Source: an uncultured Nitrospirota bacterium (GTDB lineage Bacteria; CG2-30-53-67). Taken from it: DNA of 64,000 bases. The DNA lies in the NCBI GenBank assembly GCA_945786985.1, contig CALZGC010000039.1, positions 495 to 64,494 of the forward strand. The letters run 5' to 3'. The notes below the pieces were generated by a model, which searched no databases, was not told where the DNA came from, and saw nothing but the letters and a program-made list of their open reading frames with translations. The translations under genes and the position numbers were made by a program. Below are positions 1 through 64,000 of this stretch, piece after piece; positions within the stretch are counted from its first letter, which is position 1, and every line of letters begins with the position of its first letter.

Positions 1-204
1 TCCGGCGGTTGAGCCGAGGGTGCAAATCAGCGCATAGAAGAGCGCCTGCTCCGGTGCATTGAGGACCATCACGATCAGGAGCAGATCCGGCGGGATGGGG
101 AAGAAGGATGACTCCGCGAAGGCGAGCGCAAAGAGTGCCACGACCGCATTGTCGGACTGGGCCCACGAAACTGTCCAGGCCTTCAGGTCATGAATCCATT
201 CCAC
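1..204 (-). CDS. DedA/YqaA-family (VTT-domain) inner-membrane protein, 5' part only; gene runs off the left edge
   Basis: Minus-strand translation PVEWIHDLKAWTVSWAQSDNAVVALFALAFAESSFFPIPPDLLLIVMVLNAPEQALFYAL matches the conserved DedA/SNARE-associated N-terminal region. Candidate GTG start near 204 overlaps the pcm 3' end. Confidence 0.5.
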   Translation of the reverse strand, partial: MEWIHDLKAWTVSWAQSDNAVVALFALAFAESSFFPIPPDLLLIVMVLNAPEQALFYALICTLGSTAG

Positions 205-883
205 CGGTTTCCCCCTCCCGGGCGGGGCTCTTCTTCTCCCAGCCGAACCGGCCGATGAGCGGCACGAACTGGCAGGCCGCCAGGTCGACGCGGTCGACCC
301 CCGAGGGGCGCCGTATGACCTTAACCAGCCGCTGCGAGCGACTGTCCCCGAGGGGGATCACCATCCGCCCCCCTACCCGGAGTTGCGCTATCAGGTAGTC
401 CGGCACACGGGGCGACATGGCCGAGACCACAATCGCTTCGAAGGGCCCCTGCTCGGGCCACCCGTAGGTGCCGTCACCAATCCGGAGCGCCACGTTGCTC
501 AACCCCAGGCGATCCAATCTTCGCCAGGCGAGTTTGGAGAGCGGTGCGACCCGCTCCATGCTGAAGACGCGCTGTGCGAGATGCGCCAGCAGAGCGGTTT
601 GATAACCTGAACCGCCGCCGATCTCCAGCACACGGTCTTTTTCAGACAATTCAAGAACCTGCAGAATGGCCGCCAGCGTGGACGGCTGGGAAATGGTCTG
701 GCCGAAACCAATGGGAAGGGATGTATCCTCGTAGGCCCGGGACTGGAACGCCTCCTCCACAAAGAGGTGCCTCGGCACCGCGGCAAAGGCCGCCAGTATT
801 CTCACGTCCCGAACCCCCGCCTTCGGGAGAATCCTTTCCACCAGTTTCTTCCGGGCTATTTCGGGGTGGCTGTACTGCACCAT
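188..883 (-). CDS. pcm: protein-L-isoaspartate O-methyltransferase
   Basis: 231-aa ORF with SAM-MTase motif VLEIGGGSGYQTALLA and the PCMT signature GQTISQPSTLAAILQVLEL. Conserved pcm–surE pairing. Confidence 0.93.
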   Translation of the reverse strand: MVQYSHPEIARKKLVERILPKAGVRDVRILAAFAAVPRHLFVEEAFQSRAYEDTSLPIGFGQTISQPSTLAAILQVLELSEKDRVLEIGGGSGYQTALLAHLAQRVFSMERVAPLSKLAWRRLDRLGLSNVALRIGDGTYGWPEQGPFEAIVVSAMSPRVPDYLIAQLRVGGRMVIPLGDSRSQRLVKVIRRPSGVDRVDLAACQFVPLIGRFGWEKKSPAREGETGGMDS

Positions 884-1006
884 GATTCTGAAGGCACCGC
901 CCTTTCATCCCTCGTTGTCGCACCCATCCTCCCAACCGGGACCGGGAGGCGGGCATTACGGCGGAGGCAGCCGGCCACCCAGACCGCGCGCCCCACCTGC
1001 CGCGGG

Positions 1007-1750
1007 TCATCCCGACAAGATGTCGGTAATCTCCTGCAACACGCCGTGATGGGTCATGTCGAGATGCAGCGGGGTGACCGAGACATAGCCCTGCTCAATG
1101 GCGTCGTAGTCGGTATCGACCTGGCTCTCCGGCACCACTTCTTCGCCGCCGATCCAGTAATAGGGGCGCCCTCGCGGGTCCGTCTTGGCCACGACGGGAT
1201 CTTTGAAAGTACGCCGTCCCATGCGGGTGACCCGCACGCCCCGTATCCGCTCGGCCGGCATATTGGGGACGTTCACATTCAAAAGCGTATCGGGGGGCAA
1301 CCCGTGGTTCGCGACCCGGGCTGTCAGATCGACCACCCGCTCGGCAGCTTCAGCGAAGCGCATGTTGCTGTTTCCCACAAGGGAAACAGCGATGGAAGGA
1401 ATTCCCAGGAGGGCCCCCTCCATGGCAGCCGAGACCGTTCCCGAATAGGTGATGTTGTCGCCCAGGTTACCCCCGCGGTTGATCCCGGAGACGACGAGGG
1501 TCGGTTTTTCTTTCAGGATGCTGTGCACCGCGAGCGTCACACAATCGGTGGGGGTCCCGTTGACACTGTACACATCGGTGTCGAGGCTCTCGACGCGCAG
1601 CGGTTTGTGCAGGGTCAAGGCGTGCCCCACCGCGCTCCGTTCCCGATCGGGCGCCACCACCACCACACGGCCGAGGGTTCCGAGGGTCCGGGCCAGCGCC
1701 TGAATGCCATGGGCCGTCACCCCGTCATCGTTGGAAACAAGGATGAGCAA
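1007..1750 (-). CDS. surE: 5'/3'-nucleotidase SurE
   Basis: LLILVSNDDGVTAHGIQALA...GTPTDCV motifs. Start set at TTG 1750 preceded by GAAGGAG; the longer track ORF (to 1930) would read through a tRNA gene. Confidence 0.88.
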   Translation of the reverse strand: MLILVSNDDGVTAHGIQALARTLGTLGRVVVVAPDRERSAVGHALTLHKPLRVESLDTDVYSVNGTPTDCVTLAVHSILKEKPTLVVSGINRGGNLGDNITYSGTVSAAMEGALLGIPSIAVSLVGNSNMRFAEAAERVVDLTARVANHGLPPDTLLNVNVPNMPAERIRGVRVTRMGRRTFKDPVVAKTDPRGRPYYWIGGEEVVPESQVDTDYDAIEQGYVSVTPLHLDMTHHGVLQEITDILSG

Positions 1751-1790
1751 CTGCGTTCTCCTTCGGACTCCCGTCCCCCCGCCAGCACAA

Positions 1791-1814
1791 ATAAAAAAAG
1801 CCCCGAAAGGGCTC
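1791..1814 (-). terminator. Rho-independent terminator after tRNA-Pro
   Basis: Minus-strand hairpin AGCCC-UUUCG-GGGCU followed by TTTTTTTAT. Confidence 0.5.
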
Positions 1815-1885
1815 GGCAGAATCTGTTCCGCTTTACAAGTGAGAGCACCGATGGACGGGACGGGTTGGCGGGCTTTCCAAAAAAC

Positions 1886-1962
<77 letters not shown>

Positions 1963-2148
1963 CCAAAACATTCCAGCCACGCGGCCCCTGAAATATCGGG
2001 CCCGTCGCCTTTGGATCTTAATGAGTCCCCTGTTTGATGTCAAGGCTTTTCTCCCTTGATTGCCCCGGGCGTTTCTGATATGGTACGCGCTTCATCCTAT
2101 TGGATTTCCCTGTCTCGACACCGGATCATCGCAGCAGAGGGATGCCCC

Positions 2149-2871
2149 ATGATTCACCTGCTCGTCTCGCTCTCCCTGGGAACAGCCGTCTTCTTCGGCC
2201 TCTATTTCGTGACGCACTGGGGGTTCGCCCTGGCGGGCGCGCTCGTGACCATCATGGTCGCGAACTATTTCCTCGGACGGCGCGTGAACAAAGCCATCAC
2301 GGCACTCATGGAGCAGGTGGCCGTTGACATCAAGACCGGGAAACTGGACCGCGCCATCCACTCTCTGGAAGGCGGGTTGAAATACAGCCGGTACCAGTTC
2401 TTTATCAAATCCCAACTTATGGCACAGATCGGCGTCATTCACTACATCAAGAAGGACTTCAACGCGGCCTTTTCGTTCCTGCAGCAGGGCTTTGCCCGGC
2501 ACTGGGTCGCCCAGGGGATGCTGGGCGCCATTTACATGCGTCGGAAGGACCGGGAGAACATGGTGAAAACGTTCAACCGCGCGGTGCGATACAACCGCAA
2601 GGAAGGGCTGCTCTGGAACCTCTATGCCTACTGCCAGCTCCGGCTGGGTGAGCGCGACGCGGCCATTCAGACCCTGGTGCGGGCCTCCAAGAAACTGCCC
2701 AGCGATGAAAAAATCCGAAACAACCTGATTAATCTTCAGAACAACCGGAAAATCAAAATGAAGCACTACGGTGAGATGTGGCTGCAGTTTCACCTCGAGA
2801 AAATGCCCGGGGGCGTTGGCCGCCGCCCGCCCTTCCCCGCCTCCCAGCGGAAACGGATTATCCGCCGCTGA
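2149..2871 (+). CDS. membrane-anchored TPR-like repeat protein (hypothetical)
   Basis: Two N-terminal hydrophobic helices (HLLVSLSLGTAVFFGLYFV, ALAGALVTIMVANYF) followed by TPR-like helical repeats. Start chosen at ATG 2149 after a GAGGGA RBS. Confidence 0.55.
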   Translation: MIHLLVSLSLGTAVFFGLYFVTHWGFALAGALVTIMVANYFLGRRVNKAITALMEQVAVDIKTGKLDRAIHSLEGGLKYSRYQFFIKSQLMAQIGVIHYIKKDFNAAFSFLQQGFARHWVAQGMLGAIYMRRKDRENMVKTFNRAVRYNRKEGLLWNLYAYCQLRLGERDAAIQTLVRASKKLPSDEKIRNNLINLQNNRKIKMKHYGEMWLQFHLEKMPGGVGRRPPFPASQRKRIIRR

Positions 2872-2877
2872 CAGCCG

Positions 2878-4656
2878 TCACGCCTCTGTGCCTGCATTGC
2901 CGTTCTCCGCTCCCTCCCACATCAAGGCTTCAGGAAAACGCGCGCGCATATAGGCCTTCGTATACTCCTCGATTTCCCGCGCGGTGGAGAGCTGCAGGAT
3001 CTGACGGGCCAGCCGTTTGGACTCCTCCACCGTTACTTCTCGCAGGACCCTTTTGACCCGGGGCACGGAAACAGGGTTCATACTGAAGTCCCTCAGGCCC
3101 AATCCCAGAAGGGCCGCCGCATACAGAGGCTCTCCCGCCACCTCCCCGCACATGGCGGCCGGAATGTCGGCAGCCTCCGCACCAGTCATGACGTTTCGAA
3201 TCATCCGCATGATGGCCGGATGGAGGGGCTCATAGAGATAGGCCACATCCTCGTTCACTCGATCGATGGCCAGTGCATACTGGATCAGATCGTTGGTACC
3301 GATACTCAGAAAATCGGATTCCGCGGCGATCATGTCCACCACAATTGCGGCCGACGGGACTTCAATCATGGAGCCCAGGGGGATGTTCTCCTGAAATGGC
3401 ACCCCCTCTTTGCGAAGCTCGTCACACACGCGGTAGAACATCTCCTTGGCCAGGCGCAGCTCCCGAAGGCCTGAGATCATGGGAAACATGATTTTGAGAT
3501 TCCCGTACACACCGGCCCGGGCCAGCGCCCGCAGCTGCGTCCTGAACATTTTCGGATGGTGCAGACACAACCGAATGGCTCGCAGCCCCATGGACGGATT
3601 GCTTTCACCCGAATAGGGGATATGACCAATGAGCTTGTCGCCTCCGAGATCGAGCGTCCGGATCGTCACCGGTTCCGGGTGGACCATCTCGATGACGCTC
3701 TTGTAAGCCTCGAGCTGTTCCGCTTCACTGGGAAGCTCCCGCCGCTTCAGATAAAGAAACTCCGTCCTGAAGAGCCCGACTCCATCGGCGCCGTGCTCCA
3801 GCACACCGCAGACATCGTCGGGGGTCTCGATGTTCGCCGACAGACGGAGCTTGCAACCATCCTTTGTTTCGGCCGGGAGCAAGGCCAGCTTATGAAGCTC
3901 CCGCTCGAAATAGATGAAACGCCTCTGTTTTTCCAGATAGCGGTTGAAGGTCTGGCTGTCCGGATGAACGATCACGATCCCACTGTCTCCGTCCAGAATC
4001 AGAGGATCCCCCGTCCGCACACGGGCGGTGATATGGCGCATGCCCACCACCGCAGGGATCTCCAGGGACCGGGCCATGATGACGGTGTGGCTCGTCTTGC
4101 CGCCCAGATCGGTGGCAAATCCCTTGACGTGCTGTCGGTCCATCTGGATCGTGTCGGCGGGCGTCAGATCGTGGGCCACCACAATGACATCCTCTTTCAG
4201 ATCGGCCAGAGTGACCTGTTCGTGTCCCGCGAGGTTACGCAAAATCCGCTCCGCCACATGGACGACATCCGCTTGGCGCTCCTTGAGATAATCGTCCTCG
4301 ATGGCATTGAAGATCGCTATGAACTTGTCCAGAACTTTCTTCAGGGCACCCTCCGCCATGATCCGCTCGTCCCGGATCACCCGTCGCGTCCCTTCGGTCA
4401 GCATGTCGTCTTTCAGCATCAGGATATGGCTGTCGAGAATGTAGCTGTGGGACTCGCCGATCCGATCACTGAACTGCTTTTTGACCGTTTCGAGCTGCTC
4501 GACGGAGCTGGCCAGGGCCTGATCAAAACGGAGAATTTCCGACGCCACGCTCTCTGCAGGGATCGTACGGGTCTGTACATCAACCCGTTCACGATTGAGC
4601 AGCCAGGCCTTGCCAATGACGATGCCCGGAGACGCCCCCATACCCTGTAGTCTCAT
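2878..4656 (-). CDS. ptsI: phosphoenolpyruvate–protein phosphotransferase (PTS Enzyme I)
   Basis: 592 aa with HPr-binding N-domain, phospho-His region GGKTSHTVIMARSLEIPAVVG and PEP-utilising C-domain GTNDLIQYALAIDR. Confidence 0.95.
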   Translation of the reverse strand: MRLQGMGASPGIVIGKAWLLNRERVDVQTRTIPAESVASEILRFDQALASSVEQLETVKKQFSDRIGESHSYILDSHILMLKDDMLTEGTRRVIRDERIMAEGALKKVLDKFIAIFNAIEDDYLKERQADVVHVAERILRNLAGHEQVTLADLKEDVIVVAHDLTPADTIQMDRQHVKGFATDLGGKTSHTVIMARSLEIPAVVGMRHITARVRTGDPLILDGDSGIVIVHPDSQTFNRYLEKQRRFIYFERELHKLALLPAETKDGCKLRLSANIETPDDVCGVLEHGADGVGLFRTEFLYLKRRELPSEAEQLEAYKSVIEMVHPEPVTIRTLDLGGDKLIGHIPYSGESNPSMGLRAIRLCLHHPKMFRTQLRALARAGVYGNLKIMFPMISGLRELRLAKEMFYRVCDELRKEGVPFQENIPLGSMIEVPSAAIVVDMIAAESDFLSIGTNDLIQYALAIDRVNEDVAYLYEPLHPAIMRMIRNVMTGAEAADIPAAMCGEVAGEPLYAAALLGLGLRDFSMNPVSVPRVKRVLREVTVEESKRLARQILQLSTAREIEEYTKAYMRARFPEALMWEGAENGNAGTEA

Positions 4657-4923
4657 TCACTCTTCTCCGAAATTGTCGTTCACCAGTTCGCTCAAGCTCT
4701 GAAGGGCCTGACTCTCGTCAGGCCCTTCGGCCTGAATGATCAACGTGGTGCCCTTGGCCGCAGCGAGCATCATGATTCCCATGATGCTCTTGCCATTCAC
4801 TTCGAGCTGTTCCCGTTTTATGAGGATCTCCGATGCGAAGTTGTTGGCCATTTTGACAAACATGGCTGCGGAACGGGCGTGCATCCCCAGCTTGTTTTGA
4901 ATGACCACTTCTACTTCCTGCAT
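4657..4923 (-). CDS. ptsH: phosphocarrier protein HPr
   Basis: MQEVEVVIQNKLGMHARSAAMFVKMA... with His15 context and the regulatory Ser (GKSIMGIMML). Sits immediately upstream of ptsI. Confidence 0.9.
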   Translation of the reverse strand: MQEVEVVIQNKLGMHARSAAMFVKMANNFASEILIKREQLEVNGKSIMGIMMLAAAKGTTLIIQAEGPDESQALQSLSELVNDNFGEE

Positions 4924-4973
4924 GCTTCGGATCACCACTTTCCGTCCGGATGGACACCAGAACATCTTCCAAT

Positions 4974-5744
4974 TTAAAAAGAGAACCACCCTGTTTGTGC
5001 CAGAAGCTGCGATACCAGCAGCAGGGCCGCCGCCTGGAGCACAAGTGGCACCCCCTTGCGCTCAGCCTTCCAGAGCAGATACACCAGCATCACGAGCAAA
5101 CCGAATAGACCGGCAAAAAAAACCGGCACCTCCGGTCTAACCTGGAGGGCCCACAGCGGAAGCAGGGCGCCGACCATGAAGAGTGTCAGGCCATTCATGC
5201 GATAGATTTTCCGCTGCAGATTGATGGTCTTCAGATACTGAATCAAATCCGCCCCGAAGGCGTAGCCGTTTCGGACACCCGCTACCCGAAGCCACAAGAC
5301 AACGCCGTTGTAGCAGATCAGATAGACCAGGGGCGCCACCGATTCGCTGACGACCGCCAGCATCACCGCCATCAGACCGAGCAGCGGTCTCACACCTCCC
5401 CATACGAAGGAATCCCCCAGGGCGCCAAAGGCTCCCGTCAGACTGCTCTTGAAATTCTCCACATCCTCCACCGATCCCTGCCCCGAAACCAGCCCTTCTT
5501 CCAGACGAAGAACACCTCCGAGGATCATGCCGGCCATATAGGGATTGGTGTTGAACGACTTAAGATGGCGCGCCGCCACGTCCGGGACCGGGGCCGTTTG
5601 CGCTTCATCCTGCTTCAAGAGCGGCATCAGCGCATACCCGAAACCAACACCCTGAAAGTTTTCGTAGTTCCAGGCCGACTGAATGAACAAGCCTCTGCCC
5701 ACAGCCCGCATGAGCGTTCGAAATGGCAGTGCTTTTCTTTCCAT
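4974..5744 (-). CDS. PTS mannose/fructose/sorbose-family IID component
   Basis: IID signature (NYENFQGVGFGYALMPLL) with multi-TM C-terminus. Start uncertain (several in-frame Met). Confidence 0.85.
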   Translation of the reverse strand: MERKALPFRTLMRAVGRGLFIQSAWNYENFQGVGFGYALMPLLKQDEAQTAPVPDVAARHLKSFNTNPYMAGMILGGVLRLEEGLVSGQGSVEDVENFKSSLTGAFGALGDSFVWGGVRPLLGLMAVMLAVVSESVAPLVYLICYNGVVLWLRVAGVRNGYAFGADLIQYLKTINLQRKIYRMNGLTLFMVGALLPLWALQVRPEVPVFFAGLFGLLVMLVYLLWKAERKGVPLVLQAAALLLVSQLLAQTGWFSF

Positions 5745-5750
5745 AACATG

Positions 5751-6521
5751 CTAAACGGACCGGAGCCGTTCCTCCACAAACACGGCGGGGACGGCCGCCA
5801 TCAACAGCGCAGCCAAGGGGACCGTGCCGTCCAGACCAAACCCCAGAAAGACGCCCACCGACACTGCGGCACCTGCGATGGCAAACAGACGGCCCCGGGG
5901 ATGGGACTTGCGCGTCAACAGCGACGCCACCCCCATGGCCGGAATCAGAAAGAAGAAAAGGCGCAAGCCCGGCAGCAACCCATGGGAAAGCAGGCCGTAG
6001 GCGGACCGCAGCGCCCCTGCAGACAGCCACAGAACAGCCAGCGTCACGCAGAAATAATAGAGATAAAAAACACCCACCCCCATCCAGACGGCACGGGCGA
6101 CGCTCCGACCGAAGCTCCCTTCGGCACGGGCCACGTCTATGAGAAAAGCGTTCTGCTGCCGCACCCACCGATCGAGCACGGCCGCAGGCGACATGAGAAG
6201 CCCCACCCACAGGAAAACCCAGGCAATCCAGGCCACGTCCGGCGCGCCACGGCCCGGAGATGCGCCGAGTGCCAGGGCCGCGGTCAGAATCGCCGCAAGC
6301 GTCGCGTCTTTCGGAACATGCCCCCCCACCGGCAGACCCCGCAGCCAGAAAAGCTCCAGCACAGCCCCGATCAGCAGGCCGGTATGAAAATCTCCCATCA
6401 CCAGACCGACGATCGGCGCCGCAACGATGGGCTGGGATATCATGAATTGGCCAAAGGCCAGCCGGTCCAGCCCGATGAGGCCTGCCAGCAGTGCCACCTG
6501 CAAGACTTCCAAGAACGGCAT
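5751..6521 (-). CDS. PTS mannose-family IIC component
   Basis: 256-aa polytopic membrane protein with IIC-Man type sequence, directly between IIB and IID. Confidence 0.85.
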   Translation of the reverse strand: MPFLEVLQVALLAGLIGLDRLAFGQFMISQPIVAAPIVGLVMGDFHTGLLIGAVLELFWLRGLPVGGHVPKDATLAAILTAALALGASPGRGAPDVAWIAWVFLWVGLLMSPAAVLDRWVRQQNAFLIDVARAEGSFGRSVARAVWMGVGVFYLYYFCVTLAVLWLSAGALRSAYGLLSHGLLPGLRLFFFLIPAMGVASLLTRKSHPRGRLFAIAGAAVSVGVFLGFGLDGTVPLAALLMAAVPAVFVEERLRSV

Positions 6522-6542
6522 GGTCAGCCCCTCTGTCGGACG

Positions 6543-7046
6543 TTACCTCTGCCCATGGTCAGGAGAGTGCGGCGGTATTAGTGTGCGGATGTCCACGGGC
6601 GATTCCGCCGGTACCGGTTGCACTTCGATTTTCACCCCCTGCCCCAAAAGGAGTCGAAGGTATCGGAGGTCTCCCTCCGATGCGTTCACACCGCGTCCCA
6701 GAAACGTGGTGGGTCCCTCGGAATGGAGACCGCCGAGATTAAGGGACCCGAGCGAGAGACCCAAGCCCATCGCCGTCAGTACGGCGCCGGGGCCCCGGAA
6801 AAGCAGAATCCCCCTCTGGGCAGCGTACGCCCCCGCGCACCACCGCTGCACCGCCTCCCGGATCGGTACGATTTCGGTCCGAATTCCATAGGGTACAACC
6901 ATCTCCATCACGCTGCACTGAAACTCGTTGGCTGCGGTCGCATCGTCTGCCACCACCACCACGTTGGGACGCAGATGATGAAACCACCCCTCCACCACCT
7001 GCCCGTGAATCAGACGATCATCAATCCGAAACAGAACAATTCCCAT
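6543..7046 (-). CDS. PTS mannose-family IIB component
   Basis: N-terminal MGIVLFRIDDRLIHGQVV is the EIIB-sorbose/mannose phospho-His signature. Confidence 0.9.
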   Translation of the reverse strand: MGIVLFRIDDRLIHGQVVEGWFHHLRPNVVVVADDATAANEFQCSVMEMVVPYGIRTEIVPIREAVQRWCAGAYAAQRGILLFRGPGAVLTAMGLGLSLGSLNLGGLHSEGPTTFLGRGVNASEGDLRYLRLLLGQGVKIEVQPVPAESPVDIRTLIPPHSPDHGQR

Positions 7047-7182
7047 CCGGTTGCACCCTGGGGCGATGACCCCTCTGTAGATCCTCTCGATATGTGCGGC
7101 GCCGCGGCATCATGGTCTCGCTGAAGACGGCTGCCGGAGCAGTTGACCCGAAACGGCTTGCCTCTCCCCGGACGGCAGACCC

Positions 7183-7599
7183 TTACGGGACTTGCCCCTG
7201 CTGCTCCTTGAGCAGGGCACTGGCCACAATGATCCCCCGTTTTCCATAGGCTGCCAGCTGCCCGCACAGCTCGGCAGGCGACGTGCCCTCCCGGGCCGAA
7301 AGCCCCTTGATCAACATGGGCAGGTTGACACCGGTCATCACCTCCACACCGGGGCGGTCCAAAAAAGAGAGGCTGATGTTCGAGGGTGTTCCACCGAACA
7401 TGTCCGCGAGGATGACAACACCGCCCCCGCCATCCGCCTCCTGTATGGCTGCATCAATCTCGGCCCGTGCCGCTTCAGCTGTTTTGGTAAAATCGACGGA
7501 GACTGACCGAAGCCCCTTCTGCGGACCGAGAATGCCCTCGACGCTGGCGCACAACTCCCGCCCTACCTCCGCATGTGTGACAATGACAAACCCTACCAT
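7183..7599 (-). CDS. PTS mannose-family IIA component
   Basis: MVGFVIVTHAEVGRELCASVEGILG (EIIA-Man fold, His10). Start taken at the internal Met; the upstream G/P-rich extension in the track ORF is unlikely to be coding. Confidence 0.8.
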   Translation of the reverse strand: MVGFVIVTHAEVGRELCASVEGILGPQKGLRSVSVDFTKTAEAARAEIDAAIQEADGGGGVVILADMFGGTPSNISLSFLDRPGVEVMTGVNLPMLIKGLSAREGTSPAELCGQLAAYGKRGIIVASALLKEQQGQVP

Positions 7600-7646
7600 T
7601 TCCTGTAAGCTCCTTTCCTCGAACCGTATCGGACGGCGGGCCGACG

Positions 7647-8516
7647 TCAGCCGCGCGAGATGTCCCGGTAACGGATGGACGTTTGGTAACCCTGGGCTTC
7701 CAGGTGTTCCTGCACCAGGTCGGCAATAACCACCGATCGGTGCCGTCCGCCCGTGCACCCGAATCCGAGGGTGAAATAGGACTTCCCTTCCCGAATATAT
7801 CGCGGTACGAGATAATCAAGCAAGGCATGCAGACGTTTCAGATATTCCCGGGTTTCGTCCCGCTCCGCGACATATTTGATCACCTCCGGAGATCTTCCGG
7901 TTTGCTCCCGCAGCTGATCCACGAAATAGGGGTTCTTCAAAAACCGCACATCGAGAATCATGTCGGACTCGGAGACGATCCCGTATTTGAACCCGAAGGC
8001 CACCAAAAGAATGGCCATCTTACTTCCGCTGACTGTGCGGGCGAAGTGTTTTTTCAGAACTTCTCGCAGATCATGAACGGAAAAATCGGACGTATCCAGA
8101 ATGATGTCCGCGTCTTCTTTCATCCCGGCCAGCATTTCGCGCTCCTGGGCAAGCCCCTCCTGCACGGACGCTTTGGCCAGCGGGTGCTTTCTGCGCGTTT
8201 CATTGAACCGCCGGATGAGCACAGCATCCGACGCTTCCAGAAAGAGCACCGTCAACGCAATGCCGCGATTCCTGATGACATCAAAGACCTCACTGTAGCT
8301 TTGAAGAAATTTCTTCTCCCGAATATCGACCCCCAGAGCCACCCGGTCGATTTCATTTCCGGGCTGCTCACAGAGCATGAGGAACTTGGGAATCAGATCG
8401 GTGGGCAGATTGTCCACACAAAAAAAACCCATGTCCTCAAAGTGACGGGCGGCCGTGCTCTTTCCGGAACCCGAGATTCCGGTGATGATCACTACACTAA
8501 GTTCCTGATTCATCAC
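7647..8516 (-). CDS. rapZ: RNase adaptor protein RapZ (YhbJ)
   Basis: P-loop ITGISGSGKST, full-length RapZ/YhbJ similarity, canonical position after ptsN/hprK. Confidence 0.93.
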   Translation of the reverse strand: MMNQELSVVIITGISGSGKSTAARHFEDMGFFCVDNLPTDLIPKFLMLCEQPGNEIDRVALGVDIREKKFLQSYSEVFDVIRNRGIALTVLFLEASDAVLIRRFNETRRKHPLAKASVQEGLAQEREMLAGMKEDADIILDTSDFSVHDLREVLKKHFARTVSGSKMAILLVAFGFKYGIVSESDMILDVRFLKNPYFVDQLREQTGRSPEVIKYVAERDETREYLKRLHALLDYLVPRYIREGKSYFTLGFGCTGGRHRSVVIADLVQEHLEAQGYQTSIRYRDISRG

Positions 8517-9447
8517 GATTCCGATCTATCTCCTCCATAAGTCTTTTCTCGAAACGGCGCGCCGCAAAATGACCCGTCGACTTCAGCAGGTGGTTCCGTG
8601 CAGCGACCTCGATGATCAGCGCCATGTTGCGCCCAGGAGTCACCGGCATTCGAAGGAATGGCTTCCGCACATCCATGATAGTGAATGTCTGCTCCTCCAA
8701 ACCGAGTCGGTCGACGCTCTCCGAAGACGACCACTCGACAAGTTCGACAATCAGGTCAATCTCCCTGCGCTTCTGGATGCAAGAAACGCCATAGAGGTCC
8801 TGGATATTGATTACCCCCAGCCCCCGGATTTCCATGTGCTGGCGCGTCAGGTCGGGACTGCTGCCAATGAGCGTGTCTGGGCTCTTCTTCTTGATGCCCA
8901 CCACATCATCCGCCACCAGTCTGTGACCCCGATCAATGAGATCCAGGGCTGCTTCACTCTTGCCGATGCCGCTCTTGCCCAGGATCAGAATGCCCACCCC
9001 GTAGACGTCGACCATAACTCCTGAGCGTGTCAGGCGGTGCGCGAGGGCATCTTCCAGATAGGCAGTGACCCATTTGATGGTGCGTGAGCTGAAATGGGGC
9101 GTGCGCAGGAGCGGAATGCGCTTGGCGTCACAGACCCGGACCAGTTCATCGGGGATCTCCAGGCCTTTGGTGACGATGAGACAGGGCACACCGCTTTCGC
9201 CGAAGGCCTCCAGCCTTCGAAGCCGCTCCTGCGGGTTCAGGGTCAGAAGATAGTTGATCTCGGTCTCACCGAGAAACTGAATCTTCGCCGCATCGATGTG
9301 ATCGACGTAGCCGGTCAGAGCCAGGCTGGATTTTTGGATACGGGGCTTGCCAATCTGATTCGCCAGCCCCCCCTGCCCTCCAACCAGTTCCACCTGAAGC
9401 CTCTGCTGAGCGGCGTGGAAGAGCTCTTCGACTGATACGTCCCTCAT
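8497..9447 (-). CDS. hprK: HPr kinase/phosphorylase
   Basis: Walker A GKSGIGKSE and the HprK C-terminal domain (LIGSSPDLTRQHMEIRGLGVINI). 20-nt overlap with rapZ. Confidence 0.93.
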   Translation of the reverse strand: MRDVSVEELFHAAQQRLQVELVGGQGGLANQIGKPRIQKSSLALTGYVDHIDAAKIQFLGETEINYLLTLNPQERLRRLEAFGESGVPCLIVTKGLEIPDELVRVCDAKRIPLLRTPHFSSRTIKWVTAYLEDALAHRLTRSGVMVDVYGVGILILGKSGIGKSEAALDLIDRGHRLVADDVVGIKKKSPDTLIGSSPDLTRQHMEIRGLGVINIQDLYGVSCIQKRREIDLIVELVEWSSSESVDRLGLEEQTFTIMDVRKPFLRMPVTPGRNMALIIEVAARNHLLKSTGHFAARRFEKRLMEEIDRNRDESGT

Positions 9448-9635
9448 AAAGAACCCCGCAGAGTAAACACTGCCCGATGAAGCAGGCCTGTTCGTGTCGA
9501 CCGCGCTGTGGCGGTCCCGGTTTCAATAAGGAGGCATCCTGGGATGGAAAGAGACTCTCGAGACGGCGGCCGGCATGCCCATCGCCCGCGCACGGCGGCC
9601 TCACCGTCAAAGAAGCCATACCCGGAGGACAGGTT

Positions 9636-10103
9636 TCAAGGGCCGTACTGCTCATCCTCTTTGCAGATCTCGTTGTAGATCTCTTCGGCCGCCTCTTGTT
9701 GCTGAAGGCGTTCCCGGAAACTCCGATTTTTCAAGATTCTCGAGATTCTTGCGAGAGCTTTCAAATGGTCCCCGGGGGAGTCCTCGGGTGCGATGAGAAC
9801 AAAGAAGATGTGCACCGGCTTTCCATCCATGGCATCAAAGTCGATCCCCGATCGCGACAGACCGAAAGAAAGAATCAAGTTATTGAGGCTCTTGAGCTTT
9901 CCGTGGGGTATGGCAATCCCATCACCGATGCCGGTGCTCCCGAGAGCTTCCCGGGCAAGTATCACTTCCAGAAACTCATGGCTGTCCCGAATCTTGCTGT
10001 TCCTGTGAAGAAGTGCTGAGAACTCATTGAGCACTTCCCGCTTGTTCTGGCCCTTCAGGTCGTGTAACACCAATTTGGGATCGAGAATATCCGTTAGCCT
10101 CAT
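9636..10103 (-). CDS. ptsN: PTS IIA-Ntr (nitrogen regulatory EIIA)
   Basis: EIIA-fructose/Ntr fold with phospho-His context GIAIPHGKL. Start set at MRLTDIL (the track ORF has an Arg/Gly-rich spurious extension). Confidence 0.88.
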   Translation of the reverse strand: MRLTDILDPKLVLHDLKGQNKREVLNEFSALLHRNSKIRDSHEFLEVILAREALGSTGIGDGIAIPHGKLKSLNNLILSFGLSRSGIDFDAMDGKPVHIFFVLIAPEDSPGDHLKALARISRILKNRSFRERLQQQEAAEEIYNEICKEDEQYGP

Positions 10104-10241
10104 GGGTTGCCTCTTTCTATGGTCTGCCTCCGTTCCACCCCACCGCTGGATGGCGCCCCTGCACCCAGGTCCCCGGTCTCTGCACCGGGCGCCATGGGCC
10201 GCACCGGGCCCCACTTCTGTGACCGTTTTTTGATTACCTGA

Positions 10242-10802
10242 TCATTCATGGACCGGCTCAATCAACCCCAGGTTGCCGTCCTTTCTCCGGTACAGGACAT
10301 TCACCTGCTCCGTTCTCGAATCTGTGTAGACGATGAAATCCTTATCCAGAAGCGCCATTTGCATGGCGGCTTCATCCACGGACATCGGTTTGGCGGCATA
10401 CTCGCGAGAGCGAATAATGCGAGGCGTGGCGCTCTCCTGACCGTCGCTCTCACTGACCCAGCGGGCACCGTCCTCCCCCATCCCGGTATCCGTGTTCAGG
10501 CCGGTCTTGCCCTTGCCGCTCCAGTGCTTGGCCTTGAATTTCCTGTACTGCTGTCCAATCCCCTCGATGGCCCGATCCACCGATTGATACATGTCTTTGG
10601 TCTCTTCGGAAACTTTGAAAATATGCCCGCCCACATTGCAAGACACTTCGGCTTTGTGCCGGTACTTCTCGACACAAAGCGTGACATGAACCTCCGTCTC
10701 CTTTTGGAAGTGACGCCGCAGTTTCTGCAGCTCCTTCTCCACATGCCCCCGAAGCCCGTCGGTCAGTTCCATATGCCGCGCCGTAATATGCACCTGCATC
10801 AT
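10242..10802 (-). CDS. hpf: ribosome hibernation promoting factor (long form, sigma-54 modulation protein)
   Basis: MQVHITARHMELTDGLRGHVEKEL... N-domain plus C-terminal dimerisation extension. Immediately downstream of rpoN. Confidence 0.9.
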   Translation of the reverse strand: MMQVHITARHMELTDGLRGHVEKELQKLRRHFQKETEVHVTLCVEKYRHKAEVSCNVGGHIFKVSEETKDMYQSVDRAIEGIGQQYRKFKAKHWSGKGKTGLNTDTGMGEDGARWVSESDGQESATPRIIRSREYAAKPMSVDEAAMQMALLDKDFIVYTDSRTEQVNVLYRRKDGNLGLIEPVHE

Positions 10803-11053
10803 TGGTCGCCCTCAAGCAAGAATGTCATCTCATCTCCGCTGCACCGGTTCACGGTTGCCGGGAGGGAGCGCGCCCGACAGATCTCTCTTCGAGCAACGCC
10901 GAGTGCGTGCAGCCGGGCGATGCACACAAATTCCTTGCCGGGTAGGTCTTGAACGGACAGGGCTGGCCGTAGAGTGTCAAGCATGGGTCCATTCGGCTCA
11001 GTGCAGGCCGACACTCCCTTTTTCATCTCGGGTTGCGGAGGGTTGATCGTCCG

Positions 11054-12478
11054 TCAGCGGCTCATGCGCTTTCGCTCAGTGGTAGAAAGGATATTCTGTT
11101 CGATTCGGTACTTGGTGACCGTCCGCCTCGCAATTGCAATCCCCTGGCCGTTGAGGATCTCCACGATCTTCTGGTCACTATAGGGCCTCTGGTGATCTTC
11201 CCCCATGATAATCTTGCGGATCCTTTCCTGCACGCTGATCGATGAAACGCTCCCATCGGCGCAACGAAGACCGCTGCAGAAAAAGTATTTCAGTTCAAAA
11301 ATGCCGTGGGGAGTATGGACATATTTGTTCGTCGTCACCCGACTGATAGTGGACTCATGCATTTCGATGTCTTCCGCCACATCCCGAAGGACCATCGGCT
11401 TCAGGCAGGACGCCCCCTTTTCAAAGAACTCCCGCTGAAACTTCAGAATACTTTCCATGGTCCGGTAGATGGTCTTCTGGCGCTGCTCAATGCTGCGGAT
11501 CAACCAGAGGGCCGACTTGAATTTGCTCTCCACATATTCCACCGTCTGTGAACTCAGCTGCTGCCGTTCCTTCAGCATCCTCCGGTAGAAGGACGACACC
11601 TTCAGCCGAGGCATCCCGTCATCATTGAGCAGAATGACCAAATCCTTGCCATCCCGCACCACGTATATATCGGGGACGATATAAACCGGATCCTCGCCAC
11701 CGAAAGACCGGCCCGGTTTCGGCTCAAGGTTCTCGATTACTTTGGCCGCCATCGCCACGTCATCCACCGTGACGCCGAGCTTCTTGGCTATGGCCGTATG
11801 ATCTTTTTTCTGCAGCAGCGGGAGATAGTCCTGAATGATGGCCACCACCAGATGGTTGTCTGCATCCAGCTGCTCAGCCTGAAGAATCAGGCACTCCTTC
11901 AGATCGCTTGCCGCCACCCCGGGGGGATCGAAATTCTGGACCAGCTTGAGCGCCTCGGCAACCTGATCGCCCGGGCGGCTCGTCATTTCCGACAGTTCAT
12001 TGACAGACACGCGCAAATAGCCATCGTTATCCAGGTTTCCGATGACATGCTCCGCGATCGAGCGGATCTGATCATCGCTCCTGGAAAGACTCAGCTGCCA
12101 AATCAGATGGTCGCTGAGTGTGCCCTTTCGGGACAGGGTATTTTCATAGGACGGCATTTCGCCGTTGTCGGCATAAGGTTCGTAGGCCGAATAGCCCGAA
12201 TCCATGGAATCATTCAGGTAACTGCGCCAGTCAAACTCCTCTTCCTGCTTTTTGGCGGTCTCTTCCGGGCCGTTCTCATCGTCGCCCAGGATCTGTTTCT
12301 CCTCTGCGGAGGCCTCCTGCAATTCCTCCTCCAGGACGGGATTCTCCACCAGTTCCTGGTGAATGCTCTGAATCAGTTCCAGTTTCGACAGCTGGAGCAG
12401 CTTGATCGCCTGCTGCAACTGGGGCGTCATGACGAGCTTCTGGCTCAGTTTCAGATTAAGTCGAGTATCCAGCTGCAT
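11054..12478 (-). CDS. rpoN: RNA polymerase sigma-54 factor
   Basis: N-terminal LKLSQKLVMTPQLQQAIKLLQL activator-interacting region, core-binding domain, and C-terminal RpoN box ARRTVTKYR. Confidence 0.95.
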   Translation of the reverse strand: MQLDTRLNLKLSQKLVMTPQLQQAIKLLQLSKLELIQSIHQELVENPVLEEELQEASAEEKQILGDDENGPEETAKKQEEEFDWRSYLNDSMDSGYSAYEPYADNGEMPSYENTLSRKGTLSDHLIWQLSLSRSDDQIRSIAEHVIGNLDNDGYLRVSVNELSEMTSRPGDQVAEALKLVQNFDPPGVAASDLKECLILQAEQLDADNHLVVAIIQDYLPLLQKKDHTAIAKKLGVTVDDVAMAAKVIENLEPKPGRSFGGEDPVYIVPDIYVVRDGKDLVILLNDDGMPRLKVSSFYRRMLKERQQLSSQTVEYVESKFKSALWLIRSIEQRQKTIYRTMESILKFQREFFEKGASCLKPMVLRDVAEDIEMHESTISRVTTNKYVHTPHGIFELKYFFCSGLRCADGSVSSISVQERIRKIIMGEDHQRPYSDQKIVEILNGQGIAIARRTVTKYRIEQNILSTTERKRMSR

Positions 12479-12528
12479 TGTGGCCCTCACACGTGACGGC
12501 GCAACCTGCCCGATTCAGCAGGTGAAAG

Positions 12529-13281
12529 CTACGCAATTTCGAAATTCCTGCCCAGATAATGATGCCGGACCACCGGATCACGAATCACCTCATCCGGCGC
12601 TCCACTGGCCTGGATTTGACCTTTAATCATTATATACAAGCGATCCGCAATTTTCAACATTTCTCTAGCGTTATGGTCGGTGATCAACACACCGATCCCC
12701 CGCTTCTTCAGTTCTTGGATCATCCCTTCTATATCACTGACGGCGATCGGGTCAATCCCGGCAAAGGGCTCGTCGAGCAGAATGAAAGCCGGGGCGATCA
12801 CGAGGGCCCGGGCAATCTCGACTCTTCGCCTTTCACCTCCCGAGAGGGTGTACGCTTTCTGGGTTCGCAAATGCGCAATCCCAAAATCCTGCAGCAGCGA
12901 CTCCCGCCTTTCGCTCTTCTCAACGGCGGAGAGGGGAAGATTCTCCAGAACGGCACTCAGATTCTGTTCCACCGTCAATTTCTGAAAAACAGACGCCTCC
13001 TGCGGCAGATAGCTAACGCCTTGACGGGCCCGCCGAACCATGGGTTCTTCGGTGATGGATTTTTCCCCCAGGTAAACCTCTCCCTGGTCTGCGCGAATGA
13101 GCCCGACCACCATATAAAAAGTCGTGGTCTTGCCAGCACCGTTGGGCCCGAGCAGCCCCACGACTTCTCCGGGATCCACATAAAGGCTCACATCTCGTAC
13201 CGCCTCCGCGCCATTGTACCGTTTGACGAGACCGACAGCCTTCAAGGCGCTCCGGCTGGGCACAGCAACATTTTCATTCAC
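12529..13281 (-). CDS. lptB: LPS export ABC transporter ATP-binding protein LptB
   Basis: Walker [13 protein letters not shown] signature [15 protein letters not shown], Walker B ILLDEP. Conserved lptB–rpoN adjacency. Confidence 0.95.
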
Positions 13282-13927
13282 TTGGATTCACCGACGGGTC
13301 GCCCTTGCCATCCTCAGGATAAAAGAGAAATCGGGGCCTCTCGACCGTGTCCCCCTCCACCTCGGTCCTGTCCTCGTCCAGATAGACCCGGATGATTGAT
13401 CCCGAAATAGTATTGTTTCCCTCGGAGATCTTCGCGTGACCGCTCAGAATCAGCAGTTCCCCGGCTTCCAGATACTCCGCCCGGTCGGCCATGGAAAGGC
13501 GGCTACCGCGGACCACCCGCACGTTGCCGATGGCCACAATCCGATCGACGTCCTCTCCGCCCTTCTTCGGATAGGTCTCCACTCGGTCCGCATAGAGGAT
13601 CGTGTCGCCCCGCACGACTTTGACACGGTCCATAAAGGTGATCACGCCCCCTTTCAGGTCCCCTTCCATCCGGTCGGAAGTAATCGTAATGGGCAGGTCC
13701 TTGACCACGCCCGAATCTTGCCCCCATCCGGGACCTGTGCCGAGGAATGCAACGGCCAGCACCCCGAGAGTCCACAGGAGGCGGCGCCACTTGCCTGAGC
13801 GCCCGAGCCAGTCCCTTCGCTGCCGAAAAGAAGGAGCCGGCGGCACCGCCCGGCGGCGGTTGTGGGACGCCTTTTGCTCTCGCGAGCAGCTTTCCTCACG
13901 CGCCTCGATCAACGCAACCCCTCTCAT
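13274..13927 (-). CDS. lptA: LPS transport periplasmic protein LptA (OstA-like)
   Basis: OstA-like beta-jellyroll repeats ([25 protein letters not shown]...[19 protein letters not shown]). Start chosen at MRGVALIE; ATGA overlap with upstream lptC. Confidence 0.8.
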
Positions 13928-14622
13928 CCTTTGTTCCCGGTCGGCGTGCGCACCGGCGTGATGACTGTCCGGACGCTTCCCGTCACTTCCAGCGTCTGCA
14001 GATCCGTGCGAAAGACCATGCGGTCTCCCCATAGAACGTAACCGGCATTCACCAACCGAACCGGCTCTTCCGACACCACCCGCTGTTCGGGCTCCTCCCA
14101 CGTCAGGCGAGCCGCGTAAAGCGTGTATCCCGAGTCGGTCTCCACCTCAACGTCCCCGCTGAGCTCGACTCGCCTTTCATCCTCGTAGTAATCACCGACA
14201 CGGCCAGCGAGATGTACCCAGCCCCCCGCTTTCGGTAAATATTCAACCCGGACCTGCTCCATATGGACCCTGGCTTCCCCCAGGAACCTCTCCGCCCGTT
14301 CGGCCCAGATTTCCCACTTGCGTTTTCCCTCTTCGCGCTCGGTGAAATGAAACTGCTCGATGGCAATTTCGGCATCCGAGTCGATATGGCTCGGATTCAC
14401 GGCCACATCCCGGCCAATCCCACCACCCCGCATCATCAGAATATAGGCAGCCAAGGAGACGACGGCCAGCGCCGTCACAAAGATCAGTGTATTGAAATGT
14501 CGTCTTAACAGGATCTGCAAACCGGGCCTCAAGTGGGCGGGAGTATAACATAACCGTCGTGCCCCCTCAACCGCCATCTCCCACTCCTCAAACCCAAACC
14601 GCACAGAGGCCTGGCCCGGCAA
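13924..14622 (-). CDS. lptC: LPS export system protein LptC (probable)
   Basis: Single N-terminal TM anchor (LIFVTALAVVSLAAYILMM) plus a beta-rich periplasmic domain. Position upstream of lptA–lptB. Start uncertain. Confidence 0.6.
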   Translation of the reverse strand: MPGQASVRFGFEEWEMAVEGARRLCYTPAHLRPGLQILLRRHFNTLIFVTALAVVSLAAYILMMRGGGIGRDVAVNPSHIDSDAEIAIEQFHFTEREEGKRKWEIWAERAERFLGEARVHMEQVRVEYLPKAGGWVHLAGRVGDYYEDERRVELSGDVEVETDSGYTLYAARLTWEEPEQRVVSEEPVRLVNAGYVLWGDRMVFRTDLQTLEVTGSVRTVITPVRTPTGNKG

Positions 14623-15258
14623 TCAGGGATAGGAAGACAGTAAGCGGTTGATTTTATTAATACTTGCCGCCATCTCCTTGCCGCTGACAGGCTGTGACAC
14701 ATGAAATCGTCCCGACGTGTCGAGATCCATGATTCCGGCCGCCAAAACCATGCGGACAGCCCGGTAATAACGATGGCCCTGCGGAAGATCGGTCGGTGCC
14801 CGCCCGGAAGAAGGTCGTTCCTCACGGTTGACGTTCATCCGCTCCAGGATCCCGGTCAGCACCTCTGCGGCTTCGCCCCTGGTAATCGGCCGGTCCGGCT
14901 CGAACCGATGGTTCGCGGGCACCGAGATGAGCTGGCGCTGAACAGCCGACAGAATCTCCCGGCGGGCCCAGTGCTCAGCAATGTCTACCACTACCGGGAA
15001 ATCTTCGGAGACCGGCATCCCGCCGATGGGAAGTTCCCTCACGAGCAGAACCGCCAACCCGGAGCGCGTCAACTCACGAATCTCCGAAACCGGTGGCAGT
15101 TCTTCCGGCCAGCGCTCCGGAATGGAAACCTGGGCCGGCCGGGGCAGCACCTCCGGCGGCGGCACCGAAACGGGGCGCATGCAAGCTGCAAGCATCATCA
15201 GGGCCCAGAGGCAGGATAGCCCGGATATTGCATGAGTGCATCTATTACGAGGCCGCAT
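14623..15258 (-). CDS. lipoprotein with SLH-like repeats (hypothetical)
   Basis: Lipobox LMMLAAC; two segments resembling S-layer-homology motifs (FEPDRPITRGEAAEVL, FHVSQPVSGKEMAASI). Its start codon and signal-peptide n-region are encoded inside repeat copy A. Confidence 0.5.
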   Translation of the reverse strand: MRPRNRCTHAISGLSCLWALMMLAACMRPVSVPPPEVLPRPAQVSIPERWPEELPPVSEIRELTRSGLAVLLVRELPIGGMPVSEDFPVVVDIAEHWARREILSAVQRQLISVPANHRFEPDRPITRGEAAEVLTGILERMNVNREERPSSGRAPTDLPQGHRYYRAVRMVLAAGIMDLDTSGRFHVSQPVSGKEMAASINKINRLLSSYP

Positions 15259-15313
15259 ACGGCAGCTTCTACGATCTCTCATCACGATCCCTTATAGAAT
15301 ATCCGGACTAGTC
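15217..15313. repeat. MITE-like dispersed inverted-repeat element, copy A (~97 bp)
   Basis: TAGCCCGGATATTGCATGAGTGCATCTATTACGAGGC...CTCTCATCACGATC...ATATCCGGACTAG. Its 5' 27-mer matches copy B at 25/27; the ends are mutually inverted. Confidence 0.6.
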
Positions 15314-15423
15314 CGAGATATCCACAGTGCTTCTGCAAATCGCGTCTTCCCATGGGGACACAATTGGTTGGCGTAACGCAACCCGGAGCGGCAGCAGAAT
15401 TCTATCGGGATGCCGGCAACAAG

Positions 15424-17019
15424 TCAAGAAAAGCGCTTGGCCGTGACGGAAGGGAATTGGGATGCATCGGTGTGCGGCAAAAACATGGCGGCATTTAGCA
15501 GGGGCATGAAATCGCCGTCGACGTTCAGCTCCACGTAGGTCACACGCCGGCTGATCTCTTCGAGTTCCCGTCGTTTTGCATTTGAGAGCAGACAGAGACA
15601 GGCGCCCACGCCGGCACTGTTATGGAGCGCGCGGTAACGAGCCAGGGGAATATCGGGAACCATCCCGATGCTTATGGCCTTTTCAGGGTCGATATAGGCA
15701 CCGAACGTTCCCGCGACGAAAAAATACTCCAGATCGTGGAAGGAAAGCCCCGCCTGGCGCGTCATGACAGTCAGCGCCGTGTACATGGCAGCCTTGGTGC
15801 GAAGCAGATTATCCAGATCGAGCTGGGTCAAGTCGATGGGCGTCCCGGTGCCGCTCTGATCCGCAGGGACCAGCCGATACGCCGTGTGGCCATCCCGTTC
15901 CACAACGCCTTGCGCCCCGATGACAATCTTTCCCCGTTCATCAATCACACCGCTCAGGAAGAGCTCGGCCATCAGATCGATGAGGCCCGATCCGCAGATC
16001 CCTCTGGGGGGGATACGCCCGATGGTGGACCAGGTGGGCCGGAGAGTCTTGCGGTCCATCCGCACCTGATCGATGGCCCCTGGCGCCGCCCGCATCCCGC
16101 AGCCAACGACTCCGCCCTCCAGGGCCGGACCGGCGGCGCCGGCCGCCACCGTCAGCCAGTGCCGATTCCCGAGAACGATCTCGGCATTGGTCCCCACATC
16201 CACGAGCACCGAGAACTTCTCGGCGCGGTGCATCTGCGACACCAGAATGCCGGCCAGCGCGTCCCCGCCGGCGTAACTGCCCACACTGGGAAGGGCATAG
16301 AACACTGCATTTTCATGGACCTCCAAATCGAAATCGCGGGCGGGACAAATCTGCAGGCGATTGACGACGGGACTGTAGGGCTCCCGGCAGAGACGGTGGG
16401 TAGAAAACCCGCAGAAGAGATGCACCATGGTCGTATTCCCGGCCGCGGCCACTGCGTAGACGTGCCGCCGGTCGATACCATTCTTCTGCAGCAGCTTTGC
16501 AAGGGCCCCGTTGATCGCCTGAATCAACACGGTCTGAAGCTCAGCCGCTCCCTCCTCTCTCTCACAATAGTGTATACGGCTCAGGATATCCTCCCCGAAG
16601 CGAACCTGGGGATTCTCGGCGGTCGACTCATCGAGAACGACTCCCCGGTGCAAGTCGAGGAGGTAGAAGACCAGATTGGTCGAACCGAGATCGACGGCCA
16701 GGGCAAAGTTCATCCCGACTTGGTTGCCGGCAGCCGCATCAATCACTTCCGTGCTGCTCTCCTTCACGGCCAGAGTCACTGTCAGCGGGCCGCGGCTTTC
16801 ATAAAGGACCTCCGACAAGTGCCGCACCATGCCCAAGGGCACAGAGGGGTTACGGACATCTGATTGCTTTTCGAGGAGATCCAGCACCCGATCAACGTCG
16901 CCCCGGTTGTCACGAAGACTGGGCAGCGGAACCTCCAGGAAGACCTTGCGCACCAGAGGATCCAACGCATCCCGTGCCAGGAGTTGTCTTGAGTCTTTCG
17001 GGTCAGAGAAGGTCACCAC
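15424..17019 (-). CDS. ASKHA-domain protein (DUF4445, RACo C-terminal-like ATPase without ferredoxin domain)
   Basis: 531 aa with acetate/sugar-kinase fold phosphate motifs (AVDLGSTNLVFYL, VDVGTNAEIVLG, CGSGLIDL) typical of the corrinoid-activase C-terminal domain family. Confidence 0.7.
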   Translation of the reverse strand: MVTFSDPKDSRQLLARDALDPLVRKVFLEVPLPSLRDNRGDVDRVLDLLEKQSDVRNPSVPLGMVRHLSEVLYESRGPLTVTLAVKESSTEVIDAAAGNQVGMNFALAVDLGSTNLVFYLLDLHRGVVLDESTAENPQVRFGEDILSRIHYCEREEGAAELQTVLIQAINGALAKLLQKNGIDRRHVYAVAAAGNTTMVHLFCGFSTHRLCREPYSPVVNRLQICPARDFDLEVHENAVFYALPSVGSYAGGDALAGILVSQMHRAEKFSVLVDVGTNAEIVLGNRHWLTVAAGAAGPALEGGVVGCGMRAAPGAIDQVRMDRKTLRPTWSTIGRIPPRGICGSGLIDLMAELFLSGVIDERGKIVIGAQGVVERDGHTAYRLVPADQSGTGTPIDLTQLDLDNLLRTKAAMYTALTVMTRQAGLSFHDLEYFFVAGTFGAYIDPEKAISIGMVPDIPLARYRALHNSAGVGACLCLLSNAKRRELEEISRRVTYVELNVDGDFMPLLNAAMFLPHTDASQFPSVTAKRFS

Positions 17020-18960
17020 TTATCCTGAGAGGCTCGCATCGTACACCACCGCCCCCATCTCCGATACGTCGTAACCACCGAGTGCCAGAATCATCTCTTT
17101 GAATTCCGGATCGTCCCGCAGAATCCCGAGCAGGCGCTGCATGGCCTCCGTCTCCAGGAAGTCCGACGGAATGGCAAAGTCAAACCGTTCGCGGGCCACG
17201 GGGATAAAGTCCAGAGAGAGCGCCCGGGCCGCCGCCAGAATTCCGACCCCCGCGTCTGCCGTCCCACCGGCCACGGCGGATGCCACCCCCATGTGGGTAT
17301 ACTCCTCCCGTTCGTAACCGCGGATGGCCTCGGGAAGGAACCCCAGTTTTCGCAGGCTTCCCTCGGTCAGCAGTCGGGTGCCGGAGCCCTTCTGGCGGTT
17401 GATAAAGACCAGATCGTCCCGGGCGAGATCCTGGAGTCCCTTGATCCCCTTCGGATTCCCCCGGGGAACCAGCAAGCCCTGCTCCCGGTACACGAGATTG
17501 ACCAACACCATCGGTCGGTCCGGCAGGAGACGCCGCAGAAAGGGTGCGTTGTATTCACCGCTCTCCTCGTCGAGCAGATGGGTACCCGCCAAATGCGCTT
17601 CCCCCCGCTTGATGGCCAGCAGGCCACCCAGACTCCCCACATGGGAGGAGGAGAAGGAGAGCCTCGGATGGCGTTTCTTCAGAACATTCGCCAGGATGTC
17701 CAGGGTGTTGTCGTGACTGCCGATGCAAACCACCGTCTCGGCCAGTTCCGATGTAGACCGGAGCAGCTCGACCCGGACCTCCTCCCCGGCGGCGATCCCC
17801 TCGCTGAGCGCCGGAATGCGGACGATACCGCCCGCCCGCACCAAGGACATGAGCTTCCCGGCCCCCCGGGAGACCGGTGTGGCCACGGTCCGGGGTCCCA
17901 CAACCCCGACCGTGACGCGCACAAACTCTTCCTGTCCGACCGCGGAGCTGATCTGTCGCGACAGAACAGCGGGCACCGTCTGAGGCTCGGGCACGGGACG
18001 CCCTTGACAGGCGAAGAGCAGGGGCTTCACAAAGAGCGACAAGGTCAACACGGCCGAAATGGGATAGCCTGGAATGCCGACTACCGGTTTGTGGTCCACC
18101 ACTCCGAGAATGACCGGTTTTCCGGGCTTGATGCTCACACCCTGTACGAAGACCTCCCCCAGTTCCCGCATAGCGTGAATCGTAAAGTCCTCGCGCCCCG
18201 CCGAAGAGCCGGCGTTGACCACAACCATGTCGGCGCTCTCGAGGGCGGCCTGAATGCCGGCCCGGACGGCTTCCAGCGTATCCGGAACAACATCGTGGCG
18301 CACAGCCCGTCCGCCCCACTCCTGGATGAGTCCGCAGAGAATTCTCGAGTTGAATTCGATGATCTGCCCCTGCTTCGGCGTACATCCGGGCTGGACCAAC
18401 TCGCTGCCGGTGGGAAGCACCCCCACAACGGGAAGCCGGCGTACCTGAAGCTCCGTCAAACCACCGGCCAGGATGGCCCCCAAGTCCACCGGACGAATCT
18501 CATGATTCTCCGGAAGGATCAGCTCCGTGGCCACCAGATCCTCCCCCATGGTCCGTACATGCTTGTAGGGGGTCACCGGAGCGATGATCTCGATTTCGTC
18601 CCGGCCGCAGCAGTCCACCTCCTCGATCATGATGACCGCGTCCATCCCATCGGGGAGGGGATCGCCCGTGTCCACGTAGACGGCCTCCCTGCCGATCCGC
18701 AGACGCTTCGGCCGCGTTTCCGAGGCCCCGACGGTATCCACAAACCGCACGGCCACGCCATCCATCGCAGCCGCGTGATAGCTCGGTGAGGAAAGCCGCG
18801 CCGTCACGGCCTGCGCGGTGATGCGACGCAGGGCGTCGTCCACAGGAATCACTTCGCCCGGTAGCGGCTGCCAAACCCCGTGCCGGGTCAGCACCTCTGT
18901 CCATTTCGCGAGGGCTTCGGACAGGGGCGTGCTTTTCGGGTAAACCTCACGTTTCACCAC
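17020..18960 (-). CDS. moeA: molybdopterin molybdotransferase MoeA fused to a C-terminal periplasmic-binding-protein-like domain
   Basis: N-terminal MoeA domains (AMDGVAV...GDPLPDGMDAVIMIEE...GSSAGREDF...IPGYPISA), then a ~240-aa extension (CIGSHDNTLDILA...GGLLAIKRGEAHLAGTHL) resembling a type-2 PBP/molybdate-binding fold. Confidence 0.85.
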   Translation of the reverse strand: MVKREVYPKSTPLSEALAKWTEVLTRHGVWQPLPGEVIPVDDALRRITAQAVTARLSSPSYHAAAMDGVAVRFVDTVGASETRPKRLRIGREAVYVDTGDPLPDGMDAVIMIEEVDCCGRDEIEIIAPVTPYKHVRTMGEDLVATELILPENHEIRPVDLGAILAGGLTELQVRRLPVVGVLPTGSELVQPGCTPKQGQIIEFNSRILCGLIQEWGGRAVRHDVVPDTLEAVRAGIQAALESADMVVVNAGSSAGREDFTIHAMRELGEVFVQGVSIKPGKPVILGVVDHKPVVGIPGYPISAVLTLSLFVKPLLFACQGRPVPEPQTVPAVLSRQISSAVGQEEFVRVTVGVVGPRTVATPVSRGAGKLMSLVRAGGIVRIPALSEGIAAGEEVRVELLRSTSELAETVVCIGSHDNTLDILANVLKKRHPRLSFSSSHVGSLGGLLAIKRGEAHLAGTHLLDEESGEYNAPFLRRLLPDRPMVLVNLVYREQGLLVPRGNPKGIKGLQDLARDDLVFINRQKGSGTRLLTEGSLRKLGFLPEAIRGYEREEYTHMGVASAVAGGTADAGVGILAAARALSLDFIPVARERFDFAIPSDFLETEAMQRLLGILRDDPEFKEMILALGGYDVSEMGAVVYDASLSG

Positions 18961-18974
18961 GCCTGCCTCCTGCG

Positions 18975-20267
18975 TCAGTCAAAAAGAGCCACCTCCACCT
19001 CCTCTCCCCTCTCCAGGCCGATCCTCTCCTCCGGGATGATCACGGTCCCATGGGCATCGACGAGGGTACGAATCAGGCCCGATTTGCCGAGAATGGGCCG
19101 CGCCCGAATCTGCTCCTCCTCGATCTCGATGGCCACCCGGATATAGTCCTCTCGCCCGGCCACGGAAGAGACGGACCGTGACATTCTGGCCCGAATGACC
19201 GGCCGTCGGAGCGAAGACCAGGGCACCTCCCGAAGGCCCGACAGCAAGCGGAGGACGGGCCTCACAAAGAGGTCAAACCCGATCACAATGGCCGCCGGAT
19301 GTCCGGGCAGGCCGAAAACAGGGGTCTTGCGGACCACGGCACAGATGGTCGGTTTGCCCGGCTTCACCGCCACCCCGTGAACAACGATCCCCGGCCCTCC
19401 CAGCCGTGAAACCACTTCGGCCGTCAGATCTCGTGTGCCGGCGGAGCTTCCGCCGGACAGCACGACCACCTCACACTCCGCCAACGCCCGCAACACGCTC
19501 TCCGTCAGGGCCGCCAGATCATCGGGCACGATGGCATACCGGTCCGGAACCCCGCCCGCCTGTTCGATCAAAGCCGACAGATGATAGCTGTTGATGTCCC
19601 GCACCTGTCCGGGACCGGCCACCTGATGGGGGGGGACGATTTCACTGCCCGTCGGAATGACGGCAACCCGGGGGCGCCTGTAGACGGGCACCCGGGTCAC
19701 ACCCAGGCCGCAGAGCACGCCGATGTCCTGGGGTCGCAGGCGGTGCCCCGCCTGCAGAACGACCTCCCCCTCTTGCACATCGTCGCCGGCCTGAATCACG
19801 TTTTCTCCCGGCGCCACCGATCGGGTGACCTCGATCATCCGATCGTCCACCGGAGCGGTCTGCTCGAACATGACCACGGCATCAGCGCCTTCCGGCAGCA
19901 TCCCCCCCGTGGCGATCTTCATCGCATCCTGGACCCGAACCACGCCGGATGCAGGCACGCCCATCGGAACTTCTCCTGCCATGTTGAGATAGGCAGGCAG
20001 AGCCTCCGTCGCGCCAAAGGTATCCTGCGCCCTTACCGCGTAACCGTCCATGGTGGACCTTGAAAAGACCGGCAGGTCTTCGCTCGACACAATCGGCTGA
20101 CTGATGACCCGGCCCAATGCGCAGACCACGTCGACCCTCTCCTCCCTAAGCTCGAGCACGCCGAGGTGGGAAAAAAAAGTCTCCCGCGCACGCCGACGGG
20201 GCGCCAGTTCGCACCGTCCCAGCATATCTTTCGGCCCCTGGGGCTTCTTTCTGGAAGGATCATCCAT
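18975..20267 (-). CDS. moeA: molybdopterin molybdotransferase MoeA (second paralogue)
   Basis: SRSTMDGYAVRA, GGMLPEGADAVVMFE, LSGGSSAGTRDLT, GLPGHPAAI, and a C-terminal beta-barrel domain. Start uncertain (MDDPS at 20267 or MLGRC at 20225). Confidence 0.88.
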   Translation of the reverse strand: MDDPSRKKPQGPKDMLGRCELAPRRRARETFFSHLGVLELREERVDVVCALGRVISQPIVSSEDLPVFSRSTMDGYAVRAQDTFGATEALPAYLNMAGEVPMGVPASGVVRVQDAMKIATGGMLPEGADAVVMFEQTAPVDDRMIEVTRSVAPGENVIQAGDDVQEGEVVLQAGHRLRPQDIGVLCGLGVTRVPVYRRPRVAVIPTGSEIVPPHQVAGPGQVRDINSYHLSALIEQAGGVPDRYAIVPDDLAALTESVLRALAECEVVVLSGGSSAGTRDLTAEVVSRLGGPGIVVHGVAVKPGKPTICAVVRKTPVFGLPGHPAAIVIGFDLFVRPVLRLLSGLREVPWSSLRRPVIRARMSRSVSSVAGREDYIRVAIEIEEEQIRARPILGKSGLIRTLVDAHGTVIIPEERIGLERGEEVEVALFD

Positions 20268-20448
20268 TGCGCCGCTCTCTCGCTTAAACGTCCGGCGCGC
20301 CCGTTCCCCTGAACCCCGGGCCCGGGCGAAGCCTTTGAAACCTAACAAAAAAATCGGGCAGAAAAATTTATATCACAGCCGGCGGAAGAATGGCAATGGA
20401 ATCTTCATCCTAAAGCCCGAATGACCACCTCTGCCCCCAAAATCAGAC

Positions 20449-20487
20449 AAAAAAAGCCGCCACCTTGAGAAATCAAGGCAGCGGCGG
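20449..20487 (-). terminator. Rho-independent terminator downstream of the tetrahaem cytochrome gene
   Basis: Minus-strand stem-loop GCCGCTGCCTTGA-TTTC-TCAAGGTGGCGGC followed by TTTTTTTG. Confidence 0.65.
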
Positions 20488-20514
20488 GTATCAACTGAAA
20501 AACGTGCCTGCGCG

Positions 20515-21039
20515 CTAGTGGGCTTTCTTCAGCGGGACGTGCTCGTGGATTCCCTGCTTCAGGCGCTCCTCGAAATTGAACTCCTTATAGAAGGGGCTCT
20601 TCTCGTTGTGGCATTTGCGGCAGGCGGCCTCATCGGGGAGGATCAGTCCCTTCGCAATCACTTCCTCCCGTTTGTAATCCCGGTTGGTCATCATGACCTT
20701 CATGTAGTCCGACCCGGCACCGTGACAAGCTTCACACTGCACGTTCGGCATGTCCGCGCTGCCGTTGACCGTGTGGCAGGGCAGACAGGTCGCATCCCCC
20801 GTGTAGTCTTTGTTCGGATCGAGCCCGGCAGCCGTCTTGGCCTCGGCCCGGACCCCCGGCTTGAGGTGTTCAAAGACCTTGGCCATTTTGGTGGTCTTCC
20901 AGCTCTTAAACTGTTTCATGTGGCACATCTTGCACTTCTTTACGCCTACATAATCGGCTGCCTGCACTGGGCTCACCCCCAACAGGACAAAAAACAAGAC
21001 TCCCATGAAAATCATTCCGTGTTTGAACATACCCCGCAC
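20515..21039 (-). CDS. tetrahaem c-type cytochrome (periplasmic)
   Basis: Signal peptide MIFMGVLFFVLLGVSPVQA; four CxxCH motifs (CKMCH, CLPCH, CEACH, CRKCH). Confidence 0.85.
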   Translation of the reverse strand: MRGMFKHGMIFMGVLFFVLLGVSPVQAADYVGVKKCKMCHMKQFKSWKTTKMAKVFEHLKPGVRAEAKTAAGLDPNKDYTGDATCLPCHTVNGSADMPNVQCEACHGAGSDYMKVMMTNRDYKREEVIAKGLILPDEAACRKCHNEKSPFYKEFNFEERLKQGIHEHVPLKKAH

Positions 21040-21386
21040 CTCCTGTTGTAATTGTGAAAACGGTTAATAAAGACGCAGCATCACCTTATAACTCTTCCGA
21101 CGACGGGCTGTCAAATATATTCAGATTTTTTTCTCGGATAGGTCTGCTGGCTGAGAACCCGTCCACCTTACCCACCACCTTTTTTCCTCCCTCTTTTCAA
21201 AGGGTTAAGCAGTTCTTACAATCCATGCGCCAACACGTCAAGATACGCTTGATTCGAAAGGCTTGTATTTCCTCCATGCCTCGGCTATGATCGCTTCGGC
21301 GCAGCCCCGGCTGTGCGGCACCGTTGCGCCTACAAATAGTGCCGGTTCCGATCAAATCCGCCGGAAACATGCTGCCGGAGACCCTG

Positions 21387-22235
21387 ATGAAACAGCGCCC
21401 GTTAGTCAGCGTGATCATTCCCACCTTCAACCGCTTTGCCATGCTCTGCGAGGCCATCGACTCCGTTCTGGCCCAGACCTTTTCCAACTTCGAACTCATC
21501 GTCGTCGACGACGGCTCCTATGACGAAACCGGCTCGACCCCGGACCGATACGGACCGTCCGTCAAGTATATTTTCCAAAAAAATCAAGGGGTTAGCGCGT
21601 CAAGAAACCGGGGGATTCGCCACGCCAAGGGGGATTTCATCTGTTTTCTGGACTCCGATGACCTCTGGTTGCCCCGGAAGCTCGCGGTTCAATATGCCAA
21701 AATGATCGAGAACCCTGCGGAGTCGATCTCTTACACGGAGGAGATCTGGTACCGTCGGGGGGTCCGGGTGAATCCGAAGAGAAAGCATGCCAAACACGGG
21801 GGGCGGATTTTCACACAGTGTCTGCCGCTCTGCATCATCAGCCCCTCCTCCGTCATGATCCGAAGAAGCCTCTTTCGAGTCGTGGGGCTCTTTGACGAAG
21901 GGCTCCCTGCGTGCGAGGATTACGACCTCTGGCTGCGAATTGCGAAGAATTTCCCGATACGGCTAATCCAGGAACCCCTGATTATCAAACGAAACGGCCA
22001 CCCCGGACAACTCTCGGCCAGTGACTGGGGCTTCGATCGCTACCGCGTGCAAAGCATTGTACAGCTTCTGGCCTCCGGCACGCTGAGCCCGGATCAGGCG
22101 GAAACCGCAGTCGTCGTACTGACACAGAAGTGCCGCATCCTCTGCAAGGGATTTCTGAAACGCGGGAAGACCGAAGAGGCAACGGCTTACGCAAAATTGC
22201 TGCAACAGTGTGCAGGTGCAATATTCCCTTCATAA
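21387..22235 (+). CDS. family-2 glycosyltransferase
   Basis: VSVIIPTFNR...IVVDDGS...CFLDSDD (GT-A fold with DxD). Start set at MKQRPL. Confidence 0.85.
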   Translation: MKQRPLVSVIIPTFNRFAMLCEAIDSVLAQTFSNFELIVVDDGSYDETGSTPDRYGPSVKYIFQKNQGVSASRNRGIRHAKGDFICFLDSDDLWLPRKLAVQYAKMIENPAESISYTEEIWYRRGVRVNPKRKHAKHGGRIFTQCLPLCIISPSSVMIRRSLFRVVGLFDEGLPACEDYDLWLRIAKNFPIRLIQEPLIIKRNGHPGQLSASDWGFDRYRVQSIVQLLASGTLSPDQAETAVVVLTQKCRILCKGFLKRGKTEEATAYAKLLQQCAGAIFPS

Positions 22236-22328
22236 ATCCGTACCCCCTGCCCCATTGGCCACTGGAGGTCCCCCCGCTTCGCCCGGCTCGATTAGCAAAC
22301 CGCCGAACAGAACCTGAGGGCCGCAAGG

Positions 22329-22344
22329 TGTGTCAAATAACACA
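22329..22344. promoter_or_regulatory. CRP/FNR-like palindrome TGTGT-N6-ACACA upstream of the haem-sensor kinase gene
   Basis: TGTGTCAAATAACACA, about 95 nt upstream of the ATG at 22437. Confidence 0.2.
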
Positions 22345-22436
22345 TTTTTCTTGCTTTCAGAACATCGCCGTGATATTTTTAGTGGATAGTGTATTGATCA
22401 GGGCACACACCTCTACTATATAAGAAGCGTTCATTC

Positions 22437-23948
22437 ATGGGTTTGCTTCAACATGCGAATTTGAGTCTTAAATTCCGATTTGTCTGTTTTGTCGTCCTGT
22501 TGCTGACACTCACCATCGGTGTTTTCTCCTACTATCTTCTGAAGATTCAGCGCAACCAGCTCATGGATGTCACCCGGGAGAAGCTGCGCGACGTTGCCGA
22601 CACCATCGAGAAGTCCATCCAGACGTCCATGGAGGTCGGCCGCAGTCAGGACGTCAAGCGGATCATCGAAACGGTGGGTTCCCTGCCCGATCTGAAGCAG
22701 GTGCGGATCTTCTCAAAACGGGGCGTCATTCTGATCTCCAACGATCCGGAAGAGGTGGGTGCGACGATCGACAAAGAAGAGATGGAGTTGTTCCGCCAGC
22801 AGAAGTTCTCCACGGTCTACGATATCAAACTGCTCGAGCAGCCGGTGTTCAGGATTGTCCGACCTATCATGAACGAGCCCCGCTGCTATCGTTGCCACGG
22901 TGCCAACCCCAACCAGATTAACGGTGTTCTCGAAGTGGACGTCTCCATGCAGAAGGTTCACGAACGGATGGCATCGGTGAGACGATTCATGACCACCTCA
23001 ACCCTGGTCACACTCGCCGTGCTGATGGTCTCCCTTCTGTTCCTGGTCTCTCACCTGGTCAACCGGCCCATCCAGAGCCTGATCACGACCATGCGAAAAG
23101 CAGAGCGGGGGGACATCACCGCTCGGGTGATTCCCGACGACACCCTTGAATTTGGAGAGCTGGGGCGCAATTTCAATTCCATGATCACCAAACTTCAGAA
23201 GGCACAACACGACCTGGAAGAGATGCACGACCAGCAGATGGAGCGGGTCGATCGCTTCGCTACGATCGGGGAGCTGGCGGCGGGCATCGCCCATGAAATC
23301 AAGAATCCCATCGCCGGTATCGGTGGCGCCATCCAGATCCTCATGGAGGACTTTCCGCGCAACGATCACCGACGGGAGATCTTTGAGGAAATTCTGAAGC
23401 AGATCGACCGAATCGATCAGGACATCAAAGACCTGTTGAGCTACGCGCGAACGGCCAAGCCGACCCTCGAAGAACACGATATCAACAAAGTGATTCAGCA
23501 GGCCCTGTTCCTCATCCGTGACCGGGCGGCGCAACAGCGGGTGGAGGTACTCACCGAATTGAGTGAGAAGCTCCCCTCCATCGAGATCGATGAAAAACAG
23601 ATCCAGCAGGTGCTCGTGAACCTCGGCTTGAACGCCATTCAAGCGATGCCGAACGGCGGCGTGCTGAAAATAACCTCCGCCGTTGACGATAGCTCACAGG
23701 ATCCAGAATTCGCGGCGATTCGCGTGGAAGACACGGGGCGTGGGATTTCTCCGAAAAACATTTCGAAGATCTTTACACCCTTCTTTACCACCCGTCACAC
23801 CGGTACCGGCCTGGGGCTGCCCATCAGCCAGAAAATTATTAACCATCACCACGGCACCATCGAAGTCAAGAGCCAGCCCGGCGACGGCACCTGCTTCACG
23901 CTGAGACTGCCGCTGACACGGGCCGGTTTCATGGCACGAGGAGAATAG
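22437..23948 (+). CDS. sensor histidine kinase (two TM helices, periplasmic domain with one CxxCH motif, HAMP, HisKA, HATPase)
   Basis: TM1 FVCFVVLLLTLTIGVFSYYLL; periplasmic segment ending PRCYRCHGANP; TM2; HAMP; H-box IAHEIKNPIAGI; ATPase G-boxes (VEDTGRGI, GTGLGLPIS). Confidence 0.9.
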   Translation: MGLLQHANLSLKFRFVCFVVLLLTLTIGVFSYYLLKIQRNQLMDVTREKLRDVADTIEKSIQTSMEVGRSQDVKRIIETVGSLPDLKQVRIFSKRGVILISNDPEEVGATIDKEEMELFRQQKFSTVYDIKLLEQPVFRIVRPIMNEPRCYRCHGANPNQINGVLEVDVSMQKVHERMASVRRFMTTSTLVTLAVLMVSLLFLVSHLVNRPIQSLITTMRKAERGDITARVIPDDTLEFGELGRNFNSMITKLQKAQHDLEEMHDQQMERVDRFATIGELAAGIAHEIKNPIAGIGGAIQILMEDFPRNDHRREIFEEILKQIDRIDQDIKDLLSYARTAKPTLEEHDINKVIQQALFLIRDRAAQQRVEVLTELSEKLPSIEIDEKQIQQVLVNLGLNAIQAMPNGGVLKITSAVDDSSQDPEFAAIRVEDTGRGISPKNISKIFTPFFTTRHTGTGLGLPISQKIINHHHGTIEVKSQPGDGTCFTLRLPLTRAGFMARGE

Positions 23949-23951
23949 CGG

Positions 23952-24305
23952 ATGCATTCCGAGAGAAGAAGCTCTCCTCGGGTTCCCGTCTCGGTCACCG
24001 TCACCTACCGGGTGGACGGCCACGAGAGAGAGGGAACCTACCGGGTGGAATCGGTGAATGTAAGCGAGGGCGGTGTTTTCGTTGCCACCGACGTGCCCCT
24101 GGGACTCGGGACGGAGGTACATCTGGAGTTTCACCTTCCGAATCAGAGTGAGTCCATTCAGGCTTCCGGAAGGATCGTCTGGTACGGCCGGGCGGAAACA
24201 GCCGGAGGGGGGATGGTCCTGGGGAAAGGCATTCAGTTCACAGATTGTACGGAGCGGTGCCGTCAGCACCTGGCAACCTATGTGGCTCAATACCAAAGGT
24301 CGTAG
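23952..24305 (+). CDS. PilZ-domain protein (c-di-GMP receptor candidate)
   Basis: RxxxR (RRSSPR) and N/DxSxxG (NVSEGG) PilZ motifs. Starts 4 nt after the kinase stop. Confidence 0.8.
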   Translation: MHSERRSSPRVPVSVTVTYRVDGHEREGTYRVESVNVSEGGVFVATDVPLGLGTEVHLEFHLPNQSESIQASGRIVWYGRAETAGGGMVLGKGIQFTDCTERCRQHLATYVAQYQRS

Positions 24306-25986
24306 AAGAAGACCGTTTTGCCCCGCAAGACGCGCGCGCGCGCCGGGTGGAGCGCTGTTACTCCTGACCGCCTTGGCAATCCTGCATGTCGGCTGCGGCA
24401 ATCCGCCGGTGAGTCTCCCGAATGGCAAGGAGGCCATCACCATCGGCGGTTCTGCCTCGCCCGCGCCCATCGTCAAGGCGCTGGTACGGGCGTACGGGCA
24501 GAAGCACCCCGGCGACAAGATTCAGTTTCTGCCAGATGTCCATTCGACCGGGGGCATTCTGGGGGTGGCGGACGGCACGCTCGATATGGGTTTTGTGTCA
24601 CGGGCGCTCACCCCGGAAGAGGACAGATATGCGCTGCTCCGGTACCCCTTTGCCCTGGACATTGTGGTGTTCGCGACCCATCCGGGTGTGCAGGTGGCCG
24701 AACTCTCCACACGTGAAGTGCTGGACATCTATTCGGGAAAAATCTCTAACTGGAAAGAACTGGGCGGTCCCGATCTGGCCGTTGTGGTATTGGACCGGCC
24801 GGAACATTCCTCGGCGAAGCAGGCGCTGCGCCAGTCGCTGTTCGGCGAAGACTTTTCCTGCCGGCCGGACGCCCTGGTACTGGAGCGCGTCAATCAGATG
24901 GACGACGCCCTCCAGACCATAACCGGCAGTATTGGCTACACGTCCTACAGCAATCTCTTTGCACGCAAATTTGATATCCCCCTCCTACGGCTGGACGGCA
25001 CTCTGCCGACCGTTTGGAATCTCGAGCGGCGCATCAGTAAAACCTATCGACAGTACGCCTTCGTGATCAAGGGGCGCCCGGAGCACCTGGTCAAGCGCTT
25101 TCTCAAGTTCGTGTACAGCCAGACCGCACAGGAGATCATCCGAACCAACGGGTTGGTCCCCGAGCGGCGCAAAGTCACCATCGCCTTTGCTCCGGAAATC
25201 AACCTTATGGAGCAGGAAACCCGTTACATCCCGCTGTTCAACTATCTCCACCGGAAAAGCGGAATCTTCATCGATATGAAATACTCGGCCAGCTATTCCC
25301 ACCTCATCCAGGATCTTGTGGCAAAGAGGTTTGACGGGGCCCTGCTCGGAAGCTTCGCCTACGGCCTGATCAATGAACAGGCTCCCCTGGAAGTACTCGG
25401 GCGGCCCGTCATCAACGGCCAGAGCTTTTACACGGGCATTCTGTTCGTACGGAAAGATAGTGGGATCAGGAACCTGGAGGATCTGCGGGGGAAGACATTC
25501 AGTTTCGTCGACCGGGCCACCACGGCGGGCTATCTTTTCCCCCTGCTCTACTTCAAACAGCACGGCATCACCGCGCCGGAGGACTTTTTCGAGAAAACCC
25601 TTTTCTCGGGAAGTCACGATGCATCCATCATGGCGGTTCTGAACGGACAAGCCGACGCGGCAGCGGCTAAGGATCTCGTTGTCATGCGGGTGGGCGAAAA
25701 GGACGTCCGGGTGGCCCTCGAACTTCTCATGCTGGCTACGTCTCTGCCGGTACCGACCAACGGGCTCTGTGTCAACCAGAGCCTCGACTGGGATTTACAA
25801 GAAGATTTGCAGAAGGTGCTACTGGGAATGGAGGAGGATCCGGAGGGACGGCAAGTGTTGAAACGCTTCGGTGCCGAACGTTTCCTGCCCACGACGCACC
25901 GGGATTACCAGAACCTATATGTCATGCTGAAAGAACTCGGCATCGACCCTGCAACTTATTTAAGTAGGCATAAAGGCACCCCTTGA
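24280..25986 (+). CDS. fused periplasmic binding protein: PstS-like phosphate-binding domain plus PhnD/SsuA-like domain
   Basis: Lipoprotein signal LLLLTALAILHVGC. N-half IGGSASPAPIVKAL...GSIGYTSYS (PBP-like-2); C-half TTAGYLFPLLYF...LNGQADAAA (PhnD-like). The only in-frame start overlaps the PilZ 3' end. Confidence 0.75.
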   Translation: MWLNTKGRRRRPFCPARRARAPGGALLLLTALAILHVGCGNPPVSLPNGKEAITIGGSASPAPIVKALVRAYGQKHPGDKIQFLPDVHSTGGILGVADGTLDMGFVSRALTPEEDRYALLRYPFALDIVVFATHPGVQVAELSTREVLDIYSGKISNWKELGGPDLAVVVLDRPEHSSAKQALRQSLFGEDFSCRPDALVLERVNQMDDALQTITGSIGYTSYSNLFARKFDIPLLRLDGTLPTVWNLERRISKTYRQYAFVIKGRPEHLVKRFLKFVYSQTAQEIIRTNGLVPERRKVTIAFAPEINLMEQETRYIPLFNYLHRKSGIFIDMKYSASYSHLIQDLVAKRFDGALLGSFAYGLINEQAPLEVLGRPVINGQSFYTGILFVRKDSGIRNLEDLRGKTFSFVDRATTAGYLFPLLYFKQHGITAPEDFFEKTLFSGSHDASIMAVLNGQADAAAAKDLVVMRVGEKDVRVALELLMLATSLPVPTNGLCVNQSLDWDLQEDLQKVLLGMEEDPEGRQVLKRFGAERFLPTTHRDYQNLYVMLKELGIDPATYLSRHKGTP

Positions 25987-26004
25987 GCCGAGAGACAAGA
26001 ATCG

Positions 26005-27780
26005 ATGGGTCATCTTGACACACAGAAACCGGCCAGTCCCACGATGAGATTGCTCGAGCCCTGGCGCAAAGCCAGTCTTCGAACAAAGGTGTTGATTCCC
26101 TTCCTGGTCATCTTCGTTATTTCGATGCTTCTGGGCACCTATTACTTTCTTAACGTCGTGCTCCGGATGATCGAGTCCCGCATCGAGGAACAACTCCGAG
26201 GCAGTGCGACCCACATTACCCAGGAGCTTCTTCAACAGGAACAACGTATTCTGCACCATGCCCAGAACATGGTGGAAATCAAACTATTGGCCGATCAGAC
26301 ACCGGATACCAATCAGGCAAGATTGCTTCAGATACACGAACTGCAGGCCCTGCGCACCGGGAGCATCCGATTCCTAGGCGTTTACGGAAAGGATCTCTCG
26401 GCCGGGGATCCCCTGTATCCCCTTGTACAAAAAGGTCTGCGGGGGCTTCGTGTCACTGCCCTCATTCAAAGGGATGACCCGGCTGGCACCTCGTGGCATC
26501 TGGTGGGGGTGGCCCCGGTTCCCGCGCCAGCATGGACCGTCGAAGTAGTCCTGCTGGAAACGGTGCTGGATCGAAGCTTTCTCGAGGAGTTGGGAAAACG
26601 TTTCGGTGCAGACGTTGCCCTTTACGATCGTCAGGGCGACCCCATGGCGGAAACGGGATACCAGACGGACAATACGAAAGGTCCTGCTCTGCACGCGCGG
26701 GTACAAGCTGCAGCCGCGCTGCCGGCGGACACCCATCTGCTTGTGCCACAGATGCTGAACGTAGGCGGCACGCCCTACAAGGCAATGTTAGCACCCTTCA
26801 CCGTCAATTACGAACCGGCCGGCACCATCGCCGTCATGATACCGGTGCAGGGATTTCTCTCGACGCGAACACTGGTCGTCGGGCAGGCGGTGGCGTACGC
26901 ACTGATTATCATCATCGGCATGAGTCTGCTCTATCTCCTGATCGTGAGAGGGATCACGGTCCCGTTGAAAGCGCTGGAGAAGGGCGCTCAGCGGATGATG
27001 GCGGGCGCGCCGGTCGAGGGTATCGAGACCCCGTCTGGCGATGAAGTGGGGACCCTCACGCACACCTTCAACGAGATGTCCCGGTCCCTGCAGCACCGGG
27101 AAAAGCAACTGCGGGTGAAAGCCCGGGAGTTCGAGAACAAAACAGAGGAACTCAATGCCATACTGGAACACATGGCCGACAGCGTCGTGGTCCTGAACCG
27201 GGATTACCGGATCGAATACATGAACCGGGCCGCCGTGGACGCCTTCGACGAGAGGGTCGGTGAGAAATGCTACAAAGTCTTTTATGGCAAGGACGAACCC
27301 TGCCACCCCTGTTCCATTGATGAGATCTTGCGCAAGAAGCAGCCTGTCTTTCAGTACAGTTCCGCCGATCCCAGAGGTAAATATTATGAAGTCATCGCCC
27401 AGCCGCTGCACCAGGTAAACGGCGAAGACAAGGTCATTACGATCCGACGGGACATTACGCAGCAGCGGCTGCGCATTGCAGAGCAGAGAAAAATGGAGAA
27501 GAAGATTCAGCAAGAGCGCCTGGCCGCCATCCAGCAGGTGGTCGTGAGCATTAAACATACCGTCAACAATTCATTAACCGCCATCTTCGGGTCGCTGGAG
27601 CTTCTCAAACAAAAGGACTGTAAACTCTCCGAAAAGGACCGGGAAATCGTTGGCATTATCGAATCGGAGTCGGATAAAATCAAGAGCGTTGTCTCCAAGC
27701 TGTCGAATATCACGGACCCGGTGGTGACCCAGTACACGGAGGATGTGACCATGATCGACTTGGATGACCCGTCGGTCTGA
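26005..27780 (+). CDS. membrane sensor protein HAMP–PAS–HisKA, lacking an ATP-binding (HATPase) domain
   Basis: TM helix; large extracytoplasmic domain; TM2 (AYALIIIIGMSLLYLLIV); HAMP; PAS (contains CHPC); DHp-like helix (VVVSIKHTVNNSLTAI). The ORF ends ~60 aa later with no N/G1/F/G2 boxes. Confidence 0.75.
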   Translation: MGHLDTQKPASPTMRLLEPWRKASLRTKVLIPFLVIFVISMLLGTYYFLNVVLRMIESRIEEQLRGSATHITQELLQQEQRILHHAQNMVEIKLLADQTPDTNQARLLQIHELQALRTGSIRFLGVYGKDLSAGDPLYPLVQKGLRGLRVTALIQRDDPAGTSWHLVGVAPVPAPAWTVEVVLLETVLDRSFLEELGKRFGADVALYDRQGDPMAETGYQTDNTKGPALHARVQAAAALPADTHLLVPQMLNVGGTPYKAMLAPFTVNYEPAGTIAVMIPVQGFLSTRTLVVGQAVAYALIIIIGMSLLYLLIVRGITVPLKALEKGAQRMMAGAPVEGIETPSGDEVGTLTHTFNEMSRSLQHREKQLRVKAREFENKTEELNAILEHMADSVVVLNRDYRIEYMNRAAVDAFDERVGEKCYKVFYGKDEPCHPCSIDEILRKKQPVFQYSSADPRGKYYEVIAQPLHQVNGEDKVITIRRDITQQRLRIAEQRKMEKKIQQERLAAIQQVVVSIKHTVNNSLTAIFGSLELLKQKDCKLSEKDREIVGIIESESDKIKSVVSKLSNITDPVVTQYTEDVTMIDLDDPSV

Positions 27781-27867
27781 TCGAATCCCCCCACCTGTCG
27801 AGGGAGACAGCCAGTACCCTGTCCGGAACTGACGGTCTGAAGTCATTGCAATAAGGAGTTAACCGAT

Positions 27868-29238
27868 ATGGCAAAAGCAAGAATTCTTGTGGTGGACGAC
27901 GAAAAACTGATCCGCTGGTCTCTGAAGGAGAATCTGGAGAAGGAGAAATACGAAGTCTACACGGCCAGCACCGGCGAAGAAGCGCTGGAGCTGATCCATG
28001 AGGAATTGCCCGATCTGATTCTCCAGGACATCAAACTCCCCGGAGTCAGCGGCCTTGAGATTCTCGAAGAAGTGAAGAAACTGCGAGAGGAGTCCTTGGT
28101 CATCATGATGACGGCCTACGGGGACATCAACACCTCCGTCAAGGCCATGAAGCTCGGCGCCTACGACTTCGTCGAAAAACCTTTCGTTTTCGACAAATTA
28201 AAGCTCACCATCGCCAAGGCTCTCGAAACGGTCAATCTCAAGAAGGAGGTGCATGTTTTCAAGAGTCAGCAGAAGGCCCAGTTCCGCCTGGACAATGTGG
28301 TGGGCCAGTCAGACTCAATGAACCGCGTTTTCAAAATGGTGGAGAAACTCTCCCGTAGTGACGCCACGACGGTGCTCCTGCAGGGAGAGAGCGGAACGGG
28401 GAAGGATGTCATTGCAAAGGCCATTCATTATCAGAGCCGCCGGGCGGAGGCACCGTACATGGAGATCAACTGCACGTCCCTGCCCGACACGCTCATCGAA
28501 AGTGAGCTTTTCGGGCATGAAAAGGGCGCCTTCACGGACGCGAGAGCCATGAAGAAGGGGCTCTTCGAAATCACCGACGGGGGTACCATTCTCCTGGACG
28601 AAATCGGGGATATGCCCTTGAGCACGCAGTCCAAACTGCTTCGAGTCATCGAAAACAAAGCCTTTAAACGCCTCGGAGGCGTCAAGGATATCGTCGTCGA
28701 TGTAAGAATCATCGCCGCGACGAACAAGGACCTGAAGCAGGCGTCCGCAGGGGGCAGCTTTCGGGAGGATCTCTACTATCGACTGAAAGTATTCCCCATC
28801 TATCTACCTACCCTGCGGGACCGGTCGGAAGACATCCCCCTGCTGGTCCGGCACTTCGTCACTACCTTCAATCATGAATTCAAGAAGAACGTGCGCGGCA
28901 TTTCGCCGGAGGCCCAGGATATGATGATGGCCTACCACTGGCCGGGAAACGTCCGGGAGCTGAAGAATGTCATTGAACGGGCAATAATCCTCGAAAGCGA
29001 AGACGTTATTCTGCCCGAACATCTCCCCCTGGAAGTGGTCCGACCCGAGCCGGTCACGAATCCCCACGGCTCATCCATTCAGCTTCCCGCCGAAGGGGTT
29101 TCGCTGTCGGAAGTGGAGAGAGAGCTGATTGAGCAGGCCTTGGCCACATCGAAAGGCAACCAGGTCCATGCAGCCAAATTGCTTCGCATGAGTCGGGACA
29201 CCCTTCGCTATCGTATGAAGAAACACGATCTGCTCTGA
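27868..29238 (+). CDS. sigma-54-dependent response regulator (NtrC family: REC, AAA+, HTH)
   Basis: REC (VVDDEKLIRW...D at LILQD), Walker A GESGTGKD, GAFTDA sigma-54 contact motif, C-terminal Fis-type HTH. Confidence 0.93.
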   Translation: MAKARILVVDDEKLIRWSLKENLEKEKYEVYTASTGEEALELIHEELPDLILQDIKLPGVSGLEILEEVKKLREESLVIMMTAYGDINTSVKAMKLGAYDFVEKPFVFDKLKLTIAKALETVNLKKEVHVFKSQQKAQFRLDNVVGQSDSMNRVFKMVEKLSRSDATTVLLQGESGTGKDVIAKAIHYQSRRAEAPYMEINCTSLPDTLIESELFGHEKGAFTDARAMKKGLFEITDGGTILLDEIGDMPLSTQSKLLRVIENKAFKRLGGVKDIVVDVRIIAATNKDLKQASAGGSFREDLYYRLKVFPIYLPTLRDRSEDIPLLVRHFVTTFNHEFKKNVRGISPEAQDMMMAYHWPGNVRELKNVIERAIILESEDVILPEHLPLEVVRPEPVTNPHGSSIQLPAEGVSLSEVERELIEQALATSKGNQVHAAKLLRMSRDTLRYRMKKHDLL

Positions 29239-29545
29239 CCAGGCTGTAGGCAAATCCGGGGGCACAGCCAAATCCGGTGCCTGCGGCCGTAAGCCGGAAG
29301 ACGCACCCGGAATACAACAACCTCCCCCCAAGCCCTGCTGCCGCCAAATGCCGCAGGGCGTGTGCCATATGCCCACCCCCGTTCACGCCAGGCCTTTGGG
29401 AACCGCTGTGACCGACCCTCGCTACCAGCAGCGGCGCACAAAACATCCTCTCGTGCAGCATTTTTTCCTTGAAAAAACAAAGGATTGAATATAGACTGCT
29501 GCCAGTCGAATTGATCGGTCTACCATATTTGCGCGTCCTGGATCG

Positions 29546-29561
29546 TGGTACGGGAATTGCA
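29546..29561 (+). promoter_or_regulatory. sigma-54 (−24/−12) promoter for the regulator–cytochrome operon
   Basis: TGGTACGGGAATTGCA matches the TGGCAC-N5-TTGCW spacing exactly, ~58 nt upstream of ATG 29619. An A/T inverted repeat (TTTTTTCCTTGAAAAAA, ~29462) and direct repeats (GCAAATCCGG...CCAAATCCGG, ~29250–29283) lie further upstream. Confidence 0.6.
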
Positions 29562-29618
29562 CGTTAGCACCCTATTACTCTTGCCCCCGCAGACAGCTGT
29601 TACGAAAAGGACCCGCAC

Positions 29619-29996
29619 GTGCATAAAAACATCCTGGTCGTTGATGATGAGAAGCTTGTCCGGTGGACCATCCAGCAATCCATGGGGAAACAGAATGTCC
29701 GAGTGGTCTCCGCTGCAACCGGGGCGGAAGCCATGGAGAAGCTCCGGGAAGAACGTTTTGACATCATCATCACCGACTACGTCATGCCCGGGTTCAATGG
29801 CATTGAAGTGGCTCGCCGGGCCCGCCTGCTTCAGCCGGAGAGCAAGATTATCATGATTACAGCCCACGAAATGATTCTGGACCGGGATGAGGCGGACCGG
29901 GCGGGCGTGAGCAGTATCATCAACAAGCCGTTCATGATCAGTGAGGTCAGAAACATCATCTCGGATCTCCTGTCGGAACAGAGAGACTCTGCATAA
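29619..29996 (+). CDS. single-domain response regulator (CheY-like)
   Basis: VVDDEKLVRW...IIITDYVMPG...phospho-Asp pocket. Its stop overlaps the start of the next gene (TAATG). Confidence 0.88.
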   Translation: MHKNILVVDDEKLVRWTIQQSMGKQNVRVVSAATGAEAMEKLREERFDIIITDYVMPGFNGIEVARRARLLQPESKIIMITAHEMILDRDEADRAGVSSIINKPFMISEVRNIISDLLSEQRDSA

Positions 29997-31348
29997 TGAT
30001 TCCTACGCGTATACTTTGTATCACAGCACTCTTGCTATGTCTTTACACACAACTGACCCTGGCGCCGGTGGAAGGGGCCGACGCGCTACCTCATGCCGGC
30101 CTGGCCGACGCCGCACCGGAGGTCTGCTTCAAATGCCACAAGGATCTTGCCACGCCCCCCGAAGGAGGCGTCGTGCATGCAGCCTTCGGAATGGGAGACT
30201 GTTCCATCTGCCATCTGCTGGGAGCGGACAACCGGTTCCAACTCATAGACACCGGCGCCGGCCTCTGTTACATGTGTCACGATGCGAAAAACACCCAGGC
30301 CAAGGTCCACAGCCCCGTAGCCTCAGGGGACTGCATCTTGTGTCACAATCCGCACCAGTCCCCCAACCCGAAGATGCTCATGGACTATCCGGTGAACAAG
30401 CTTTGCTTCAACTGCCACGATGAAGCGATGGCAAAGCATGCCTACGTCCATGTTCCCGTCTCAGAAGGGGAATGCACGAGCTGCCACGACCCCCATCAAT
30501 CGCCGCACGACAAACAGCTTCGGGAAGAGGGAAACAACCTATGCCTCATGTGTCATGCGGACAAAGAAGAGGATCTGAAGACCAAGAAACACGTGCATGA
30601 GGCCGTCGAAATGGTGGGGTGCACGGGCTGCCACAGTCCGCATGCCTCGGACACCAAATACCAGCTGCTCAGCGCACCCCCTGACCTCTGCTACACCTGC
30701 CACTCCGACAAAGAGGGGCCGGTGAAAACGCCGCACGGCGCCATCGAGATGAAAGGGAGCTGCGTCAACTGTCATGACCCCCATGCCTCCGACCATGAAG
30801 CACAATTAAAGGCTGCGGAAAACAAAGACCTCTGTCTCAAGTGTCACGATCGCAGGCGGAAGACAAAAAGCGGCTATATCCTCAACATGAAGGCCCATCT
30901 GGAAAAGAACCCGGAGCACCACGGGCCCATATTAATGGGAGACTGCGCGTCCTGCCACAACCCGCACGGCTCCGACGAATGGCGGATGCTGAAAAAACCT
31001 TTTCCGGCGGAGTTTTACGTCCCCTTTAAGCTGGAACGCTATGGCCTCTGTTTCGAATGCCATGACGAATCACTGGTTCTGGACGAGAACACGACGGCCA
31101 ACGGGTTCAGAAATGGCGAGATGAACCTGCATTTTGTCCACGTGAGCGATCCCCGTAAGGGTAGACGGTGCGTCGTCTGCCACGACGCCCATGCAGCCCA
31201 AGGACCGAAACATGTTCGGGAGACCGCCAAATTCGGGTCATGGGACCTTCCCATACGCCTCGAACTCCTGGAAGACGGCGGACGCTGTGCCCCCGGATGT
31301 CATCTCCCCCGGGCATACAACCGTAGCAAACCGGTAAAAAACAGGTGA
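29996..31348 (+). CDS. multihaem c-type cytochrome (14 CxxCH plus a C-terminal CxxxCH)
   Basis: Signal peptide. Motifs CFKCH, CSICH, CYMCH, CILCH, CFNCH, CTSCH, CLMCH, CTGCH, CYTCH, CVNCH, CLKCH, CASCH, CFECH, CVVCH, CAPGCH. Recurrent CxxCHxPHxS spacing typical of doubled-CXXCH/c7-type polymers. Confidence 0.9.
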   Translation: MIPTRILCITALLLCLYTQLTLAPVEGADALPHAGLADAAPEVCFKCHKDLATPPEGGVVHAAFGMGDCSICHLLGADNRFQLIDTGAGLCYMCHDAKNTQAKVHSPVASGDCILCHNPHQSPNPKMLMDYPVNKLCFNCHDEAMAKHAYVHVPVSEGECTSCHDPHQSPHDKQLREEGNNLCLMCHADKEEDLKTKKHVHEAVEMVGCTGCHSPHASDTKYQLLSAPPDLCYTCHSDKEGPVKTPHGAIEMKGSCVNCHDPHASDHEAQLKAAENKDLCLKCHDRRRKTKSGYILNMKAHLEKNPEHHGPILMGDCASCHNPHGSDEWRMLKKPFPAEFYVPFKLERYGLCFECHDESLVLDENTTANGFRNGEMNLHFVHVSDPRKGRRCVVCHDAHAAQGPKHVRETAKFGSWDLPIRLELLEDGGRCAPGCHLPRAYNRSKPVKNR

Positions 31349-31519
31349 TTATGACAAAAACATGCTGTAAGATGGGCGAAATCGCTCACAAACTGCGGTA
31401 AAAAACTCATTTCCGCCAAGACGAATCCTTTGTATAATGACAACTAAAGGGGTGTTGAGCCAAGCTAACCAACTGAAAACAAAAGATTTAGCTAAAAGTC
31501 AACCCCTTGAAACCCTCGT

Positions 31520-31535
31520 TGGCACAGCTCTTGCT
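31520..31535 (+). promoter_or_regulatory. sigma-54 (−24/−12) promoter for the 4-haem cytochrome gene
   Basis: TGGCACAGCTCTTGCT, a perfect TGGCAC-N5-TTGC. Followed by a ~175-nt leader before ATG 31710. Confidence 0.65.
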
Positions 31536-31709
31536 TACGTTATATGGAGAGAAAACAAATTTAAGTGATTTTTGGATTACGATAATCGGTGCAAACCAAA
31601 GAAAAAAGGAGGTGAAGATTCAACCCAGGGAAGGGGACGCGGGGGTTGGTTCCCCAAAAAGATTTCAAAGTTCACCATAGGGTGATTTCACAATCTTAGA
31701 GGAAGGAAG

Positions 31710-32378
31710 GTGTACATCATGAAAAAAGTATCCGCTATCATCTTTGCCATCATTTTCGCAGCCATGACGGCGGGCGTTGCCGTCGCCGGCCCCGGACCTG
31801 GAACCGGGATTTCGGGATCCAAGCATGACCTCAGCGGCTTGGTCCCCGGAGAGGTCCAGCTCTGCATCTACTGCCATGCGCCCCACAACGGAACCGGAGC
31901 CGCAGGCGGCCTTCTCTGGAATCATTCGCCGTCGGCAGCAACCTACAATATGTATACCGAGGAGGCTGCGAGTGACCCCGCTTTCGCGAACTTCATCAAC
32001 GGCGCGCAGGATGCGGAGCCGACGGGCTCTGCAAAACTCTGCCTGAGCTGTCATGACGGCACGGTGGCCATCGACGCCTACGGTGGCGCTGCAGGGACGG
32101 TCAACATGACCGCCTTTCCCAACGCTAATCTGGGCCTCGACCTGTCGGACGACCACCCCATCTCCATCGTCTACGATGACGCGGCTGATCTCGGTCTGTT
32201 TCCGAAGGCCGCCGTCAACCTGGGTGCGGTGAATCTCACGGACATTCTCGAGAACGACAAAATCAACTGCGTGGCCTGCCACGATGTGCACAACTCTCCC
32301 GGAGAGACTGTGGACGCTCCCTTCGTCAGGGTGACCATGACCGGCAGTGCTCTCTGCCTGAGGTGCCACGACAAATAA
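31710..32378 (+). CDS. tetrahaem c-type cytochrome (doubled-CXXCH-type)
   Basis: Signal peptide. SKHDLS motif, then CIYCH, CLSCH, CVACH, CLRCH. Confidence 0.88.
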   Translation: MYIMKKVSAIIFAIIFAAMTAGVAVAGPGPGTGISGSKHDLSGLVPGEVQLCIYCHAPHNGTGAAGGLLWNHSPSAATYNMYTEEAASDPAFANFINGAQDAEPTGSAKLCLSCHDGTVAIDAYGGAAGTVNMTAFPNANLGLDLSDDHPISIVYDDAADLGLFPKAAVNLGAVNLTDILENDKINCVACHDVHNSPGETVDAPFVRVTMTGSALCLRCHDK

Positions 32379-32409
32379 GCCTTGGCATGATCCTCAACCG
32401 AATGCAGCA

Positions 32410-32442
32410 AAGCCCCTATGAGATTTCATAGGGGCTTTTTTG
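32410..32442 (+). terminator. Rho-independent terminator
   Basis: GCCCCTATGAGATTTCATAGGGGC hairpin followed by TTTTTT. Confidence 0.7.
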
Positions 32443-32610
32443 GGGCTCTCACCGAGGAAATCTTTGGCAAGCGTCCACTGCAAAGGGGGGTTTTTCGACG
32501 GCATCGGATGGACTGGGCACAGAATCGAGGCACCGCAGTCAGGGCAAAGGAATCTTTCGGCCCTCGAGTGTGGGGTGCGATAGCGTGTCAATTTTGCCTT
32601 AAATACTTTA

Positions 32611-32639
32611 TTGACACGTTTGAACCTGCATGATAAACT
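32611..32639 (+). promoter_or_regulatory. candidate sigma-70-type promoter for the NHL-lipoprotein operon
   Basis: TTGACA-N17-TAAACT, ~80 nt upstream of ATG 32716. Confidence 0.3.
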
Positions 32640-32715
32640 TGAATATATTCAAAAGGTTAGCTTGTCAGGAAAGTGCCCAGATCTTTCAGCATCATTCCAA
32701 TTGGAGACAGAGAAG

Positions 32716-35169
32716 ATGATGGCTTCGTATGCAAGGAACGCCGCGTGCCGACGAATCGTACTCACCAGCCTCCTTGGCTGCTGTATGTCGCTATTCCTGG
32801 GGATAGGCTGTGCCCCTGTGCAGAAGAAACTGGGCACCAGTTTCTACCCGCCGCCGCCGCAGCCGCCCAAGATACAGTTTCTCGCACGCGTCGCTTCATC
32901 CAAGGATGTGGTACCGACGAAGCGATTTCAGAGCTTTGTCATCGGTGAGGAGCCGCCCAACCGCTTCATCAAGCCCTACGGTGTGGAGGCGCAGAACGGC
33001 ATCATCTATGTCTGCGATATGCGGCGCGCCGCCGTCGCAGAGATCGATATCGTCGACCACAAGTTCCAGTGGCTGCGCAACGAAGGCGCCGGAAAACTTC
33101 GAAAGCCGATCAACCTCGCGGTCGACAAGGACGGGACGAAATATGTGGCCGATGTCGCCCTCGGCCAGGTCATGGTTTACGACAAAGCCAATCGCTTCAA
33201 GAAAGCCTTCGGCACGGAAGGTCAGTTCAAGCCGGTGGATGTGGCGGTCTTCGAGGAGAGGCTCTACGTTCTCGATATCCAAGACCATCAAGTGGAGATC
33301 CTGAACAAGAACACCGGCGCCGTTGTAGGAACCATCGGCAGCCCCGCCTTGGAGGAGGGGCAGCTCGCAAAGCCGTCAAACATCTATCTAGACAAGGACG
33401 GCAATATCTATGTCACGAACACGCTGAACTGCCGCATCGAGAAATATGATGATCAAGGCAATCACCTGCTCTCCGTGGGTGAGTGCGGGGATGCGATCGG
33501 CTCTTTCATCCGGCCCAAGGGCGTTGCCGTCGACGACAAAGGTTTCATCTATGTCGTCGATGCGGCCTTTGAAAACGTGCAGATCTTCTCGCCCCAGGGG
33601 GAAACCGCTCTTTTCTTCGGCGGTCCAGGCGATGCCTCTGTCCCGGGAGCGCTCTGGCTCCCGGCCTCCATGGATATTACTTATGACAAGAGTCTGATCG
33701 CCTCCCTGAATGAAGTCCGCAACCCGGATTTTGATATCGAGTATCTGATTCTCGTCATGAGTCAGTTCGGTCCCCCCTACCTGAACATTTATGGATTTGG
33801 TGAACCTCGGGCGGCGTCACCTCTGGCCAGAGGCGACGCGGACGCCTACGAGCCTGAAACGGGCAAGCTCGAATCCGCCTCCGTACCGAGGGAGGTGGTA
33901 CCGGAAGAACCGGTCACACGAGCAACGGAAGAGGAAGCGGCACCCGAAAAGCTGGAGCCGCCCCCAACGGCGCTCGACAAGCCGGAAGTTGCCGCCGTCT
34001 CCAGCCCGTCCGCAGTGGATCAGGCGCCGGCCGTTGAACCGACCCGGCCTCCGGAGCCGAACGAAACAGATAAAGAAGAGAAGGAACTCGTTTCACTGAT
34101 CGAACATTGGAGAAACTGCTGGGATACCCTGGACTTCAATTGTTACATTGATCATTACGGCAGCGAATTCAAACACGGCAAGATGGATCTCGCCGGGTGG
34201 CGAGCTTACAAACGCTCCATTTTCAGGGAAAAGAAGCCCGTCGAGGTACAACTGGAGGACATCCGGATCTCCGGATCGGGGTCGAACCGGCGGGCGCGCT
34301 TCATGCAGACCTTTCGCTCCGGTCGGCTCAGCGACTACGGAGAGAAGGCGCTGACCCTAAGCCGGGAAGGAAACACCTGGAAGATCATCGGAGAAGAGTG
34401 GACAGCCGCCGAAAAAGTCGCGAAGGCGACCGTACCCGAAGCCGGCGATGCAAACCGTTCTGAGATTCTGAGTTTCATCGAGGGGTGGAGAAACTGCTGG
34501 GAAAGCTTGGACTTCAATTGCTACATCGATCATTACGGCAGCGGATTCAAACACGGCAAGATGGATCTCGCCGAGTGGCGAACCCATAAACGCTCCGTTT
34601 TCAAGAAAAAGAAGCGCGTAGAGGTTCAACTGGAGGACATCCGGATCTCCGGATCGGGATCGAACCGGCGGGCGCGCTTCATGCAGACCTTTCGCTCCGG
34701 TCGGCTCAGCGACTACGGAGAGAAGTTACTGACCCTCCGTCGAGAAGGCGACGCTTGGAAGATCATCGCAGAGAAGTGGACAGCCGCGGAAAGAGTCGCG
34801 AAGCCGACCGTACCCGAAGCTGGCGATGCAGACAGTTCTGAGATTCTGAGCTTCATCGAGGGGTGGAAGAACTGCTGGGAGTCTCTTGATTTCGACTGCT
34901 ATATGGAATATTACGGACAGGGCTTTCGGCATCATAAGATGGGCCTGGCTGATTGGAAAGATCACCGGCGCGGCGTCTTCTCCCGACAGAAGAACGTCCG
35001 TCTCACGTTCGAGGACATGGAGATCTCCGGGTTCGGATCAGATCGCAACATCCGTTTCCTGCAGACCTTCCAATCGGGACGATACACCGATTTCGGTGAA
35101 AAAAGATTGACCCTTCGCAAGGAAGGAGAAATCTGGAAGATCATCCGGGAAGAATGGAAGGCCCGGTGA
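32716..35169 (+). CDS. NHL-repeat beta-propeller lipoprotein with a Pro/Glu-rich linker and three tandem copies of an uncharacterised ~126-aa domain
   Basis: Lipobox LFLGIGC. Six YVxD-type NHL blades (IIYVCD, KYVADV, LYVLD, IYVTN, IYVVDA...). Linker. Three repeats: ILSFIEGWRNCWESLDFNCYIDHYGSGFKHGKMDLAEW...SGRLSDYGEK...WKII. Confidence 0.85.
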   Translation: MMASYARNAACRRIVLTSLLGCCMSLFLGIGCAPVQKKLGTSFYPPPPQPPKIQFLARVASSKDVVPTKRFQSFVIGEEPPNRFIKPYGVEAQNGIIYVCDMRRAAVAEIDIVDHKFQWLRNEGAGKLRKPINLAVDKDGTKYVADVALGQVMVYDKANRFKKAFGTEGQFKPVDVAVFEERLYVLDIQDHQVEILNKNTGAVVGTIGSPALEEGQLAKPSNIYLDKDGNIYVTNTLNCRIEKYDDQGNHLLSVGECGDAIGSFIRPKGVAVDDKGFIYVVDAAFENVQIFSPQGETALFFGGPGDASVPGALWLPASMDITYDKSLIASLNEVRNPDFDIEYLILVMSQFGPPYLNIYGFGEPRAASPLARGDADAYEPETGKLESASVPREVVPEEPVTRATEEEAAPEKLEPPPTALDKPEVAAVSSPSAVDQAPAVEPTRPPEPNETDKEEKELVSLIEHWRNCWDTLDFNCYIDHYGSEFKHGKMDLAGWRAYKRSIFREKKPVEVQLEDIRISGSGSNRRARFMQTFRSGRLSDYGEKALTLSREGNTWKIIGEEWTAAEKVAKATVPEAGDANRSEILSFIEGWRNCWESLDFNCYIDHYGSGFKHGKMDLAEWRTHKRSVFKKKKRVEVQLEDIRISGSGSNRRARFMQTFRSGRLSDYGEKLLTLRREGDAWKIIAEKWTAAERVAKPTVPEAGDADSSEILSFIEGWKNCWESLDFDCYMEYYGQGFRHHKMGLADWKDHRRGVFSRQKNVRLTFEDMEISGFGSDRNIRFLQTFQSGRYTDFGEKRLTLRKEGEIWKIIREEWKAR
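34084..35166 (+). repeat. three tandem 378-bp coding repeats (about 98% DNA identity between copies 1 and 2)
   Basis: An approximately 100-bp stretch CTGGAGGACATCCGGATCTCCGGATCGGG(G/A)TCGAACCGGCGGGCGCGCTTCATGCAGACCTTTCGCTCCGGTCGGCTCAGCGACTACGGAGAGAAG recurs at ~34252 and ~34630 with a single internal mismatch (period 378). Confidence 0.9.
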
Positions 35170-35266
35170 GCACCCGTAGAAATACCACAAAACACAGTGC
35201 GAACGCCCCCGCAGGCCGACCCATACCGCCTGCGGCGGGTTAGTCCTCATGGGAGGATACCCAGGC

Positions 35267-36349
35267 ATGAACCGTTACACCCGCATGCTGCTCATCGGCA
35301 CAGCCATTCTGGCTGTCACCCTTGGGCAGGCCTGCCAGCAAACGACCAAGCACAAGATCCTCAGCACACTCTTTGATGGGGTGCCCCCTCTGGAGACGGG
35401 CACACAGGAAGAAAGCACCGCGTCCGCGGAAACAGGCGCTGAGAATGCCGATCTCCAAGGGGCGGCGGAAAGAACGTACCGGGCAAGAAGAGCCCAGACC
35501 GCCCGAGCCTCAGGAATGGTCAAACACCCCCCCTATGCGGCGAAGATGTGCGACGGCTGCCACCAGGTGCGTCAAACCGCATCAGTCGCGCCCATGGGTT
35601 TTTCCCTGCGGGCGGAGAAAGACAAACTGTGCAGCCTGTGTCATGAGGACATGTCGCAGGAGGCACTGCAGGGGCGCTACCGGTGGATCCACGGTCCGGT
35701 TCAGTACGGCGCGTGTCTTGAGTGTCATAACCCCCACGAATCCCCCTTTCCCTTCATGCGGAAACAACCGACGGTCCGCAAACTTTGCCTCAATTGCCAC
35801 GACGAAGGGTGGTTCCGGGCTTCCGAGATTCATAGCGGCTTCGACGAAACCGAATGCACAGACTGCCACAACCCTCACGGCAGTCAGTTTCGCTATATGT
35901 TGACTTTCAGCGATGAAGGCACCGTTGAAGCAGCCGCAAAGACCGCTGCGCCTGCCAGCAGGAAACGTGAACAGGTGGCATCTTCTGCTCCGGCTGTGTC
36001 GGAACCCGATCGCGAATCACTCCTCGCCTTCCTGCGGCACTGGGAGCAATGTTGGGAGACCCTAGACCTAGAGTGCTATCTCGGCTTTTACGCACCGGAT
36101 TTCCGCCAAGGTGCCCGGGACCTGGAAGCGTGGAAGGCCTACCGGACGTCCGTCTTTGAAAAGAGCCGAAAAATAGACCTGACACTGGAGCGCATGGATG
36201 TCCAAAGTCTTGGAGAGACCTTTCAGATCACAGCCTTGCAGCGCTATCGGTCCGATCGGCACGAGGATGTGGGTACCAAGAAGCTTCGGGTGCGCCGAGA
36301 GGCAGACAGCTGGCAGATTATGCGGGAGACCTGGACCCCGAACAATTAG
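35267..36349 (+). CDS. pentahaem c-type cytochrome lipoprotein with a C-terminal copy of the same ~115-aa uncharacterised domain
   Basis: Signal/lipobox AVTLGQAC. CDGCH, CSLCH, CLECH, CLNCH, CTDCH. C-terminus LLAFLRHWEQCWETLDLECYLGFYAPDFRQG...WQIMRETW is homologous to the NHL-protein repeats. Confidence 0.88.
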   Translation: MNRYTRMLLIGTAILAVTLGQACQQTTKHKILSTLFDGVPPLETGTQEESTASAETGAENADLQGAAERTYRARRAQTARASGMVKHPPYAAKMCDGCHQVRQTASVAPMGFSLRAEKDKLCSLCHEDMSQEALQGRYRWIHGPVQYGACLECHNPHESPFPFMRKQPTVRKLCLNCHDEGWFRASEIHSGFDETECTDCHNPHGSQFRYMLTFSDEGTVEAAAKTAAPASRKREQVASSAPAVSEPDRESLLAFLRHWEQCWETLDLECYLGFYAPDFRQGARDLEAWKAYRTSVFEKSRKIDLTLERMDVQSLGETFQITALQRYRSDRHEDVGTKKLRVRREADSWQIMRETWTPNN

Positions 36350-36391
36350 CCCGGAAATGTCGTCAACGAGCTTTTTGAGCCAGGGCTTTTC

Positions 36392-38434
36392 GTGAAGAGA
36401 AAGACAATAAGACGGATGAAACGTCAAATGGCCGAAGGGCTCCTCGCATGCGTGATGTTCGCATTTTGCGTTCTATCCGCCTATGGTTCCGCCGGTGCCC
36501 AGGAAACGAGTCCCTTCCGCATTACCGGAACCCGAGGGTTTGTCGGCTTCGGATGGGAGCGCGAGGATGAGACACGGCAGGAAAGCCGCGGTCTTGGTGA
36601 CGAAATTGAGGATGTGGACAGCGAGATCTTTGAAGAGATCGGTCTCGGTGTCGACGGATTTGTCTACCATCCGCTGCTCTTAGACTTCCGGGCCGATGTG
36701 GATGCGGTCTTCAAACAGGTCGACTTCAGCACAAACACCAGAGCCATTCCGGACCAGGATGAGAATTATCTCAACTACGACATCTTTGCGAGAATCCTCA
36801 AAGAGCACCGGCTCTCTTTCTGGCTGAGCTCCAACCAGCAGCGCCAGGATATCAACACACCCTTCTTTGACACAAGCCGTATTACCACCACGCAGCACAG
36901 CGCCGGCTTCACCTACCTGCATCCGGTCATTCCGGTCTGGTCCGGCTACTCCCATGAGACCTCCGATGGCGAAGGGAGCGTACAACGGGATGAACAGCGG
37001 GACAAACTCTATGTCGAGGCCAAGAATGAGGGTCCGCTGGGCGACAGCCTGCTCCGGTATGAAAAGGAGGAGCGCGCCGACGATTTCAGCGATGTCGATT
37101 TGAAGATCGACGCCCTGGACTTCACCAACATCTTCCCCTTCGGCGTCGACGACCGCCATGCGCTTCGCAGCCAGTTGCGCTACCAGGACCAGCGGGGCAC
37201 GAGCCCCATTGAAACCACTTTCATCGATGAAAGTCTGGACTTTCGCCACAGCCAGCGGTTGCGAACTTATGCAGGCTTTTCCTATTACGATTCGGATTTC
37301 GATGTTCAGACCACCAACCAGACACGCTACCGCGCCGGCTTGGAGCATCATCTCTACGACAGCCTGGTCACCACCCTGGAAGGGCGCGTCGAGAATTACG
37401 AAATCGATGAAGGCTTCAACGACAGCTACGCAGGAGATCTCGGCCTCAATTACCGGAAAAGGCTGCCCCTCGGTTCGCTGGATCTGCGGTACCGCGGCGT
37501 CATCCGGCGGGAGGACGAAGACTTCTCCGGTAATGTGACCAGCGTTTTCCTCGAGAGTCACACCTTCGGTGAGCTCATTTTCGACGAGATCGTTCTAAAC
37601 CGGGATTTCGCGGTGTCGGACTCCATAGAGCTCGTCGACGCGAGCGGCGTCCCCCTCGTCGATCCCGGCCTCAACCCCGTCACCGAGGGAATCCACTATC
37701 AGATTATAGTCGTGGGAAAGGTGACGCGAATCAGGCTCATTCCGCCGGCGGGCAGCTTTCTTTCCGGTGCGGATGTCTTCGTCAATTACGATTCCGTACC
37801 ACAACCGCCCATCGAGTTTACCTCCTATGAGCAGTTCTACGGGGCCACACTCAATCTCAAAGATATCTGGAGGGTCTACTACGCGGGCGCACGAATCAAC
37901 CAGGTATTGCGAGACGGTGTTGATTTCGGCAACCGGCTGGATGACATCCGGGACCGTACCTATGGCCTTGAAGCCAACTACGGCTTTTCAAGTAGCAAAG
38001 CGGAGAGAAAAGAGCACCACTCCAAAAGGAATCCCTTTGAGACGGACTTCCTTTCCCAGGAGTTTCAAATCCACCTGTGGAACAACGCGGACCTCTTCTT
38101 GACCGGTATTTACTCGGACACGGTCACCTTCGAAGACGTCGATCGCACGATCGATCGCGTTGCCTCGGCGCGGCTCGCCGTCTTTCTTTCGAAGCTTCGG
38201 TGGGCTCAATGGGATATTGAAACGACGTATGCGAACCGCGATCTCATTAATGAAGACCAGGAGAGCGTGAAGCTTCGCACCGAATTTTTCTGGCGGTACA
38301 AACGGATCGATTTCACCGTCACTTACGAGTATTGGAACCTTGACCGGGAAGTATTCGGAGACGAAGACAGCCACTACTTCTTTGTCCGTTTGAGAAGATT
38401 TTTCGGAACACAAGACCGGAGGGCACGGCGATGA
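36392..38434 (+). CDS. large outer-membrane beta-barrel protein (candidate porin of a porin–cytochrome conduit)
   Basis: Signal peptide (LLACVMFAFCVLSAYGSAGAQE). 680 aa of alternating aromatic/polar beta-strand patterns, rich in Y/F/W/D/R, with an aromatic C-terminal region (FTVTYEYWNL...HYFFVRLRRFF). Similar in size to MtrB-class 26-strand barrels. Stop overlaps the next gene's start (ATGA). Confidence 0.55.
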   Translation: MKRKTIRRMKRQMAEGLLACVMFAFCVLSAYGSAGAQETSPFRITGTRGFVGFGWEREDETRQESRGLGDEIEDVDSEIFEEIGLGVDGFVYHPLLLDFRADVDAVFKQVDFSTNTRAIPDQDENYLNYDIFARILKEHRLSFWLSSNQQRQDINTPFFDTSRITTTQHSAGFTYLHPVIPVWSGYSHETSDGEGSVQRDEQRDKLYVEAKNEGPLGDSLLRYEKEERADDFSDVDLKIDALDFTNIFPFGVDDRHALRSQLRYQDQRGTSPIETTFIDESLDFRHSQRLRTYAGFSYYDSDFDVQTTNQTRYRAGLEHHLYDSLVTTLEGRVENYEIDEGFNDSYAGDLGLNYRKRLPLGSLDLRYRGVIRREDEDFSGNVTSVFLESHTFGELIFDEIVLNRDFAVSDSIELVDASGVPLVDPGLNPVTEGIHYQIIVVGKVTRIRLIPPAGSFLSGADVFVNYDSVPQPPIEFTSYEQFYGATLNLKDIWRVYYAGARINQVLRDGVDFGNRLDDIRDRTYGLEANYGFSSSKAERKEHHSKRNPFETDFLSQEFQIHLWNNADLFLTGIYSDTVTFEDVDRTIDRVASARLAVFLSKLRWAQWDIETTYANRDLINEDQESVKLRTEFFWRYKRIDFTVTYEYWNLDREVFGDEDSHYFFVRLRRFFGTQDRRARR

Positions 38435-39618
38435 CGGCAGAGGACCAGATCACGACGCATAGAGTTCCAAGCGGAAACCGGATCGGATTGACGGTGCTGC
38501 TCACGCTTTCCCTGACTGCCTGCGCCGGCCAGGTGCAGATGCCAACCGAACCGACTCCGCCGGCACCGTTGACTCGCGTGTGGCCGGCACCGCCGGAGCG
38601 GCCCCGAATCACGCTGGTCCGGGAGATTCAGCTTCCGAGAGATATCCGGCAAAAACCGAGCGCCTGGCGGAAGATCGTGGAGTTCATCGCCGGGAAGGAA
38701 CCGCAGCCGACCTTGGTCCGCCCATACGGCGTCACTGTAGATCCTGGCGAACGCCTTCTGGTCGCCGACACCGGAGCCCAGCGTGTCCATATCTTTGATC
38801 TGAATTCAGGACTGTACGAGAAGCTTCCTCACCCCAAGGACGATCTGCGCCTCCTCTCACCCATTGATGTACAGGTGGACGGTTCCGGCCGCATCTATGT
38901 TTCCGACTCGGAGGCCCGCAAAGTCCACATCTTCAATGCCGAGGGGAGGCTGGAGAAAAGCCTGGCAGGTTTTGAACGTCCCACCGGACTGGCCGTCAAC
39001 AAAAGCCTGGGGCAGCTCTTGGTGGTCGACACCAAAGCGCAACAGATTCATGTTTTCAGCACCGCCGGCGAGCGCCTCTTCTCCTTCGGACGCCGCGGGG
39101 GAGGCAACGGAGAGTTCAATTTCCCGACGAACATCTGTCTCGATCGCCGGGGAAACATCTATATAACCGATTCGATGAATTTTCGTGTACAGGTCTTCGA
39201 TCCGAAAGGAAACTTCTTGAGTCGTTTCGGCAAGGCCGGCGACGGACCCGGACGGTTCTCAAAACCGCGAGGCATAGCCGTCGACAGCGACGGGCACATA
39301 TACGTCTCCGACGCGTCCTTCGACAACATCCAGATCTTCAACATCCAGGGGCAGATCCTGCTCTATTTCGGAGCCCCCGGCGTCTCGCCGGGAGAGTTCT
39401 ATATGCCCGCGGGAATCACCATCGATGCAAGCAACCGGATCTTCGTCGCGGACTCCTACAACCACCGAATCCAGGTCTTTCAGTATCTCAAGCCAGACCT
39501 GGAATCGGAAAAGAGCAGCTCCGGATCGAAAAGATCGTCCGAAGATCAGACAGCGCCGTCTCTCAGGTCCAATACACAACTTGACGTTTCCGCTCGAACG
39601 GGTTGGATCGGGCGGTAG
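38431..39618 (+). CDS. NHL-repeat beta-propeller lipoprotein
   Basis: Lipobox LSLTAC. Six NHL blades (LLVADTG, IYVSDSE, LLVVDTK, IYITDSMNFRVQVF, IYVSDASFDNIQIF, IFVADSYNHRIQVF). Confidence 0.88.
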   Translation: MTAEDQITTHRVPSGNRIGLTVLLTLSLTACAGQVQMPTEPTPPAPLTRVWPAPPERPRITLVREIQLPRDIRQKPSAWRKIVEFIAGKEPQPTLVRPYGVTVDPGERLLVADTGAQRVHIFDLNSGLYEKLPHPKDDLRLLSPIDVQVDGSGRIYVSDSEARKVHIFNAEGRLEKSLAGFERPTGLAVNKSLGQLLVVDTKAQQIHVFSTAGERLFSFGRRGGGNGEFNFPTNICLDRRGNIYITDSMNFRVQVFDPKGNFLSRFGKAGDGPGRFSKPRGIAVDSDGHIYVSDASFDNIQIFNIQGQILLYFGAPGVSPGEFYMPAGITIDASNRIFVADSYNHRIQVFQYLKPDLESEKSSSGSKRSSEDQTAPSLRSNTQLDVSARTGWIGR

Positions 39619-39656
39619 GGACGGACGACTCCCTTTTGCACAGTGGAGGAATCAAC

Positions 39657-41402
39657 ATGAAAAGGCTCACAGAAAGAAAGAGCGGAGGCAATCCCTTCAA
39701 TAGACGCTTCCTTTGCGTCGCGGCCCTTGTGCTGCTTGCCTTTGCCAGCAGCGCCGCGGCCCTCATGAGCGTCGTGGACTCCAAACACAATCTCTCCATC
39801 AGCGGTCCCGGCACCATGAAAGCCACGGCGGAATCGGAGATCTGCATTTTCTGCCATACCCCTCACGGCGCGGAGCCGGGGGGTGTTCTCTGGAACCGTG
39901 CGGACCCCGCAGGCCCCTACCAGACTTACGACAGTACCACCATACAGACCTTTGTCGGCCAGCCGACGAAAGCCTCCCGGAAGTGCCTGAGTTGTCATGA
40001 CGGCACCATCGCGCTCGGGCAGGTCTCCAGCCGGCCCGCACAAATACCGATGAGCCAGCAGTTTCTCAACACCGGTCCCGCATTCCTGGACACCGATCTG
40101 AGGGACGATCATCCCATTTCACTCAACTACGGCAGTGCCCCGACGCCCGAGTACAAGAATCCGGCCACCCTGACAGGCCCCGTGAAGCTCGACAAAGACG
40201 ATGATCTGCAGTGTACGGCGTGCCACGATCCGCACGATGATACGTTGGGCGATTTTCTGACCGACACCACCTTCCAATCCGCTCTCTGCCTGAACTGCCA
40301 CCAGCCGACGGGCTGGACCACTGGCACGCACCGAAACTCCGCGGCTGGCTGGAACGGCAGCCCTCCGGACCCATGGCCCCATACAGACTACACGTCGGTG
40401 GCGGAGAACGCCTGCGAAAACTGCCATCGCCCCCACAGTGCGGGACGGGATCCACACATTCTCAACGAATTCCTCGAAGAGGACAACTGCTACCCCTGCC
40501 ACAACGGCAACCTGGTGGGGGCCATCAATAATTTCGACATCCAGAGCGAATTCGTCAAACCCTCGAATCATCCCATCGGCAGCACCGTGGGCACCCACGA
40601 GCCGACCGAGGACTATCTGACCATGGCGCGCCACGTGGAATGCGCCGACTGTCACAACCCCCATCAGGCCAATGACACCCCGGCCAACGCCCCCCTGGTC
40701 AGCGGCGCGTTGCTGGGTGTCAAGGGGGTCGATGCCGCAGGCGGCGTAGTCGACCCGTCGATCAACGAATACGAGATCTGCTTCAACTGCCACGCCGACA
40801 GCGCCCCGGGGCCGATCCCTATACCGCGCCAGATTCCCGAAGTGAACAAGCGACAACAGTTTGCCCTGAGCAATCCGTCCTATCACCCCGTGGAGGGGCC
40901 CGGCAAGAATGCCAACGTCCCGAGCCTCGCCGGCATGACACTCAACGGCGTACCTCTCACCACCGGCACCGTGATCTACTGCACCGACTGCCACAACAAC
41001 AACAACGGCCCCGGCGCCGGCGGCGGCGGCCCCAATGGCCCCCACGGCTCGACCTATGACTACCTGCTGGAAAGGCGCAATGAGACGGCCGACTTCACCC
41101 CCGAGAGTTCCACGAACTACGCCCTCTGCTACAAGTGCCATAACCGGAACAGTATCCTGAACGACGACAGTTTCGATGAGCACGACAAGCACATCCGTGG
41201 CGAAGATGCTCCCTGTTCGGTCTGTCACGACCCCCACGGCGTCGACGGCACCGCCTCGAACAATACGCATTTGATCAACTTCGACACCTCTGTCGTCTTC
41301 CCCAGCGGTGGACAGCTATGGTTTCGAGACGACGGAGTTTTTGGGGGAACATGCCGCCTCGTCTGCCATGGCGAGGATCACAATCCGTTCAACTACCCAT
41401 AA
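39657..41402 (+). CDS. multihaem c-type cytochrome (11 CxxCH plus a C-terminal CxxxCH)
   Basis: Signal peptide. SKHNLS motif. CIFCH, CLSCH, CTACH, CLNCH, CENCH, CYPCH, CADCH, CFNCH, CTDCH, CYKCH, CSVCH, CRLVCH. Confidence 0.9.
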   Translation: MKRLTERKSGGNPFNRRFLCVAALVLLAFASSAAALMSVVDSKHNLSISGPGTMKATAESEICIFCHTPHGAEPGGVLWNRADPAGPYQTYDSTTIQTFVGQPTKASRKCLSCHDGTIALGQVSSRPAQIPMSQQFLNTGPAFLDTDLRDDHPISLNYGSAPTPEYKNPATLTGPVKLDKDDDLQCTACHDPHDDTLGDFLTDTTFQSALCLNCHQPTGWTTGTHRNSAAGWNGSPPDPWPHTDYTSVAENACENCHRPHSAGRDPHILNEFLEEDNCYPCHNGNLVGAINNFDIQSEFVKPSNHPIGSTVGTHEPTEDYLTMARHVECADCHNPHQANDTPANAPLVSGALLGVKGVDAAGGVVDPSINEYEICFNCHADSAPGPIPIPRQIPEVNKRQQFALSNPSYHPVEGPGKNANVPSLAGMTLNGVPLTTGTVIYCTDCHNNNNGPGAGGGGPNGPHGSTYDYLLERRNETADFTPESSTNYALCYKCHNRNSILNDDSFDEHDKHIRGEDAPCSVCHDPHGVDGTASNNTHLINFDTSVVFPSGGQLWFRDDGVFGGTCRLVCHGEDHNPFNYP

Positions 41403-41415
41403 GCGAGGTTCGGCT

Positions 41416-42387
41416 TTGAAAAACCTTTTTCTATTGCTCTTTTTCGGACTGATCGTTGCGTCGGGCGCCGGTGCATCCGATCTCTCCGCCAAGGCTGTGA
41501 TGGCCACGGTCAACGGCGTTGCCATCACACGCAGCCTGGTCGAGGCCGAGGTGCGCCGCCTGGTCCCGAGGACCCTTTTTCACCAGAGCATCGATGCCGA
41601 GAAACTCGCCGCCTTTCGCAAGGACGCGCTCGAGAGCCTGATTGACAAGGAACTCCGGGTCCAGGAGGCAGCGCGTCTCGGACTCACGGTCGACAAGCGT
41701 GCCGTTGGGACGGAACTCAAGAAGGTGATCGAACGCTATTCGAACAAGAGGGAATTCGAAAAGCGACTCAAAGCGGCGGGCTATTCCACCCGGGATGCCA
41801 AAGAGGAAATTGAAAGACGGCTGCTGGCCGATCTCGTTTTTCAACGGGAAGTCGTCGCGCGCGTCAAGGTCAGCGACCAGGAGGCCCGAAGCTATTATGA
41901 AGCCAATCAGGAGAAGTTCGTGGAGCCTCGCCGCTTCAACCTGAGCCACATCCTGGTGAAAGTGCCTCCCCTGGCGAACGATTTCGAAGAAAAAGCGCTG
42001 GAGAAGAAGACCAAGGAGATCGCCAGACAAATCCGGGCAGGACTCACCTTTGACGAGGCCGTGCGCAAGTACGCGGAAGGAGACGACCAGGACGACGGCG
42101 GTGACATGGGCTGGGTTCACGAGGGGCGGCTCGTGCCGGAAATCGAGCAGGAAATCGCCAAATTGACGCCCGGTGAGATTGCCGGCCCCTTCCGAACCTT
42201 TCGGGGCTTCAGGATCTTCCGCGTGGACGAAGTCCGCACCGAGAGACAGGTCCCCTTCCCTGAGATCCGGGACAAGCTCCTGGCCGACCTCACCGAGAAA
42301 GCCATTCAGGAAAGAGAAACCGTCTGGAAGGCAGGACTAAGAGAGAAGGCTGAAATCGTTCGCCACGAACTTCCGGCCGGAAACTAG
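41416..42387 (+). CDS. SurA/PrsA-like peptidyl-prolyl cis-trans isomerase (SurA N-domain plus one PpiC/parvulin domain)
   Basis: TTG start 7 nt after a GAGGT RBS, giving signal peptide LKNLFLLLFFGLIVASGAGA. Parvulin motif FNLSHILVKV...GGDMGWV. Confidence 0.8.
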   Translation: MKNLFLLLFFGLIVASGAGASDLSAKAVMATVNGVAITRSLVEAEVRRLVPRTLFHQSIDAEKLAAFRKDALESLIDKELRVQEAARLGLTVDKRAVGTELKKVIERYSNKREFEKRLKAAGYSTRDAKEEIERRLLADLVFQREVVARVKVSDQEARSYYEANQEKFVEPRRFNLSHILVKVPPLANDFEEKALEKKTKEIARQIRAGLTFDEAVRKYAEGDDQDDGGDMGWVHEGRLVPEIEQEIAKLTPGEIAGPFRTFRGFRIFRVDEVRTERQVPFPEIRDKLLADLTEKAIQERETVWKAGLREKAEIVRHELPAGN

Positions 42388-42438
42388 CCTGGGTATCGCC
42401 TTAGAAGTGTTCGCCCCGTCTCTGCGCTTACCGCGAAT

Positions 42439-42477
42439 CTCGTAATAGATTGACTCATGCAATAGACGGGCTAGTAC
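42439..42477. repeat. MITE-like element, copy C (solo terminal inverted repeat, opposite orientation)
   Basis: CGTAATAGATTGACTCATGCAATAGACGGGCTAGTAC is the reverse-complement of the ATTGCATGAGTNAATCTATTACG terminus (22/23) and matches the flanking CCCGG-CTAG motif of copy B's 3' end. Confidence 0.5.
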
Positions 42478-43001
42478 TTGTCTGTATGGCAGGCAATGCA
42501 AAGCTCCGTGGAGGAGTGCCCCACGGTCAGTTCCCTCGAGGCGGTGCACTCTGCAGCGGGATCCAGCGCCATGGCCGCCGTCTGCATCCCGGTCGACAGA
42601 TCACTCTTAAGTCTGTGACAGGAAACGCAGCTCACCTTCCCATCAACCAGACGGATATTCTTGTCCAGCAGCAGCCTCGGCCGATACCCCCTTGGGTCCC
42701 GCATGGCATAGTGATCATAGGACATGCCCACCGGATGATTGACCGTCCGGGATCCGCTTATCTGGAAAGGGGCGTCGGCATCTTTCAATGAGATACTTGT
42801 TGCTGTGGCCCCATTGTGGCATCCCAGGCAGTCACTCGCCGTACTGTCAGGAGGTACTGCAGCCGCACTGACGGCGAAGGCTTGCACATCGGCACCGAAC
42901 ACGAAGTTCCTGAACATCTCAGAGAGGCTTCCCGCCACCGCTGTGCGCGGTGCAACACAAATCAGAGAAAAGACCATCAGGAGTGTACAAAACCTCTGCA
43001 T
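42471..43001 (-). CDS. trihaem c-type cytochrome
   Basis: Signal peptide MQRFCTLLMVFSLICVAPRTAVAG. CLGCH, CVSCH, CIACH. Confidence 0.8.
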   Translation of the reverse strand: MQRFCTLLMVFSLICVAPRTAVAGSLSEMFRNFVFGADVQAFAVSAAAVPPDSTASDCLGCHNGATATSISLKDADAPFQISGSRTVNHPVGMSYDHYAMRDPRGYRPRLLLDKNIRLVDGKVSCVSCHRLKSDLSTGMQTAAMALDPAAECTASRELTVGHSSTELCIACHTDKY

Positions 43002-43490
43002 AGCCAACCCTCCTCCTGTCATGCCCGAGGGGCAATTACCACACGGTATCGGTTCTAAAAGAATGGATTGAAAAAGAGGATGGGCCGCCGACGTCAGAGA
43101 GCCTGCCTGAAGACCCATACGTTCATCCGTCTCTTCGGCAGCCCCTCTACCATCACCTTGCGGCCCCAGGCAGGTGGCTTTGCGTCCGATCCCTTTCGGG
43201 AAAGGTTGCCTTTGTCACAAAACTAATCAGTACATCGGGAGAAAGGCAAAATACTTTAGAATAAACTGGTTCCCCCGATGGGTCTGGCCGGCTTGCGAAC
43301 GTATTCGGTGGCAAACCTGACCTCTCCACGAAGCCTTTCTAATGTTCTTACCACTGAATCCTTTGGCCCGCAACCGATGGGCGGACAAGATCTGCACCAT
43401 GGCGTCCGGCATGGCCGCCGACCTTTTCGCACGGGCCAGTGTGGGAAAAACATTGTGTTTCTATCATAACCTAAGAACTTGTTTATGCGG

Positions 43491-43521
43491 AAAAAAAAGG
43501 CCGCCGGGGAGTCCGGCGGCC
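43491..43521 (-). terminator. Rho-independent terminator after the 10-haem giant cytochrome gene
   Basis: Minus-strand GGCCGCCGG-ACUCC-CCGGCGGCC followed by TTTTTTTT. Confidence 0.8.
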
Positions 43522-43552
43522 TTCTCACGATTGTCCGGCATCAGGTGGATAC

Positions 43553-45688
43553 TCAGGGTTGCGGTAACCATGAATTGTCATGCACGTGACAGTCGGTGCA
43601 ATCTTGACCATCAAAGTGGGCGGGCGCGTCCCCATTGTATCGATGGAAAAGGGTCTGGGTATGGCAGGTCTCACAGATATTCTCATTGAAGGGCGGCCCA
43701 TCGGCAAAAGAGCCCTCTCCTTCCCGACTCGTGAAAACAATCAGACTGCCGTCGATGACACTCTGGTCCGTGGTCTCTCGCACCGCCTTAATGTTGTCCC
43801 CGACCTCGAACATAGGGTTGTGACAATCGACACACCCAACCTCGTAGTTGTATTTCCCGGTGCCACTGACAGCGCTGGTGTGGGGCTTTCGTGTCCCGTG
43901 GCACTTCATGCACTCTTCACTCGGGATCTTGGCAGAAAAAATGAGATTGTCACTTACATCCTCCACGTGACAGAACCCGCAGTTGCTATTGAAAAAGTTT
44001 GTGTTGTGCGGCGGCTGTGCCTGTCCCGCCGTAGGCAGAAATCCATCACGATGGAGGTGACACTGGGTGCACTGCTGGCCATCGAAGTGCGACTGACCGC
44101 CCGGTGCGGTGCCGTCGCTCTGATGATGATTGGTCCGGGTGTGGCAGGTCTCGCAGATGTTCTCCTCATGGGGCGGACCGTCCGCAAAGGAGCCTATCCC
44201 CGTGGGGGCCGTAAACTGCACAAAGTTCTGTATGGACGCGCCCGTGGCCTCGTTGTCAAAACAGATCGTCCGCCGGACATACTGCCCATAGGTGGTTCCA
44301 AACTTATTGTTCTGCTCCTGGGTGTGCGGATTGTGGCAGGTCACACAGTCGGCGCCCCAGTTCCCGTATTTGCTCCCCACGACGTCGGTCCCGTGGGTCC
44401 GAACGTTGGGGGCCGAGCCGAATCCGAACGGATAGGACTCGGGATACTGGACCTTGAATATCCCGTTGAGTGGATCCGAGGTATCTTCCGGGTCCGCGTG
44501 GCACCGCTGGCACTGATACCGCAAATCGTTGAAGAAATCATTTAGATCGTGGCATTTCCCGCAGAAGAGTTCAGTGTTGTCGGGGTGCACAGAGCCATCC
44601 GGGTTGAGCAGCAGCCCGAAATGGGGCGTATCCCGGGGCGTGGTCACGGTCTCGCAGCTCGGCCCACCGCAGTCGTCAACATCCGTCTCGTCAGCCAAGT
44701 TGTCACAGTCGTTGTCGATCCCGTCGTCACAGACCTCCAGAAAGCCGGGGCTGCGGTTGGGGTCGGCGTCGTCACAGTCTGGTGCGCACTTGGCCGCCCC
44801 GTCGCCATCGGCGTCGACATCCGTTGAGAAGTCGGCCCGACCGTCACAGTTGCTGTCCTTGCCGTCACAGATTTTTGGGGCACCGGGAAAGACCTGGGGG
44901 TCCGTGTCATCACAGTCGACGGGACCGCAGACACCGCCCAACGTGGAAAAACCGTCCCCGTCGGTGTCGGCCCCGGCGCAGGCCTCGCAATCGGGGTCGG
45001 AGATACAGGTTGCGTCATCACAGTCGATCGACCCGTCGCAGTTATTGTCGATACCGTCCGTACAGAACTCCGCGGCCGCTGGATTCACAGCAGCATTGGT
45101 ATCGTCACAGTCGGTACCGCCGCAGAAAGAAGCCGTATCACCGTCGCCGTCGGCGTCGGGGCAGATACATCCGGCTTCGTCCGTTGTGCCATCACAGTTG
45201 TTATCCTTGCCGTCGCCGCAGAGCTCGCTGGCCCCCGGATTCACCGTGGCACTGAAGTCATCGCAATCACCCGGCGTGTCGCAAATCTTAAATCCGTCTC
45301 CGTCGCTATCGCGCTCCTCCGCGGGCATGCCGGACGTACAATCGTTGTCCTTGCCGTCACAGATTTCGGAATTCCCGGGAAAGCGGGCCGGATCGCTGTC
45401 ATCGCAGTCGCCCGCGCACCGCGGCACACCGTCGCCGTCAGCGTCGACGTCGGTGCCGAAAGTCCGACCGTCGCAATTGGTGTCTCTCCCGTCGCAGATC
45501 TCGGGCACCCCTGGTCGAATATCGGGATCCGTATCGTCACAGTCGGGGCCCACACAGTCAATACCGCTCCCGTATCCGTCCCCGTCATTGTCCACGCATT
45601 GGGCCTGAACGTTGGAGCTGCCCAGGATCAACAGAACTCCCAGCAAGACAGATAAGAACATCCCCATCGGGCACTTCTTGGAAATCAT
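43553..45688 (-). CDS. secreted 10-haem c-type cytochrome with N-terminal Myxococcus-type putative metal-binding motif repeats (Asp/Cys-rich, Ca-binding-like)
   Basis: Signal peptide. More than five DADGDG...DCDD...PG..E.CDG.DN.CDG repeats. Then CGKCH, CQRCH, CVTCH, CETCH, CTQCH, CGFCH, CMKCH, CVDCH, CETCH, CTDCH. Confidence 0.88.
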   Translation of the reverse strand: MISKKCPMGMFLSVLLGVLLILGSSNVQAQCVDNDGDGYGSGIDCVGPDCDDTDPDIRPGVPEICDGRDTNCDGRTFGTDVDADGDGVPRCAGDCDDSDPARFPGNSEICDGKDNDCTSGMPAEERDSDGDGFKICDTPGDCDDFSATVNPGASELCGDGKDNNCDGTTDEAGCICPDADGDGDTASFCGGTDCDDTNAAVNPAAAEFCTDGIDNNCDGSIDCDDATCISDPDCEACAGADTDGDGFSTLGGVCGPVDCDDTDPQVFPGAPKICDGKDSNCDGRADFSTDVDADGDGAAKCAPDCDDADPNRSPGFLEVCDDGIDNDCDNLADETDVDDCGGPSCETVTTPRDTPHFGLLLNPDGSVHPDNTELFCGKCHDLNDFFNDLRYQCQRCHADPEDTSDPLNGIFKVQYPESYPFGFGSAPNVRTHGTDVVGSKYGNWGADCVTCHNPHTQEQNNKFGTTYGQYVRRTICFDNEATGASIQNFVQFTAPTGIGSFADGPPHEENICETCHTRTNHHQSDGTAPGGQSHFDGQQCTQCHLHRDGFLPTAGQAQPPHNTNFFNSNCGFCHVEDVSDNLIFSAKIPSEECMKCHGTRKPHTSAVSGTGKYNYEVGCVDCHNPMFEVGDNIKAVRETTDQSVIDGSLIVFTSREGEGSFADGPPFNENICETCHTQTLFHRYNGDAPAHFDGQDCTDCHVHDNSWLPQP

Positions 45689-45757
45689 GGCTCGGCCTCC
45701 ATTCCAAACGGCGGGTGATCATTTTGTAGATCAAATGGCTCCCTTAGGAAGGTATTG

Positions 45758-45786
45758 AATATAACACAGAATGAAAGTTTTTTCAA
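45758..45786 (-). promoter_or_regulatory. candidate sigma-70 promoter with extended −10 for the 43553..45688 cytochrome
   Basis: Minus strand TTGAAA-N17-TGTTATATT, ~65 nt upstream of the start codon. Confidence 0.4.
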
Positions 45787-45915
45787 AAGATTCTGAAGAA
45801 ATCTCGCCAAGGAAATGCGAAAATTAAGACGTTTCGTTAGGCGTTCAGACGCTCAGAGGAAATAAGAGCGAAAAGTCAAACTTACAGAAGACAAAAATGG
45901 CAGCAGGATGGAGGC

Positions 45916-46103
45916 CCTTAACCCGGAGATTGCATGAGTAAATCTATTACGAGGCTGGATAGTCTGCCACATGCGGCGTTACAGAAGATCTTCTGACTTC
46001 AATATGTTTACAGCCAGAAGATCTTTTGCGCCCTGCCTGTAGCGCATCCAAAACCTCTGGGGCCTCTCATGACGATCAACTCATGCAATATCCGGGCTAA
46101 GTG
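45916..46103. repeat. MITE-like element, copy B (full length ~188 bp, ~27-bp terminal inverted repeats)
   Basis: 5' CCTTAACCCGGAGATTGCATGAGTAAATCTATTACGAGGC ... 3' CAACTCATGCAATATCCGGGCTAAGTG. The termini are reverse-complements of each other. Confidence 0.6.
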
Positions 46104-46202
46104 CCCAAACAATAAACCGCGCTACTCTGTGATCGAAGCGTTGTGCACCGACAGAGGAGGATCAACCAAATCGAAACCACTGACTGTCACCAATTCATGA
46201 TG

Positions 46203-46233
46203 CAAAATCCCGGGCCACAAGGCGTGGCCCGGG
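46203..46233 (-). terminator. candidate Rho-independent terminator
   Basis: Minus-strand perfect 10-bp stem CCCGGGCCAC-GCCUU-GUGGCCCGGG followed by AUUUUG. Confidence 0.45.
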
Positions 46234-46263
46234 ATCTTCAGTATAACCGCTGCGCTTCAAGTT

Positions 46264-46524
46264 TTAAAACGAGCTTGCTCCATGTCCGTGGCAGTTTCCG
46301 GCCATACAACCGGTACTTTTGTTACCTCCCATTTGATCGGGATGGCAGGTTGAGCAGAAAGACCGGCCGTTTGTCGTTGCGTCACTGTTACTCTGTGAGA
46401 CATCAAGGACCCTGACGAGATCGGGGTCTTCACCTGGAATCGACCAATCCGGCGTGAGCGGCGTCGATCCGTTTTTGGAGTAGATAATCGGCTTCAAATT
46501 GGCCAGGTTTGTGTAAACCATACC
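46264..46524 (-). CDS. small Cys/His-rich ORF (86 aa) with strong RBS; possibly the C-terminal remnant of a cytochrome gene
   Basis: GGAGGTG-N6-ATG. MVYTNLANLKPIIY...SFCSTCHPDQMGGNKSTGCMAGNCHGHGASSF. No signal peptide. The C-terminal G.C...CHG resembles the C-termini of the 14- and 12-haem cytochromes. Confidence 0.3.
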   Translation of the reverse strand, partial: GMVYTNLANLKPIIYSKNGSTPLTPDWSIPGEDPDLVRVLDVSQSNSDATTNGRSFCSTCHPDQMGGNKSTGCMAGNCHGHGASSF

Positions 46525-46562
46525 ATTCACCTCCGCCCGTGTCCGGCATTGTGGCAGTCGCT

Positions 46563-47122
46563 TCACGCAAGGACATCACCCTGTTGGTATCCGCTCCCGG
46601 GCTGCAGACTGACCTGCCGACTCGCATCAGCTGGACCGTGCTGGTCGCCTTTGCCGTCGGTCCAAGCCGTGCAGATATCTGTGAGCGCCTGCGTTGGCGG
46701 CGTGACACTTGCCGGGTATGAGTTGTCATGACAATCGAGGCAGAACTCCGTCATGCTCGCCGGCACCCGACCGTCGTCCGGGTCGGGATCGGCCAAAAAG
46801 ATCCACCGCATGCGGACTGTGGCAATCGGTACACTCGATCTTCGCTCCGCTGCAGACCATATCCGCATAAGAGACATCGTGATGGGTATTCCGATCCGCT
46901 CCGGAGCGGGATACCATGGTTTCTGTGCCGGCAAAGAGGAACTGAATGTCCTGAGCCGGCGCGCCATCATGGCACCCAAAAGAGAGCTCTTCTTCTCCGT
47001 TGGCAACGGGTGCACCCGCCACCGTCCCCGAGAGGAAGGGCGGGTGCTATCGGTTCCGCCGTGACAGTACGGGCAGTTCCCTTCCAGGGCTTCCAACCGA
47101 CGGTGGTGCTCGGTCAGTGCCT
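46563..47122 (-). pseudogene. 5'-truncated, frameshifted remnant of a tetrahaem (31710-type) cytochrome paralogue
   Basis: Haem-motif segments in the same order as the 4-haem protein are split over two frames: NCPYCHGG (frame A), LSFGCHDG with the first Cys lost and ECTDCHSPHA (frame B), EFCLDCHD (frame A). There is no signal peptide and no room for one before the upstream gene's stop at 47123. Confidence 0.45.
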
Positions 47123-49891
47123 CTACTGCTCGTGGCACGTGGTGCAGTCGCGGAAGTCCTCGAGAATGTACGCCCCCAGGTCAGGATCCCACACGAAACT
47201 GTGGCAGTTCAGGCAGTCGTAGGTGGCATCCGGCACTCCGTCGCCGTTCGCATCAGGTTTCGGCACGATACTGTCCGGTATGATTGGCGTTCCCACGCGC
47301 TGGTGGTGCAGGTTGGGTATCGACGCACTGGTGAGGAGAAAGCCCTCCGAATGAGGATGACAGGTTGTACAAGTATTGCCGTCTAAGTGACTCTGCCCAC
47401 CGGGCGCCGTCCCATCTGACTGATGGTGGTTCGTGGCGCTGTGGCAGGTTTCACAGACATTCTCCTCGTGAGGCGGTCCGTCCGCAAAGGACCCCGGCCC
47501 GGAACGTGCCGTGAAGTCAATAACGCTGCCCGGAATGACGCTTCCCGGAACCGTCGATCTGACCAGTTTCAAGTTCGTCTGTTCAAACATCGGGTTATGG
47601 CAGTCGACACACTGGTTGGTATAGCTATAAGTGCCCGACCCGTTCACATCGCTGTGCGTCAGGACATTCGGCGCCGCCGGGAAGCCGTCTTTGAGGACGC
47701 CCGTTGGCGCATGACACTGCTCGCACTTGGAATCGGGAATGGGAGAACTGAAATCTGAAGTGCTGACGTGACAGTAATCACAGTTGTTCAGAAACTCCTG
47801 CGTGTCGTGCGGGGCCGCCGGTGTACCTCCTGTCGGTGCGAACCCATCGGCATGGGAATGACAGGCGGTGCAGGCAAGTCCGTTATTGTGATCCTGCCCA
47901 CCCGGTGCCGTCCCATCGCTCTGTTGGTGGTTGGTACGGGTATGGCAGGTATTGCAAATGTTCTCATCGTAAGGCGCGCCATCGGCAAAGGAGCCCGGCC
48001 CTGTGGGCGCGGTGAACTCCACAAAATTCTCCACCGACCCGCCCGTCGTCTGATTATCGAAACAGATGGTCCGTTTGATCAGCTTGCCGTAGGTGGTGCC
48101 GAACTTGTTGTTCTGCTCCTGGGTATGGGGGTTATGGCAGTTCACGCAGTCCGCCCCCCAGGTGCCATATTTGTTCCCGAGGATCCCCGATGAGTGGGTC
48201 ACGACATTCGCAGCCGAGCCGAACCCGAACGGATAAGCATCGGGGTACTGGGCTTTGAGGACACCGTTGAGCGGATCGGAGGTATCGTTCGGATCGGCGT
48301 GACACCGCTGGCACTGATAGCGGGTGTCATCGAGAAAATTGGTCAGATTGTGGCACTTGCCGCAGAACAGCGCATTGTTGTCCGGATGAATCGTGCCGTC
48401 CGGATTGAGAAGCTGACCCAGATGGGGCTCATCCCTCGGCGTGGTCACTGTACCACAGGTCGGAGGACCGCAGTCTTCTAAATCCGCCGCATCGGTCAGG
48501 TTGTCGCAATCGTTGTCGATCCCGTCGGTGCAGACTTCCAGATTGTCAGGATAGCGCTTCGGATTATTGTCATCACAGTCGGAGGCGCAGCGGGCCACCC
48601 CGTCGCCGTCTGCATCGACATCGGAGGAGAAATCGAGCCGGCTGTCACAATTGTTGTCTTTACCATCGCAGATGCGAAGCGCACCGGGGTAGACAGTCGG
48701 ATCGGTGTCGTCACAATCTCCGGCAGCCACGGCCACTCCGTCACCATCATTGTCACCTGCGACCGCGACGCAACTACTGTCCGCTGCATCGGTCATGCCG
48801 TCAAAGTCATTGTTGCAACCGTCACTGCAGGTCGGACTCCCCACCGGCCCTTCCAGCCCGATGAGGGAAGCGCCCACACAGTCACCGTTGGAGCAGGTGT
48901 CGCCGCTCGTACACGGGTCGCTGTCGTCGCACGCGCCGATGGCAAAGGTACAGTCGTTGTTGCAGCAAAGACCGCCGTCGCACTGCTCATCGGCCTCCAC
49001 GATGCCGTTGCCGCAAACGCCGACCGCATCACACCTGTCCGTAGCTTCGTTACAAGTCGTGCCGCCGGTACAGGGGTCGCCGGCAGAAACACAGGCGCCC
49101 GAGCCGTTGCAGCTCTCCGTGCCGTCACAGAAAACTCCGTTGGAACTGCAGGCCGTAGCGGTGCTCGAAAAAGTGCAGTCCGGATCGCAGCACTCGCCGC
49201 CATCACACTGCTCGCCGGTCTCCACGGTCCCGTTGCCACAAACGGCGCCCGTATCGCAGGTATCGGTCGATTCGATACAGTTCGTCCCGCCCGGACAGGG
49301 GTTGCCGGCGGAAACACAGCCGCCCGAGCCGTTGCAGCTCTCCGCGCCGTCACAGAAAAGACCGTTGTCCGTGCAGGCCATGCTGGGCATGGCAAAGGTA
49401 CAGTTGCTATTACAGCAAACGCCCCCATCACACTGCTCGCCACTCTCGACAATCCCGTTTCCGCACACCGGACCGCCGCCACCGACGCAGCCCCCCAGAT
49501 CCGCTGTGTCGACCCGGCGGTCGCAATCGTTGTCTTGGCCGTCGTCGCAGATCTCCTGATTGCCGGGAAAGTTTGACGCGTCGTTGTCATCGCAGTCCCC
49601 CCCACATCGCGGCACGCCGTCGCCGTCGGCATCCACATCGGTGCGGAAATCAAGGCGACCGTCGCAGTTAGTGTCGAGGCCGTCGCAGATACGGATCGCA
49701 CCCGGAAAGACGTTGGCGTTTGTGTCGTCGCAATCGACACCCGGGTTGGGACAGTCCGCTGCTCCGGCAACCCCGTAATCGTCGCCGTCAGCATCCACGC
49801 AGGCCGTCGCCGTGGGACTCGCCAGCGCAACGACCAGAAAACTAAAGAAAAAAACCGATAGGAAGGTTTTTAACGACCGTGTCTCTCTCAT
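47123..49891 (-). CDS. secreted 12-haem c-type cytochrome with putative metal-binding motif repeats and three Myxococcus cysteine-rich repeats (CGNGxVExGEQCDGG)
   Basis: Start MRETRSL after a GGAGGGG RBS; signal peptide. DADGDG/DCDD repeats at both ends of the N-region. Three ~75-aa CGNG...EQCDGG repeats. Twelve CxxCH. About 75% identical to the 43553 paralogue across the haem region. Confidence 0.88.
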   Translation of the reverse strand: MRETRSLKTFLSVFFFSFLVVALASPTATACVDADGDDYGVAGAADCPNPGVDCDDTNANVFPGAIRICDGLDTNCDGRLDFRTDVDADGDGVPRCGGDCDDNDASNFPGNQEICDDGQDNDCDRRVDTADLGGCVGGGGPVCGNGIVESGEQCDGGVCCNSNCTFAMPSMACTDNGLFCDGAESCNGSGGCVSAGNPCPGGTNCIESTDTCDTGAVCGNGTVETGEQCDGGECCDPDCTFSSTATACSSNGVFCDGTESCNGSGACVSAGDPCTGGTTCNEATDRCDAVGVCGNGIVEADEQCDGGLCCNNDCTFAIGACDDSDPCTSGDTCSNGDCVGASLIGLEGPVGSPTCSDGCNNDFDGMTDAADSSCVAVAGDNDGDGVAVAAGDCDDTDPTVYPGALRICDGKDNNCDSRLDFSSDVDADGDGVARCASDCDDNNPKRYPDNLEVCTDGIDNDCDNLTDAADLEDCGPPTCGTVTTPRDEPHLGQLLNPDGTIHPDNNALFCGKCHNLTNFLDDTRYQCQRCHADPNDTSDPLNGVLKAQYPDAYPFGFGSAANVVTHSSGILGNKYGTWGADCVNCHNPHTQEQNNKFGTTYGKLIKRTICFDNQTTGGSVENFVEFTAPTGPGSFADGAPYDENICNTCHTRTNHQQSDGTAPGGQDHNNGLACTACHSHADGFAPTGGTPAAPHDTQEFLNNCDYCHVSTSDFSSPIPDSKCEQCHAPTGVLKDGFPAAPNVLTHSDVNGSGTYSYTNQCVDCHNPMFEQTNLKLVRSTVPGSVIPGSVIDFTARSGPGSFADGPPHEENVCETCHSATNHHQSDGTAPGGQSHLDGNTCTTCHPHSEGFLLTSASIPNLHHQRVGTPIIPDSIVPKPDANGDGVPDATYDCLNCHSFVWDPDLGAYILEDFRDCTTCHEQ
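48860..49466 (-). repeat. tandem ~225-bp coding repeats (Myxococcus cysteine-rich repeat units) inside the giant cytochrome gene
   Basis: Near-identical DNA at ~49060–49150 and ~49290–49380 (…GCCGTTGCAGCTCTCCG(T/C)GCCGTCACAGAAAA…). The antisense ORF 48705..49559 displays the periodicity. Confidence 0.7.
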
Positions 49892-49980
49892 GGCCCCTCC
49901 AGAGATTAAGATGATGTGATGAATGCCTCGTATCCTCATATTTTCGAGCCGTTTCAGAAGCCAAACAAGCCAAAAAATAC

Positions 49981-49996
49981 GCAATATGCATGCCAC
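49981..49996 (-). promoter_or_regulatory. sigma-54 (−24/−12) promoter for the 12-haem giant cytochrome
   Basis: Minus strand TGGCATGCATATTGC (TGGCA-N6-TTGC, canonical spacing), ~75 nt upstream of the start at 49891. Confidence 0.55.
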
Positions 49997-50438
49997 AGGA
50001 TGACAATCCGACCTATCGCTTTTCGTGAATATTTCCATATAGTTACCTGCGGACGCGTCCGCTATTGTCGGGAGGAGTCTCTATCTTCACGCTAAATGAC
50101 TCAATAAAAGGGTTTAATAACATATTTTAGACGATTATTGGGTTAATTGAGTGTAACTAACGCGCAATTATATCATAATAGACGTATAAATGAAGTCTGT
50201 GTGCTATGCACGACTTTTATTTGCTCCAGATAACCGAATAGAAGAAGCAACGGCAGCGAACTGGCCATTCTTCCGTCTCGGAGTGCACCGTGACAGCCGA
50301 CACGTCTTCCCGGTCAGGGCTCAGGGTCGCCAGGGCCGTTCCAGCCTATCTGAAGGAGCGGAAAATAAATGTGCCTACAAAATTTCGCTTTGCAATGGGC
50401 GGTCTCCGGTCTATACTGCGTATTTTTGGGAGACCTTC

Positions 50439-51809
50439 ATGCGATTCACGGCTCTGGGCGGTTGCAGCGAAGTAGGGGCCAATGCCTACCACCTTGAAAT
50501 CGATGGTACGGGGATTCTGCTGGACGCAGGCATCCATCCGAAGAAATACGGCTTGGAGAGCCTCCCCCTGATCGAGGTGGTGCGGCGCAAGGAAATCGAT
50601 GCCGTCCTGATCAGCCATTGTCACATTGATCATCTGGGAGCCCTGCCAGTCATCTTGAAATACTTCCCCACCCCCCGGGTCTTCATGACGCAGCCCTCAC
50701 TCCCCATCGCCATGCGCATGCTTCACAACACCGTCACCGTGATGGGGCGGCTGAGAGAAGAGAAGGGCATCGAAGAGTATCCCTTTTACACACACGAGGA
50801 TATCGATCTGGTCGCCCCGCTGTTTCAGCCGATGGACTACGACACCCCCTTTCTGATCCCTGCGAATTATGGAAGCCGCACGTCCCATGTCGAGGTGGAG
50901 TTTCTGGATGCGGGCCACATTCTGGGTTCCTCCGGCATTATGATCCGCAGCGACGAAGGGAAAGTCTTTTACACCGGCGACACGTGCCGTCACGACCAAA
51001 CGGTCATCAAGGGAGCCATGTATCCCGAGGAGCAGGTGGAGACGCTGATTCTTGAGAATACCCTCTGCGCCAGTGTGGATGCCGAACGCAAGCGGCGGGG
51101 AAGTGAAATTCTGCGCCTCGCAGCCGAGATCCAGAAGGTGGCCGCCCGTGGTGGGTCCGTTCTGATCCCGACCTTTGCATTGGGGAGAACCCAGGAGATT
51201 CTGGCGATCCTGGATCAGCTTAAGACGCGCAACCGAATTCCTGACATTCCGATTCTCGTGGGCGGTATGGGGCGGGTCTTTTCCAAGATTTATGACCGCT
51301 TCTCACTTCAGACACGACGCAAGGATCCGGAACTGCTCTTCAAGGAGATCGCAACAAAGAAGATCGGCCCCAAGACGCAGCTGACAGAGAAGCTCGTGAA
51401 AGACCCCAGTATCGTGGTCGCTACCTCCGGCATGTTGAGCGAGAAAACGCCGGCCAACCGCCTGGCACAGGCCATGCTCGAAGACCCCAAGCATGGCATC
51501 TTCTTCGTGGGATACCTGGATGAGGATACTCCCGGTGCCCGGCTGTTAAATGCCACACCGGGAGAAGACGTTGTACTGGACAGCGGGGAGCCGCCGCGAA
51601 TCAGGAACTGTGACGTGCAGTCCTTCCGTTTCTCTGCTCACTCCCACCGGGGCGAGATCCTGCAACTCATCGAGAGTCTGAACCCGCGGAAGGTCATTCT
51701 CGTTCACGGCGACGCCGGGGCCATCGGCTGGACCGCCGAAACAATCCGGCAGAACTACCCCGGCATGGAGGTCATCGTCCCCAAGGCGGGTGTGGAGGTG
51801 ACCCTTTGA
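50439..51809 (+). CDS. MBL-fold metallo-hydrolase, beta-CASP RNA-metabolising family
   Basis: HCHIDHLGALP (HxHxDH), beta-CASP motifs (DAGHILGSS, ...HGD). 457 aa from MRFTALGG. Confidence 0.88.
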   Translation: MRFTALGGCSEVGANAYHLEIDGTGILLDAGIHPKKYGLESLPLIEVVRRKEIDAVLISHCHIDHLGALPVILKYFPTPRVFMTQPSLPIAMRMLHNTVTVMGRLREEKGIEEYPFYTHEDIDLVAPLFQPMDYDTPFLIPANYGSRTSHVEVEFLDAGHILGSSGIMIRSDEGKVFYTGDTCRHDQTVIKGAMYPEEQVETLILENTLCASVDAERKRRGSEILRLAAEIQKVAARGGSVLIPTFALGRTQEILAILDQLKTRNRIPDIPILVGGMGRVFSKIYDRFSLQTRRKDPELLFKEIATKKIGPKTQLTEKLVKDPSIVVATSGMLSEKTPANRLAQAMLEDPKHGIFFVGYLDEDTPGARLLNATPGEDVVLDSGEPPRIRNCDVQSFRFSAHSHRGEILQLIESLNPRKVILVHGDAGAIGWTAETIRQNYPGMEVIVPKAGVEVTL

Positions 51810-51850
51810 TGCCGGGACCGGCGGAAGACGCAGGGTCTCTGGACCCCGGT

Positions 51851-52831
51851 CTAGAGCCAGTGGTTCCTCCCCTTCATGGCCTGAAGCGCTGCGCCGGCGG
51901 CCCCGATAACCCCGGCATCATCACCAAGCTTCGCCCGTACGATCTTCGCCCGGATTCTGGGCACCTTGAAAGCCCGAACGGTCACCTCCTCTTTGACTAT
52001 GGGAATGAAATCCCGCCAGGCTGCCGTCACTCCGCCGCTGAGAACAATGATCTGCGGATTGAATGTATTGACCATGTTGGCAATGCCGATCCCAAGGTAT
52101 CGCCCCATCTGGTGAATCACCCGAAGACAGACCAGGTCTCCGGCTTTGGCAGCCCTGAAAACGTCACGCGCGCTGAAAACATCTTCGCGCCCCTGAAAGC
52201 TTGTCTTCAGGATTGAGTCCTCCCGGATGAGACGCCGTTTGACCTCCCGGACGATCCCCGTGGCGGAGGCGTAGACTTCCAGACATCCGGTGTTTCCACA
52301 CTTACACTGCGGACCATCGGGATTGACCGTCGTATGGCCGAGCTCGGCCGCCATGCCGTCTTCGCCGTGCCAGACCCGGCCATTGAGAATAATCCCGCCG
52401 CCTACCCCTGTTCCTAGTGTCAGACAGATCAGGCTGTCGGCCCCCTTGCCGGCACCGACCCACTTCTCGCCGTAGGCCGCAGCATTGGCATCGTTTTCCA
52501 CTACCACCGGCAGTGAGATTCTCCTGCGGACAATAGCTTTCAACGGTACCTCCACCCAGTCCGGAAGATTCGGTGAGGAAACGATGACCCCGCGCCGGAC
52601 ATAGATCACGCCCGGCGCACCGATGCCCACGGCCTGCGGGCGGCGGCCCGCTTCTCTCTCCCGCTGCACCGAACGCTCGAGCATCTGAAGGAGTTTCTCG
52701 ATGACCAGATCCTTGCCCGCTTCCGGATCGGTGGATTGTTTGGTCCGGTGCAACACGGAGCCCTGCATGGAGATCGCGGCAACCCGGATGTTCGTTCCCC
52801 CCAGGTCCACGCCGATGATTGATTTTTTCAT
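51851..52831 (-). CDS. glk: ROK-family glucokinase
   Basis: IGVDLGGTNIRVA, ENDANAAAYGE, and the ROK zinc motif CKCGNTGCLE. Confidence 0.88.
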   Translation of the reverse strand: MKKSIIGVDLGGTNIRVAAISMQGSVLHRTKQSTDPEAGKDLVIEKLLQMLERSVQREREAGRRPQAVGIGAPGVIYVRRGVIVSSPNLPDWVEVPLKAIVRRRISLPVVVENDANAAAYGEKWVGAGKGADSLICLTLGTGVGGGIILNGRVWHGEDGMAAELGHTTVNPDGPQCKCGNTGCLEVYASATGIVREVKRRLIREDSILKTSFQGREDVFSARDVFRAAKAGDLVCLRVIHQMGRYLGIGIANMVNTFNPQIIVLSGGVTAAWRDFIPIVKEEVTVRAFKVPRIRAKIVRAKLGDDAGVIGAAGAALQAMKGRNHWL

Positions 52832-52856
52832 GGAATCTCGTTAAAGAGCGGCGGGC

Positions 52857-55055
52857 TCAAACGCTCCACATGATCGCCTCAAAATGCTCGGACGGAACGT
52901 GAAAGGAAAGGGGGGATCCCAAGGGCCACTTTTCGAGCTCCATCCCCTTTCGTTCGACCCGCACGAAGAAGCTGACCCGGTCCCCCACCGACACATTCAG
53001 CTGGGCAAAAGGGATCGCCACTTCCATGATCCTCTCCCAGGCCACATCCGACAGGGCTGCCTCGGCTTCGCCGTTTCGGGAAAGGGTGCCCCGAATCCCC
53101 TCCTTCTCGAACCAGAGGCGCACGCGAACCCCTGCAGGCTCCACAAAGTGGAGGTCAAAACTGAGCTTGCGCATCTCCTTGGGCTCCATCCGCCCAGTCT
53201 GGTCCAGTCGGACAAAAAGGGTTTCCAGGCCAAACCCGTAGTAGATGCGGCGGATGATAGCATCGGCCTGATGCATGGTGCCACCCACCGTGCTCACATC
53301 GTAGAGCGCAGCGGAAATCCACTCGTAATAACTGGTGACCAGCCCGTCCACCGTCGGCTGGATGAAGGCCGTGATCTCCGAGGTGACCGCGGGCCCCTTT
53401 TCCCGGATGATCGGTATGAACAGCTTGTCCGGCGGCGTCTCACCGAGAAGGGTATAGACGTTGGCCAGATGCTTGCGGTACAGCTCATCGAAATCCTTGT
53501 CGTTCTGGGAAGAGTGATCGTCCCCGTACCACCAGTTCCAGTCGCTCCCTTCGGCAATATAGATCTCGCGCCAGGCCTTTTCCAGTTTCCCGGGATCCAG
53601 CTTGTCTGCCCTGTCCCGTTGCGCGCGCACCAGAAACTCACGGGTCTCATAGAGATAGTCCCATGCCTTGTTGTCCTCCTCATGACCGATCCAGACGCGG
53701 AAGTTGTGATTGATCCAGGACCCCGAGTGAAGCCGCGGCAGCGTCCTTTTCGGCGGGAACCGCTCGAGATAATCTCCGACGGTCGTCGTCTTGATCAGGG
53801 GGTCCTGACTCAGACGGGTGTAGAACTCGGTGAAAAAGTCCCACCCATCGTTCCGGTAGTGCTCCCACGCATTTTCGCCGTCCAGTATCACGGTGACGAG
53901 GGGCGCCTCCTGAAGGTCGATGGTGGCATTGCGTATCTGATGGATGTGATGCAGAAAGTCCATGGCGGCATCGCGGGGGTCCCAGCGGGAGTAAACGAAT
54001 CCGATGAGATCGGACAGGCCGTGATCCCGGAAAACAATATCCAGGGAGCTCCCCTGCGCTTCCACCCGGTAGGGTTGGTAGAGAAAGTCCTTTTTCTCCT
54101 TTTTCTCTCTGGCCAGGCCCGGAAGGAGGGAACAGATCAGGATCTCCTCGTCCGTCGCTATCCAGCGGATCCCCGTGTCGGCGACAATGGGGATGATTTC
54201 TTCCGACACGGAGCCCTCGGAGGGCCACATGCCGAGAGGCTTTCGCCCGAAGAGCTTCTCGTGATAGGCCACGGCCATGTCCACCTGCCGGCGGGCGTCT
54301 TCGGGATGAATGAACTGATGTCGGGGCAGATGAATCTGCGGACAGGCATCCCGGGCGCGGTCGGTATTGCAGACGAGCGGCAGAATGGGATGATAAAAGG
54401 GCGTGGTCGAGATCTCGATCTGACCCGTTTCGGACAGTGCCCTGTATTCGGGTACGATCGACCGCATCACCTCAATCTGCTTCTGCAGCAACCGCCCCTT
54501 CTCCTCCTCGGTAAATCCTTCCCCCTTCGCCAGCAATCCCTGCAGGAACGGATCGGTTCGCTTGAACAGCGGGTCGAACCAGGTCAGATTGAAATAAACC
54601 TGCAAATCGAGGAAATCCTGGGTGCTGAAGATCTTCCGGACCCGCTCCAGGTGCTTTTCGCCTGCCTGGAAGCCTCGCTTCTTCAGCAGATGCCAGTACC
54701 GCGGGTAGGGCTTCACCATGTTCTCCCACTCTGCGAAGAAAAAGCTCTGCAGCACAGCGATCTGTTCCTGCTTGTTCAGCTCCACCGCCGGTTTCAGCGA
54801 AAGGTCCATAAAGAGATCTTTGGCCTGGTTGTCGGTGTAATCGAGAATCTGCTCGAGCAGGCAGGGCACCAGGTTGAAGTTCTGCCGGATAGAAGGATAT
54901 TCCCGCAGGATCGCCACCATGTCATAGTAATCCTTGATGCCGTGCATCCGCACCCAGGGCAGACGGTACTCCCCTTTCACCAGGTCCTTGTAATAGGGCT
55001 GGTGCATATGCCAGACGATCGACAAATAGATGGGATTATTCGATTTCGACATCAC
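52857..55055 (-). CDS. glycoside hydrolase family 57 protein (alpha-glucan-active; branching-enzyme/amylopullulanase-like with a C-terminal extension)
   Basis: N-terminal GH57 catalytic domain (IVWHMHQPYY...WVRMHGIKDYYDM...). 732 aa. Confidence 0.88.
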   Translation of the reverse strand: MMSKSNNPIYLSIVWHMHQPYYKDLVKGEYRLPWVRMHGIKDYYDMVAILREYPSIRQNFNLVPCLLEQILDYTDNQAKDLFMDLSLKPAVELNKQEQIAVLQSFFFAEWENMVKPYPRYWHLLKKRGFQAGEKHLERVRKIFSTQDFLDLQVYFNLTWFDPLFKRTDPFLQGLLAKGEGFTEEEKGRLLQKQIEVMRSIVPEYRALSETGQIEISTTPFYHPILPLVCNTDRARDACPQIHLPRHQFIHPEDARRQVDMAVAYHEKLFGRKPLGMWPSEGSVSEEIIPIVADTGIRWIATDEEILICSLLPGLAREKKEKKDFLYQPYRVEAQGSSLDIVFRDHGLSDLIGFVYSRWDPRDAAMDFLHHIHQIRNATIDLQEAPLVTVILDGENAWEHYRNDGWDFFTEFYTRLSQDPLIKTTTVGDYLERFPPKRTLPRLHSGSWINHNFRVWIGHEEDNKAWDYLYETREFLVRAQRDRADKLDPGKLEKAWREIYIAEGSDWNWWYGDDHSSQNDKDFDELYRKHLANVYTLLGETPPDKLFIPIIREKGPAVTSEITAFIQPTVDGLVTSYYEWISAALYDVSTVGGTMHQADAIIRRIYYGFGLETLFVRLDQTGRMEPKEMRKLSFDLHFVEPAGVRVRLWFEKEGIRGTLSRNGEAEAALSDVAWERIMEVAIPFAQLNVSVGDRVSFFVRVERKGMELEKWPLGSPLSFHVPSEHFEAIMWSV

Positions 55056-55112
55056 GCGATCCCCCGAAGCGGGACCGATCCGACAGGCCGGTGGCCGGTC
55101 ACGGCAAGCGCG

Positions 55113-55487
55113 TCACCGCGCGTCCACTGCGGACCCGTCGGCCGGACGGATCTCCCTTGGATCGAAAAGATAGACCACTTCGTTTTCTTTGACAAGGCCC
55201 AGTTCTTCACGGGAGATACGCTCCACCGTAAAGGGGTCCTCCCGCGCGGCCAGGATTTCCTCCCGCAGCACGCGATTTTCTTCGGTCAGCCGGTCGTTCG
55301 TCCGCACCCAGCGCTCCCGTTCCCCCTCCATTCGTTGCAAATGCAAAAGGCTCTTGTCCCCCAGCAACGAGGTAAACAAAAAGAAAACAGCCGAAAGGAA
55401 AAACACCAGACCCAACGCGGCCCTCGTATTGCGACTCCCGGAGGACGGCTCTCCCTTCTTCTCTTTTGAAGAACGGCCCCGTTTCAT
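55113..55487 (-). CDS. ftsB: septum-formation initiator FtsB/DivIC-like protein
   Basis: Basic N-terminus, single TM (ALGLVFFLSAVFFLFTSLL), coiled coil LQRMEGERERWVRTNDRLTEENRVLREEI. Confidence 0.55.
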   Translation of the reverse strand: MKRGRSSKEKKGEPSSGSRNTRAALGLVFFLSAVFFLFTSLLGDKSLLHLQRMEGERERWVRTNDRLTEENRVLREEILAAREDPFTVERISREELGLVKENEVVYLFDPREIRPADGSAVDAR

Positions 55488-55701
55488 ACGCTGCCCGTCC
55501 GATCGTTTTGCCGTACAACCAAGCAAGCGCCCCGATGGCGGGAAGACCGGCGTCCCGGCGTCGGCGTCGTGCACCGACAGGCCTGCCGAAAAATGAGCGA
55601 CCGCAACTCTCTATCCTCCTGTCATCGCTACAATATTCTGAAAAACTCATGGTAGCACAACGGCATCGGGATGCCAATGAATTTTGCCGAACCACCACCG
55701 C

Positions 55702-56466
55702 TCACCCGTTTGGCAAGAGGTCCGATTCGGGGCGCACAGAGCGCTTCCGGCTCGCCGCCCACATCATCTGTCGACAGATGCCTCTGAAAATGCGGACTTC
55801 CCTTTCGTCCAGACAGGACCGTCCGAAGACCCTTCGGAGGTCCCGCATGATATGGGCGGGATTCTCTCCGTTTAGAAAGCCGACGGATCTGAGGGCCTCC
55901 TCGAAATGGCAGTACATGGCTTCCAGAGTGCGGGTGTCCGAGCGCGGCCTGTCGGCGGACTCTCCCCCTTGAAGGGTCGCCAGGAAAACCTCATAGGCGA
56001 TGACCATAACCGCCTGTGAGAGGTTGAGCGAGTGGCACGCAGCGCTGCCCGGAATGGAGACAAATTCCTGGCAAAGATCGAGCTCACGGTTGGACAGGCC
56101 GCAGTCCTCCCGCCCGAAGAGCAGCGCAATGCGATCTGCCCTATGTATGGACAGCAGCCGTTCGGCCAGTTGGCGCGGTGGCTGAGCCTCGAATCGGAAG
56201 CGTTCGCGATCGGGAGGCACGGTACCGACGACCAGATGGCAATCGGCCAGCGCGGAGGCCAGTTCGTCAAAGATTTCCGCCGCCGCTAGGATGTCCCGGC
56301 CCCGCACTGCCATCCAGCGCGCCATGTCTGCATAATAGTCGCACGGCGAGACCAGCCGGAGCTTGCTGAGGCCCATATTCATCATAGCCCGCGCCACGGA
56401 CCCCACATTGCCGGGGTGTTGGGGACGATGAAGCACTACGGTGATCCGATCCAAGTGTTCCTGCAT
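55702..56466 (-). CDS. SpoU/TrmJ-family RNA 2'-O-methyltransferase
   Basis: SPOUT motifs (VVLHRPQHPGNVGSVARAMMNMG; LLFGREDCGLSNRELDLC; ACHSLNLSQAVMVIAYE). Confidence 0.85.
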   Translation of the reverse strand: MQEHLDRITVVLHRPQHPGNVGSVARAMMNMGLSKLRLVSPCDYYADMARWMAVRGRDILAAAEIFDELASALADCHLVVGTVPPDRERFRFEAQPPRQLAERLLSIHRADRIALLFGREDCGLSNRELDLCQEFVSIPGSAACHSLNLSQAVMVIAYEVFLATLQGGESADRPRSDTRTLEAMYCHFEEALRSVGFLNGENPAHIMRDLRRVFGRSCLDEREVRIFRGICRQMMWAASRKRSVRPESDLLPNG

Positions 56467-56577
56467 GGCGCCTCCGGAATCATCCCATGATAACCTACGG
56501 AGCCCATTTGTCAATGCCGGAAAGCGGCGCTTTCCGTCTCGACCTCAACCACCGGACGGGTGCCGATGACGTGCAGT

Positions 56578-57738
56578 TCATTCGCGTGTTCGAGGCGGCA
56601 GCCGGTCGATCCGAAAACGCTGCAGGAGCGCCGGGAATTGTGCGGTGTGGAGGGGATGGTTGGCCGTACCGAAAAGATGGGTGGTGCAGGTACAGTCCGA
56701 TGCGCCGAAGCGCGGGATGGACCAGTCGGCCATCTCCCGGACGGCCGCGGCCATCTCGCACTCGATGGGGGTCGCCGTCCGAACGGGAAAGGCGGCAATG
56801 AAATCGGCAGCCTCCCGAAGATAATCAATGTGCCAGAAGAACCGCTTGCGCCGGTGCCGATGGCGCCGGATCCGCTGCGAGAGGTTTCGCATGCCCGACC
56901 CGACGTAGAGGTAGTAACCCCGGGGAAAGCGGACATCGCCCAGCTTACCGATGCGAAGGCGGCGCGCCCGCCCGAGGCGAAGAAGAAGAATATAACACCC
57001 CCGGTCCGGCGATTCCTGCTCGAAGAGGTTCCAGGGGATCTCCAGAGAGTGCACCTTGCTTTGCAGCGTGATATTCTGCCGCCACCCCACCCCCACAGCG
57101 CGGATGAAAAGTTCGTCGCGCAAGGTATGGAGCGTTCGGGAAAAGTCTGGATCGGTGTGATAATCAGGCAGAAAGAAGCGAACCGACGCCGAATGGACGA
57201 TGAAGAGCACCCCCGCCCGAAGCCCACCGCGTGAAAGACGGGCGAGCTCTTCCAGATGACGCCGCCCCCGCGCCGTCACCGCATCGGGAAACATGGCGAT
57301 CCTCTTTCCAAAAAGGGTGCAGGATTTGACTTCCAGGAGCATTTGTCCCTCGCGGCCCTCCAGCAGAAAATCGAACCGGCTCTTGCCAATGCTCACTTCC
57401 GGTCGGACCACGCGATACGGCTCCAATCCGGGGATTTCCTTGCGCGCCAGCAGATCCGCCGCCACCCGGTTGGTCAGGTGGGTATGGAGAAAAACGGGCC
57501 GGCCCCCTTTGTCCACAGCGATCGCGGTGTAGCGCGTCTTTCGCAACGCCGACGCCGCCGCCTTCGCCAGATAGAGTCTCCGCCCCGGGATCAGAAGTTC
57601 CAGGAGTTTTCCCGAATTGGGAAGATGGGCCTGTATCGCTCGCCCATTGACATCGCAGACCACCGCAAAGCGGTTGAGGCGACGCCTGAAAACCCCGGAG
57701 TGGATGGTCTCAAACCAGGAATCCCTGTCCGCAGCCAT
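56578..57738 (-). CDS. sfsA: SfsA-family nuclease fused to a C-terminal DUF123 (GIY-YIG-like) domain
   Basis: N-terminal SfsA OB plus PD-(D/E)xK (FVHTHLTN...DFLLEG...EVKS). C-terminal GCYILLLRLGRARRLRIGKLGDVRFPRGYYLYVGSGMRNLSQRIRRH. Confidence 0.75.
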   Translation of the reverse strand: MAADRDSWFETIHSGVFRRRLNRFAVVCDVNGRAIQAHLPNSGKLLELLIPGRRLYLAKAAASALRKTRYTAIAVDKGGRPVFLHTHLTNRVAADLLARKEIPGLEPYRVVRPEVSIGKSRFDFLLEGREGQMLLEVKSCTLFGKRIAMFPDAVTARGRRHLEELARLSRGGLRAGVLFIVHSASVRFFLPDYHTDPDFSRTLHTLRDELFIRAVGVGWRQNITLQSKVHSLEIPWNLFEQESPDRGCYILLLRLGRARRLRIGKLGDVRFPRGYYLYVGSGMRNLSQRIRRHRHRRKRFFWHIDYLREAADFIAAFPVRTATPIECEMAAAVREMADWSIPRFGASDCTCTTHLFGTANHPLHTAQFPALLQRFRIDRLPPRTRE

Positions 57739-57846
57739 GCATGCATCTCCTGTCGGCGGCCCATGCCGGGTCGTTCTGTCCGGAGGTTGCTTTTACCGAA
57801 CGGCCTATAGTATATAAGAAGCGGAACCTATCACAAGGAGGAAACG

Positions 57847-58914
57847 GTGGGCCTTTTTCCACGGAAAACCCGATTGACCCAGCTCTCCCACGGCGCCGGT
57901 TGAGCCTGCAAACTGAGTCCTTCGGACCTGTCCCAGGTGCTGGGGCAGCTGCCTGTCATCGAGGATCCCGATCTGCTGATCGGAAGTAACACGGTCGACG
58001 ACTCCGCTGTCTACCGGATCAACGACCGCCAGGCGCTCGTGCAGACTGTCGATTTCTTTCCGCCGGTGGTGGACGACCCCTTCCGGTACGGGGAAATTGC
58101 GGCCGCCAACTCGTTGTCCGACATCTATGCCATGGGGTGTGAGCCCCTGATCGCGCTGAACATTGTCGCCTTTCCCAAAGACCTGCCCCTGGAGATTCTC
58201 GCCAAAATCCTGGAGGGGGGCGCCTCCAAGACCCGGGAGGCGGGCATTCCCATTGTCGGCGGGCATTCCGTGGACGACCGGGAACCCAAATACGGACTGG
58301 TGGTCACGGCCATCGCCGACATTGGCGAGGTGGTGTCCAATGCGGGGGCCCGGGTCGGCGATGAACTGGTGCTGACCAAGCCCTTGGGGAGCGGCATTTT
58401 GATCTCCGCTATCAAACGGGACCGCCTCGACACTGCCGGAATCGAGAAGGTTTCGACCCTGATGGCCACCCTGAACCGGGACGCGGCCGCGGCCATGAAG
58501 ACGGTATCGGCCCACGCCTGCACAGACATCACCGGCTTCGGCCTCCTGGGTCATCTGCGTGAAATGACGAGCGCCTCCGGCGTCGGCGCCGAAGTCTATC
58601 TCGATCAGGTCCCCATAGTGGAGGAGGTCTGGTCGCTGGCCACAGCGGGGAACATCCCCGGCGGCACCCGAGCCAATCTCGCTTTTCTTGCCGAGACGAT
58701 CCGGTGGGACCCCGCCCTCACCGAAAAGCAGAAACTCGTGCTCTGCGACGCGCAGACCTCGGGCGGCCTGCTCATCGCCGTGCATCCCAGCGAAACGGAC
58801 CGACTCATCGCGGCCCTTCAGGAGAGGCGCACCCACGCTGCCCACCGGATCGGCCGAATTGTTGAAGATCCCTCCGGCGCCATCCGCGTGCTGCCGTCAA
58901 CCTCCGGCACTTGA
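57847..58914 (+). CDS. selD: selenide, water dikinase SelD — selenoprotein with in-frame UGA (Sec) at 57901–57903
   Basis: GTG start after AGGAGG. RLTQLSHGAG-U-ACKLSP aligns with E. coli RLTQYSHGAGCGCKISP (Sec replaces the catalytic Cys17). The rest is full-length SelD (AIR-synthase-like fold). The track ORF begins only after the UGA. Confidence 0.9.
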
Positions 58915-58930
58915 GCCCGCCTGATCGGAA

Positions 58931-60175
58931 TCACGCGCCCGGAGCACTTCGCAGAACCAGCACGGCGTTGGCCCCCCCGAAAGCAAAGGAGGCGCTGAGA
59001 ACGGTGTCGACCCTCGCCGTCAGGGCCTCTTCCCGGACGAAATGGAGCGGACAGTCCGGATCGGGGCGATCCAGATTGAGCACAGGCGGCACCCGATTCT
59101 CCCGAGCCGATCGCACCGACACGATAGCCTCCAGGGCGCCGCTGGCCCCCAACAGATGCCCCGTCATCGATTTAATTGCGCACACAGGGATTTCCGAAGC
59201 CCTGGCGCCCAGTACCTTCTGCAGCGCAAGGGCCTCGATCCGATCATTGAGGCGGGTGCCTGTCCCGTGGGCATTGATCAGGTCGATCTCGTCCGGCCCC
59301 ACGCCGGCATCACGAAGAGCCGCGCCGATGGCCTGCGCCATCCCCACACCCCCGGGGTCGGGCGCGGTGACGTGATGCGCGTCGGTGGAAAGGCCCATCC
59401 CCAGCACCTCCCCCAGAATCGCCGCGCCCCGGGCCTTTGCATGCTCGAAACTCTCGAGAACCAGAATCCCGGCGCCCTCACTGACGACGAAACCGTCCCG
59501 GCCCGTGTCGAAGGGACGGCAGGCTCTTTCGGGTGCGCCGTTTCTGCGCGACAGAGCCCGCGCCCGGCTGAAGCCTCCGATCACCAGGGGGGTGATGGGC
59601 GCCTCCGCGCCGCCCGTGATCACGAGGTCTGAGTCGCCCGATCGAATGATCCGCACGGCCTCCGCCACCGCATGGGCCCCCGAGGCGCAGGCCGTAGAGA
59701 CGGCCATGGAAGGGCCGCGGATACCGTACTGCATGCAGATCAGGGCCGGGGCCTGATTGATCAGCGATGAGACGGTAAGAAAGGGGGAAAGCGCGCGATA
59801 GCCCGACTCGGCATAGTCCGCGCCGTTTGCCTCCAGGGTGGAGATGCCCCCCCGGCTGGTTCCAACGACGACGCCGGCCCGCTCGGGCCGCCATGGGGAT
59901 CGATCGAGTCCGGCCTGCCGATAGGCTTCGTCGCATGCCGCGAGGGCGTAGAGAACAAACGGGTCGAGACGGCGCGACGCCTTTCGCCGCAGGCCCGGTA
60001 CGGGGCCGCACTGCTTGACCTCACCGGCAATGCGACAGGGCAGTCCCGAGGCATCAAAGCGGGTGATCCGACCGATCCCGGAGCGGCCCTTTACCAGGGC
60101 GGTCCAGGTCTCCTCGACACTGTTTCCGAGGGGACTCACGGCCCCCAGTCCGGTGACGGCGACGCGCGTTCTCAT
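58931..60175 (-). CDS. fabF: 3-oxoacyl-ACP synthase II
   Basis: VAVTGLGAVSPLG..., active-site ACASGAHAV, HGTGT, GHLLGASGA. Confidence 0.93.
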   Translation of the reverse strand: MRTRVAVTGLGAVSPLGNSVEETWTALVKGRSGIGRITRFDASGLPCRIAGEVKQCGPVPGLRRKASRRLDPFVLYALAACDEAYRQAGLDRSPWRPERAGVVVGTSRGGISTLEANGADYAESGYRALSPFLTVSSLINQAPALICMQYGIRGPSMAVSTACASGAHAVAEAVRIIRSGDSDLVITGGAEAPITPLVIGGFSRARALSRRNGAPERACRPFDTGRDGFVVSEGAGILVLESFEHAKARGAAILGEVLGMGLSTDAHHVTAPDPGGVGMAQAIGAALRDAGVGPDEIDLINAHGTGTRLNDRIEALALQKVLGARASEIPVCAIKSMTGHLLGASGALEAIVSVRSARENRVPPVLNLDRPDPDCPLHFVREEALTARVDTVLSASFAFGGANAVLVLRSAPGA

Positions 60176-60508
60176 CCCTGTTCCGCCCTGTTCAGCTAGA
60201 CTCCAAGGTACATTCGAAAACCCAAATTAGACCATCACCGCCCCTTCGTCAACATAATTATGGCCCATGGTTGACAAGGCTGGCTCGGCAACAGTCCTTT
60301 CAAAAACAATGCGTTGGAAGGCAGGGCCTCGTACCGGAGTTGGCAGTTACCTCCGGTTCGCGCTATAGTAGCAGATTGTACAGGACAGGCGGCGCCCCCG
60401 TTCATCCCATGGGCTGAACCACAGACACCAAGCGAACCGCCCGCCGTCTTTCGTAACTGTTTCGGACGGCGGAGCCTGCAGTCCGAAACTTCTGGAGGAA
60501 CAGACTTC

Positions 60509-61462
60509 ATGCAGAACGGACAGGTACTGATTCTCGGAGCGACAGGTTTTGTGGGAAAGCACCTTGTCAACGAGCTCAACGACAAGAAGATACCCGTGCG
60601 CGCCTTGGTTCGGGATCGCGCTAAGCTGGACGGGCTCTGGGCCGGGAGTCCCGGCGTTGAGCTGATCGAGGGAGACCTGCTGGACCCGGGCAGTCTGCAC
60701 GATGCACTCCAGGGTGTCGAAGTCGCTTATTATCTGGTCCACTCCATGGGCGGCACCAGCCTCTTCGGCAATCTCGAGTATGCCGAAAAGGACAAGCGGG
60801 CCGCCCGCAACTTCGCGGACGCGGCCGAGGCGGCCGGTCTGAAACGGGTCATCTACCTCGGCGCGCTGGGAGAAGCCGCGGAGGATCTCTCGGAGCACCT
60901 GCACAGCCGTGCGCAGGTCGCGCAAATCCTCACGTCGGCCAACGGCACGTCGGCCACCATCCTGCGGGCCGCCATCATCATCGGGGCCGGTGGAGCATCG
61001 TTCGAAATGCTCCGCTATCTGGTCGAAAGGCTGCCGGTCATGGGGTGCCCCCGCTGGATAGACACACGCATTCAACCCATCGCCATCCAGGACGTCCGGG
61101 CCTATCTTGCGGGCTGCCTCGCCCATCCGGAAACGGCCGGGCAGACCTACGATATTGGCGGACCGGAAGTCATGACCTACCGGGAGATGATGCAGGCCTA
61201 TGCCCAGGCCCGGGGCCTTTTGCCCCGACTGATCTTCCGGGTCCCTCTGTTAACGCCGCTCCTTTCCGCCTACTGGGTCGACCTGGTGACGCCCGTTCCC
61301 TCGGGCGTGGCCCACCCACTGATCGAGGGGATGAAGAACGAGGTCGTCTGCCGGGAGGACCGCATCCGAGACATCATCCCCATCGAACCGACTCCGTTCA
61401 GGGAGGCGGTCCGCATCGCCGTGGCGCAAGAAACCTCGGGCCCCGGCGTCAGGGGGTGTTGA
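60509..61462 (+). CDS. NAD(P)-binding NmrA/atypical-SDR-family protein
   Basis: VLILGATGFVGKHLV Rossmann motif. Start set at MQNGQVLI. Confidence 0.8.
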   Translation: MQNGQVLILGATGFVGKHLVNELNDKKIPVRALVRDRAKLDGLWAGSPGVELIEGDLLDPGSLHDALQGVEVAYYLVHSMGGTSLFGNLEYAEKDKRAARNFADAAEAAGLKRVIYLGALGEAAEDLSEHLHSRAQVAQILTSANGTSATILRAAIIIGAGGASFEMLRYLVERLPVMGCPRWIDTRIQPIAIQDVRAYLAGCLAHPETAGQTYDIGGPEVMTYREMMQAYAQARGLLPRLIFRVPLLTPLLSAYWVDLVTPVPSGVAHPLIEGMKNEVVCREDRIRDIIPIEPTPFREAVRIAVAQETSGPGVRGC

Positions 61463-61942
61463 ATGGAGGTCGCCGCTTCGGTTATCATCCATGCACCCCT
61501 GTCGATCGTCTGGCAGACTTTTACCGACGTCGCCTGCTGGCAGGACTGGAATGAAGTGATCGAGAACCGCACGGCCGCGCCGCAGAGTGCGCTTGCCGAA
61601 GGAAGCCGGATGCAGTTCTGCATTCGCCCCTTTGCCTTTCCCATTGCCTTTGAGCCCGAGGTCCAGGAGATCGTTCCCTATGAACGGGTCGTCTGGACCG
61701 GCGGCCGATACTGGATTCATGCCCGGCACGAGTTTCTTTTCGAGGAGCTGAACGGCGCCGTTCGGGTGACCAGCCGTGAAGTCTTCAACGGACTGCCCCT
61801 CGTCTTCGCCGGGTTCGTTTTTCCGAAGAGGCGGATCCGGAAAATGGTCGTCACCCTTTTGGACGAACTCAAGGGTGCCGCCGAAAGCCGCCTCCCCGCC
61901 AATAGGCGCGACGCCACCCCCGAGGAGGAGATCCTGCAATGA
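61463..61942 (+). CDS. SRPBCC (START/polyketide-cyclase-like) family protein
   Basis: 159 aa with the alpha/beta-grip pattern (SIVWQTFTDVACWQDWN...). ATGA-type coupling with flanking genes. Confidence 0.65.
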   Translation: MEVAASVIIHAPLSIVWQTFTDVACWQDWNEVIENRTAAPQSALAEGSRMQFCIRPFAFPIAFEPEVQEIVPYERVVWTGGRYWIHARHEFLFEELNGAVRVTSREVFNGLPLVFAGFVFPKRRIRKMVVTLLDELKGAAESRLPANRRDATPEEEILQ

Positions 61943-62889
61943 GCGAGCTAATCCGCGTCGGCATCAGCACTTGTCTGCTCGGCGAGCAGGTCCGTTATGA
62001 CGGCGGACACAAACTGGATCATTATCTGAAGGAGACGCTGGGCCGGTTCGTGGAGTGGGTGCCGGTCTGTCCGGAGGTGGAATACGGGCTGCCGACGCCG
62101 CGGGAGGCGATGCGCCTGGTGGGTGACCCGGAAAACCCCCGACTGGTCACCACGCGCACCGGGGTGGACCATACGGCGGGGATGCAGCGCTGGGCGCGCT
62201 CACGTGTCGACGCCCTGACCGGGGAGGATCTCTGCGGCTTTGTCTTCAAGAGCAAGTCGCCCAGTTCGGGGATGGCCCGGGTCAAAGTCTATCCCGAATC
62301 GGGCATCCCCGCCAACAGGGGGGTGGGGATCTTCGCCCGTGCCTTCATGGAGCGCTTCCCGCTGCTGCCCGTAGAAGAGGACGGACGCCTCCACGATCCG
62401 CGACTTCGGGAGAATTTCATCGAGCGCCTCTTCGTCTACCGCCGCTGGGCCGCATTTGTCAGAGACGACGGATCCCTGAAAGGTCTGATTGATTTTCATG
62501 CCGATCACAAACTGCTGATCATGTCACACAGCCCGAAACATCTGCGGGTGCTGGGAAAGCTGGTGGCCGACGGCAAGGGAATGCGCCGGACCAAGCTTCT
62601 CGAAACGTACACCCGGACGCTCATGGAGGGCCTGGGGCTTCTGGCGACCGTCCGCAAGAACACCAACGTGCTGCAGCACATGCTGGGCTACTTCAAGAAG
62701 GAGCTCTCACCCGACGAAAAGCAGGAACTTCTGGATGTGATTGAAGAGTATCACCGTAGCCTCGTGCCCCTGCTGGTGCCCGTGGTCCTCTTTCAGCACT
62801 ATGTCCGCAAGTACGACCAGCCTTATCTGAAACGGCAGCACTACCTCAATCCCCACGCCGCAGAGCTGATGCTCCGCAATCACGTGTGA
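61939..62889 (+). CDS. DUF523 (YbgA N-terminal-like) plus DUF1722 fusion protein
   Basis: IRVGISTCLLGEQVRYDGGHK...VPVCPEV (DUF523) and C-terminal DUF1722. Convergent with a photolyase gene, as with ybgA–phr in enterics. Confidence 0.75.
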   Translation: MSELIRVGISTCLLGEQVRYDGGHKLDHYLKETLGRFVEWVPVCPEVEYGLPTPREAMRLVGDPENPRLVTTRTGVDHTAGMQRWARSRVDALTGEDLCGFVFKSKSPSSGMARVKVYPESGIPANRGVGIFARAFMERFPLLPVEEDGRLHDPRLRENFIERLFVYRRWAAFVRDDGSLKGLIDFHADHKLLIMSHSPKHLRVLGKLVADGKGMRRTKLLETYTRTLMEGLGLLATVRKNTNVLQHMLGYFKKELSPDEKQELLDVIEEYHRSLVPLLVPVVLFQHYVRKYDQPYLKRQHYLNPHAAELMLRNHV

Positions 62890-62995
62890 ACGGCCCACTC
62901 AGAGACCTGCTGGAATCGGCCCACATGGATCTAGCGGGTCACCGCCACCAGGACGAGGGCCGACGTGGGCGAGCAGACAAAGTCCTTGAGATCGG

Positions 62996-63083
62996 ATATT
63001 GAATGAGTCAATCTATTGCAACGCCGGACTTGTCGCTGCGTAGCATTCTGCGAAGACGGATCGCCTGCCACATACGCCGTCAC
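62996..63083. repeat. MITE-like element, degenerate copy D
   Basis: ATATTGAATGAGTCAATCTATTGCAACGCC...TCGCCTGCCACATACGCCGTCAC parallels copy B (ATTGCATGAGTAAATCTATTACGAGGC...TAGTCTGCCACATGCGGCGTTAC). Confidence 0.4.
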
Positions 63084-64000
63084 TGAGACGCGATTCGCTT
63101 CACATACGTATCCATATCAAACTTCGACCGGCAGCCCCGGGCACTCATGTAGCGGATCTTTCCGAACACGGGCCGCCCGCCCCAGGCCCGATCGTGGACG
63201 CCGCCCACACTCCAGGCAATGCCCGTATAACCGTTGGGATCGCGCCCGTCGAGTTCGTACTTGTCATTCAAGTAGATGGCAAGTTTCATGGCGCGAGCCG
63301 GCGTTTCGGTCCATTCCAGGATCTTCTTGGCCCAGTACATCCGCATATAGCCGTGCATCTTGCCCCGTCGCACCATCTCCATTTGCGCCGCGTTCCAGAA
63401 GGGATCGTGCGTGTGCCCCTGCTCCAGGGCCTCTTTCGAATAGAGGTACTCCCGGGGGTCGCCCCGGTGGGCGTCCAGCGTTTTTCTGGCCCAGTCGGGA
63501 AAGCCCTCGACCGTATCGTAGGCCACGTTGTAATAGCAGAAATTGTCCGACAGCTCCCGCCGCACCACCAACTCCTCCAGAAAAGAATCCTGCGAAGGGG
63601 TGTCCCCCCCGACCGCTTCCACTTCCAGAGCCACCCGCTGTGCAGAGAGCTGGCCGAAGTGCAGATAGGGGGAGAGATGGGACTGCCCATCAAGGCTCGG
63701 ATCATTGCGATCCCGATCGTAGCGCGCAAGCTTCTTCGACAAGAAGCGGCGAAGGGACGCACGGGCCGCCTTTTCCCCGGGGCGGATCCAGTCGACTTCG
63801 CCGACGGAGCGATCCACCTGGAGGGACCGACGCACTTCTTCCCAGTCGATCTTTGCGGCTTTCTTCTTTGCAGTTACCGGATGTTTCCTGAGGGCCGGAA
63901 AGGGCTCCAGGAAGTCGGGAAGGGCGCGGTGTATCTTCGGGCGCAGCGTATACGCCCCATACTCCTGCTTCGGCGAAGCCACCCAGCAGGGCACAATGTT
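63080..64000 (-). CDS. phr: deoxyribodipyrimidine photolyase (FAD-binding C-terminal part; 5' end outside window)
   Basis: C-terminal photolyase FAD-domain motifs (...WNAAQMEMVRRGKMHGYMRMYWAKKIL..., RELSDNFCYYN). ORF open to the window edge. Confidence 0.8.
   Translation of the reverse strand, partial: NIVPCWVASPKQEYGAYTLRPKIHRALPDFLEPFPALRKHPVTAKKKAAKIDWEEVRRSLQVDRSVGEVDWIRPGEKAARASLRRFLSKKLARYDRDRNDPSLDGQSHLSPYLHFGQLSAQRVALEVEAVGGDTPSQDSFLEELVVRRELSDNFCYYNVAYDTVEGFPDWARKTLDAHRGDPREYLYSKEALEQGHTHDPFWNAAQMEMVRRGKMHGYMRMYWAKKILEWTETPARAMKLAIYLNDKYELDGRDPNGYTGIAWSVGGVHDRAWGGRPVFGKIRYMSARGCRSKFDMDTYVKRIASQ

What the first reader, a model, noticed from the sequence alone, without database searches (positions are those of the whole stretch)
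29546..42387. Sigma-54-driven operon set encoding a candidate undescribed outer-membrane electron conduit
Seen in sequence: about 13 kb of co-directional, tightly coupled genes.
- A CheY-like regulator whose stop overlaps the start of a 14-haem cytochrome.
- A 4-haem cytochrome behind its own sigma-54 promoter.
- An NHL beta-propeller lipoprotein carrying three copies of an unknown domain.
- A 5-haem lipoprotein cytochrome with the same domain at its C-terminus.
- A 680-aa beta-barrel overlapping (ATGA) a second NHL lipoprotein.
- An 11/12-haem cytochrome.
- A SurA-like parvulin starting 14 nt after the cytochrome stop.

Established knowledge: periplasmic cytochrome + porin-like barrel + outer-membrane lipoprotein cytochrome is the logic of porin–cytochrome (Pcc/Ext/Mtr) conduits in Geobacter and Shewanella.

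Inference: the composition here (two NHL propellers, repeated unknown domain, dedicated periplasmic chaperone, sigma-54 control) does not match any named conduit I recognise. It may be a new class.
Basis: partly seen in the sequence, partly recalled or inferred. Interest (0 to 1): 0.85.

Follow-up and report, generated by a model that had tools for sequence, protein, structure and literature searches.

The report
OmcE-type cytochrome nanowire gene cluster
This 13-kb stretch is one copy of a widespread gene set that encodes an OmcE-like "nanowire" cytochrome together with its outer-membrane barrel, helper lipoproteins and feeder cytochromes, so it is a known kind of system found in an uncultured lineage, not a new class of electron conduit.

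Summary
The claim that it matches no named system does not hold.

- **Filament subunit:** the "4-haem cytochrome" is a homologue of OmcE, the subunit of solved extracellular cytochrome filaments (PDB 9YUQ E=4e-21; 7TFS E=3e-18). All four CXXCH motifs and four distal His are invariant.
- **Parts list:** OmcE-like subunit, two NHL lipoproteins, a large barrel and multihaem cytochromes match the published omcE cluster (Petersen et al. 2025). By composition, with the parvulin added, they also match the uetA–J cluster of Tenderiales.
- **Conservation:** in 39 related loci with at least 18 kb of sequence, carrying at least 15 phylum-level labels, five core genes co-occur in 32.
- **Barrel:** it models confidently (pLDDT 89.6) as a barrel of about 28–30 strands. 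It has no Pfam family and no specific solved homologue.
- **"Unknown domain":** it is PF24125, the Csd6/Pgp2-type NTF2-like domain. Among these loci it occurs only in this MAG and its closest relative.
- **Sigma-54:** only omcE has a well-supported sigma-54 promoter.

One less expected result: the strongly conserved 11-haem cytochrome has an OmcE-like N-terminal module. It could be the filament's base or adaptor. That is inference.

Verdict: new member of a known kind, moderate interest.

The parts
26005..27780 (+). Sensor protein upstream of the cluster (dCache-like/HAMP/PAS/HisKA; no HATPase_c hit)
   Evidence: Pfam. The same gene precedes the cluster in L002.
27868..29238 (+). NtrC-type sigma-54 enhancer-binding response regulator (receiver + AAA+ Sigma54_activat + HTH_8)
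   Evidence: PF00158 E=2.5e-67, PF00072, PF02954. A strong NtrC-like match (E<1e-40) lies within the fetched flanks in 11 of 39 long related loci, in several directly upstream of the OmcE gene.
29546..29561 (+). Weak sigma-54-like -24/-12 motif TGGTACGGGAATTGCA upstream of cheY
   Evidence: One mismatch. The -12 element is not conserved in L002. A conserved sigma-70-like TTGAAA-17-TAGACT lies at 29469-29497.
29619..29996 (+). Stand-alone CheY-like receiver, translationally coupled to the next gene (TAATG)
   Evidence: PF00072 E=6e-26; overlap read.
29996..31348 (+). c14: periplasmic MtrA/DmsE-like cytochrome, 14 CXXCH + 1 CX3CH, Sec signal peptide
   Evidence: Haem motifs. PDB 6r2q_A (MtrA chain of the Mtr complex) E=2.6e-16. 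TIGR03508 reaches 160 bits, below its cut-off of 192. In 20 homologues 13 CXXCH and the CX3CH are conserved.
31520..31535 (+). Sigma-54 promoter of omcE, TGGCACAGCTCTTGCT (perfect consensus)
   Evidence: Conserved as TGGCACGGCTCTTGCT in L002. Motifs with at most 1 mismatch occur upstream of 11 of 79 OmcE homologues, against 1 of 79 on the antisense control.
31719..32378 (+). OmcE-like tetrahaem cytochrome, the putative filament subunit (UetA-like)
   Evidence: PDB 9yuq E=4e-21 and 7tfs E=2.8e-18 over the full length. Four CXXCH and four distal His are invariant in the alignment with both solved subunits.
32411..32441 (+). Intrinsic terminator after omcE (13-bp stem + U6), which makes omcE monocistronic
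   Evidence: Fold dG -24.3 kcal/mol, z = -4.4, 0 of 200 shuffles as good; sequence.
32611..32639 (+). Sigma-70-like promoter (TTGACA-17-TAAACT with TG) ahead of the NHL-A to SurA operon
   Evidence: Consensus scan, 10 of 12 matches. Consensus match only; function not shown.
32716..35169 (+). NHL-A: beta-propeller lipoprotein (UetH/I-like) with three C-terminal Csd6/Pgp2-type NTF2-like domains (34078-34401, 34456-34779, 34834-35157)
   Evidence: PF01436 and PF24125 x3, E=8.8e-62. Repeats located. PDB 7o21, 4xzz (Csd6) and 6xj6 (Pgp2) match the domain. Lipobox LLGC/GIGC read from the sequence. The propeller part is conserved next to OmcE in 59 adjacent pairs.
35267..36349 (+). c5: pentahaem lipoprotein cytochrome with a C-terminal NTF2-like domain (36011-36334)
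   Evidence: Five CXXCH. All five are invariant and the lipobox Cys is conserved in 92% of 53 sequences. PF24125 E=2.3e-18.
36428..38434 (+). Outer-membrane beta-barrel of about 28-30 strands with a small inserted domain (about residues 395-460); UetC-like
   Evidence: AF2 pLDDT 89.6, pTM 0.74. Family of 2062 50%-identity representatives, 788 at E<=1e-30. No Pfam or NCBIfam hit. Only generic barrel matches in the PDB. Present in 38 of 39 long related loci.
38431..39618 (+). NHL-B: six-bladed NHL beta-propeller lipoprotein (lipobox LTAC), ATGA-coupled to the barrel gene
   Evidence: PF01436 E=5.6e-46, five stretches. Overlap read. The Nb->c11 pair is adjacent for 49 of 54 c11 genes, median gap -4.
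39657..41402 (+). c11: undecahaem (11 CXXCH + 1 CX3CH) cytochrome whose N-terminal ~200 residues are an OmcE-type module; UetJ-like
   Evidence: PDB 7tfs E=2e-25 over residues 41-234. All 12 motifs and the OmcE-module His are invariant in 39-52 homologues. At least 7487 clusters at E<=1e-20; the 120 listed are 51-62% identical.
41416..42387 (+). SurA-like periplasmic chaperone with one parvulin PPIase domain (UetB/OscH-like by role)
   Evidence: PF00639, PF13624. PDB SurA E=6e-24. The TTG start is 13 nt after the c11 stop. A clear SurA-like gene was found near the cluster only in L002 and L075, with a marginal minus-strand match in L011 (E=2.6e-05), among 80 related loci.

Best explanation
The region is an OmcE-type extracellular cytochrome filament ('nanowire') locus. 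It lies in a MAG (GCA_947259695.1) whose closest relative is labelled 'uncultured Nitrospirae', lineage CG2-30-53-67.

**Shown by the sequence and comparisons**
- A monocistronic, sigma-54-promoted, terminator-bounded gene encodes an OmcE homologue. It keeps all eight haem-ligating residues of the solved filament subunits.
- Around it lies the conserved companion set:
  - two NHL beta-propeller lipoproteins;
  - a pentahaem lipoprotein;
  - a barrel of about 28-30 strands;
  - an MtrA-like 13/14-haem periplasmic cytochrome;
  - a strongly conserved undecahaem whose N-terminal module is itself OmcE-like;
  - here, also a SurA-like chaperone.

**Inferred mechanism**
1. The NtrC-type activator switches on heavy transcription of the subunit gene.
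2. Subunits cross the inner membrane by Sec and receive haem.
3. The parvulin chaperone keeps them assembly-competent.
4. They pass through, or are anchored at, the large barrel with help from the two propeller lipoproteins.
5. Outside the cell they polymerise by His-to-haem cross-coordination.
6. Electrons travel between the periplasm and the filament through the MtrA-like c14 seated in the barrel, and through the undecahaem.
7. The undecahaem's OmcE-like module is well suited to dock onto a filament end.

The direction of electron flow (reduction of external acceptors, or uptake as proposed for Uet) cannot be read from the sequence.

In this lineage, four Csd6/Pgp2-type NTF2-like domains sit on NHL-A and on the pentahaem lipoprotein. 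They probably tie the complex to peptidoglycan, which would place those two lipoproteins on the periplasmic face.
For: **OmcE homology**
- PDB 9yuq E=4e-21 and 7tfs E=2.8e-18.
- Four CXXCH and four distal His are invariant.

**Published definition of the omcE cluster**
- Petersen et al. define it as OmcE, two beta-propeller lipoproteins, a large beta-barrel and two multihaem cytochromes.
- They use a nearby barrel and propeller lipoprotein as the criterion for nanowire-capable homologues.

**Neighbourhood conservation**
- The barrel profile hits 65 of 81 loci and NHL proteins 77 of 81.
- In 39 loci of at least 18 kb the five core genes co-occur in 32, six in 27 and all seven in 14.
- Fixed adjacencies are E->Na (59), Na->c5 (42), c5->B (46), B->Nb (27, median gap -4) and Nb->c11 (49 of 54, median gap -4).
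- Geobacteraceae loci L065 and L059 carry the same genes and the same barrel family, E=6e-84 and 9e-38.

**Individual components**
- Barrel model: pLDDT 89.6.
- c14 resembles MtrA.
- The c11 N-module resembles OmcE, E=2e-25. G. sulfurreducens OmcE is 36-41% identical to c11 N-domains in other phyla.

**omcE transcription unit**
- Perfect sigma-54 promoter, conserved in L002.
- Enrichment of the motif upstream of homologues, 11 of 79 against 1 of 79.
- Strong terminator.
- An enhancer-binding-protein gene lies next door.

**NTF2-like domains**
- They match Bd1075, Csd6 and Pgp2.
- The title of PMC8038945 reports peptidoglycan binding by a pocket on the Pgp2 NTF2 domain.

**Chaperone precedent**
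- OscH is proposed for OmcS nanowire folding, cited through PMC13194489.
Against: - No filament has been seen for this organism or for any close relative. Identity to the two solved OmcE subunits is only 34-36%.
- The role of the barrel, propellers and companion cytochromes in OmcE secretion or anchoring is a hypothesis even in Geobacter and Desulfuromonas (discussion section).
- Petersen et al. state that no OmcE-like tip candidate is encoded in omcE operons. My reading of c11 differs from theirs. It rests on sequence homology only.
- The AF2 model of c11 was unusable (pLDDT 45.8).
- The locus is not in the purHDE...ffh syntenic position described for Desulfuromonadia.
- Among the 80 related loci a SurA-like gene is found in only two, plus one marginal hit. 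It is therefore not a core part.
Confidence: 0.7

Rival explanations
1. A non-filamentous porin-cytochrome conduit of the Uet/Mtr type. The MtrA-like c14 sits in the barrel. The undecahaem and the tetrahaem act as monomeric surface or transmembrane cytochromes. Electrons may flow inward, by oxidation of minerals, Fe(II) or cathode-like donors, as proposed for Ca. Tenderia electrophaga.
For: - The parts list equals uetA (tetrahaem), uetB (PPIase), uetC (28-strand barrel), uetH/I (NHL) and uetJ (undecahaem).
- c14 is homologous to MtrA.
- Related loci occur in Fe- and S-oxidiser lineages: Thiobacillaceae, Woeseiaceae, Thiodiazotropha.
- Direction of flow cannot be read from the sequence.
Against: - The tetrahaem is homologous over its full length to two subunits solved as filaments and keeps every ligand, including those needed for inter-subunit coordination.
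- Its own strong promoter and terminator fit a bulk structural subunit.
- The Uet authors themselves allow that UetA or UetJ may polymerise.
- This rival overlaps the best explanation. It differs mainly on polymerisation and direction.
Confidence: 0.2
2. One reading: a previously undescribed class of outer-membrane electron conduit, unrelated to named systems.
For: - The barrel has no Pfam or NCBIfam family and no specific solved homologue.
- The c11 family carries only generic names in databases.
- The NTF2-like decorations are unique among 80 related loci.
Against: - The core gene set and order are those of the published omcE cluster and, by composition, the uet cluster.
- The module is present in Geobacter-family genomes.
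- The tetrahaem is an OmcE homologue.
Confidence: 0.03
3. A periplasmic redox or enzymatic module in which the NHL propellers are enzymes and the barrel imports a substrate, with no electron transfer beyond the outer membrane.
For: - NHL and SGL-type propellers include lactonases and other enzymes, with weak hits to SGL, Arylesterase and Lactonase.
- The NTF2-like domains point to a periplasmic location for two of the lipoproteins.
Against: - The propellers are always paired with specific cytochromes: E->Na, and Nb->c11 with overlapping stop and start.
- No catalytic family reaches its threshold as a specific assignment.
- OmcE homologues are extracellular where solved.
Confidence: 0.05

Closest known systems
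omcE gene cluster of Desulfuromonadia (G. sulfurreducens GSU0618 region; D. soudanensis WTL), encoding the OmcE cytochrome nanowire (PDB 7TFS, 9YUQ)
   Same: - Tetrahaem OmcE homologue with all eight haem ligands.
- Two beta-propeller lipoproteins.
- A large beta-barrel of the same sequence family as in the Geobacteraceae loci L065 and L059.
- Accompanying multihaem cytochromes.
- The same gene order, E-Na-c5-B-Nb-c11-c13/14.
   Different: - Different host lineage: the closest relative is labelled Nitrospirae/CG2-30-53-67.
- Not in the purHDE...ffh syntenic slot.
- No glycosylation gene block is visible in the ORF set examined. One family-2 glycosyltransferase-like ORF lies 8 kb upstream, and not every neighbouring ORF was scanned.
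- Extra Csd6/Pgp2-type NTF2-like domains on NHL-A (three) and on c5 (one).
- An adjacent SurA-like chaperone.
- An HK/NtrC/CheY regulatory set with c14 coupled to cheY.
- Only 34-36% identity to the solved subunits.
uetABCDEFGHIJ (undecahaem electron transfer) cluster of Ca. Tenderia electrophaga/Tenderiales, also reported in Gallionella and Leptothrix
   Same: Same kinds of parts:
- tetrahaem (UetA);
- peptidylprolyl isomerase (UetB);
- beta-barrel predicted with 28 strands (UetC);
- two NHL proteins (UetH/I);
- an undecahaem with 11-12 motifs (UetJ).

Related loci here that carry tri-haem genes next to the module (L020, L032, L070) resemble the uet layout.
   Different: - No tri-haem c7 genes (UetD/E/G) and no cupredoxin (UetF) inside the operon. 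Instead there are a pentahaem lipoprotein and an MtrA-like 14-haem protein.
- The proposed physiology of Uet is electron uptake.
- Direct sequence homology to Tenderia proteins could not be tested because no reference sequences were reachable.
- The two source papers I searched do not mention each other's system. The equivalence is my inference.
osc (omcS-companion) cluster of G. sulfurreducens (Shen et al. 2025, Cell Chem Biol; known to me through PMC13194489 and my own recollection of the abstract)
   Same: Same logic: a filament-forming cytochrome encoded with a prolyl-isomerase chaperone (OscH), channel-like proteins (OscEFG) and a beta-propeller-like protein (OscD).
   Different: - OmcS is a hexahaem with no sequence similarity to OmcE.
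- Homology of the companions was not tested, because the paper and the sequences are not held.
MtrCAB / Pcc / Ext porin-cytochrome conduits
   Same: A periplasmic MtrA-like multihaem cytochrome (c14 against 6r2q_A, E=2.6e-16) encoded with a large barrel and a lipoprotein cytochrome.
   Different: - It has more strands than the 26 reported for MtrB (figure quoted).
- No MtrC/OmcA-family protein reaches the family threshold.
- The module also contains an OmcE-type subunit and two propellers.

Membership tests
OmcE-type cytochrome nanowire cluster | Tetrahaem homologous to OmcE, with four CXXCH and four further haem-ligating His conserved | tested here: met
   phmmer against the PDB: 9yuq E=4e-21, 7tfs E=2.8e-18. 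All eight ligands are invariant in alignment A3.
OmcE-type cytochrome nanowire cluster | Large outer-membrane beta-barrel gene next to omcE (criterion used by Petersen et al.) | tested here: met
   AF2 barrel, pLDDT 89.6. The same family is found in Geobacteraceae loci L065 and L059 and in 38 of 39 long loci.
OmcE-type cytochrome nanowire cluster | Two beta-propeller lipoproteins in the cluster | tested here: met
   NHL hits for both. Lipoboxes LLGC/GIGC and LTAC were read from the N-termini. Lipidation itself is not testable.
OmcE-type cytochrome nanowire cluster | At least two further multihaem cytochromes | tested here: met
   c5 (5 haems), c11 (11+1) and c14 (14+1), each with conserved homologues in related loci.
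OmcE-type cytochrome nanowire cluster | The subunit polymerises into an extracellular filament with inter-subunit His-haem coordination | not testable with these tools
   Needs cryo-EM or expression. Only ligand conservation could be shown.
OmcE-type cytochrome nanowire cluster | Location between purHDE/resB/ccsB and tRNA-modification/ffh (described for Desulfuromonadia; a lineage trait rather than a defining one) | tested here: not met
   Upstream ORFs give ptsI, hprK, rpoN, acsV-like, moeA and kinase genes. Downstream ORFs give MopE-repeat cytochromes, a beta-CASP hydrolase, a ROK protein and GH57. None of the syntenic marker genes appears among the ORFs scanned.
Uet (undecahaem electron transfer) cluster | Undecahaem UetJ-type cytochrome (11-12 haem motifs) with a tetrahaem UetA-type cytochrome | tested here: inconclusive
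   The haem counts match: 11 CXXCH + 1 CX3CH, and 4 CXXCH, against the descriptions. No Uet reference sequence was available, so homology is untested.
Uet (undecahaem electron transfer) cluster | UetC beta-barrel of about 28 strands, UetH/I NHL proteins, UetB peptidylprolyl isomerase | tested here: inconclusive
   The barrel model has 29-30 DSSP strand segments. Two NHL proteins and a parvulin are present. This is a match by kind only.
Uet (undecahaem electron transfer) cluster | Tri-haem c7 cytochromes UetD/E/G and cupredoxin UetF inside the cluster | tested here: not met
   None between 29546 and 42387. A weakly c7-like tri-haem is encoded divergently at 42471-43001.
MtrCAB-type porin-cytochrome conduit | Barrel belongs to the MtrB/PioB family | tested here: not met
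   [not shown]
MtrCAB-type porin-cytochrome conduit | Periplasmic decahaem of the MtrA/DmsE family | tested here: inconclusive
   c14 hits 6r2q_A at E=2.6e-16. TIGR03508 scores 160 bits, below its cut-off of 192.2. It is a relative with 14-15 haems, not a family member by the curated threshold.
osc (OmcS-companion) assembly system | Homology of the chaperone, channel and propeller proteins to OscH, OscEFG and OscD | not tested
   Reference sequences and the paper are not held. Only the functional analogy is drawn.

The most novel reading that the evidence does not exclude
The strongly conserved undecahaem (c11, UetJ-like) may be the missing base or adaptor subunit of OmcE filaments.

- Its N-terminal OmcE-type module would copolymerise with the first or last OmcE subunit through the same His-haem cross-coordination.
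- Its eight further haems, held by the always-adjacent NHL-B lipoprotein, would connect the filament through the 28-30-strand barrel to the MtrA-like c14.

On this reading the 'omcE cluster' of metal reducers and the 'uet cluster' of electrotrophs and Fe oxidisers are one ancient seven-gene machine. It is spread over at least 15 phylum-level lineages and can run in either direction. In this lineage it would additionally be pinned to peptidoglycan by NTF2-like domains.
Probability: 0.3. Interest if true: 0.75.

Novelty: new member of a known kind. Interest (0 to 1): 0.4.

Why it matters
How cytochrome nanowires are secreted, anchored and fed with electrons is an acknowledged open question. This locus adds no new class. 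The comparison it prompted gives three concrete, testable leads.

1. **A fixed core module.** E, NHL-A, c5, barrel, NHL-B and c11, often with c13/14, recur with fixed adjacencies far outside the five phyla reported so far.
2. **The best-conserved part is an OmcE fusion.** c11 is an OmcE-module fusion that could dock onto a filament end.
3. **Two named systems may be one.** omcE and uet appear to describe the same machine. That would link metal reduction and electron uptake mechanistically.

The locus also extends candidate long-range electron-transfer capacity to an uncultured lineage related to CG2-30-53-67.

Tried and rejected
- **Word-indexed protein search with a 47-sequence barrel alignment.** It returned only the five close relatives already known, so one capped search was wasted.
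- **The search for related loci with the barrel alignment.** I used an OmcE alignment instead.
- **AF2 of c11 from locus-derived homologues.** With 38 database homologues the model was unusable (pLDDT 45.8, pTM 0.27), so no fold search was run on it.
- **afdb50 fold search.** Not available, so the barrel could not be tied to a named UniProt entry such as the G. sulfurreducens protein.
- **Source papers.** Wang et al. 2022 (PMC9357133) and Shen et al. 2025 (PMC11845295) are not held. Their content is cited only through papers that quote them.
- **Rfam on the long omcE 5' leader and the cheY leader.** Nothing credible; the best hit was STnc210 at E=0.83.
- **A shared upstream activator site between the two promoter regions.** Only short 8-mers are shared, which is not convincing.
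- **PCC3 of Fe oxidisers as the match.** Rejected. PCC3 is defined by 21-27-haem periplasmic and 10-35-haem extracellular cytochromes plus an inner-membrane protein. However, some betaproteobacterial loci have a 21-24-haem gene next to this module.

Full report
**1. What is in the sequence**

| Gene | Coordinates | Key features |
|---|---|---|
| CheY-like receiver | 29619-29996 | TAA stop shares a base with the next ATG |
| c14 cytochrome, 450 aa | 29996-31348 | 14 CXXCH + 1 CX3CH |
| Tetrahaem, 219 aa | 31719-32378 | 4 CXXCH |
| NHL-A lipoprotein, 817 aa | 32716-35169 | Three 126-aa C-terminal repeats |
| c5 lipoprotein cytochrome, 360 aa | 35267-36349 | 5 CXXCH; one copy of the same repeat |
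| Barrel protein, 668 aa | 36428-38434 | Signal peptide; ATGA overlap with the next gene |
| NHL-B lipoprotein, 395 aa | 38431-39618 | Lipobox LTAC |
| c11 cytochrome, 581 aa | 39657-41402 | 11 CXXCH + 1 CX3CH |
| SurA-like parvulin | 41416-42387 | TTG start 13 nt after the c11 stop |

- Gene starts follow the calls on the public record. That record is GCA_947259695.1, contig CAMYNS010000010.1.
- A sensor protein (26005-27780) and an NtrC-type sigma-54 activator (27868-29238) lie immediately upstream.

**2. The key identification**

*The tetrahaem is an OmcE homologue.*
- It matches over its full length the two OmcE subunits solved as extracellular filaments. These are D. soudanensis (9YUQ, E=4e-21) and G. 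sulfurreducens (7TFS, E=2.8e-18).
- In a four-way alignment the four CXXCH motifs are invariant.
- So are the four additional His, in the motifs KH, CH-x-PH, DHP and CH-xx-H.
- Petersen et al. single out the same eight ligands.

*The cluster matches the published omcE cluster.*
- That preprint describes the minimal omcE cluster as two multihaem cytochromes, two beta-propeller lipoproteins, the OmcE subunit and a large beta-barrel.
- It treats a nearby barrel and propeller lipoprotein as the mark of nanowire-capable homologues.
- The window cluster fits this description gene for gene.

*It also matches the uet cluster by parts list.*
- The uetABCDEFGHIJ cluster of Ca. Tenderia electrophaga comprises:
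  - a tetrahaem (UetA);
  - a peptidylprolyl isomerase (UetB);
  - a 28-strand barrel (UetC);
  - two NHL proteins (UetH/I);
  - an undecahaem (UetJ).
- The Uet preprint does not mention OmcE, and Petersen et al. do not mention Uet.
- I could not obtain Uet sequences. The equivalence therefore rests on composition and is marked as inference.

**3. Conservation elsewhere**

*How widespread the module is.*
- An OmcE-based scan of one genome per GTDB species found at least 570 confirmed loci.
- The best 80 carry submitter labels from many lineages. They include:
  - Bacteroidota, Ignavibacteria/Melioribacteraceae and Calditrichota;
  - Verrucomicrobiota, Kiritimatiellia and Planctomycetota;
  - Gemmatimonadota, Myxococcota, Bdellovibrio and Deferribacteres;
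  - Spirochaetota, Sumerlaeota, Nitrospinae and Nitrospirae;
  - Alpha-, Beta- and Gammaproteobacteria, Desulfocapsa and Geobacteraceae.
- The nearest locus (89% identity) is 'uncultured Nitrospirae bacterium isolate ES_M_CG2-30-53-67_01'.

*How complete the module is in related loci.* I searched all ORFs of these loci with the window proteins and with a barrel profile.
- The barrel is found in 65 of 81 loci and NHL proteins in 77 of 81.
- Among 39 loci with at least 18 kb, the five core genes (E, NHL-A, barrel, NHL-B, c11) co-occur in 32.
- Those five plus c5 co-occur in 27, and all seven genes in 14.

*Gene order is fixed.*

| Adjacent pair | Count | Median gap |
|---|---|---|
| E->NHL-A | 59 | 89 |
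| NHL-A->c5 | 42 | 9 |
| c5->barrel | 46 | 4.5 |
| barrel->NHL-B | 27 | -4 |
| NHL-B->c11 | 49 of 54 c11 genes | -4 |

- Geobacteraceae loci L065 and L059 have the same genes and the same barrel family. This ties the window cluster to the Geobacter-type omcE cluster.

**4. The barrel**

- It has no Pfam or NCBIfam hit.
- An exhaustive profile search shows a large unnamed family. There are 2062 50%-identity representatives at E<=0.001 and 788 at E<=1e-30. Nearly all of the listed ones are 640-700 aa.
- AF2 with 47 sequences gives pLDDT 89.6 and pTM 0.74. The model has 29-30 long strand segments and a small inserted domain at about residues 395-460.
- Searches of solved structures return only generic barrels.
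  - Foldseek: TM at most 0.35.
- It is thus not a member of an unrelated named family. It is bigger than the 26-strand MtrB (strand count as quoted), in line with the 28 strands predicted for UetC.

**5. The companion cytochromes**

*c14*
- It is MtrA-like (6r2q_A, E=2.6e-16).
- It falls below the DmsE-family cut-off.
- Thirteen CXXCH and the terminal CX3CH are conserved in 20 homologues.

*c5*
- All five haem motifs are invariant, and the lipobox Cys is kept in 92% of 53 sequences.

*c11 is the most striking.*
- At least 7487 90%-identity clusters match at E<=1e-20.
- The 120 listed are 51-62% identical to it. Locus homologues from other phyla are 40-55% identical.
- This is far more conserved than OmcE (34-44%) or the barrel (16-41%).
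- Databases name the family only 'cytochrome c3 family' or 'hypothetical'.
- Its first ~200 mature residues are an OmcE-type module (7TFS, E=2e-25), with all eight ligands invariant in 39-52 homologues.
- G. sulfurreducens OmcE is as similar to c11 N-domains of other phyla as it is to most stand-alone tetrahaems. The figures are 36-41% identity and E about 1e-35 to 1e-39.
- Each cluster therefore encodes two OmcE-type modules, one free and one fused to eight further haems.
- Petersen et al. wrote that no OmcE-like tip candidate is encoded in omcE operons. The c11 N-module is a candidate for a filament-end (base or tip) subunit. That is my inference.
- The AF2 model of c11 was too poor to help.

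**6. Regulation and operon structure**

*omcE*
- It has a perfect sigma-54 -24/-12 element at 31520-31535, conserved in the closest relative.
- A 13-bp-stem/U6 terminator lies at 32411-32441 (dG -24.3, z -4.4).
- It is therefore a separately controlled monocistronic unit, as expected for a bulk structural subunit.
- Across related loci, motifs with at most one mismatch lie upstream of 11 of 79 OmcE genes, against 1 of 79 on the antisense control.
- A strong NtrC-like gene lies within the flanks of 11 of the 39 long loci, often directly upstream of omcE.

*cheY-c14 operon*
- The motif at 29546-29561 has one mismatch and loses its -12 GC in the relative.
- A sigma-70-like site at 29469-29497 is conserved.

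*NHL-A-to-SurA operon*
- It is preceded by a sigma-70-like site at 32611-32639, not by a sigma-54 motif.

*Window-wide count*
- The count of such motifs is not above chance.
- 'Sigma-54-driven operon set' is thus only partly right.

**7. What is particular to this lineage**

- The repeated 'unknown domain' is PF24125.
- It matches the C-terminal NTF2-like domains of Bd1075 (7o21, E=2.3e-15), Csd6 (4xzz) and Pgp2 (6xj6).
- Peptidoglycan binding is reported for the Pgp2 NTF2 domain (PMC8038945).
- Among the 80 related loci these domains occur only in the window and in L002.
- A clear SurA-like gene occurs only there and in L075, with one marginal hit in L011.
- By inference, NHL-A and c5 face the periplasm and tether the complex to the cell wall.
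- The locus is not in the purHDE...ffh position described for Desulfuromonadia.

**8. Mechanism and verdict**

- **Best-supported reading (confidence 0.7):** an OmcE-type filament locus with its outer-membrane assembly, anchoring and electron-feeding complex.
- **Shown:**
  - the homologies;
  - the ligand conservation;
  - the barrel fold;
  - the co-conservation of the genes;
  - the omcE transcription unit.
- **Inferred:**
  - polymerisation of the subunit;
  - the route through the barrel;
  - the roles of c14 and c11;
  - peptidoglycan tethering;
  - the direction of electron flow.
- **Main rival (0.2):** a non-filamentous Uet/Mtr-like conduit, possibly for electron uptake.
- **Novelty:** new member of a known kind, with lineage-specific decorations.
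- **Interest:** moderate (0.4). It comes mainly from the comparative leads:
  - the core module across many phyla;
  - the OmcE-module undecahaem;
  - the probable identity of the omcE and uet clusters.

Noticed in passing
window 43134-43220 (-), upstream of 42471-43001 (-): A c-di-GMP-I (GEMM-I) riboswitch aptamer (RF01051, 59.8 bits against a gathering score of 35) sits directly upstream of a small tri-haem, weakly c7-like cytochrome. That cytochrome is transcribed divergently from the end of the cluster.
   Followed up: partly
window 43553-45688 (-) and 47123-50038 (-): Two large cytochromes (10 and 12 CXXCH) carry N-terminal arrays of PF11617 MopE-type 'putative metal-binding' repeats (E=1.7e-59 and 4.7e-27). 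They are further candidate extracellular redox proteins next to the cluster.
   Followed up: partly
window 11054-12490 (-), with 8497-9447 (-) and 2878-4656 (-): The sigma-54 gene rpoN itself lies about 17 kb upstream of the cluster, together with hprK and ptsI.
   Followed up: no
window 22437-27780 (+): The regulatory block before the NtrC-type activator has three parts: a complete AtoS-like kinase (22437-23948), a fused PstS/PhnD-like periplasmic binding protein (24073-25986), and a sensor with dCache/HAMP/PAS/HisKA but no detectable HATPase_c domain (26005-27780).
   Followed up: no
L034, L035, L037 (Thiobacillaceae / betaproteobacterial MAGs): A 21-24-haem cytochrome gene lies divergently next to the E-NHL-barrel-NHL-c11 module. 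Its haem number recalls the periplasmic PCC3 subunit of Fe oxidisers.
   Followed up: no
L003, L018, L022, L023, L025, L028, L036, L041, L074: Many loci carry extra OmcE paralogues with five CXXCH motifs beside the four-haem gene. This matches the '5-haem OmcE-like' group that Petersen et al. proposed as a possible new nanowire family.
   Followed up: no
window 31536-31718 (+): The omcE leader is about 180 nt long. It has blocks conserved with L002 (for example AAAAAGGAGGTGA.GATTCAACCCAGGGAAGGGGAC), but no Rfam family matches it.
   Followed up: partly
window 20515-21039 (-): Another small ORF with four CXXCH motifs (174 aa) lies outside the cluster. It has no detectable similarity to the OmcE-like gene in the phmmer scan.
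   Followed up: no

What the first reader, a model, noticed from the sequence alone, without database searches (positions are those of the whole stretch)
29546..49996. At least three sigma-54 promoters on cytochrome operons, with rpoN and an NtrC-type activator in the same window
Exact −24/−12 spacing is found at 29546 (TGGTAC-N5-TTGCA), 31520 (TGGCAC-N5-TTGCT) and on the minus strand at 49981 (TGGCAT-N5-TTGCG). Each lies 55–190 nt upstream of a cytochrome or regulator start.

An enhancer-binding protein gene (27868–29238) lies immediately upstream. The first promoter has an A/T inverted repeat at about −80 (IHF-like) and direct repeats at about −290 (candidate UAS).

This suggests a dedicated sigma-54 regulon for these electron-transfer genes.
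Basis: partly seen in the sequence, partly recalled or inferred. Interest (0 to 1): 0.55.

Follow-up and report, generated by a model that had tools for sequence, protein, structure and literature searches.

The report
Sigma-54 promoters on cytochrome nanowire genes
Three genuine-looking sigma-54 promoters sit in front of multihaem cytochrome genes of an uncultured Nitrospirota bacterium, one of them an OmcE-type "nanowire" subunit, and they appear to be switched on by a neighbouring haem-sensing two-component system; this wiring was already predicted in Geobacter but recurs across several phyla.

Summary
The three -24/-12 elements are at the stated coordinates. With an approximate sigma-54 matrix they are the three best hits in the whole 64 kb, and all are non-coding and co-oriented with the gene downstream. 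rpoN (11054-12490, -) and an NtrC-type activator (27868-29238) are real.

- **P2 (31520)** drives a monocistronic homologue of the OmcE nanowire cytochrome. It is conserved in every related locus examined, 10 of 10 across at least three phyla.
- **P1 (29546)** drives a receiver-domain gene plus an MtrA-like cytochrome. It is conserved in five relatives, but the closest relative has lost the -12 GC.
- **P3 (49995, -)** has one near-identical counterpart and one looser one among seven homologues.

A tandem palindrome (TGnG-N8-CnCA, two copies about 21 bp apart) lies upstream of P2 only in loci that carry the adjacent kinase-activator pair. The kinase has a conserved periplasmic CXXCH haem motif.

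Other cytochrome genes here use sigma-70-like promoters or a c-di-GMP riboswitch, so "dedicated regulon" overstates the case.

Leang et al. 2009 predicted the same two-promoter layout at the Geobacter sulfurreducens omcE locus. This is therefore a new member of a known kind.

The parts
11054..12490 (-). rpoN (sigma-54), inside the lptB-rpoN-hpf-ptsN-hprK-rapZ cluster
   Evidence: Pfam Sigma54_AID, Sigma54_CBD and Sigma54_DBD. TIGR02395 scores 442.7 bits against a cut-off of 277. RpoN box ARRTVTKYR is present.
22437..23948 (+). Sensor histidine kinase HK1. It has two transmembrane segments, a periplasmic domain with one CXXCH haem-c motif (CYRCH), then HAMP, HisKA and HATPase domains. It is the likely cognate kinase of the activator.
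   Evidence: Pfam HAMP, HisKA, HATPase_c, with weak Tll0287-like and Mcp40H-20 sensor hits. Sequence. CXXCH is conserved in all nine orthologues. HK1 lies directly next to the activator gene in L001, L002, L003, L042 and L074.
24073..27780 (+). Two genes lying between HK1 and the activator only in this lineage and L004, plus a similar kinase in L125. One is a double periplasmic binding-protein gene (24073-25986). The other is a HAMP-PAS-HisKA protein with no HATPase domain (26005-27780).
   Evidence: Pfam results; synteny.
27868..29238 (+). NtrC-family enhancer-binding protein (receiver, AAA+ sigma-54 interaction domain, HTH_8). Its sigma-54 contact loop reads GAFTDA.
   Evidence: Pfam. NCBIfam best hits are AtoC and NtrC, both below cut-off. 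Sequence. GA[FY]TDA is conserved in the orthologues.
29340..29376 (.). Weak candidate activator sites for P1: GCCGCCAAATGCCGCA and TGTGCCATATGCCCAC, 21 bp apart, at -206 and -185 from the TGG.
   Evidence: Pair score p = 0.003 against shuffles. Pairs at the same position and spacing occur in L003 and L125. Degenerate, so tentative.
29461..29497 (+). A/T inverted repeat with an IHF-like core AAACAAAGGATTG (29475-29487). It overlaps a sigma-70-like promoter, TTGAAA-17-TAGACT (29469-29497).
   Evidence: Sequence; promoter scan; block conserved in L004 and partly in L003.
29546..29561 (+). P1, -24/-12 element TGGTACGGGAATTGCA. Predicted transcription start near 29571.
   Evidence: 17.1 bits, the top hit of the window. 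Matching sites lie 60-85 nt upstream of the receiver gene in L001, L002, L003, L125 and L126. The -12 GC is lost in L004.
29619..31348 (+). P1 transcription unit: a stand-alone receiver-domain gene (29619-29996) whose stop overlaps the start (TAATG) of a 450-aa MtrA/DmsE-like multihaem cytochrome gene (29996-31348).
   Evidence: Pfam; NCBIfam DmsE family; PDB 6r2q_A, E = 2.6e-16; sequence.
31373..31409 (.). Candidate activator sites for P2: tandem 16-bp palindromes TGGGCGAAATCGCTCA and TGCGGTAAAAAACTCA, 21 bp apart, at -147 and -126 from the TGG.
   Evidence: Conserved with the same spacing in L004, L001 and L002. Also found in L125, L042 and L074. Absent from the four loci without an adjacent activator gene.
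31520..31535 (+). P2, -24/-12 element TGGCACAGCTCTTGCT, an exact consensus match. Predicted transcription start near 31545.
   Evidence: 16.7 bits. TGG and TTGC are invariant columns in the four-way alignment A1. Equivalent sites precede OmcE-like genes in L121, L042, L074 and L125-L128.
31605..31618 (+). Conserved Shine-Dalgarno-like element AAAGGAGGTGAAGA in the 173-nt leader, about 100 nt before the real start codon.
   Evidence: Conserved in L004, L001 and L002 and in L125. The leader has no significant fold and no Rfam match. Function unknown.
31719..32378 (+). OmcE-family tetrahaem cytochrome gene (219 aa).
   Evidence: PDB 9yuq (Desulfuromonas soudanensis OmcE bundle), E = 3.9e-21; PDB 7tfs (Geobacter sulfurreducens OmcE filament), E = 2.6e-18. 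All four CXXCH motifs and the extra histidines align.
32409..32443 (+). Intrinsic terminator after the OmcE-like gene.
   Evidence: Hairpin of -24.3 kcal/mol, z = -4.4, followed by a U-run.
47123..49891 (-). 922-aa secreted protein with MopE-type repeats and multihaem cytochrome domains; the gene driven by P3.
   Evidence: Pfam; the public gene call uses the same start.
49980..49995 (-). P3, -24/-12 element TGGCATGCATATTGCG. Predicted transcription start near 49970.
   Evidence: 15.8 bits, the third-best hit of the window. L123 carries TGGCATACATATTGCT 89 nt upstream of a 56%-identical homologue. L119 has a site 185 nt upstream of its homologue. The other five homologues have none.

Best explanation
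The window comes from an uncultured Nitrospirota genome (GCA_947259695.1). It carries an OmcE-type extracellular-electron-transfer gene cluster in which key genes are transcribed by sigma-54 RNA polymerase.

**Proposed mechanism**
1. HK1 is a membrane histidine kinase whose periplasmic domain carries a c-type haem motif. It senses a periplasmic redox or ligand signal (inferred).
2. HK1 phosphorylates the NtrC-family activator encoded at 27868-29238 (inferred from conserved adjacency).
3. The activator binds as tandem dimers to paired TGnG-N8-CnCA palindromes about 21 bp apart, upstream of P2 and, less clearly, upstream of P1. This is inferred from co-occurrence and conservation. An IHF-like bend site may help at P1.
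4. Using ATP, the activator remodels sigma-54 holoenzyme bound at the -24/-12 elements. This step is established for the family and not shown here.

**What each promoter does**
- P2 produces a monocistronic, terminator-bounded mRNA for the OmcE-like filament subunit.
- P1 produces a stand-alone receiver protein, possibly a feedback or phosphate-sink element, together with an MtrA-like periplasmic multihaem cytochrome.
- P3 drives a large MopE-repeat cytochrome. It may use the same activator or another one.

The rest of the cluster uses sigma-70-like promoters or a c-di-GMP riboswitch.
For: **The sites themselves**
- The three sites are the top three matrix hits in 64 kb. All are non-coding and correctly oriented.
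- rpoN is intact and has an RpoN box.
- The activator has all three NtrC-family domains.

**P2**
- TGG and TTGC are invariant in the alignment with L004, L001 and L002, while the flanks diverge.
- Leang et al. 2009 (PMC2725144, Additional file 4) predicted RpoN promoters upstream of G. sulfurreducens omcE (GSU0618) and of GSU0615-0617.

**P1**
- Canonical sites lie 60-85 nt upstream of the receiver gene in L001, L002, L003, L125 and L126.
- Among 79 loci with homologues of the 450-aa cytochrome, 10 have a site of at least 14 bits within 650 nt upstream, against 0.79 expected.

**P3**
- A near-identical element sits at the same distance in L123.

**Link to the kinase-activator pair**
- The order kinase, activator, promoter, cytochrome recurs in Nitrospirota, an FCB-group genome and a Neomarinimicrobiota genome.
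- The tandem palindrome is present upstream of P2 in all 7 loci with the adjacent pair and in 0 of 4 loci without it.
- The CXXCH motif of the kinase is conserved in all nine orthologues, 9 of 9.
- GAFTDA and GAYTDA loops are listed among functional variants in Desulfovibrio vulgaris activators (PMC4641369).
Against: - No transcription data exist for this organism. Everything rests on sequence and comparison.
- The closest relative, L004, has TGGTTCGAGAATCACC at P1, with no -12 GC, and no upstream palindrome pair. It keeps a sigma-70-like TTGAAA-17-TAAACT just upstream.
- The P1 palindromes in the window are degenerate: 4.0 and 4.1 bits. In L001 and L002 the corresponding DNA is coding sequence, so no footprint can be read.
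- P3 has a counterpart in only 2 of 7 homologues, and no true orthologue was available. Its palindrome pair is weak (p = 0.01).
- The sigma-54 matrix is my approximation of the published consensus.
- The palindrome model was refined on sites found with an earlier version of itself. The co-occurrence result for L125, L042 and L074 used only the first, independent model.
- The presence of IHF in this organism was not tested.
Confidence: 0.75

Rival explanations
1. P2, and perhaps P3, is a working sigma-54 promoter. P1 is a decaying remnant, and the receiver-cytochrome operon is really transcribed from the sigma-70-like promoter at 29469-29497.
For: - The TTGAAA-17-TAGACT element is found by the scan and lies in the best-conserved block shared with L004.
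- L004 has lost the -12 GC and has no upstream palindrome pair.
Against: - The window's P1 is the highest-scoring site in 64 kb.
- Five other lineages keep a canonical site at the same place.
- L003 keeps the TTGAAAAACAA block but has no -10 hexamer at the right spacing. That fits an IHF-like site better than a -35 box.
- The window, L003 and L125 share a palindrome pair at about -200.
Confidence: 0.15
2. The promoters are real, but one or more of them, P3 above all, is activated by a different enhancer-binding protein encoded elsewhere in the genome and not by the adjacent one.
For: - OmcE-like genes in L121 and L126-L128 have sigma-54 promoters with no adjacent activator gene and no tandem palindrome.
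- P3 lies 20 kb from the activator gene and has only a weak palindrome pair.
- L123 has none.
Against: - For P2, the palindrome pair co-occurs strictly with the adjacent kinase-activator pair: 7 of 7 loci against 0 of 4.
- For P1, gene order is conserved: activator, promoter, receiver.
Confidence: 0.3
3. The three matches are chance occurrences of a short degenerate motif with no promoter function.
For: Loose versions of the pattern are not enriched in the window.
Against: - At 15.5 bits or more there are 3 sites against 0.31 expected. All three are in the 12% non-coding fraction and correctly oriented.
- Each site has counterparts at the same place in related loci whose flanking DNA has diverged.
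Confidence: 0.03

Closest known systems
Predicted RpoN promoters at the omcE locus of Geobacter sulfurreducens: Promoter 15 upstream of GSU0615-0617 and Promoter 47 upstream of GSU0618 omcE (Leang et al. 2009, PMC2725144, Additional file 4)
   Same: - Two separate -24/-12 promoters, one before a multihaem-cytochrome/NHL unit and one before the monocistronic OmcE gene.
- The gene family is the same: the window protein matches the OmcE structures 7tfs and 9yuq.
- The cluster content is the same: multihaem cytochromes plus NHL beta-propellers.
   Different: - Different phylum: Nitrospirota against Desulfuromonadia.
- Here the first unit begins with a stand-alone receiver gene.
- Here the cluster is preceded by a haem-sensor kinase and an activator gene. 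No such adjacent pair is described for the Geobacter locus in the papers read.
- The Geobacter promoters are computational predictions as well. omcE changed 1.26-fold in an RpoN-overexpressing strain.
BccR and the cbcBA operon of G. sulfurreducens (bioRxiv 10.1101/2021.04.15.440034)
   Same: - An activator with receiver, AAA+ and HTH domains sits next to a sigma-54-dependent operon.
- That operon encodes a response-regulator protein plus cytochromes, and the activator is required for its induction.
   Different: - cbcBA encodes an inner-membrane bc-type quinone oxidoreductase, not an outer-surface filament or a periplasmic decahaem.
- bccR is divergently transcribed; here the activator gene is co-directional.
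- BccR's role is shown genetically. Nothing is shown here.
PilS-PilR control of the pilin gene pilA (established knowledge for Pseudomonas and Geobacter; not tested here)
   Same: A two-component kinase and NtrC-type activator drive a sigma-54 promoter in front of a short, monocistronic, terminator-bounded gene for the major subunit of an extracellular filament.
   Different: - The filament subunit is a tetrahaem cytochrome, not a type IV pilin.
- The kinase has a periplasmic haem-c motif, not the PilS membrane sensor.
- There is no sequence-level orthology.
DVU3142 and the ohcBAC octahaem cytochrome operon of Desulfovibrio vulgaris (PMC4641369)
   Same: A sigma-54 activator sits next to a multihaem cytochrome operon. 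The same paper lists GAFTDA and GAYTDA loops as functional variants.
   Different: - The cytochrome complex is different (Ohc).
- The arrangement is divergent.
- The activator subfamily is different.

Membership tests
Sigma-54 (-24/-12) promoter | GG and GC dinucleotides exactly 10 nt apart, within TGGCAC-N5-TTGCW | tested here: met
   All three sites have this spacing and carry 0, 1 or 2 mismatches to the 11 specified bases. They are the top three matrix scores in the window.
Sigma-54 (-24/-12) promoter | Non-coding position, co-oriented with a downstream gene and at a plausible distance from it | tested here: met
   58, 184 and 89 nt from the end of the motif to the start codon. The non-coding fraction of the window is 12%.
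Sigma-54 (-24/-12) promoter | Conservation of the element at the same place in related loci | tested here: met
   - P2: 10 of 10 related loci, although the L002 site scores only 11.8 bits.
- P1: 5 of 6; lost in L004.
- P3: 2 of 7 homologues.
Sigma-54 (-24/-12) promoter | The genome encodes sigma-54 and an AAA+ activator | tested here: met
   rpoN; activator gene.
Sigma-54 (-24/-12) promoter | Transcription starts about 12 nt downstream of the GC and depends on rpoN and an activator | not testable with these tools
   Needs dRNA-seq or 5'-RACE and mutants. The organism is known only from a metagenome-assembled genome.
NtrC-family two-component enhancer-binding protein | Receiver domain, AAA+ sigma-54 interaction domain and C-terminal HTH_8 | tested here: met
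   Pfam Response_reg 9.8e-30, Sigma54_activat 2.5e-67, HTH_8 2.5e-15.
NtrC-family two-component enhancer-binding protein | GAFTGA sigma-54 contact loop | tested here: inconclusive
   The loop reads GAFTDA. It is conserved as GA[FY]TDA across the orthologues. PMC4641369 lists this variant among those expected to keep activity. Activity was not tested here.
NtrC-family two-component enhancer-binding protein | Membership of a named equivalog (AtoC, NtrC, ZraR and others) | tested here: not met
   The best NCBIfam hits are AtoC at 475.6 bits (cut-off 714) and NtrC at 437.3 bits (cut-off 558.6), both below cut-off. It belongs to the family but to no named subfamily.
OmcE-family cytochrome nanowire subunit (protein encoded at 31719-32378) | About 200-230 aa, four CXXCH motifs plus four further conserved haem-ligand histidines, and sequence similarity to the solved OmcE filaments | tested here: met
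   9yuq E = 3.9e-21 and 7tfs E = 2.6e-18. The alignments cover all four CXXCH motifs and the KHD, PH, DHP and VH histidines.
OmcE-family cytochrome nanowire subunit (protein encoded at 31719-32378) | Cluster context: two multihaem cytochromes, two beta-propeller proteins and a large beta-barrel (bioRxiv 10.1101/2025.10.22.684050, section 8) | tested here: inconclusive
   The multihaem cytochromes and two NHL propellers are present. The 680-aa candidate barrel (36392-38434) has no Pfam or NCBIfam hit. Its single-sequence AlphaFold model is unusable, with pLDDT 31.6.
OmcE-family cytochrome nanowire subunit (protein encoded at 31719-32378) | Polymerises into an extracellular filament | not testable with these tools
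   Needs cryo-EM of cell appendages or heterologous expression.
IHF-assisted sigma-54 promoter | An IHF site (WATCAANNNNTTR) between the activator sites and the -24 element | tested here: inconclusive
   - P1: AAACAAAGGATTG (29475-29487), one mismatch. Related blocks occur in L004 (two mismatches) and L003 (one mismatch).
- P2: AAACAAAAGATTT (31477-31489), two mismatches.
- Such matches are common in A/T-rich DNA, and no IHF gene was sought.

The most novel reading that the evidence does not exclude
Sigma-54-dependent transcription is an ancestral, cross-phylum hallmark of OmcE-type cytochrome nanowire genes. In many lineages it is commanded by one conserved module: a periplasmic haem-c sensor kinase, a GAFTDA-loop activator, and tandem TGnG-N8-CnCA sites. 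If so, the long-sought signal that turns on cytochrome nanowire production could be found by studying this one kinase.
Probability: 0.4. Interest if true: 0.6.

Novelty: new member of a known kind. Interest (0 to 1): 0.4.

Why it matters
How bacteria decide when to build cytochrome nanowires is poorly understood, even in Geobacter. This locus and its relatives suggest a simple, testable circuit: a haem-containing periplasmic sensor kinase, then an NtrC-type activator, then sigma-54 promoters on the filament subunit and a periplasmic decahaem.

In the loci sampled here, the sigma-54 promoter in front of OmcE-like genes recurs in Nitrospirota, an FCB-group genome and a Neomarinimicrobiota genome. 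Leang et al. 2009 also predicted it in Geobacter. That gives three practical handles:
- a promoter and binding-site signature for finding such clusters;
- a way to predict their co-regulated genes;
- a candidate regulator to manipulate in cultivable relatives.

For this window alone it is a well-supported but unsurprising regulatory annotation.

Tried and rejected
- **Loose pattern counts.** TGG-N8-TTGC, and the consensus with 1-2 mismatches, show no enrichment. Only a weighted score, position and conservation separate the three sites from background.
The direct repeat at 29248-29277 is real but not conserved in L004. I rejected it as a footprint.
- **Exact search for the P2 palindrome.** TGNGC-N6-GCNCA finds only the P2 site and is not enriched. 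The useful form was a weight matrix with a pair-spacing test.
- **True orthologues of the P3 gene.**
  - The metagenome scan gave one relative, L080, on the same contig as L001. There the gene follows another cytochrome gene co-directionally, with no sigma-54 site.
  - The protein search found nothing above 60% identity.
  - L004's contig ends before the region.
- **Closer relatives of the OmcE-like gene for fine footprinting.** None exist between 89% and 49% identity.
- **RNA structure in the leader.** The Rfam E-value search of 29200-32700 gave only a chance-level hit. The P2 leader folds no better than shuffles, z = 0.37.
- **Barrel prediction.** The single-sequence AlphaFold2 model of the 680-aa putative barrel has pLDDT 31.6 and is unusable.
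- **Geobacter origin.** I first assumed the window was Geobacter because of the cytochromes and the riboswitch. The closest genomes are Nitrospirota.
- **More distant relatives.** In L005-L007 the gene after the activator starts at or next to its stop codon in L005 and L006, about 300 nt further on in L007, and none of the three has a sigma-54 site there.

Full report
**1. What is in the sequence**

- P1: 29546-29561 (+) TGGTACGGGAATTGCA
- P2: 31520-31535 (+) TGGCACAGCTCTTGCT
- P3: 49995-49980 (-) TGGCATGCATATTGCG

Counting loose matches gives no signal. TGG-N8-TTGC occurs 8 times against 9.7 expected. TGGCAC-N5-TTGCW with up to two mismatches occurs 27 times against 27.5.

I then scored with a position weight matrix, my own approximation of the published consensus mrNrYTGGCACG-N4-TTGCWNNw. 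The three sites are the three best in the window on either strand: 17.1, 16.7 and 15.8 bits. At 15.5 bits or more there are 3 sites against 0.31 expected. All three lie in the roughly 12% of the window that is non-coding and point at the next gene. The next-best hit, 13863 (+) at 14.5 bits, lies inside the lptA coding region on the opposite strand and is probably chance.

**2. Gene content**

- *rpoN* is at 11054-12490 (-). It has all three sigma-54 domains and an RpoN box. It sits in the usual lptB-rpoN-hpf-ptsN-hprK-rapZ cluster, so its presence in the window is not a specific link to the cytochromes.
- *The gene at 27868-29238* encodes a receiver, AAA+ and HTH_8 activator. It matches no named NCBIfam equivalog.
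- *Downstream genes*:
  - 29619-29996, a stand-alone receiver domain. Its stop overlaps the next gene's start (TAATG).
  - 29996-31348, a 450-aa multihaem cytochrome. It resembles MtrA/DmsE: PDB 6r2q_A, E = 2.6e-16.
  - 31719-32378, a 219-aa tetrahaem cytochrome.
  - Then two NHL beta-propeller proteins, two further multihaem cytochromes, a 680-aa protein with no family match, and a SurA-like isomerase.
- *On the minus strand*: a 215-aa cytochrome behind a c-di-GMP-I riboswitch, and two large MopE-repeat cytochromes.
- *Origin.* The window is contig CAMYNS010000010.1 of GCA_947259695.1. Its closest relatives are Nitrospirota metagenome-assembled genomes.

**3. What P2 drives**

The 219-aa protein is a clear homologue of the OmcE cytochrome nanowire subunit. 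It matches the Desulfuromonas soudanensis OmcE bundle (9yuq, E = 3.9e-21) and the Geobacter sulfurreducens OmcE filament (7tfs, E = 2.6e-18). All four CXXCH motifs and the additional ligand histidines align.

A 2025 preprint (10.1101/2025.10.22.684050) states that minimal omcE clusters encode two multihaem cytochromes, two beta-propeller lipoproteins, OmcE and a large beta-barrel. It also notes OmcE homologues in Nitrospirota. The window cluster fits, except that I could not confirm the barrel.

The gene is monocistronic. A hairpin of -24.3 kcal/mol (z = -4.4) with a U-run follows it. The next genes have their own strong sigma-70-like promoter, TTGACA-17-TAAACT at 32611-32639.

**4. Conservation of the promoters**

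*P2.* In the alignment with the orthologous intergenic regions of L004 (89% protein identity), L001 and L002 (about 40%), TGG and TTGC are invariant columns while the flanks are largely unalignable. Sigma-54 sites also precede OmcE-like genes in these loci:
- L121
- L042, an FCB-group genome
- L074, a Neomarinimicrobiota genome
- L125 to L128, four loci chosen only for contig length and identity; 14.8-17.6 bits, 137-315 nt upstream

*P1.* Canonical sites lie 60-85 nt upstream of the receiver gene in L001, L002 and L003 and in L125 and L126. The closest relative, L004, reads TGGTTCGAGAATCACC, with no -12 GC. More broadly, among 79 loci with homologues of the 450-aa cytochrome, 10 have a site of at least 14 bits within 650 nt upstream on the same strand, against 0.79 expected. 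These include a Desulfuromonadales locus and six Phycisphaerales loci.

*P3.* No true orthologue was available. Among seven homologues:
- L123 (56% identity over the cytochrome half) carries TGGCATACATATTGCT 89 nt upstream of the start, almost the same element at almost the same distance.
- L119 has a site 185 nt upstream.
- The other five have none.

**5. Who activates them**

*The kinase.* The order kinase, activator, sigma-54 promoter, cytochrome recurs in L001-L003 and L125 (Nitrospirota-like), L042 and L074. In the window and L004, two extra genes lie between the kinase and the activator. One is a double binding-protein gene. The other is a HisKA protein without an ATPase domain.

The kinase has two membrane segments flanking a periplasmic domain with a single CXXCH motif. 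That motif is conserved in all nine orthologues examined. The domain gives weak hits to the haem-binding Tll0287-like family.

*The contact loop.* The activator's sigma-54 contact loop is GAFTDA, not GAFTGA. It is conserved as GA[FY]TDA in the orthologues. Kazakov et al. list both variants among those compatible with activation (PMC4641369).

*Binding sites upstream of P2.* Two 16-bp palindromes of the form TGnGnn-WWWW-nnCnCA lie 21 bp apart: 31373-31388 and 31394-31409.
- They are conserved with the same spacing in L004, L001 and L002.
- A matrix built from those eight sites alone finds equivalent pairs, 20-21 bp apart, upstream of the P2-type promoter in L125, L042 and L074. The best single site in each scores p <= 0.01 against shuffles.
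- It finds none in L121 and L126-L128, which lack an adjacent activator gene.
- This 7-of-7 against 0-of-4 co-occurrence is the best evidence that the adjacent activator binds there.

*Binding sites upstream of P1 and P3.*
- Upstream of P1, degenerate pairs with the same spacing lie at about -206/-185 in the window (29340-29376, p = 0.003), in L003 and in L125.
- There are none in L004, which also lost its -12 element. There are none in L001 or L002, where the DNA is coding.
- P3 has only a weak pair (p = 0.01).

- The direct repeat at 29248-29277 is real but is not conserved in L004.
- The A/T inverted repeat (29461-29477) overlaps an IHF-like core, AAACAAAGGATTG, that recurs in L004 and L003.
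- It also overlaps a sigma-70-like promoter, TTGAAA-17-TAGACT.

**6. Comparison with what is known**

Leang et al. 2009 (PMC2725144) predicted 110 RpoN promoters in G. sulfurreducens. Their Additional file 4 lists two at the omcE locus:
- Promoter 15, TTGGCAATGCTCTTGCA, upstream of GSU0615-0616-0617 (cytochrome, cytochrome, NHL protein).
- Promoter 47, TTGGCGTGCTGTTGCA, upstream of GSU0618 (omcE).

The two-promoter layout of P1 and P2 was therefore already predicted for the Geobacter counterpart.

Sigma-54 activators next to cytochrome operons are also documented for BccR-cbcBA, with genetic proof, and proposed for DVU3142-ohcBAC. The logic also resembles PilS-PilR-pilA: a two-component system and sigma-54 driving the monocistronic gene of a filament subunit. 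That comparison rests on established knowledge and was not tested here.

What appears new, as far as the papers I read go:
- the occurrence in Nitrospirota;
- the breadth of the association between sigma-54 promoters and OmcE-like genes;
- the conserved haem-sensor kinase and GAFTDA activator with a definable binding-site pair.

The 2025 OmcE preprint does not mention sigma factors.

**7. Verdict**

- P2 is very probably a working sigma-54 promoter (about 0.9 or higher).
- P1 is probably one (about 0.75). A tandem or replacing sigma-70 promoter is a live alternative.
- P3 is likely one (about 0.65).

The adjacent activator is well supported for P2, plausible for P1 and open for P3. The set is not a dedicated regulon for all the electron-transfer genes in the window.

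It is a new member of a known kind. Interest is moderate, mainly because the comparison suggests a general and testable rule for the regulation of cytochrome nanowires.

Noticed in passing
window 43134-43220 (-), upstream of 42471-43118 (-): A c-di-GMP-I riboswitch (59.8 bits, gathering score 35) precedes a 215-aa cytochrome. That protein is only distantly similar to the OmcE-like one: 24% identity over 120 residues. Small cytochromes in this cluster are therefore under at least two different control systems.
   Followed up: partly
window 15217-15232 (+), 42458-42473 (-), 45919-45934 (+), 46084-46099 (-), 61935-61950 (-); L004 9177: A repeated element of about 35 nt, TAGCCCGGATATTGCATGAGTnnATCTATTACGAGG. 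The 16-nt core occurs 5 times against 0.14 expected. The copies at 45919 and 46084 face each other 181 bp apart, like a miniature transposable element. The copy at 42458 and the one in L004 begin at a gene's TAG stop codon. The element contains TTGCA but no GG at the -24 distance, so it is not a sigma-54 promoter.
   Followed up: partly
window 31605-31618 (+): A Shine-Dalgarno-like block, AAAGGAGGTGAAGA, lies in the leader of the OmcE-like gene about 100 nt before the real start. No conserved short reading frame follows it. It is kept in L004, L001, L002 and L125. The leader has several GGA motifs, no significant fold and no Rfam match. It may be a protein- or ribosome-binding element; that is speculation.
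   Followed up: partly
window 26005-27780 (+) and 24073-25986 (+): The HAMP-PAS-HisKA protein ends 25 residues after its HisKA domain and has no HATPase domain. It is conserved in that form in L004 (84% identity) and resembles the kinase upstream of the activator in L125. It follows a fused double periplasmic binding protein (PBP_like_2 plus Phosphonate-bd). Together they may be an accessory input to the activator.
   Followed up: no
L125 8013 (+): In the syntenic locus L125, a third sigma-54 site (TGGCAGGGATCTTGCT, 15.4 bits) lies 32 nt upstream of the 646-aa gene that corresponds to the window's 680-aa putative barrel. The window has no such site; only 42 nt separate the genes at 36349 and 36392.
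   Followed up: no
L023, L036, L037, L038, L043, L055 (Phycisphaerales genomes): Homologues of the 450-aa cytochrome in six Planctomycetota loci carry nearly identical sites, TGGCACGCCrTGTGCA, 30-67 nt upstream of the estimated start. No activator gene was found within the fetched flanks.
   Followed up: partly
window 22437-23948 (+): The kinase's periplasmic domain has a single CXXCH in the conserved context P-[PR]-C-[FY]-[RK]-C-H-[GS] in nine orthologues from three phylum-level groups. This suggests a covalently bound haem sensor.
   Followed up: partly
L122 5402 (+); L124 5728 (+): Strong sigma-54 sites (16.4 and 15.9 bits) precede unannotated genes just downstream of MopE-cytochrome homologues. 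This again shows how common such promoters are in these clusters.
   Followed up: no

Follow-up and report, generated by a model that had tools for sequence, protein, structure and literature searches.

The window, the whole stretch of 64,000 nucleotides that was analysed, contains on its + strand a cluster of multihaem cytochrome genes, in the midst of which a gene for an outer-membrane beta-barrel is directly followed by a gene for an NHL propeller lipoprotein. The features of the cluster are listed below.

24073..25986, + strand: periplasmic-binding-protein-like gene upstream of the two-component system (longest-ORF start, probably over-extended)
26005..27780, + strand: sensor histidine kinase with HAMP, PAS and HisKA domains
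27868..29238, + strand: sigma-54-dependent response regulator (enhancer-binding protein) with Response_reg, Sigma54_activat and HTH_8 domains
29546..29561, + strand: sigma-54 -24/-12-like site, TGGTAC-N5-TTGCA, with one mismatch, about 60 nt 5ʹ of the receiver gene
29619..29996, + strand: stand-alone receiver-domain gene, 125 aa, abutting the 14-haem gene (annotation of locus L001 mapped to the window)
29996..31348, + strand: multihaem cytochrome of periplasmic type with 14 CXXCH motifs, homologous to a 370-aa cytochrome of the G. sulfurreducens omcE cluster
31520..31535, + strand: sigma-54 promoter with a perfect consensus (TGGCAC-N5-TTGCT), 184 nt 5ʹ of the OmcE-like gene
31719..32378, + strand: OmcE-like tetrahaem cytochrome, 219 aa, candidate polymerising surface subunit (phmmer and alignment)
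32409..32441, + strand: intrinsic terminator with a 13-bp G+C-rich stem, a 4-nt loop and U6, directly 3ʹ of the OmcE-like gene
32716..35169, + strand: NHL-U, NHL propeller lipoprotein of the upstream class with three tandem Cds6_C/NTF2-like domains (Pfam, lipobox)
35267..36349, + strand: 5-haem cytochrome (5 CXXCH) with the lipobox LGQAC and one Cds6_C domain (Pfam)
36392..38434, + strand: outer-membrane beta-barrel gene, 668-680 aa depending on the start (probable start 36416)
38431..39618, + strand: NHL-D, six-blade NHL propeller lipoprotein of the downstream class, 395 aa (Pfam NHL, lipobox)
39657..41402, + strand: undecahaem cytochrome with 11 CXXCH motifs and one CX3CH (motif count, 7tfs_A match)
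41416..42387, + strand: SurA-like peptidyl-prolyl isomerase of periplasmic chaperone type, with Rotamase and SurA_N domains

Both the barrel and the NHL-D reading frames were found on the + strand where the earlier note had placed them, with the barrel stop codon (TGA, 38432-38434) and the NHL-D start codon (ATG, 38431-38433) sharing the letters ATGA. A GGAGG lies 8 nt upstream of the NHL-D ATG, and the NHL-D start is identical in the public annotation of a MAG contig (GCA_947259695.1) that matches the window and encodes an identical barrel protein. Three codons were candidates for the start of the barrel, namely GTG 36392 (680 aa), ATG 36416 (672 aa) and ATG 36428 (668 aa). The second (MKRQMAEG...) is the equivalent of the start in P0002, a barrel homologue with 87% identity, and the third is the start in the public annotation; the true start is uncertain. 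The overlap was present in the 87% relative L002, and the two genes were separated by 21 nt in L003 and by 59 nt in L004. Overlaps of 4 nt are common inside operons, and as this one is not conserved beyond the closest relative, we rejected it as a defining trait of the pair.

The reading of ORF 36392-38434 as an outer-membrane beta-barrel held. DSSP assigned 17 + 11 long strands and, flanking an insert, two short ones, giving 28 or 30 in all, and the barrel is thus predicted to have 28 strands, possibly 30. The insert of about 80 residues (about 393-470) is beta-rich and conserved, and is home to the best-conserved motifs of the family. The earlier note had also put the barrel at the size of the 26-strand MtrB-class porins. 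The window barrel had no Pfam match up to E=1, the MtrB_PioB Pfam domain was absent from all 49 barrel relatives checked, and nothing was found among PDB sequences at E<=10, even with a profile as the query. Given the lack of a sequence signal and a count of 28-30 strands rather than 26, membership of the MtrB/PioB family was rejected.

NHL-D matched the Pfam NHL family (PF01436) at E=5.6e-46 with 5 repeats and the TRIM71 NHL domain at E=2e-65, and its LSLTAC/AGQ fits a lipobox, in agreement with the earlier description of the partner as an NHL propeller lipoprotein. There are in fact two distinct NHL partners, one on either side of the barrel, the second of which had been missed. This upstream protein, NHL-U, matched NHL at E=2.9e-11 and Cds6_C at E=8.8e-62 in 3 stretches, and carries the lipobox FLGIGC. 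Lipobox calls rest on inspection and on agreement with the PS51257 pattern. The best matches of NHL-U were the upstream NHLs of other loci, and in every locus the upstream and downstream NHLs formed distinct paralogue classes, both of which have a lipobox and a Pro-rich motif.

Cytochromes, accessory genes and regulatory sites

CXXCH counts of 14, 4, 5 and 11 for the + strand genes bore out the earlier view that the barrel and NHL-D lie in a multihaem-cytochrome locus. Judged by its sequence, the small 4-haem gene upstream of the barrel, which the earlier note overlooked, encodes an OmcE homologue: full-length phmmer comparison with the solved OmcE filaments gave E=4e-21 (9yuq_N) and E=2.8e-18 (7tfs_A), and comparison with G. 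sulfurreducens OmcE gave E=3e-25. When aligned with both solved OmcE proteins, all four CXXCH motifs together with K35/H36, H56, H146 and H191 were invariant. All eight OmcE haem ligands were conserved in the tetrahaem cytochrome and likewise, in the alignment, at the N-terminus of the undecahaem cytochrome. Residues 23-216 of the latter correspond to an OmcE-like tetrahaem module (matching 7tfs_A at E=2e-25 across residues 41-234 in the long ORF), and the rest carries seven further haems.

The 14-haem cytochrome shared 37% identity over 319 aa with the 370-aa cytochrome of locus L085 (E=6e-63), and its match to the DmsE family was below the cutoff. The 5-haem gene between NHL-U and the barrel was found only in L001-L003, the subclade of the window, and was missing from the other 81 loci. 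The SurA-like gene adjoins the barrel in L002 and L089 too and lies outside the proteobacterial core. The L003 equivalent of the periplasmic-binding-protein-like gene has PBP_like_2 and Phosphonate-bd domains.

As for regulation, the sensor histidine kinase gene lies 5ʹ of the cluster in L002 and L003 as well, and the response regulator is conserved in L002, L003 and L089. A site similar to that preceding the receiver gene was found 5ʹ of its equivalent in L003, and the exact consensus at 31520..31535 had an equally placed counterpart in both L002 and the distant L003. Over the whole window there were 4 sigma-54 sites against 2.1 expected, which is not above chance, and the sites draw their weight only from their positions and their conservation in L002 and L003. 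The terminator fragment had a minimum free energy of -47.1 kcal/mol (z = -3.0), and since it stands right after the OmcE-like gene, that gene forms a transcription unit of its own. Its own sigma-54 promoter and strong terminator are as expected for an abundant structural subunit.

The barrel family and its conserved neighbourhood

A word-indexed protein search with the barrel as the query returned 6 relatives and a 49-sequence profile returned 5, while exhaustive HMMER searching exposed a large family of 2,062 representative clusters. The family is without a Pfam or NCBIfam entry or a solved relative. Searches started from OmcE independently led to barrels of this family as well, one in a Gemmatimonadaceae MAG (E=6e-33) and another in a Syntrophales MAG (E=1e-18). 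Its hosts include sulfur oxidisers, denitrifiers and iron reducers, and among the cultured ones are Rhodoferax ferrireducens and Aromatoleum species, such as A. toluvorans and A. tolulyticum. For synteny, 80 loci were taken with a majority-clade alignment, because of which Proteobacteria are over-represented among them; Tenderia is not among the 80. Altogether 84 loci were compared, and their hosts were Beta- and Gammaproteobacteria, a single Rokubacteriota MAG and members of the window's clade.

The gene order common to the 84 loci was OmcE-like tetrahaem, NHL-U, barrel, NHL-D and undecahaem. An NHL gene lay 3ʹ of the barrel in 80 of 81 untruncated loci and 5ʹ of it in 77 of 80, and the 4-haem OmcE-like gene was the second gene upstream in 71/75. 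The second position downstream was occupied by an 11-haem gene in 66 of 76 loci and by a gene with an OmcE-like domain in 74 of 76. The earlier note would have given up its reading had transmembrane strands not been predicted or had the NHL partner been absent from orthologous loci; neither was the case, the partner being conserved. The adjacency of barrel and NHL genes is far beyond chance, and the two proteins are genuine partners and fixed parts of a widespread module.

Possible function of the module

The analysis established which genes the locus holds, their homologies and synteny, the fold of the barrel and the regulatory motifs. The barrel and the NHL lipoprotein are probably components of the outer-membrane module in an extracellular cytochrome ('nanowire') system of the OmcE type. 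For the occupant of the barrel, the face on which the propellers sit and the formation of a filament, we infer the following arrangement. The barrel of 28-30 strands would be the passage, or trans-membrane socket, through the outer membrane, and the undecahaem cytochrome may lie inside it as a haem wire, like MtrA in MtrB, with its OmcE-like domain displayed at the surface. Tetrahaem subunits could then dock on this domain or polymerise from there. The two propeller lipoproteins would be anchored in the outer membrane beside the barrel, where they may hold or assemble the complex as scaffold or assembly factors. To this the lineage of the window would add the 5-haem lipoprotein cytochrome and the SurA-like prolyl isomerase, and transcription would proceed via sigma-54 and the adjacent two-component system.

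Within this arrangement we tentatively suggest, as a possibility that is rather less than probable, that the undecahaem cytochrome, in which an OmcE-like module is fused to a seven-haem rod, is the missing base of the nanowire: the rod would thread the 28-strand barrel and be held by the propeller lipoproteins, and the tetrahaem polymer would be nucleated or capped by the head. If so, the module would be a complete socket from the periplasm to the extracellular filament, and the undecahaem, with its presence in 74 of 76 loci, would be a candidate of the initiator or tip type, which Desulfuromonadia omcE operons are reported not to encode (bioRxiv 10.1101/2025.10.22.684050). Speaking against an OmcE-type nanowire system are the differences in barrel sequence and gene order from the Geobacter omcE clusters that are described below. 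Moreover, opinions differ on the physiological role of cytochrome filaments, and the title of one paper reports a lack of physiological evidence for a conduit function (PMC11077965).

It is conceivable, though we consider it unlikely, that the barrel is a secretion or usher-type pore only, which would export folded OmcE-like subunits and anchor the polymer, with the propellers and the prolyl isomerase as chaperone or morphology factors, electrons travelling via a separate conduit and no cytochrome in the barrel. The conserved, beta-rich insert of the barrel recalls the plug domain of PapC/FimD, a porin-mounted, chaperone-usher-like model is favoured for OmcE and OmcS (bioRxiv 10.1101/2025.10.22.684050), and OscE, OscF and OscG are proposed to serve OmcS secretion and OscH its folding (PMC13194489). 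However, pure export leaves unexplained why the undecahaem cytochrome with its OmcE-like domain is as constant beside the barrel as the NHL genes, and the prolyl isomerase is missing from most loci. We give still less credence to an ordinary conduit of the MtrAB/Pcc type without a filament, in which the barrel would sheathe a multihaem cytochrome, both the tetrahaem and the 5-haem lipoprotein would be monomeric surface reductases, and the NHLs would only stabilise.

Such a conduit would suit the at least 34 CXXCH sites of the locus, which include a lipoprotein cytochrome directly 5ʹ of the barrel, the sub-threshold similarity of the 14-haem cytochrome to the DmsE/MtrA family, and the proposal of Deng et al. 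that, in D. ferrophilus, outer-membrane cytochrome complexes are stabilised by NHL propellers. Yet the tetrahaem retains every haem ligand of the filament-forming OmcE and constitutes a separate promoter-terminator unit, and no kinship by sequence was found between the barrel and MtrB/PioB or any Pfam barrel family. Pairs of a barrel and a lipoprotein are also frequent in nutrient uptake and envelope biogenesis (SusCD, LptDE, BamAB-like), but that the present pair is of this kind and merely sits amid cytochrome genes is very improbable, as the barrel has no TonB box, plug or Pfam match and its linkage to the OmcE-like and undecahaem genes is near-invariant across phyla.

One of the questions still open in Geobacter research is how nanowires cross the outer membrane, attach to it and connect with the periplasm. 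Taken as part of an OmcE-type nanowire system, the module described here is tractable, with a rigid gene order, five core parts only and some cultured hosts, and its OmcE-headed undecahaem offers a concrete hypothesis for the junction between filament and membrane. For annotation, several genes called 'hypothetical protein' become a recognisable marker set for extracellular electron transfer.

Comparison with described cytochrome systems

The module showed no sequence similarity to MtrCAB of Shewanella (6R2Q) or to the Pcc/Ext conduits of Geobacter; its barrel is predicted to have 28-30 strands compared with 26 in MtrCAB, and propeller lipoproteins are foreign to Mtr/Pcc. The osc cluster and the window, likened here by description, both combine a nanowire cytochrome with companions, which in the window are the barrel, the SurA-like prolyl isomerase and the NHL proteins; the osc subunit is the hexahaem OmcS, not OmcE. 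OscEFG are reportedly channel-like, OscH is said to contain a prolyl isomerase and OscD to be beta-propeller-like. Roles of the osc genes in folding, secretion and morphology are reported in PMC13194489, which cites Shen et al. 2025 (Cell Chem Biol).

Closer in parts is the Uet system of Ca. Tenderia electrophaga and Gallionella, with the tetrahaem UetA, the prolyl isomerase UetB, the predicted 28-strand barrel UetC, the NHL proteins UetH and UetI, and the undecahaem UetJ (bioRxiv 10.1101/2022.05.06.490989; PMC10734462), and the Occ cluster of Ca. Dechloromonas occultata likewise contains NHL proteins and an undecahaem, OccP, of 922 aa (bioRxiv 10.1101/695007). Compared by parts list alone, Uet and the window both have a tetrahaem, a prolyl isomerase, a barrel, two NHL proteins and an undecahaem. 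Several c7-type trihaem cytochromes, three of them in Uet, are found in Uet and Occ, and Uet has a cupredoxin, none of which was found in the + strand cluster of the window, and their gene order differs from that of the window. The earlier note did not recognise barrel-NHL pairs from described conduits, a view contradicted by UetC with UetH/UetI, by the osc cluster of OmcS with its reported channel-like and folding factors, and by the omcE clusters (bioRxiv 10.1101/2025.10.22.684050).

The same preprint gives as the minimal omcE cluster a large barrel accompanied by two propeller lipoproteins and two multihaem cytochromes. The omcE clusters of G. sulfurreducens and Desulfuromonas soudanensis WTL (7TFS, 9YUQ) have the same parts as the window, namely an OmcE-type tetrahaem, a pair of propeller lipoproteins, a large barrel that carries no Pfam annotation, and two multihaem cytochromes, here the 14-haem and 11-haem proteins, with the 5-haem as an extra. 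NHL-D and the NHL protein encoded in the G. sulfurreducens omcE cluster were 36% identical over 317 aa (E=1.3e-63). In contrast, the barrel-family HMM had no match at E<=10 to the omcE barrels of Geobacter and Desulfuromonadia, and hhalign against these barrels of about 750 aa gave a probability of 3-4%, over the last strands only; by sequence, the barrel of about 670 aa here belongs to a different or undetectably diverged family. The order OmcE-NHL-barrel-NHL-undecahaem of the window also differs from cyt-cyt-NHL-OmcE-barrel in G. sulfurreducens and from (NHL-)cyt-NHL-OmcE-barrel in the Desulfuromonadia-like loci L087 and L088. Unlike the omcE cluster, the module of the window has no block of glycosylation genes, whereas the Cds6_C NTF2-like domains and the 5-haem lipoprotein are additions of the window's lineage, and an undecahaem with an OmcE-like N-terminal domain is present in the window module and not in the Geobacter cluster. 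Since the preprint lists these parts, the omcE-type locus was already known, and the module of the window is an additional case of it.

The barrel–propeller gene pair and its cluster

The barrel and NHL genes belong to a + strand cluster with the following order:

Genes 1–4, +: binding-protein-like gene; histidine kinase; sigma-54 enhancer-binding response regulator; receiver-domain gene
Gene 5, +: 14-CXXCH cytochrome
Gene 6, 31719-32378, +: 4-CXXCH, OmcE-like cytochrome (tetrahaem)
Gene 7, +: NHL lipoprotein upstream of the barrel (NHL-U), with three Cds6_C/NTF2-like domains
Gene 8, +: 5-CXXCH lipoprotein cytochrome with one Cds6_C/NTF2-like domain
Gene 9, 36392-38434, +: barrel
Gene 10, 38431-39618, +: NHL lipoprotein downstream of the barrel (NHL-D)
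Gene 11, 39657-41402, +: 11-CXXCH cytochrome (undecahaem)
Gene 12, +: SurA-like prolyl isomerase

This arrangement was repeated in L002, an 87% relative, and, with variations, in the distant metagenomic relatives L003 and L004.

The overlapping gene pair described in the earlier note was confirmed: the barrel TGA and the NHL ATG share ATGA at 38431-38434, and GGAGG lies 8 nt 5ʹ of the NHL ATG. An identical barrel protein is encoded by the public MAG contig CAMYNS010000010.1 (GCA_947259695.1), whose annotation has the same NHL start and places the barrel start at 36428. In the 87%-identical homologue the start corresponds to ATG 36416, which yields a normal charged signal-peptide N-region. Given these alternative starts, the barrel is 668-680 aa long. 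The undecahaem and prolyl isomerase of GCA_947259695.1 differ slightly from those of the window. Since the 4-nt overlap was kept only in the closest relative, with gaps of 21 nt in L003 and 59 nt in L004, it is a local detail and not a defining trait of the pair.

The C-terminus of NHL-U is encoded by three tandem DNA repeats (34099-35154, 378-nt spacing) corresponding to its three Cds6_C/NTF2-like domains, the later copies sharing 88% and 62% identity with the first one; a fourth domain of this kind forms the end of the 5-haem cytochrome (36020-36340), and in L003 the domain is carried by the downstream NHL protein instead. Divergent genes at 43553-45688 (-) and 47123-50038 (-) encode proteins in which repeated MopE-like Cu-binding motifs are joined to cytochrome regions of 10 and 12 CXXCH; next to them is a 3-CXXCH protein that weakly resembles OmcE (42471-43118, -). 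Upstream, 15424-20348 (-) holds a corrinoid reductive activase of the RACo type together with two MoeA-like molybdopterin genes, one of which includes a fused PBP-like domain; this content suggests an anaerobe.

A large barrel family and its two propeller partners

A word-indexed protein search returned six barrel relatives, and an exhaustive HMMER search returned 2,062 representative clusters at E<=1e-3, of which 788 also passed E<=1e-30. With few exceptions the proteins measured 640-700 aa. One representative, P0148 (934 aa), carries the barrel region at 304-921, preceded by roughly 300 extra N-terminal residues. AlphaFold2 modeled the barrel with a pLDDT of 72.5 from six sequences and of 90.0 (pTM 0.73) from 49. 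In the model, DSSP assigned 17 long strands to residues 40-378, then a short strand, a beta-rich insert (~393-470) and a second short strand, and 11 long strands to residues 471-672. The predicted barrel would thus have 28 strands, rising to 30 should the short pair cross the membrane as well, the even count following from the need for both termini to face the periplasm. The best-conserved family motifs sit in the insert, and the C-terminal consensus, LRRxF, fits an outer-membrane beta-signal. The barrel had no match in Pfam or NCBIfam, 49 family members gave no consistent Pfam match save three weak generic OMP_b-brl hits, and no sequence relative was found in the PDB, profile search included. 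With these results and the predicted strand number, the proposed assignment to the MtrB class was not upheld.

To define the neighborhood, we scanned a single genome of each species with a majority-clade barrel alignment, which returned 80 loci. The hosts were Rhodocyclaceae, Aromatoleum, Rhodoferax ferrireducens, Thiobacillus, Sulfuritalea, Ca. Thiodiazotropha, Sedimenticola, Woeseiaceae, Thiohalomonadaceae, Arenicellales and one Rokubacteriota MAG.

Table. Neighbors of the barrel gene, from ORF and feature analysis of the 80 scanned loci plus L001-L004 (the GCA_947259695.1 contig and the three relatives)
Directly downstream: NHL, 80/81 untruncated loci
Directly upstream: NHL, 77/80; the three exceptions have the window arrangement, in which the 5-haem gene intervenes
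Second upstream: OmcE-like 4-haem cytochrome, 71/75
Second downstream: 11-haem cytochrome, 66/76
Second downstream: cytochrome with OmcE-like domain, 74/76

The NHL partner, whose absence from orthologous loci would have refuted the earlier reading, was clearly present in them. In every locus NHL-U and NHL-D formed two separate paralogue classes, each with a Pro-rich motif behind its lipobox (FYPxxPxxPRIQ upstream, VWPxxPxxxRI downstream), and the barrel has two dedicated propeller partners.

OmcE-like cytochromes and transcription units

The tetrahaem protein (219 aa) matched solved OmcE structures over its full length (D. soudanensis bundle 9YUQ, E=4e-21; G. sulfurreducens filament 7TFS, E=2.8e-18), with four CXXCH motifs and four further histidines invariant. 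The N-terminal 200 residues of the undecahaem were equally OmcE-like (7TFS, E=2e-25) and kept the same ligands, and the remainder weakly resembled MtrA/DmsE-type cytochromes and the 370-aa cytochrome of the G. sulfurreducens omcE cluster. The undecahaem is a fusion of an OmcE-like tetrahaem module with seven further haems, a form also encoded at a further locus, L090 (5221-7254), and in most of the 80 scanned loci.

An exact sigma-54 -24/-12 promoter motif (31520-31535) lies upstream of the OmcE-like gene and is conserved in L002 and L003, and a motif with one mismatch (29546-29561) lies upstream of the receiver gene; sites of this type lie at 5119 in L002 and at 6779 and 4727 in L003, and conservation extends to relatives only ~41% identical at the barrel level. 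The kinase and sigma-54 enhancer-binding regulator genes lie just upstream of these motifs. The window also contains rpoN (11054-12490, -). Directly 3ʹ of the OmcE-like gene is a strong intrinsic terminator (32409-32441; 13-bp stem, U6), which a consensus terminator scan missed and which makes this gene monocistronic. Such a separate unit suits an abundant structural subunit, and the three lipoproteins, barrel, secreted undecahaem and periplasmic chaperone are probably co-transcribed.

Possible role of the barrel and comparison with known omcE clusters

From anatomy and analogy, the barrel may act as a trans-outer-membrane socket, most likely occupied by the undecahaem, since this is the sole cytochrome that always accompanies it. 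The OmcE-like head would then form the junction to tetrahaem subunits, and the two propellers might be anchored in the outer membrane as scaffold or assembly factors. In the main rival model the barrel holds no cytochrome and is an usher-like pore for export and anchoring; the barrel of omcE clusters has been described as 'putatively functioning as a secretion or anchor' (bioRxiv 10.1101/2025.10.22.684050), and the constant presence of the undecahaem argues for the occupied socket. A further possibility is a plain conduit of the Mtr-like sort that has no filament. Of the original reading, the cytochrome-conduit barrel and its conserved propeller partner stood, and the MtrB class and the lack of precedent did not.

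Barrel–NHL association is already documented, in omcE and Uet clusters. Besides OmcE and a large beta-barrel, the smallest omcE clusters always hold two beta-propeller lipoproteins and two multihaem cytochromes, such OmcE homologues span five phyla, mainly Thermodesulfobacteriota and Pseudomonadota, and none of the omcE operons studied encodes an initiator or tip candidate (bioRxiv 10.1101/2025.10.22.684050). In Uet of Ca. Tenderia, a tetrahaem and an undecahaem are accompanied by a prolyl isomerase, two NHL proteins and a barrel predicted to have 28 strands, and some Gallionella genomes also carry Uet genes (bioRxiv 10.1101/2022.05.06.490989; PMC10734462). The Occ cluster combines NHL proteins with an undecahaem (bioRxiv 10.1101/695007), and for OmcS the osc cluster reportedly provides factors for folding (OscH), secretion (OscEFG) and morphology (OscD) (PMC13194489). 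NHL proteins also lie next to outer-surface cytochromes in D. ferrophilus, G. metallireducens, G. sulfurreducens (GSU2505) and Geoalkalibacter.

We compared the window with the G. sulfurreducens omcE locus (purHDE, ppcB, resB, ccsB, 9-haem and 8-haem cytochromes, an NHL gene, omcE, a 752-aa protein without Pfam annotation, and glycosyltransferases) and two Desulfuromonadia-like loci. NHL-D resembled the Geobacter NHL protein (36% identity, E=1e-63), and the 14-haem cytochrome the 9-haem protein (37%, E=6e-63), whereas the barrels had no detectable relation: the family HMM did not match, and hhalign gave a probability of 3-4% over the final strands only. Window-type barrels did occur in two loci found independently from OmcE. 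One, in a Gemmatimonadaceae MAG (E=6e-33), additionally encodes an undecahaem with an OmcE-like head, and the other is in a Syntrophales MAG (E=1e-18). This indicates that two barrel families serve OmcE-like loci. The Syntrophales locus carries three tandem OmcE-like tetrahaem paralogues (L089, 8156-10497); genes for a kinase, a sigma-54 regulator and an NHL protein lie before them, and those for a SurA-like isomerase and the barrel after. The locus in the window is of the already known OmcE-type cluster kind, with a large uncharacterised barrel family, and its most interesting lead is the OmcE-headed undecahaem, which is not in the Geobacter omcE cluster but is nearly universal beside the window barrel family.
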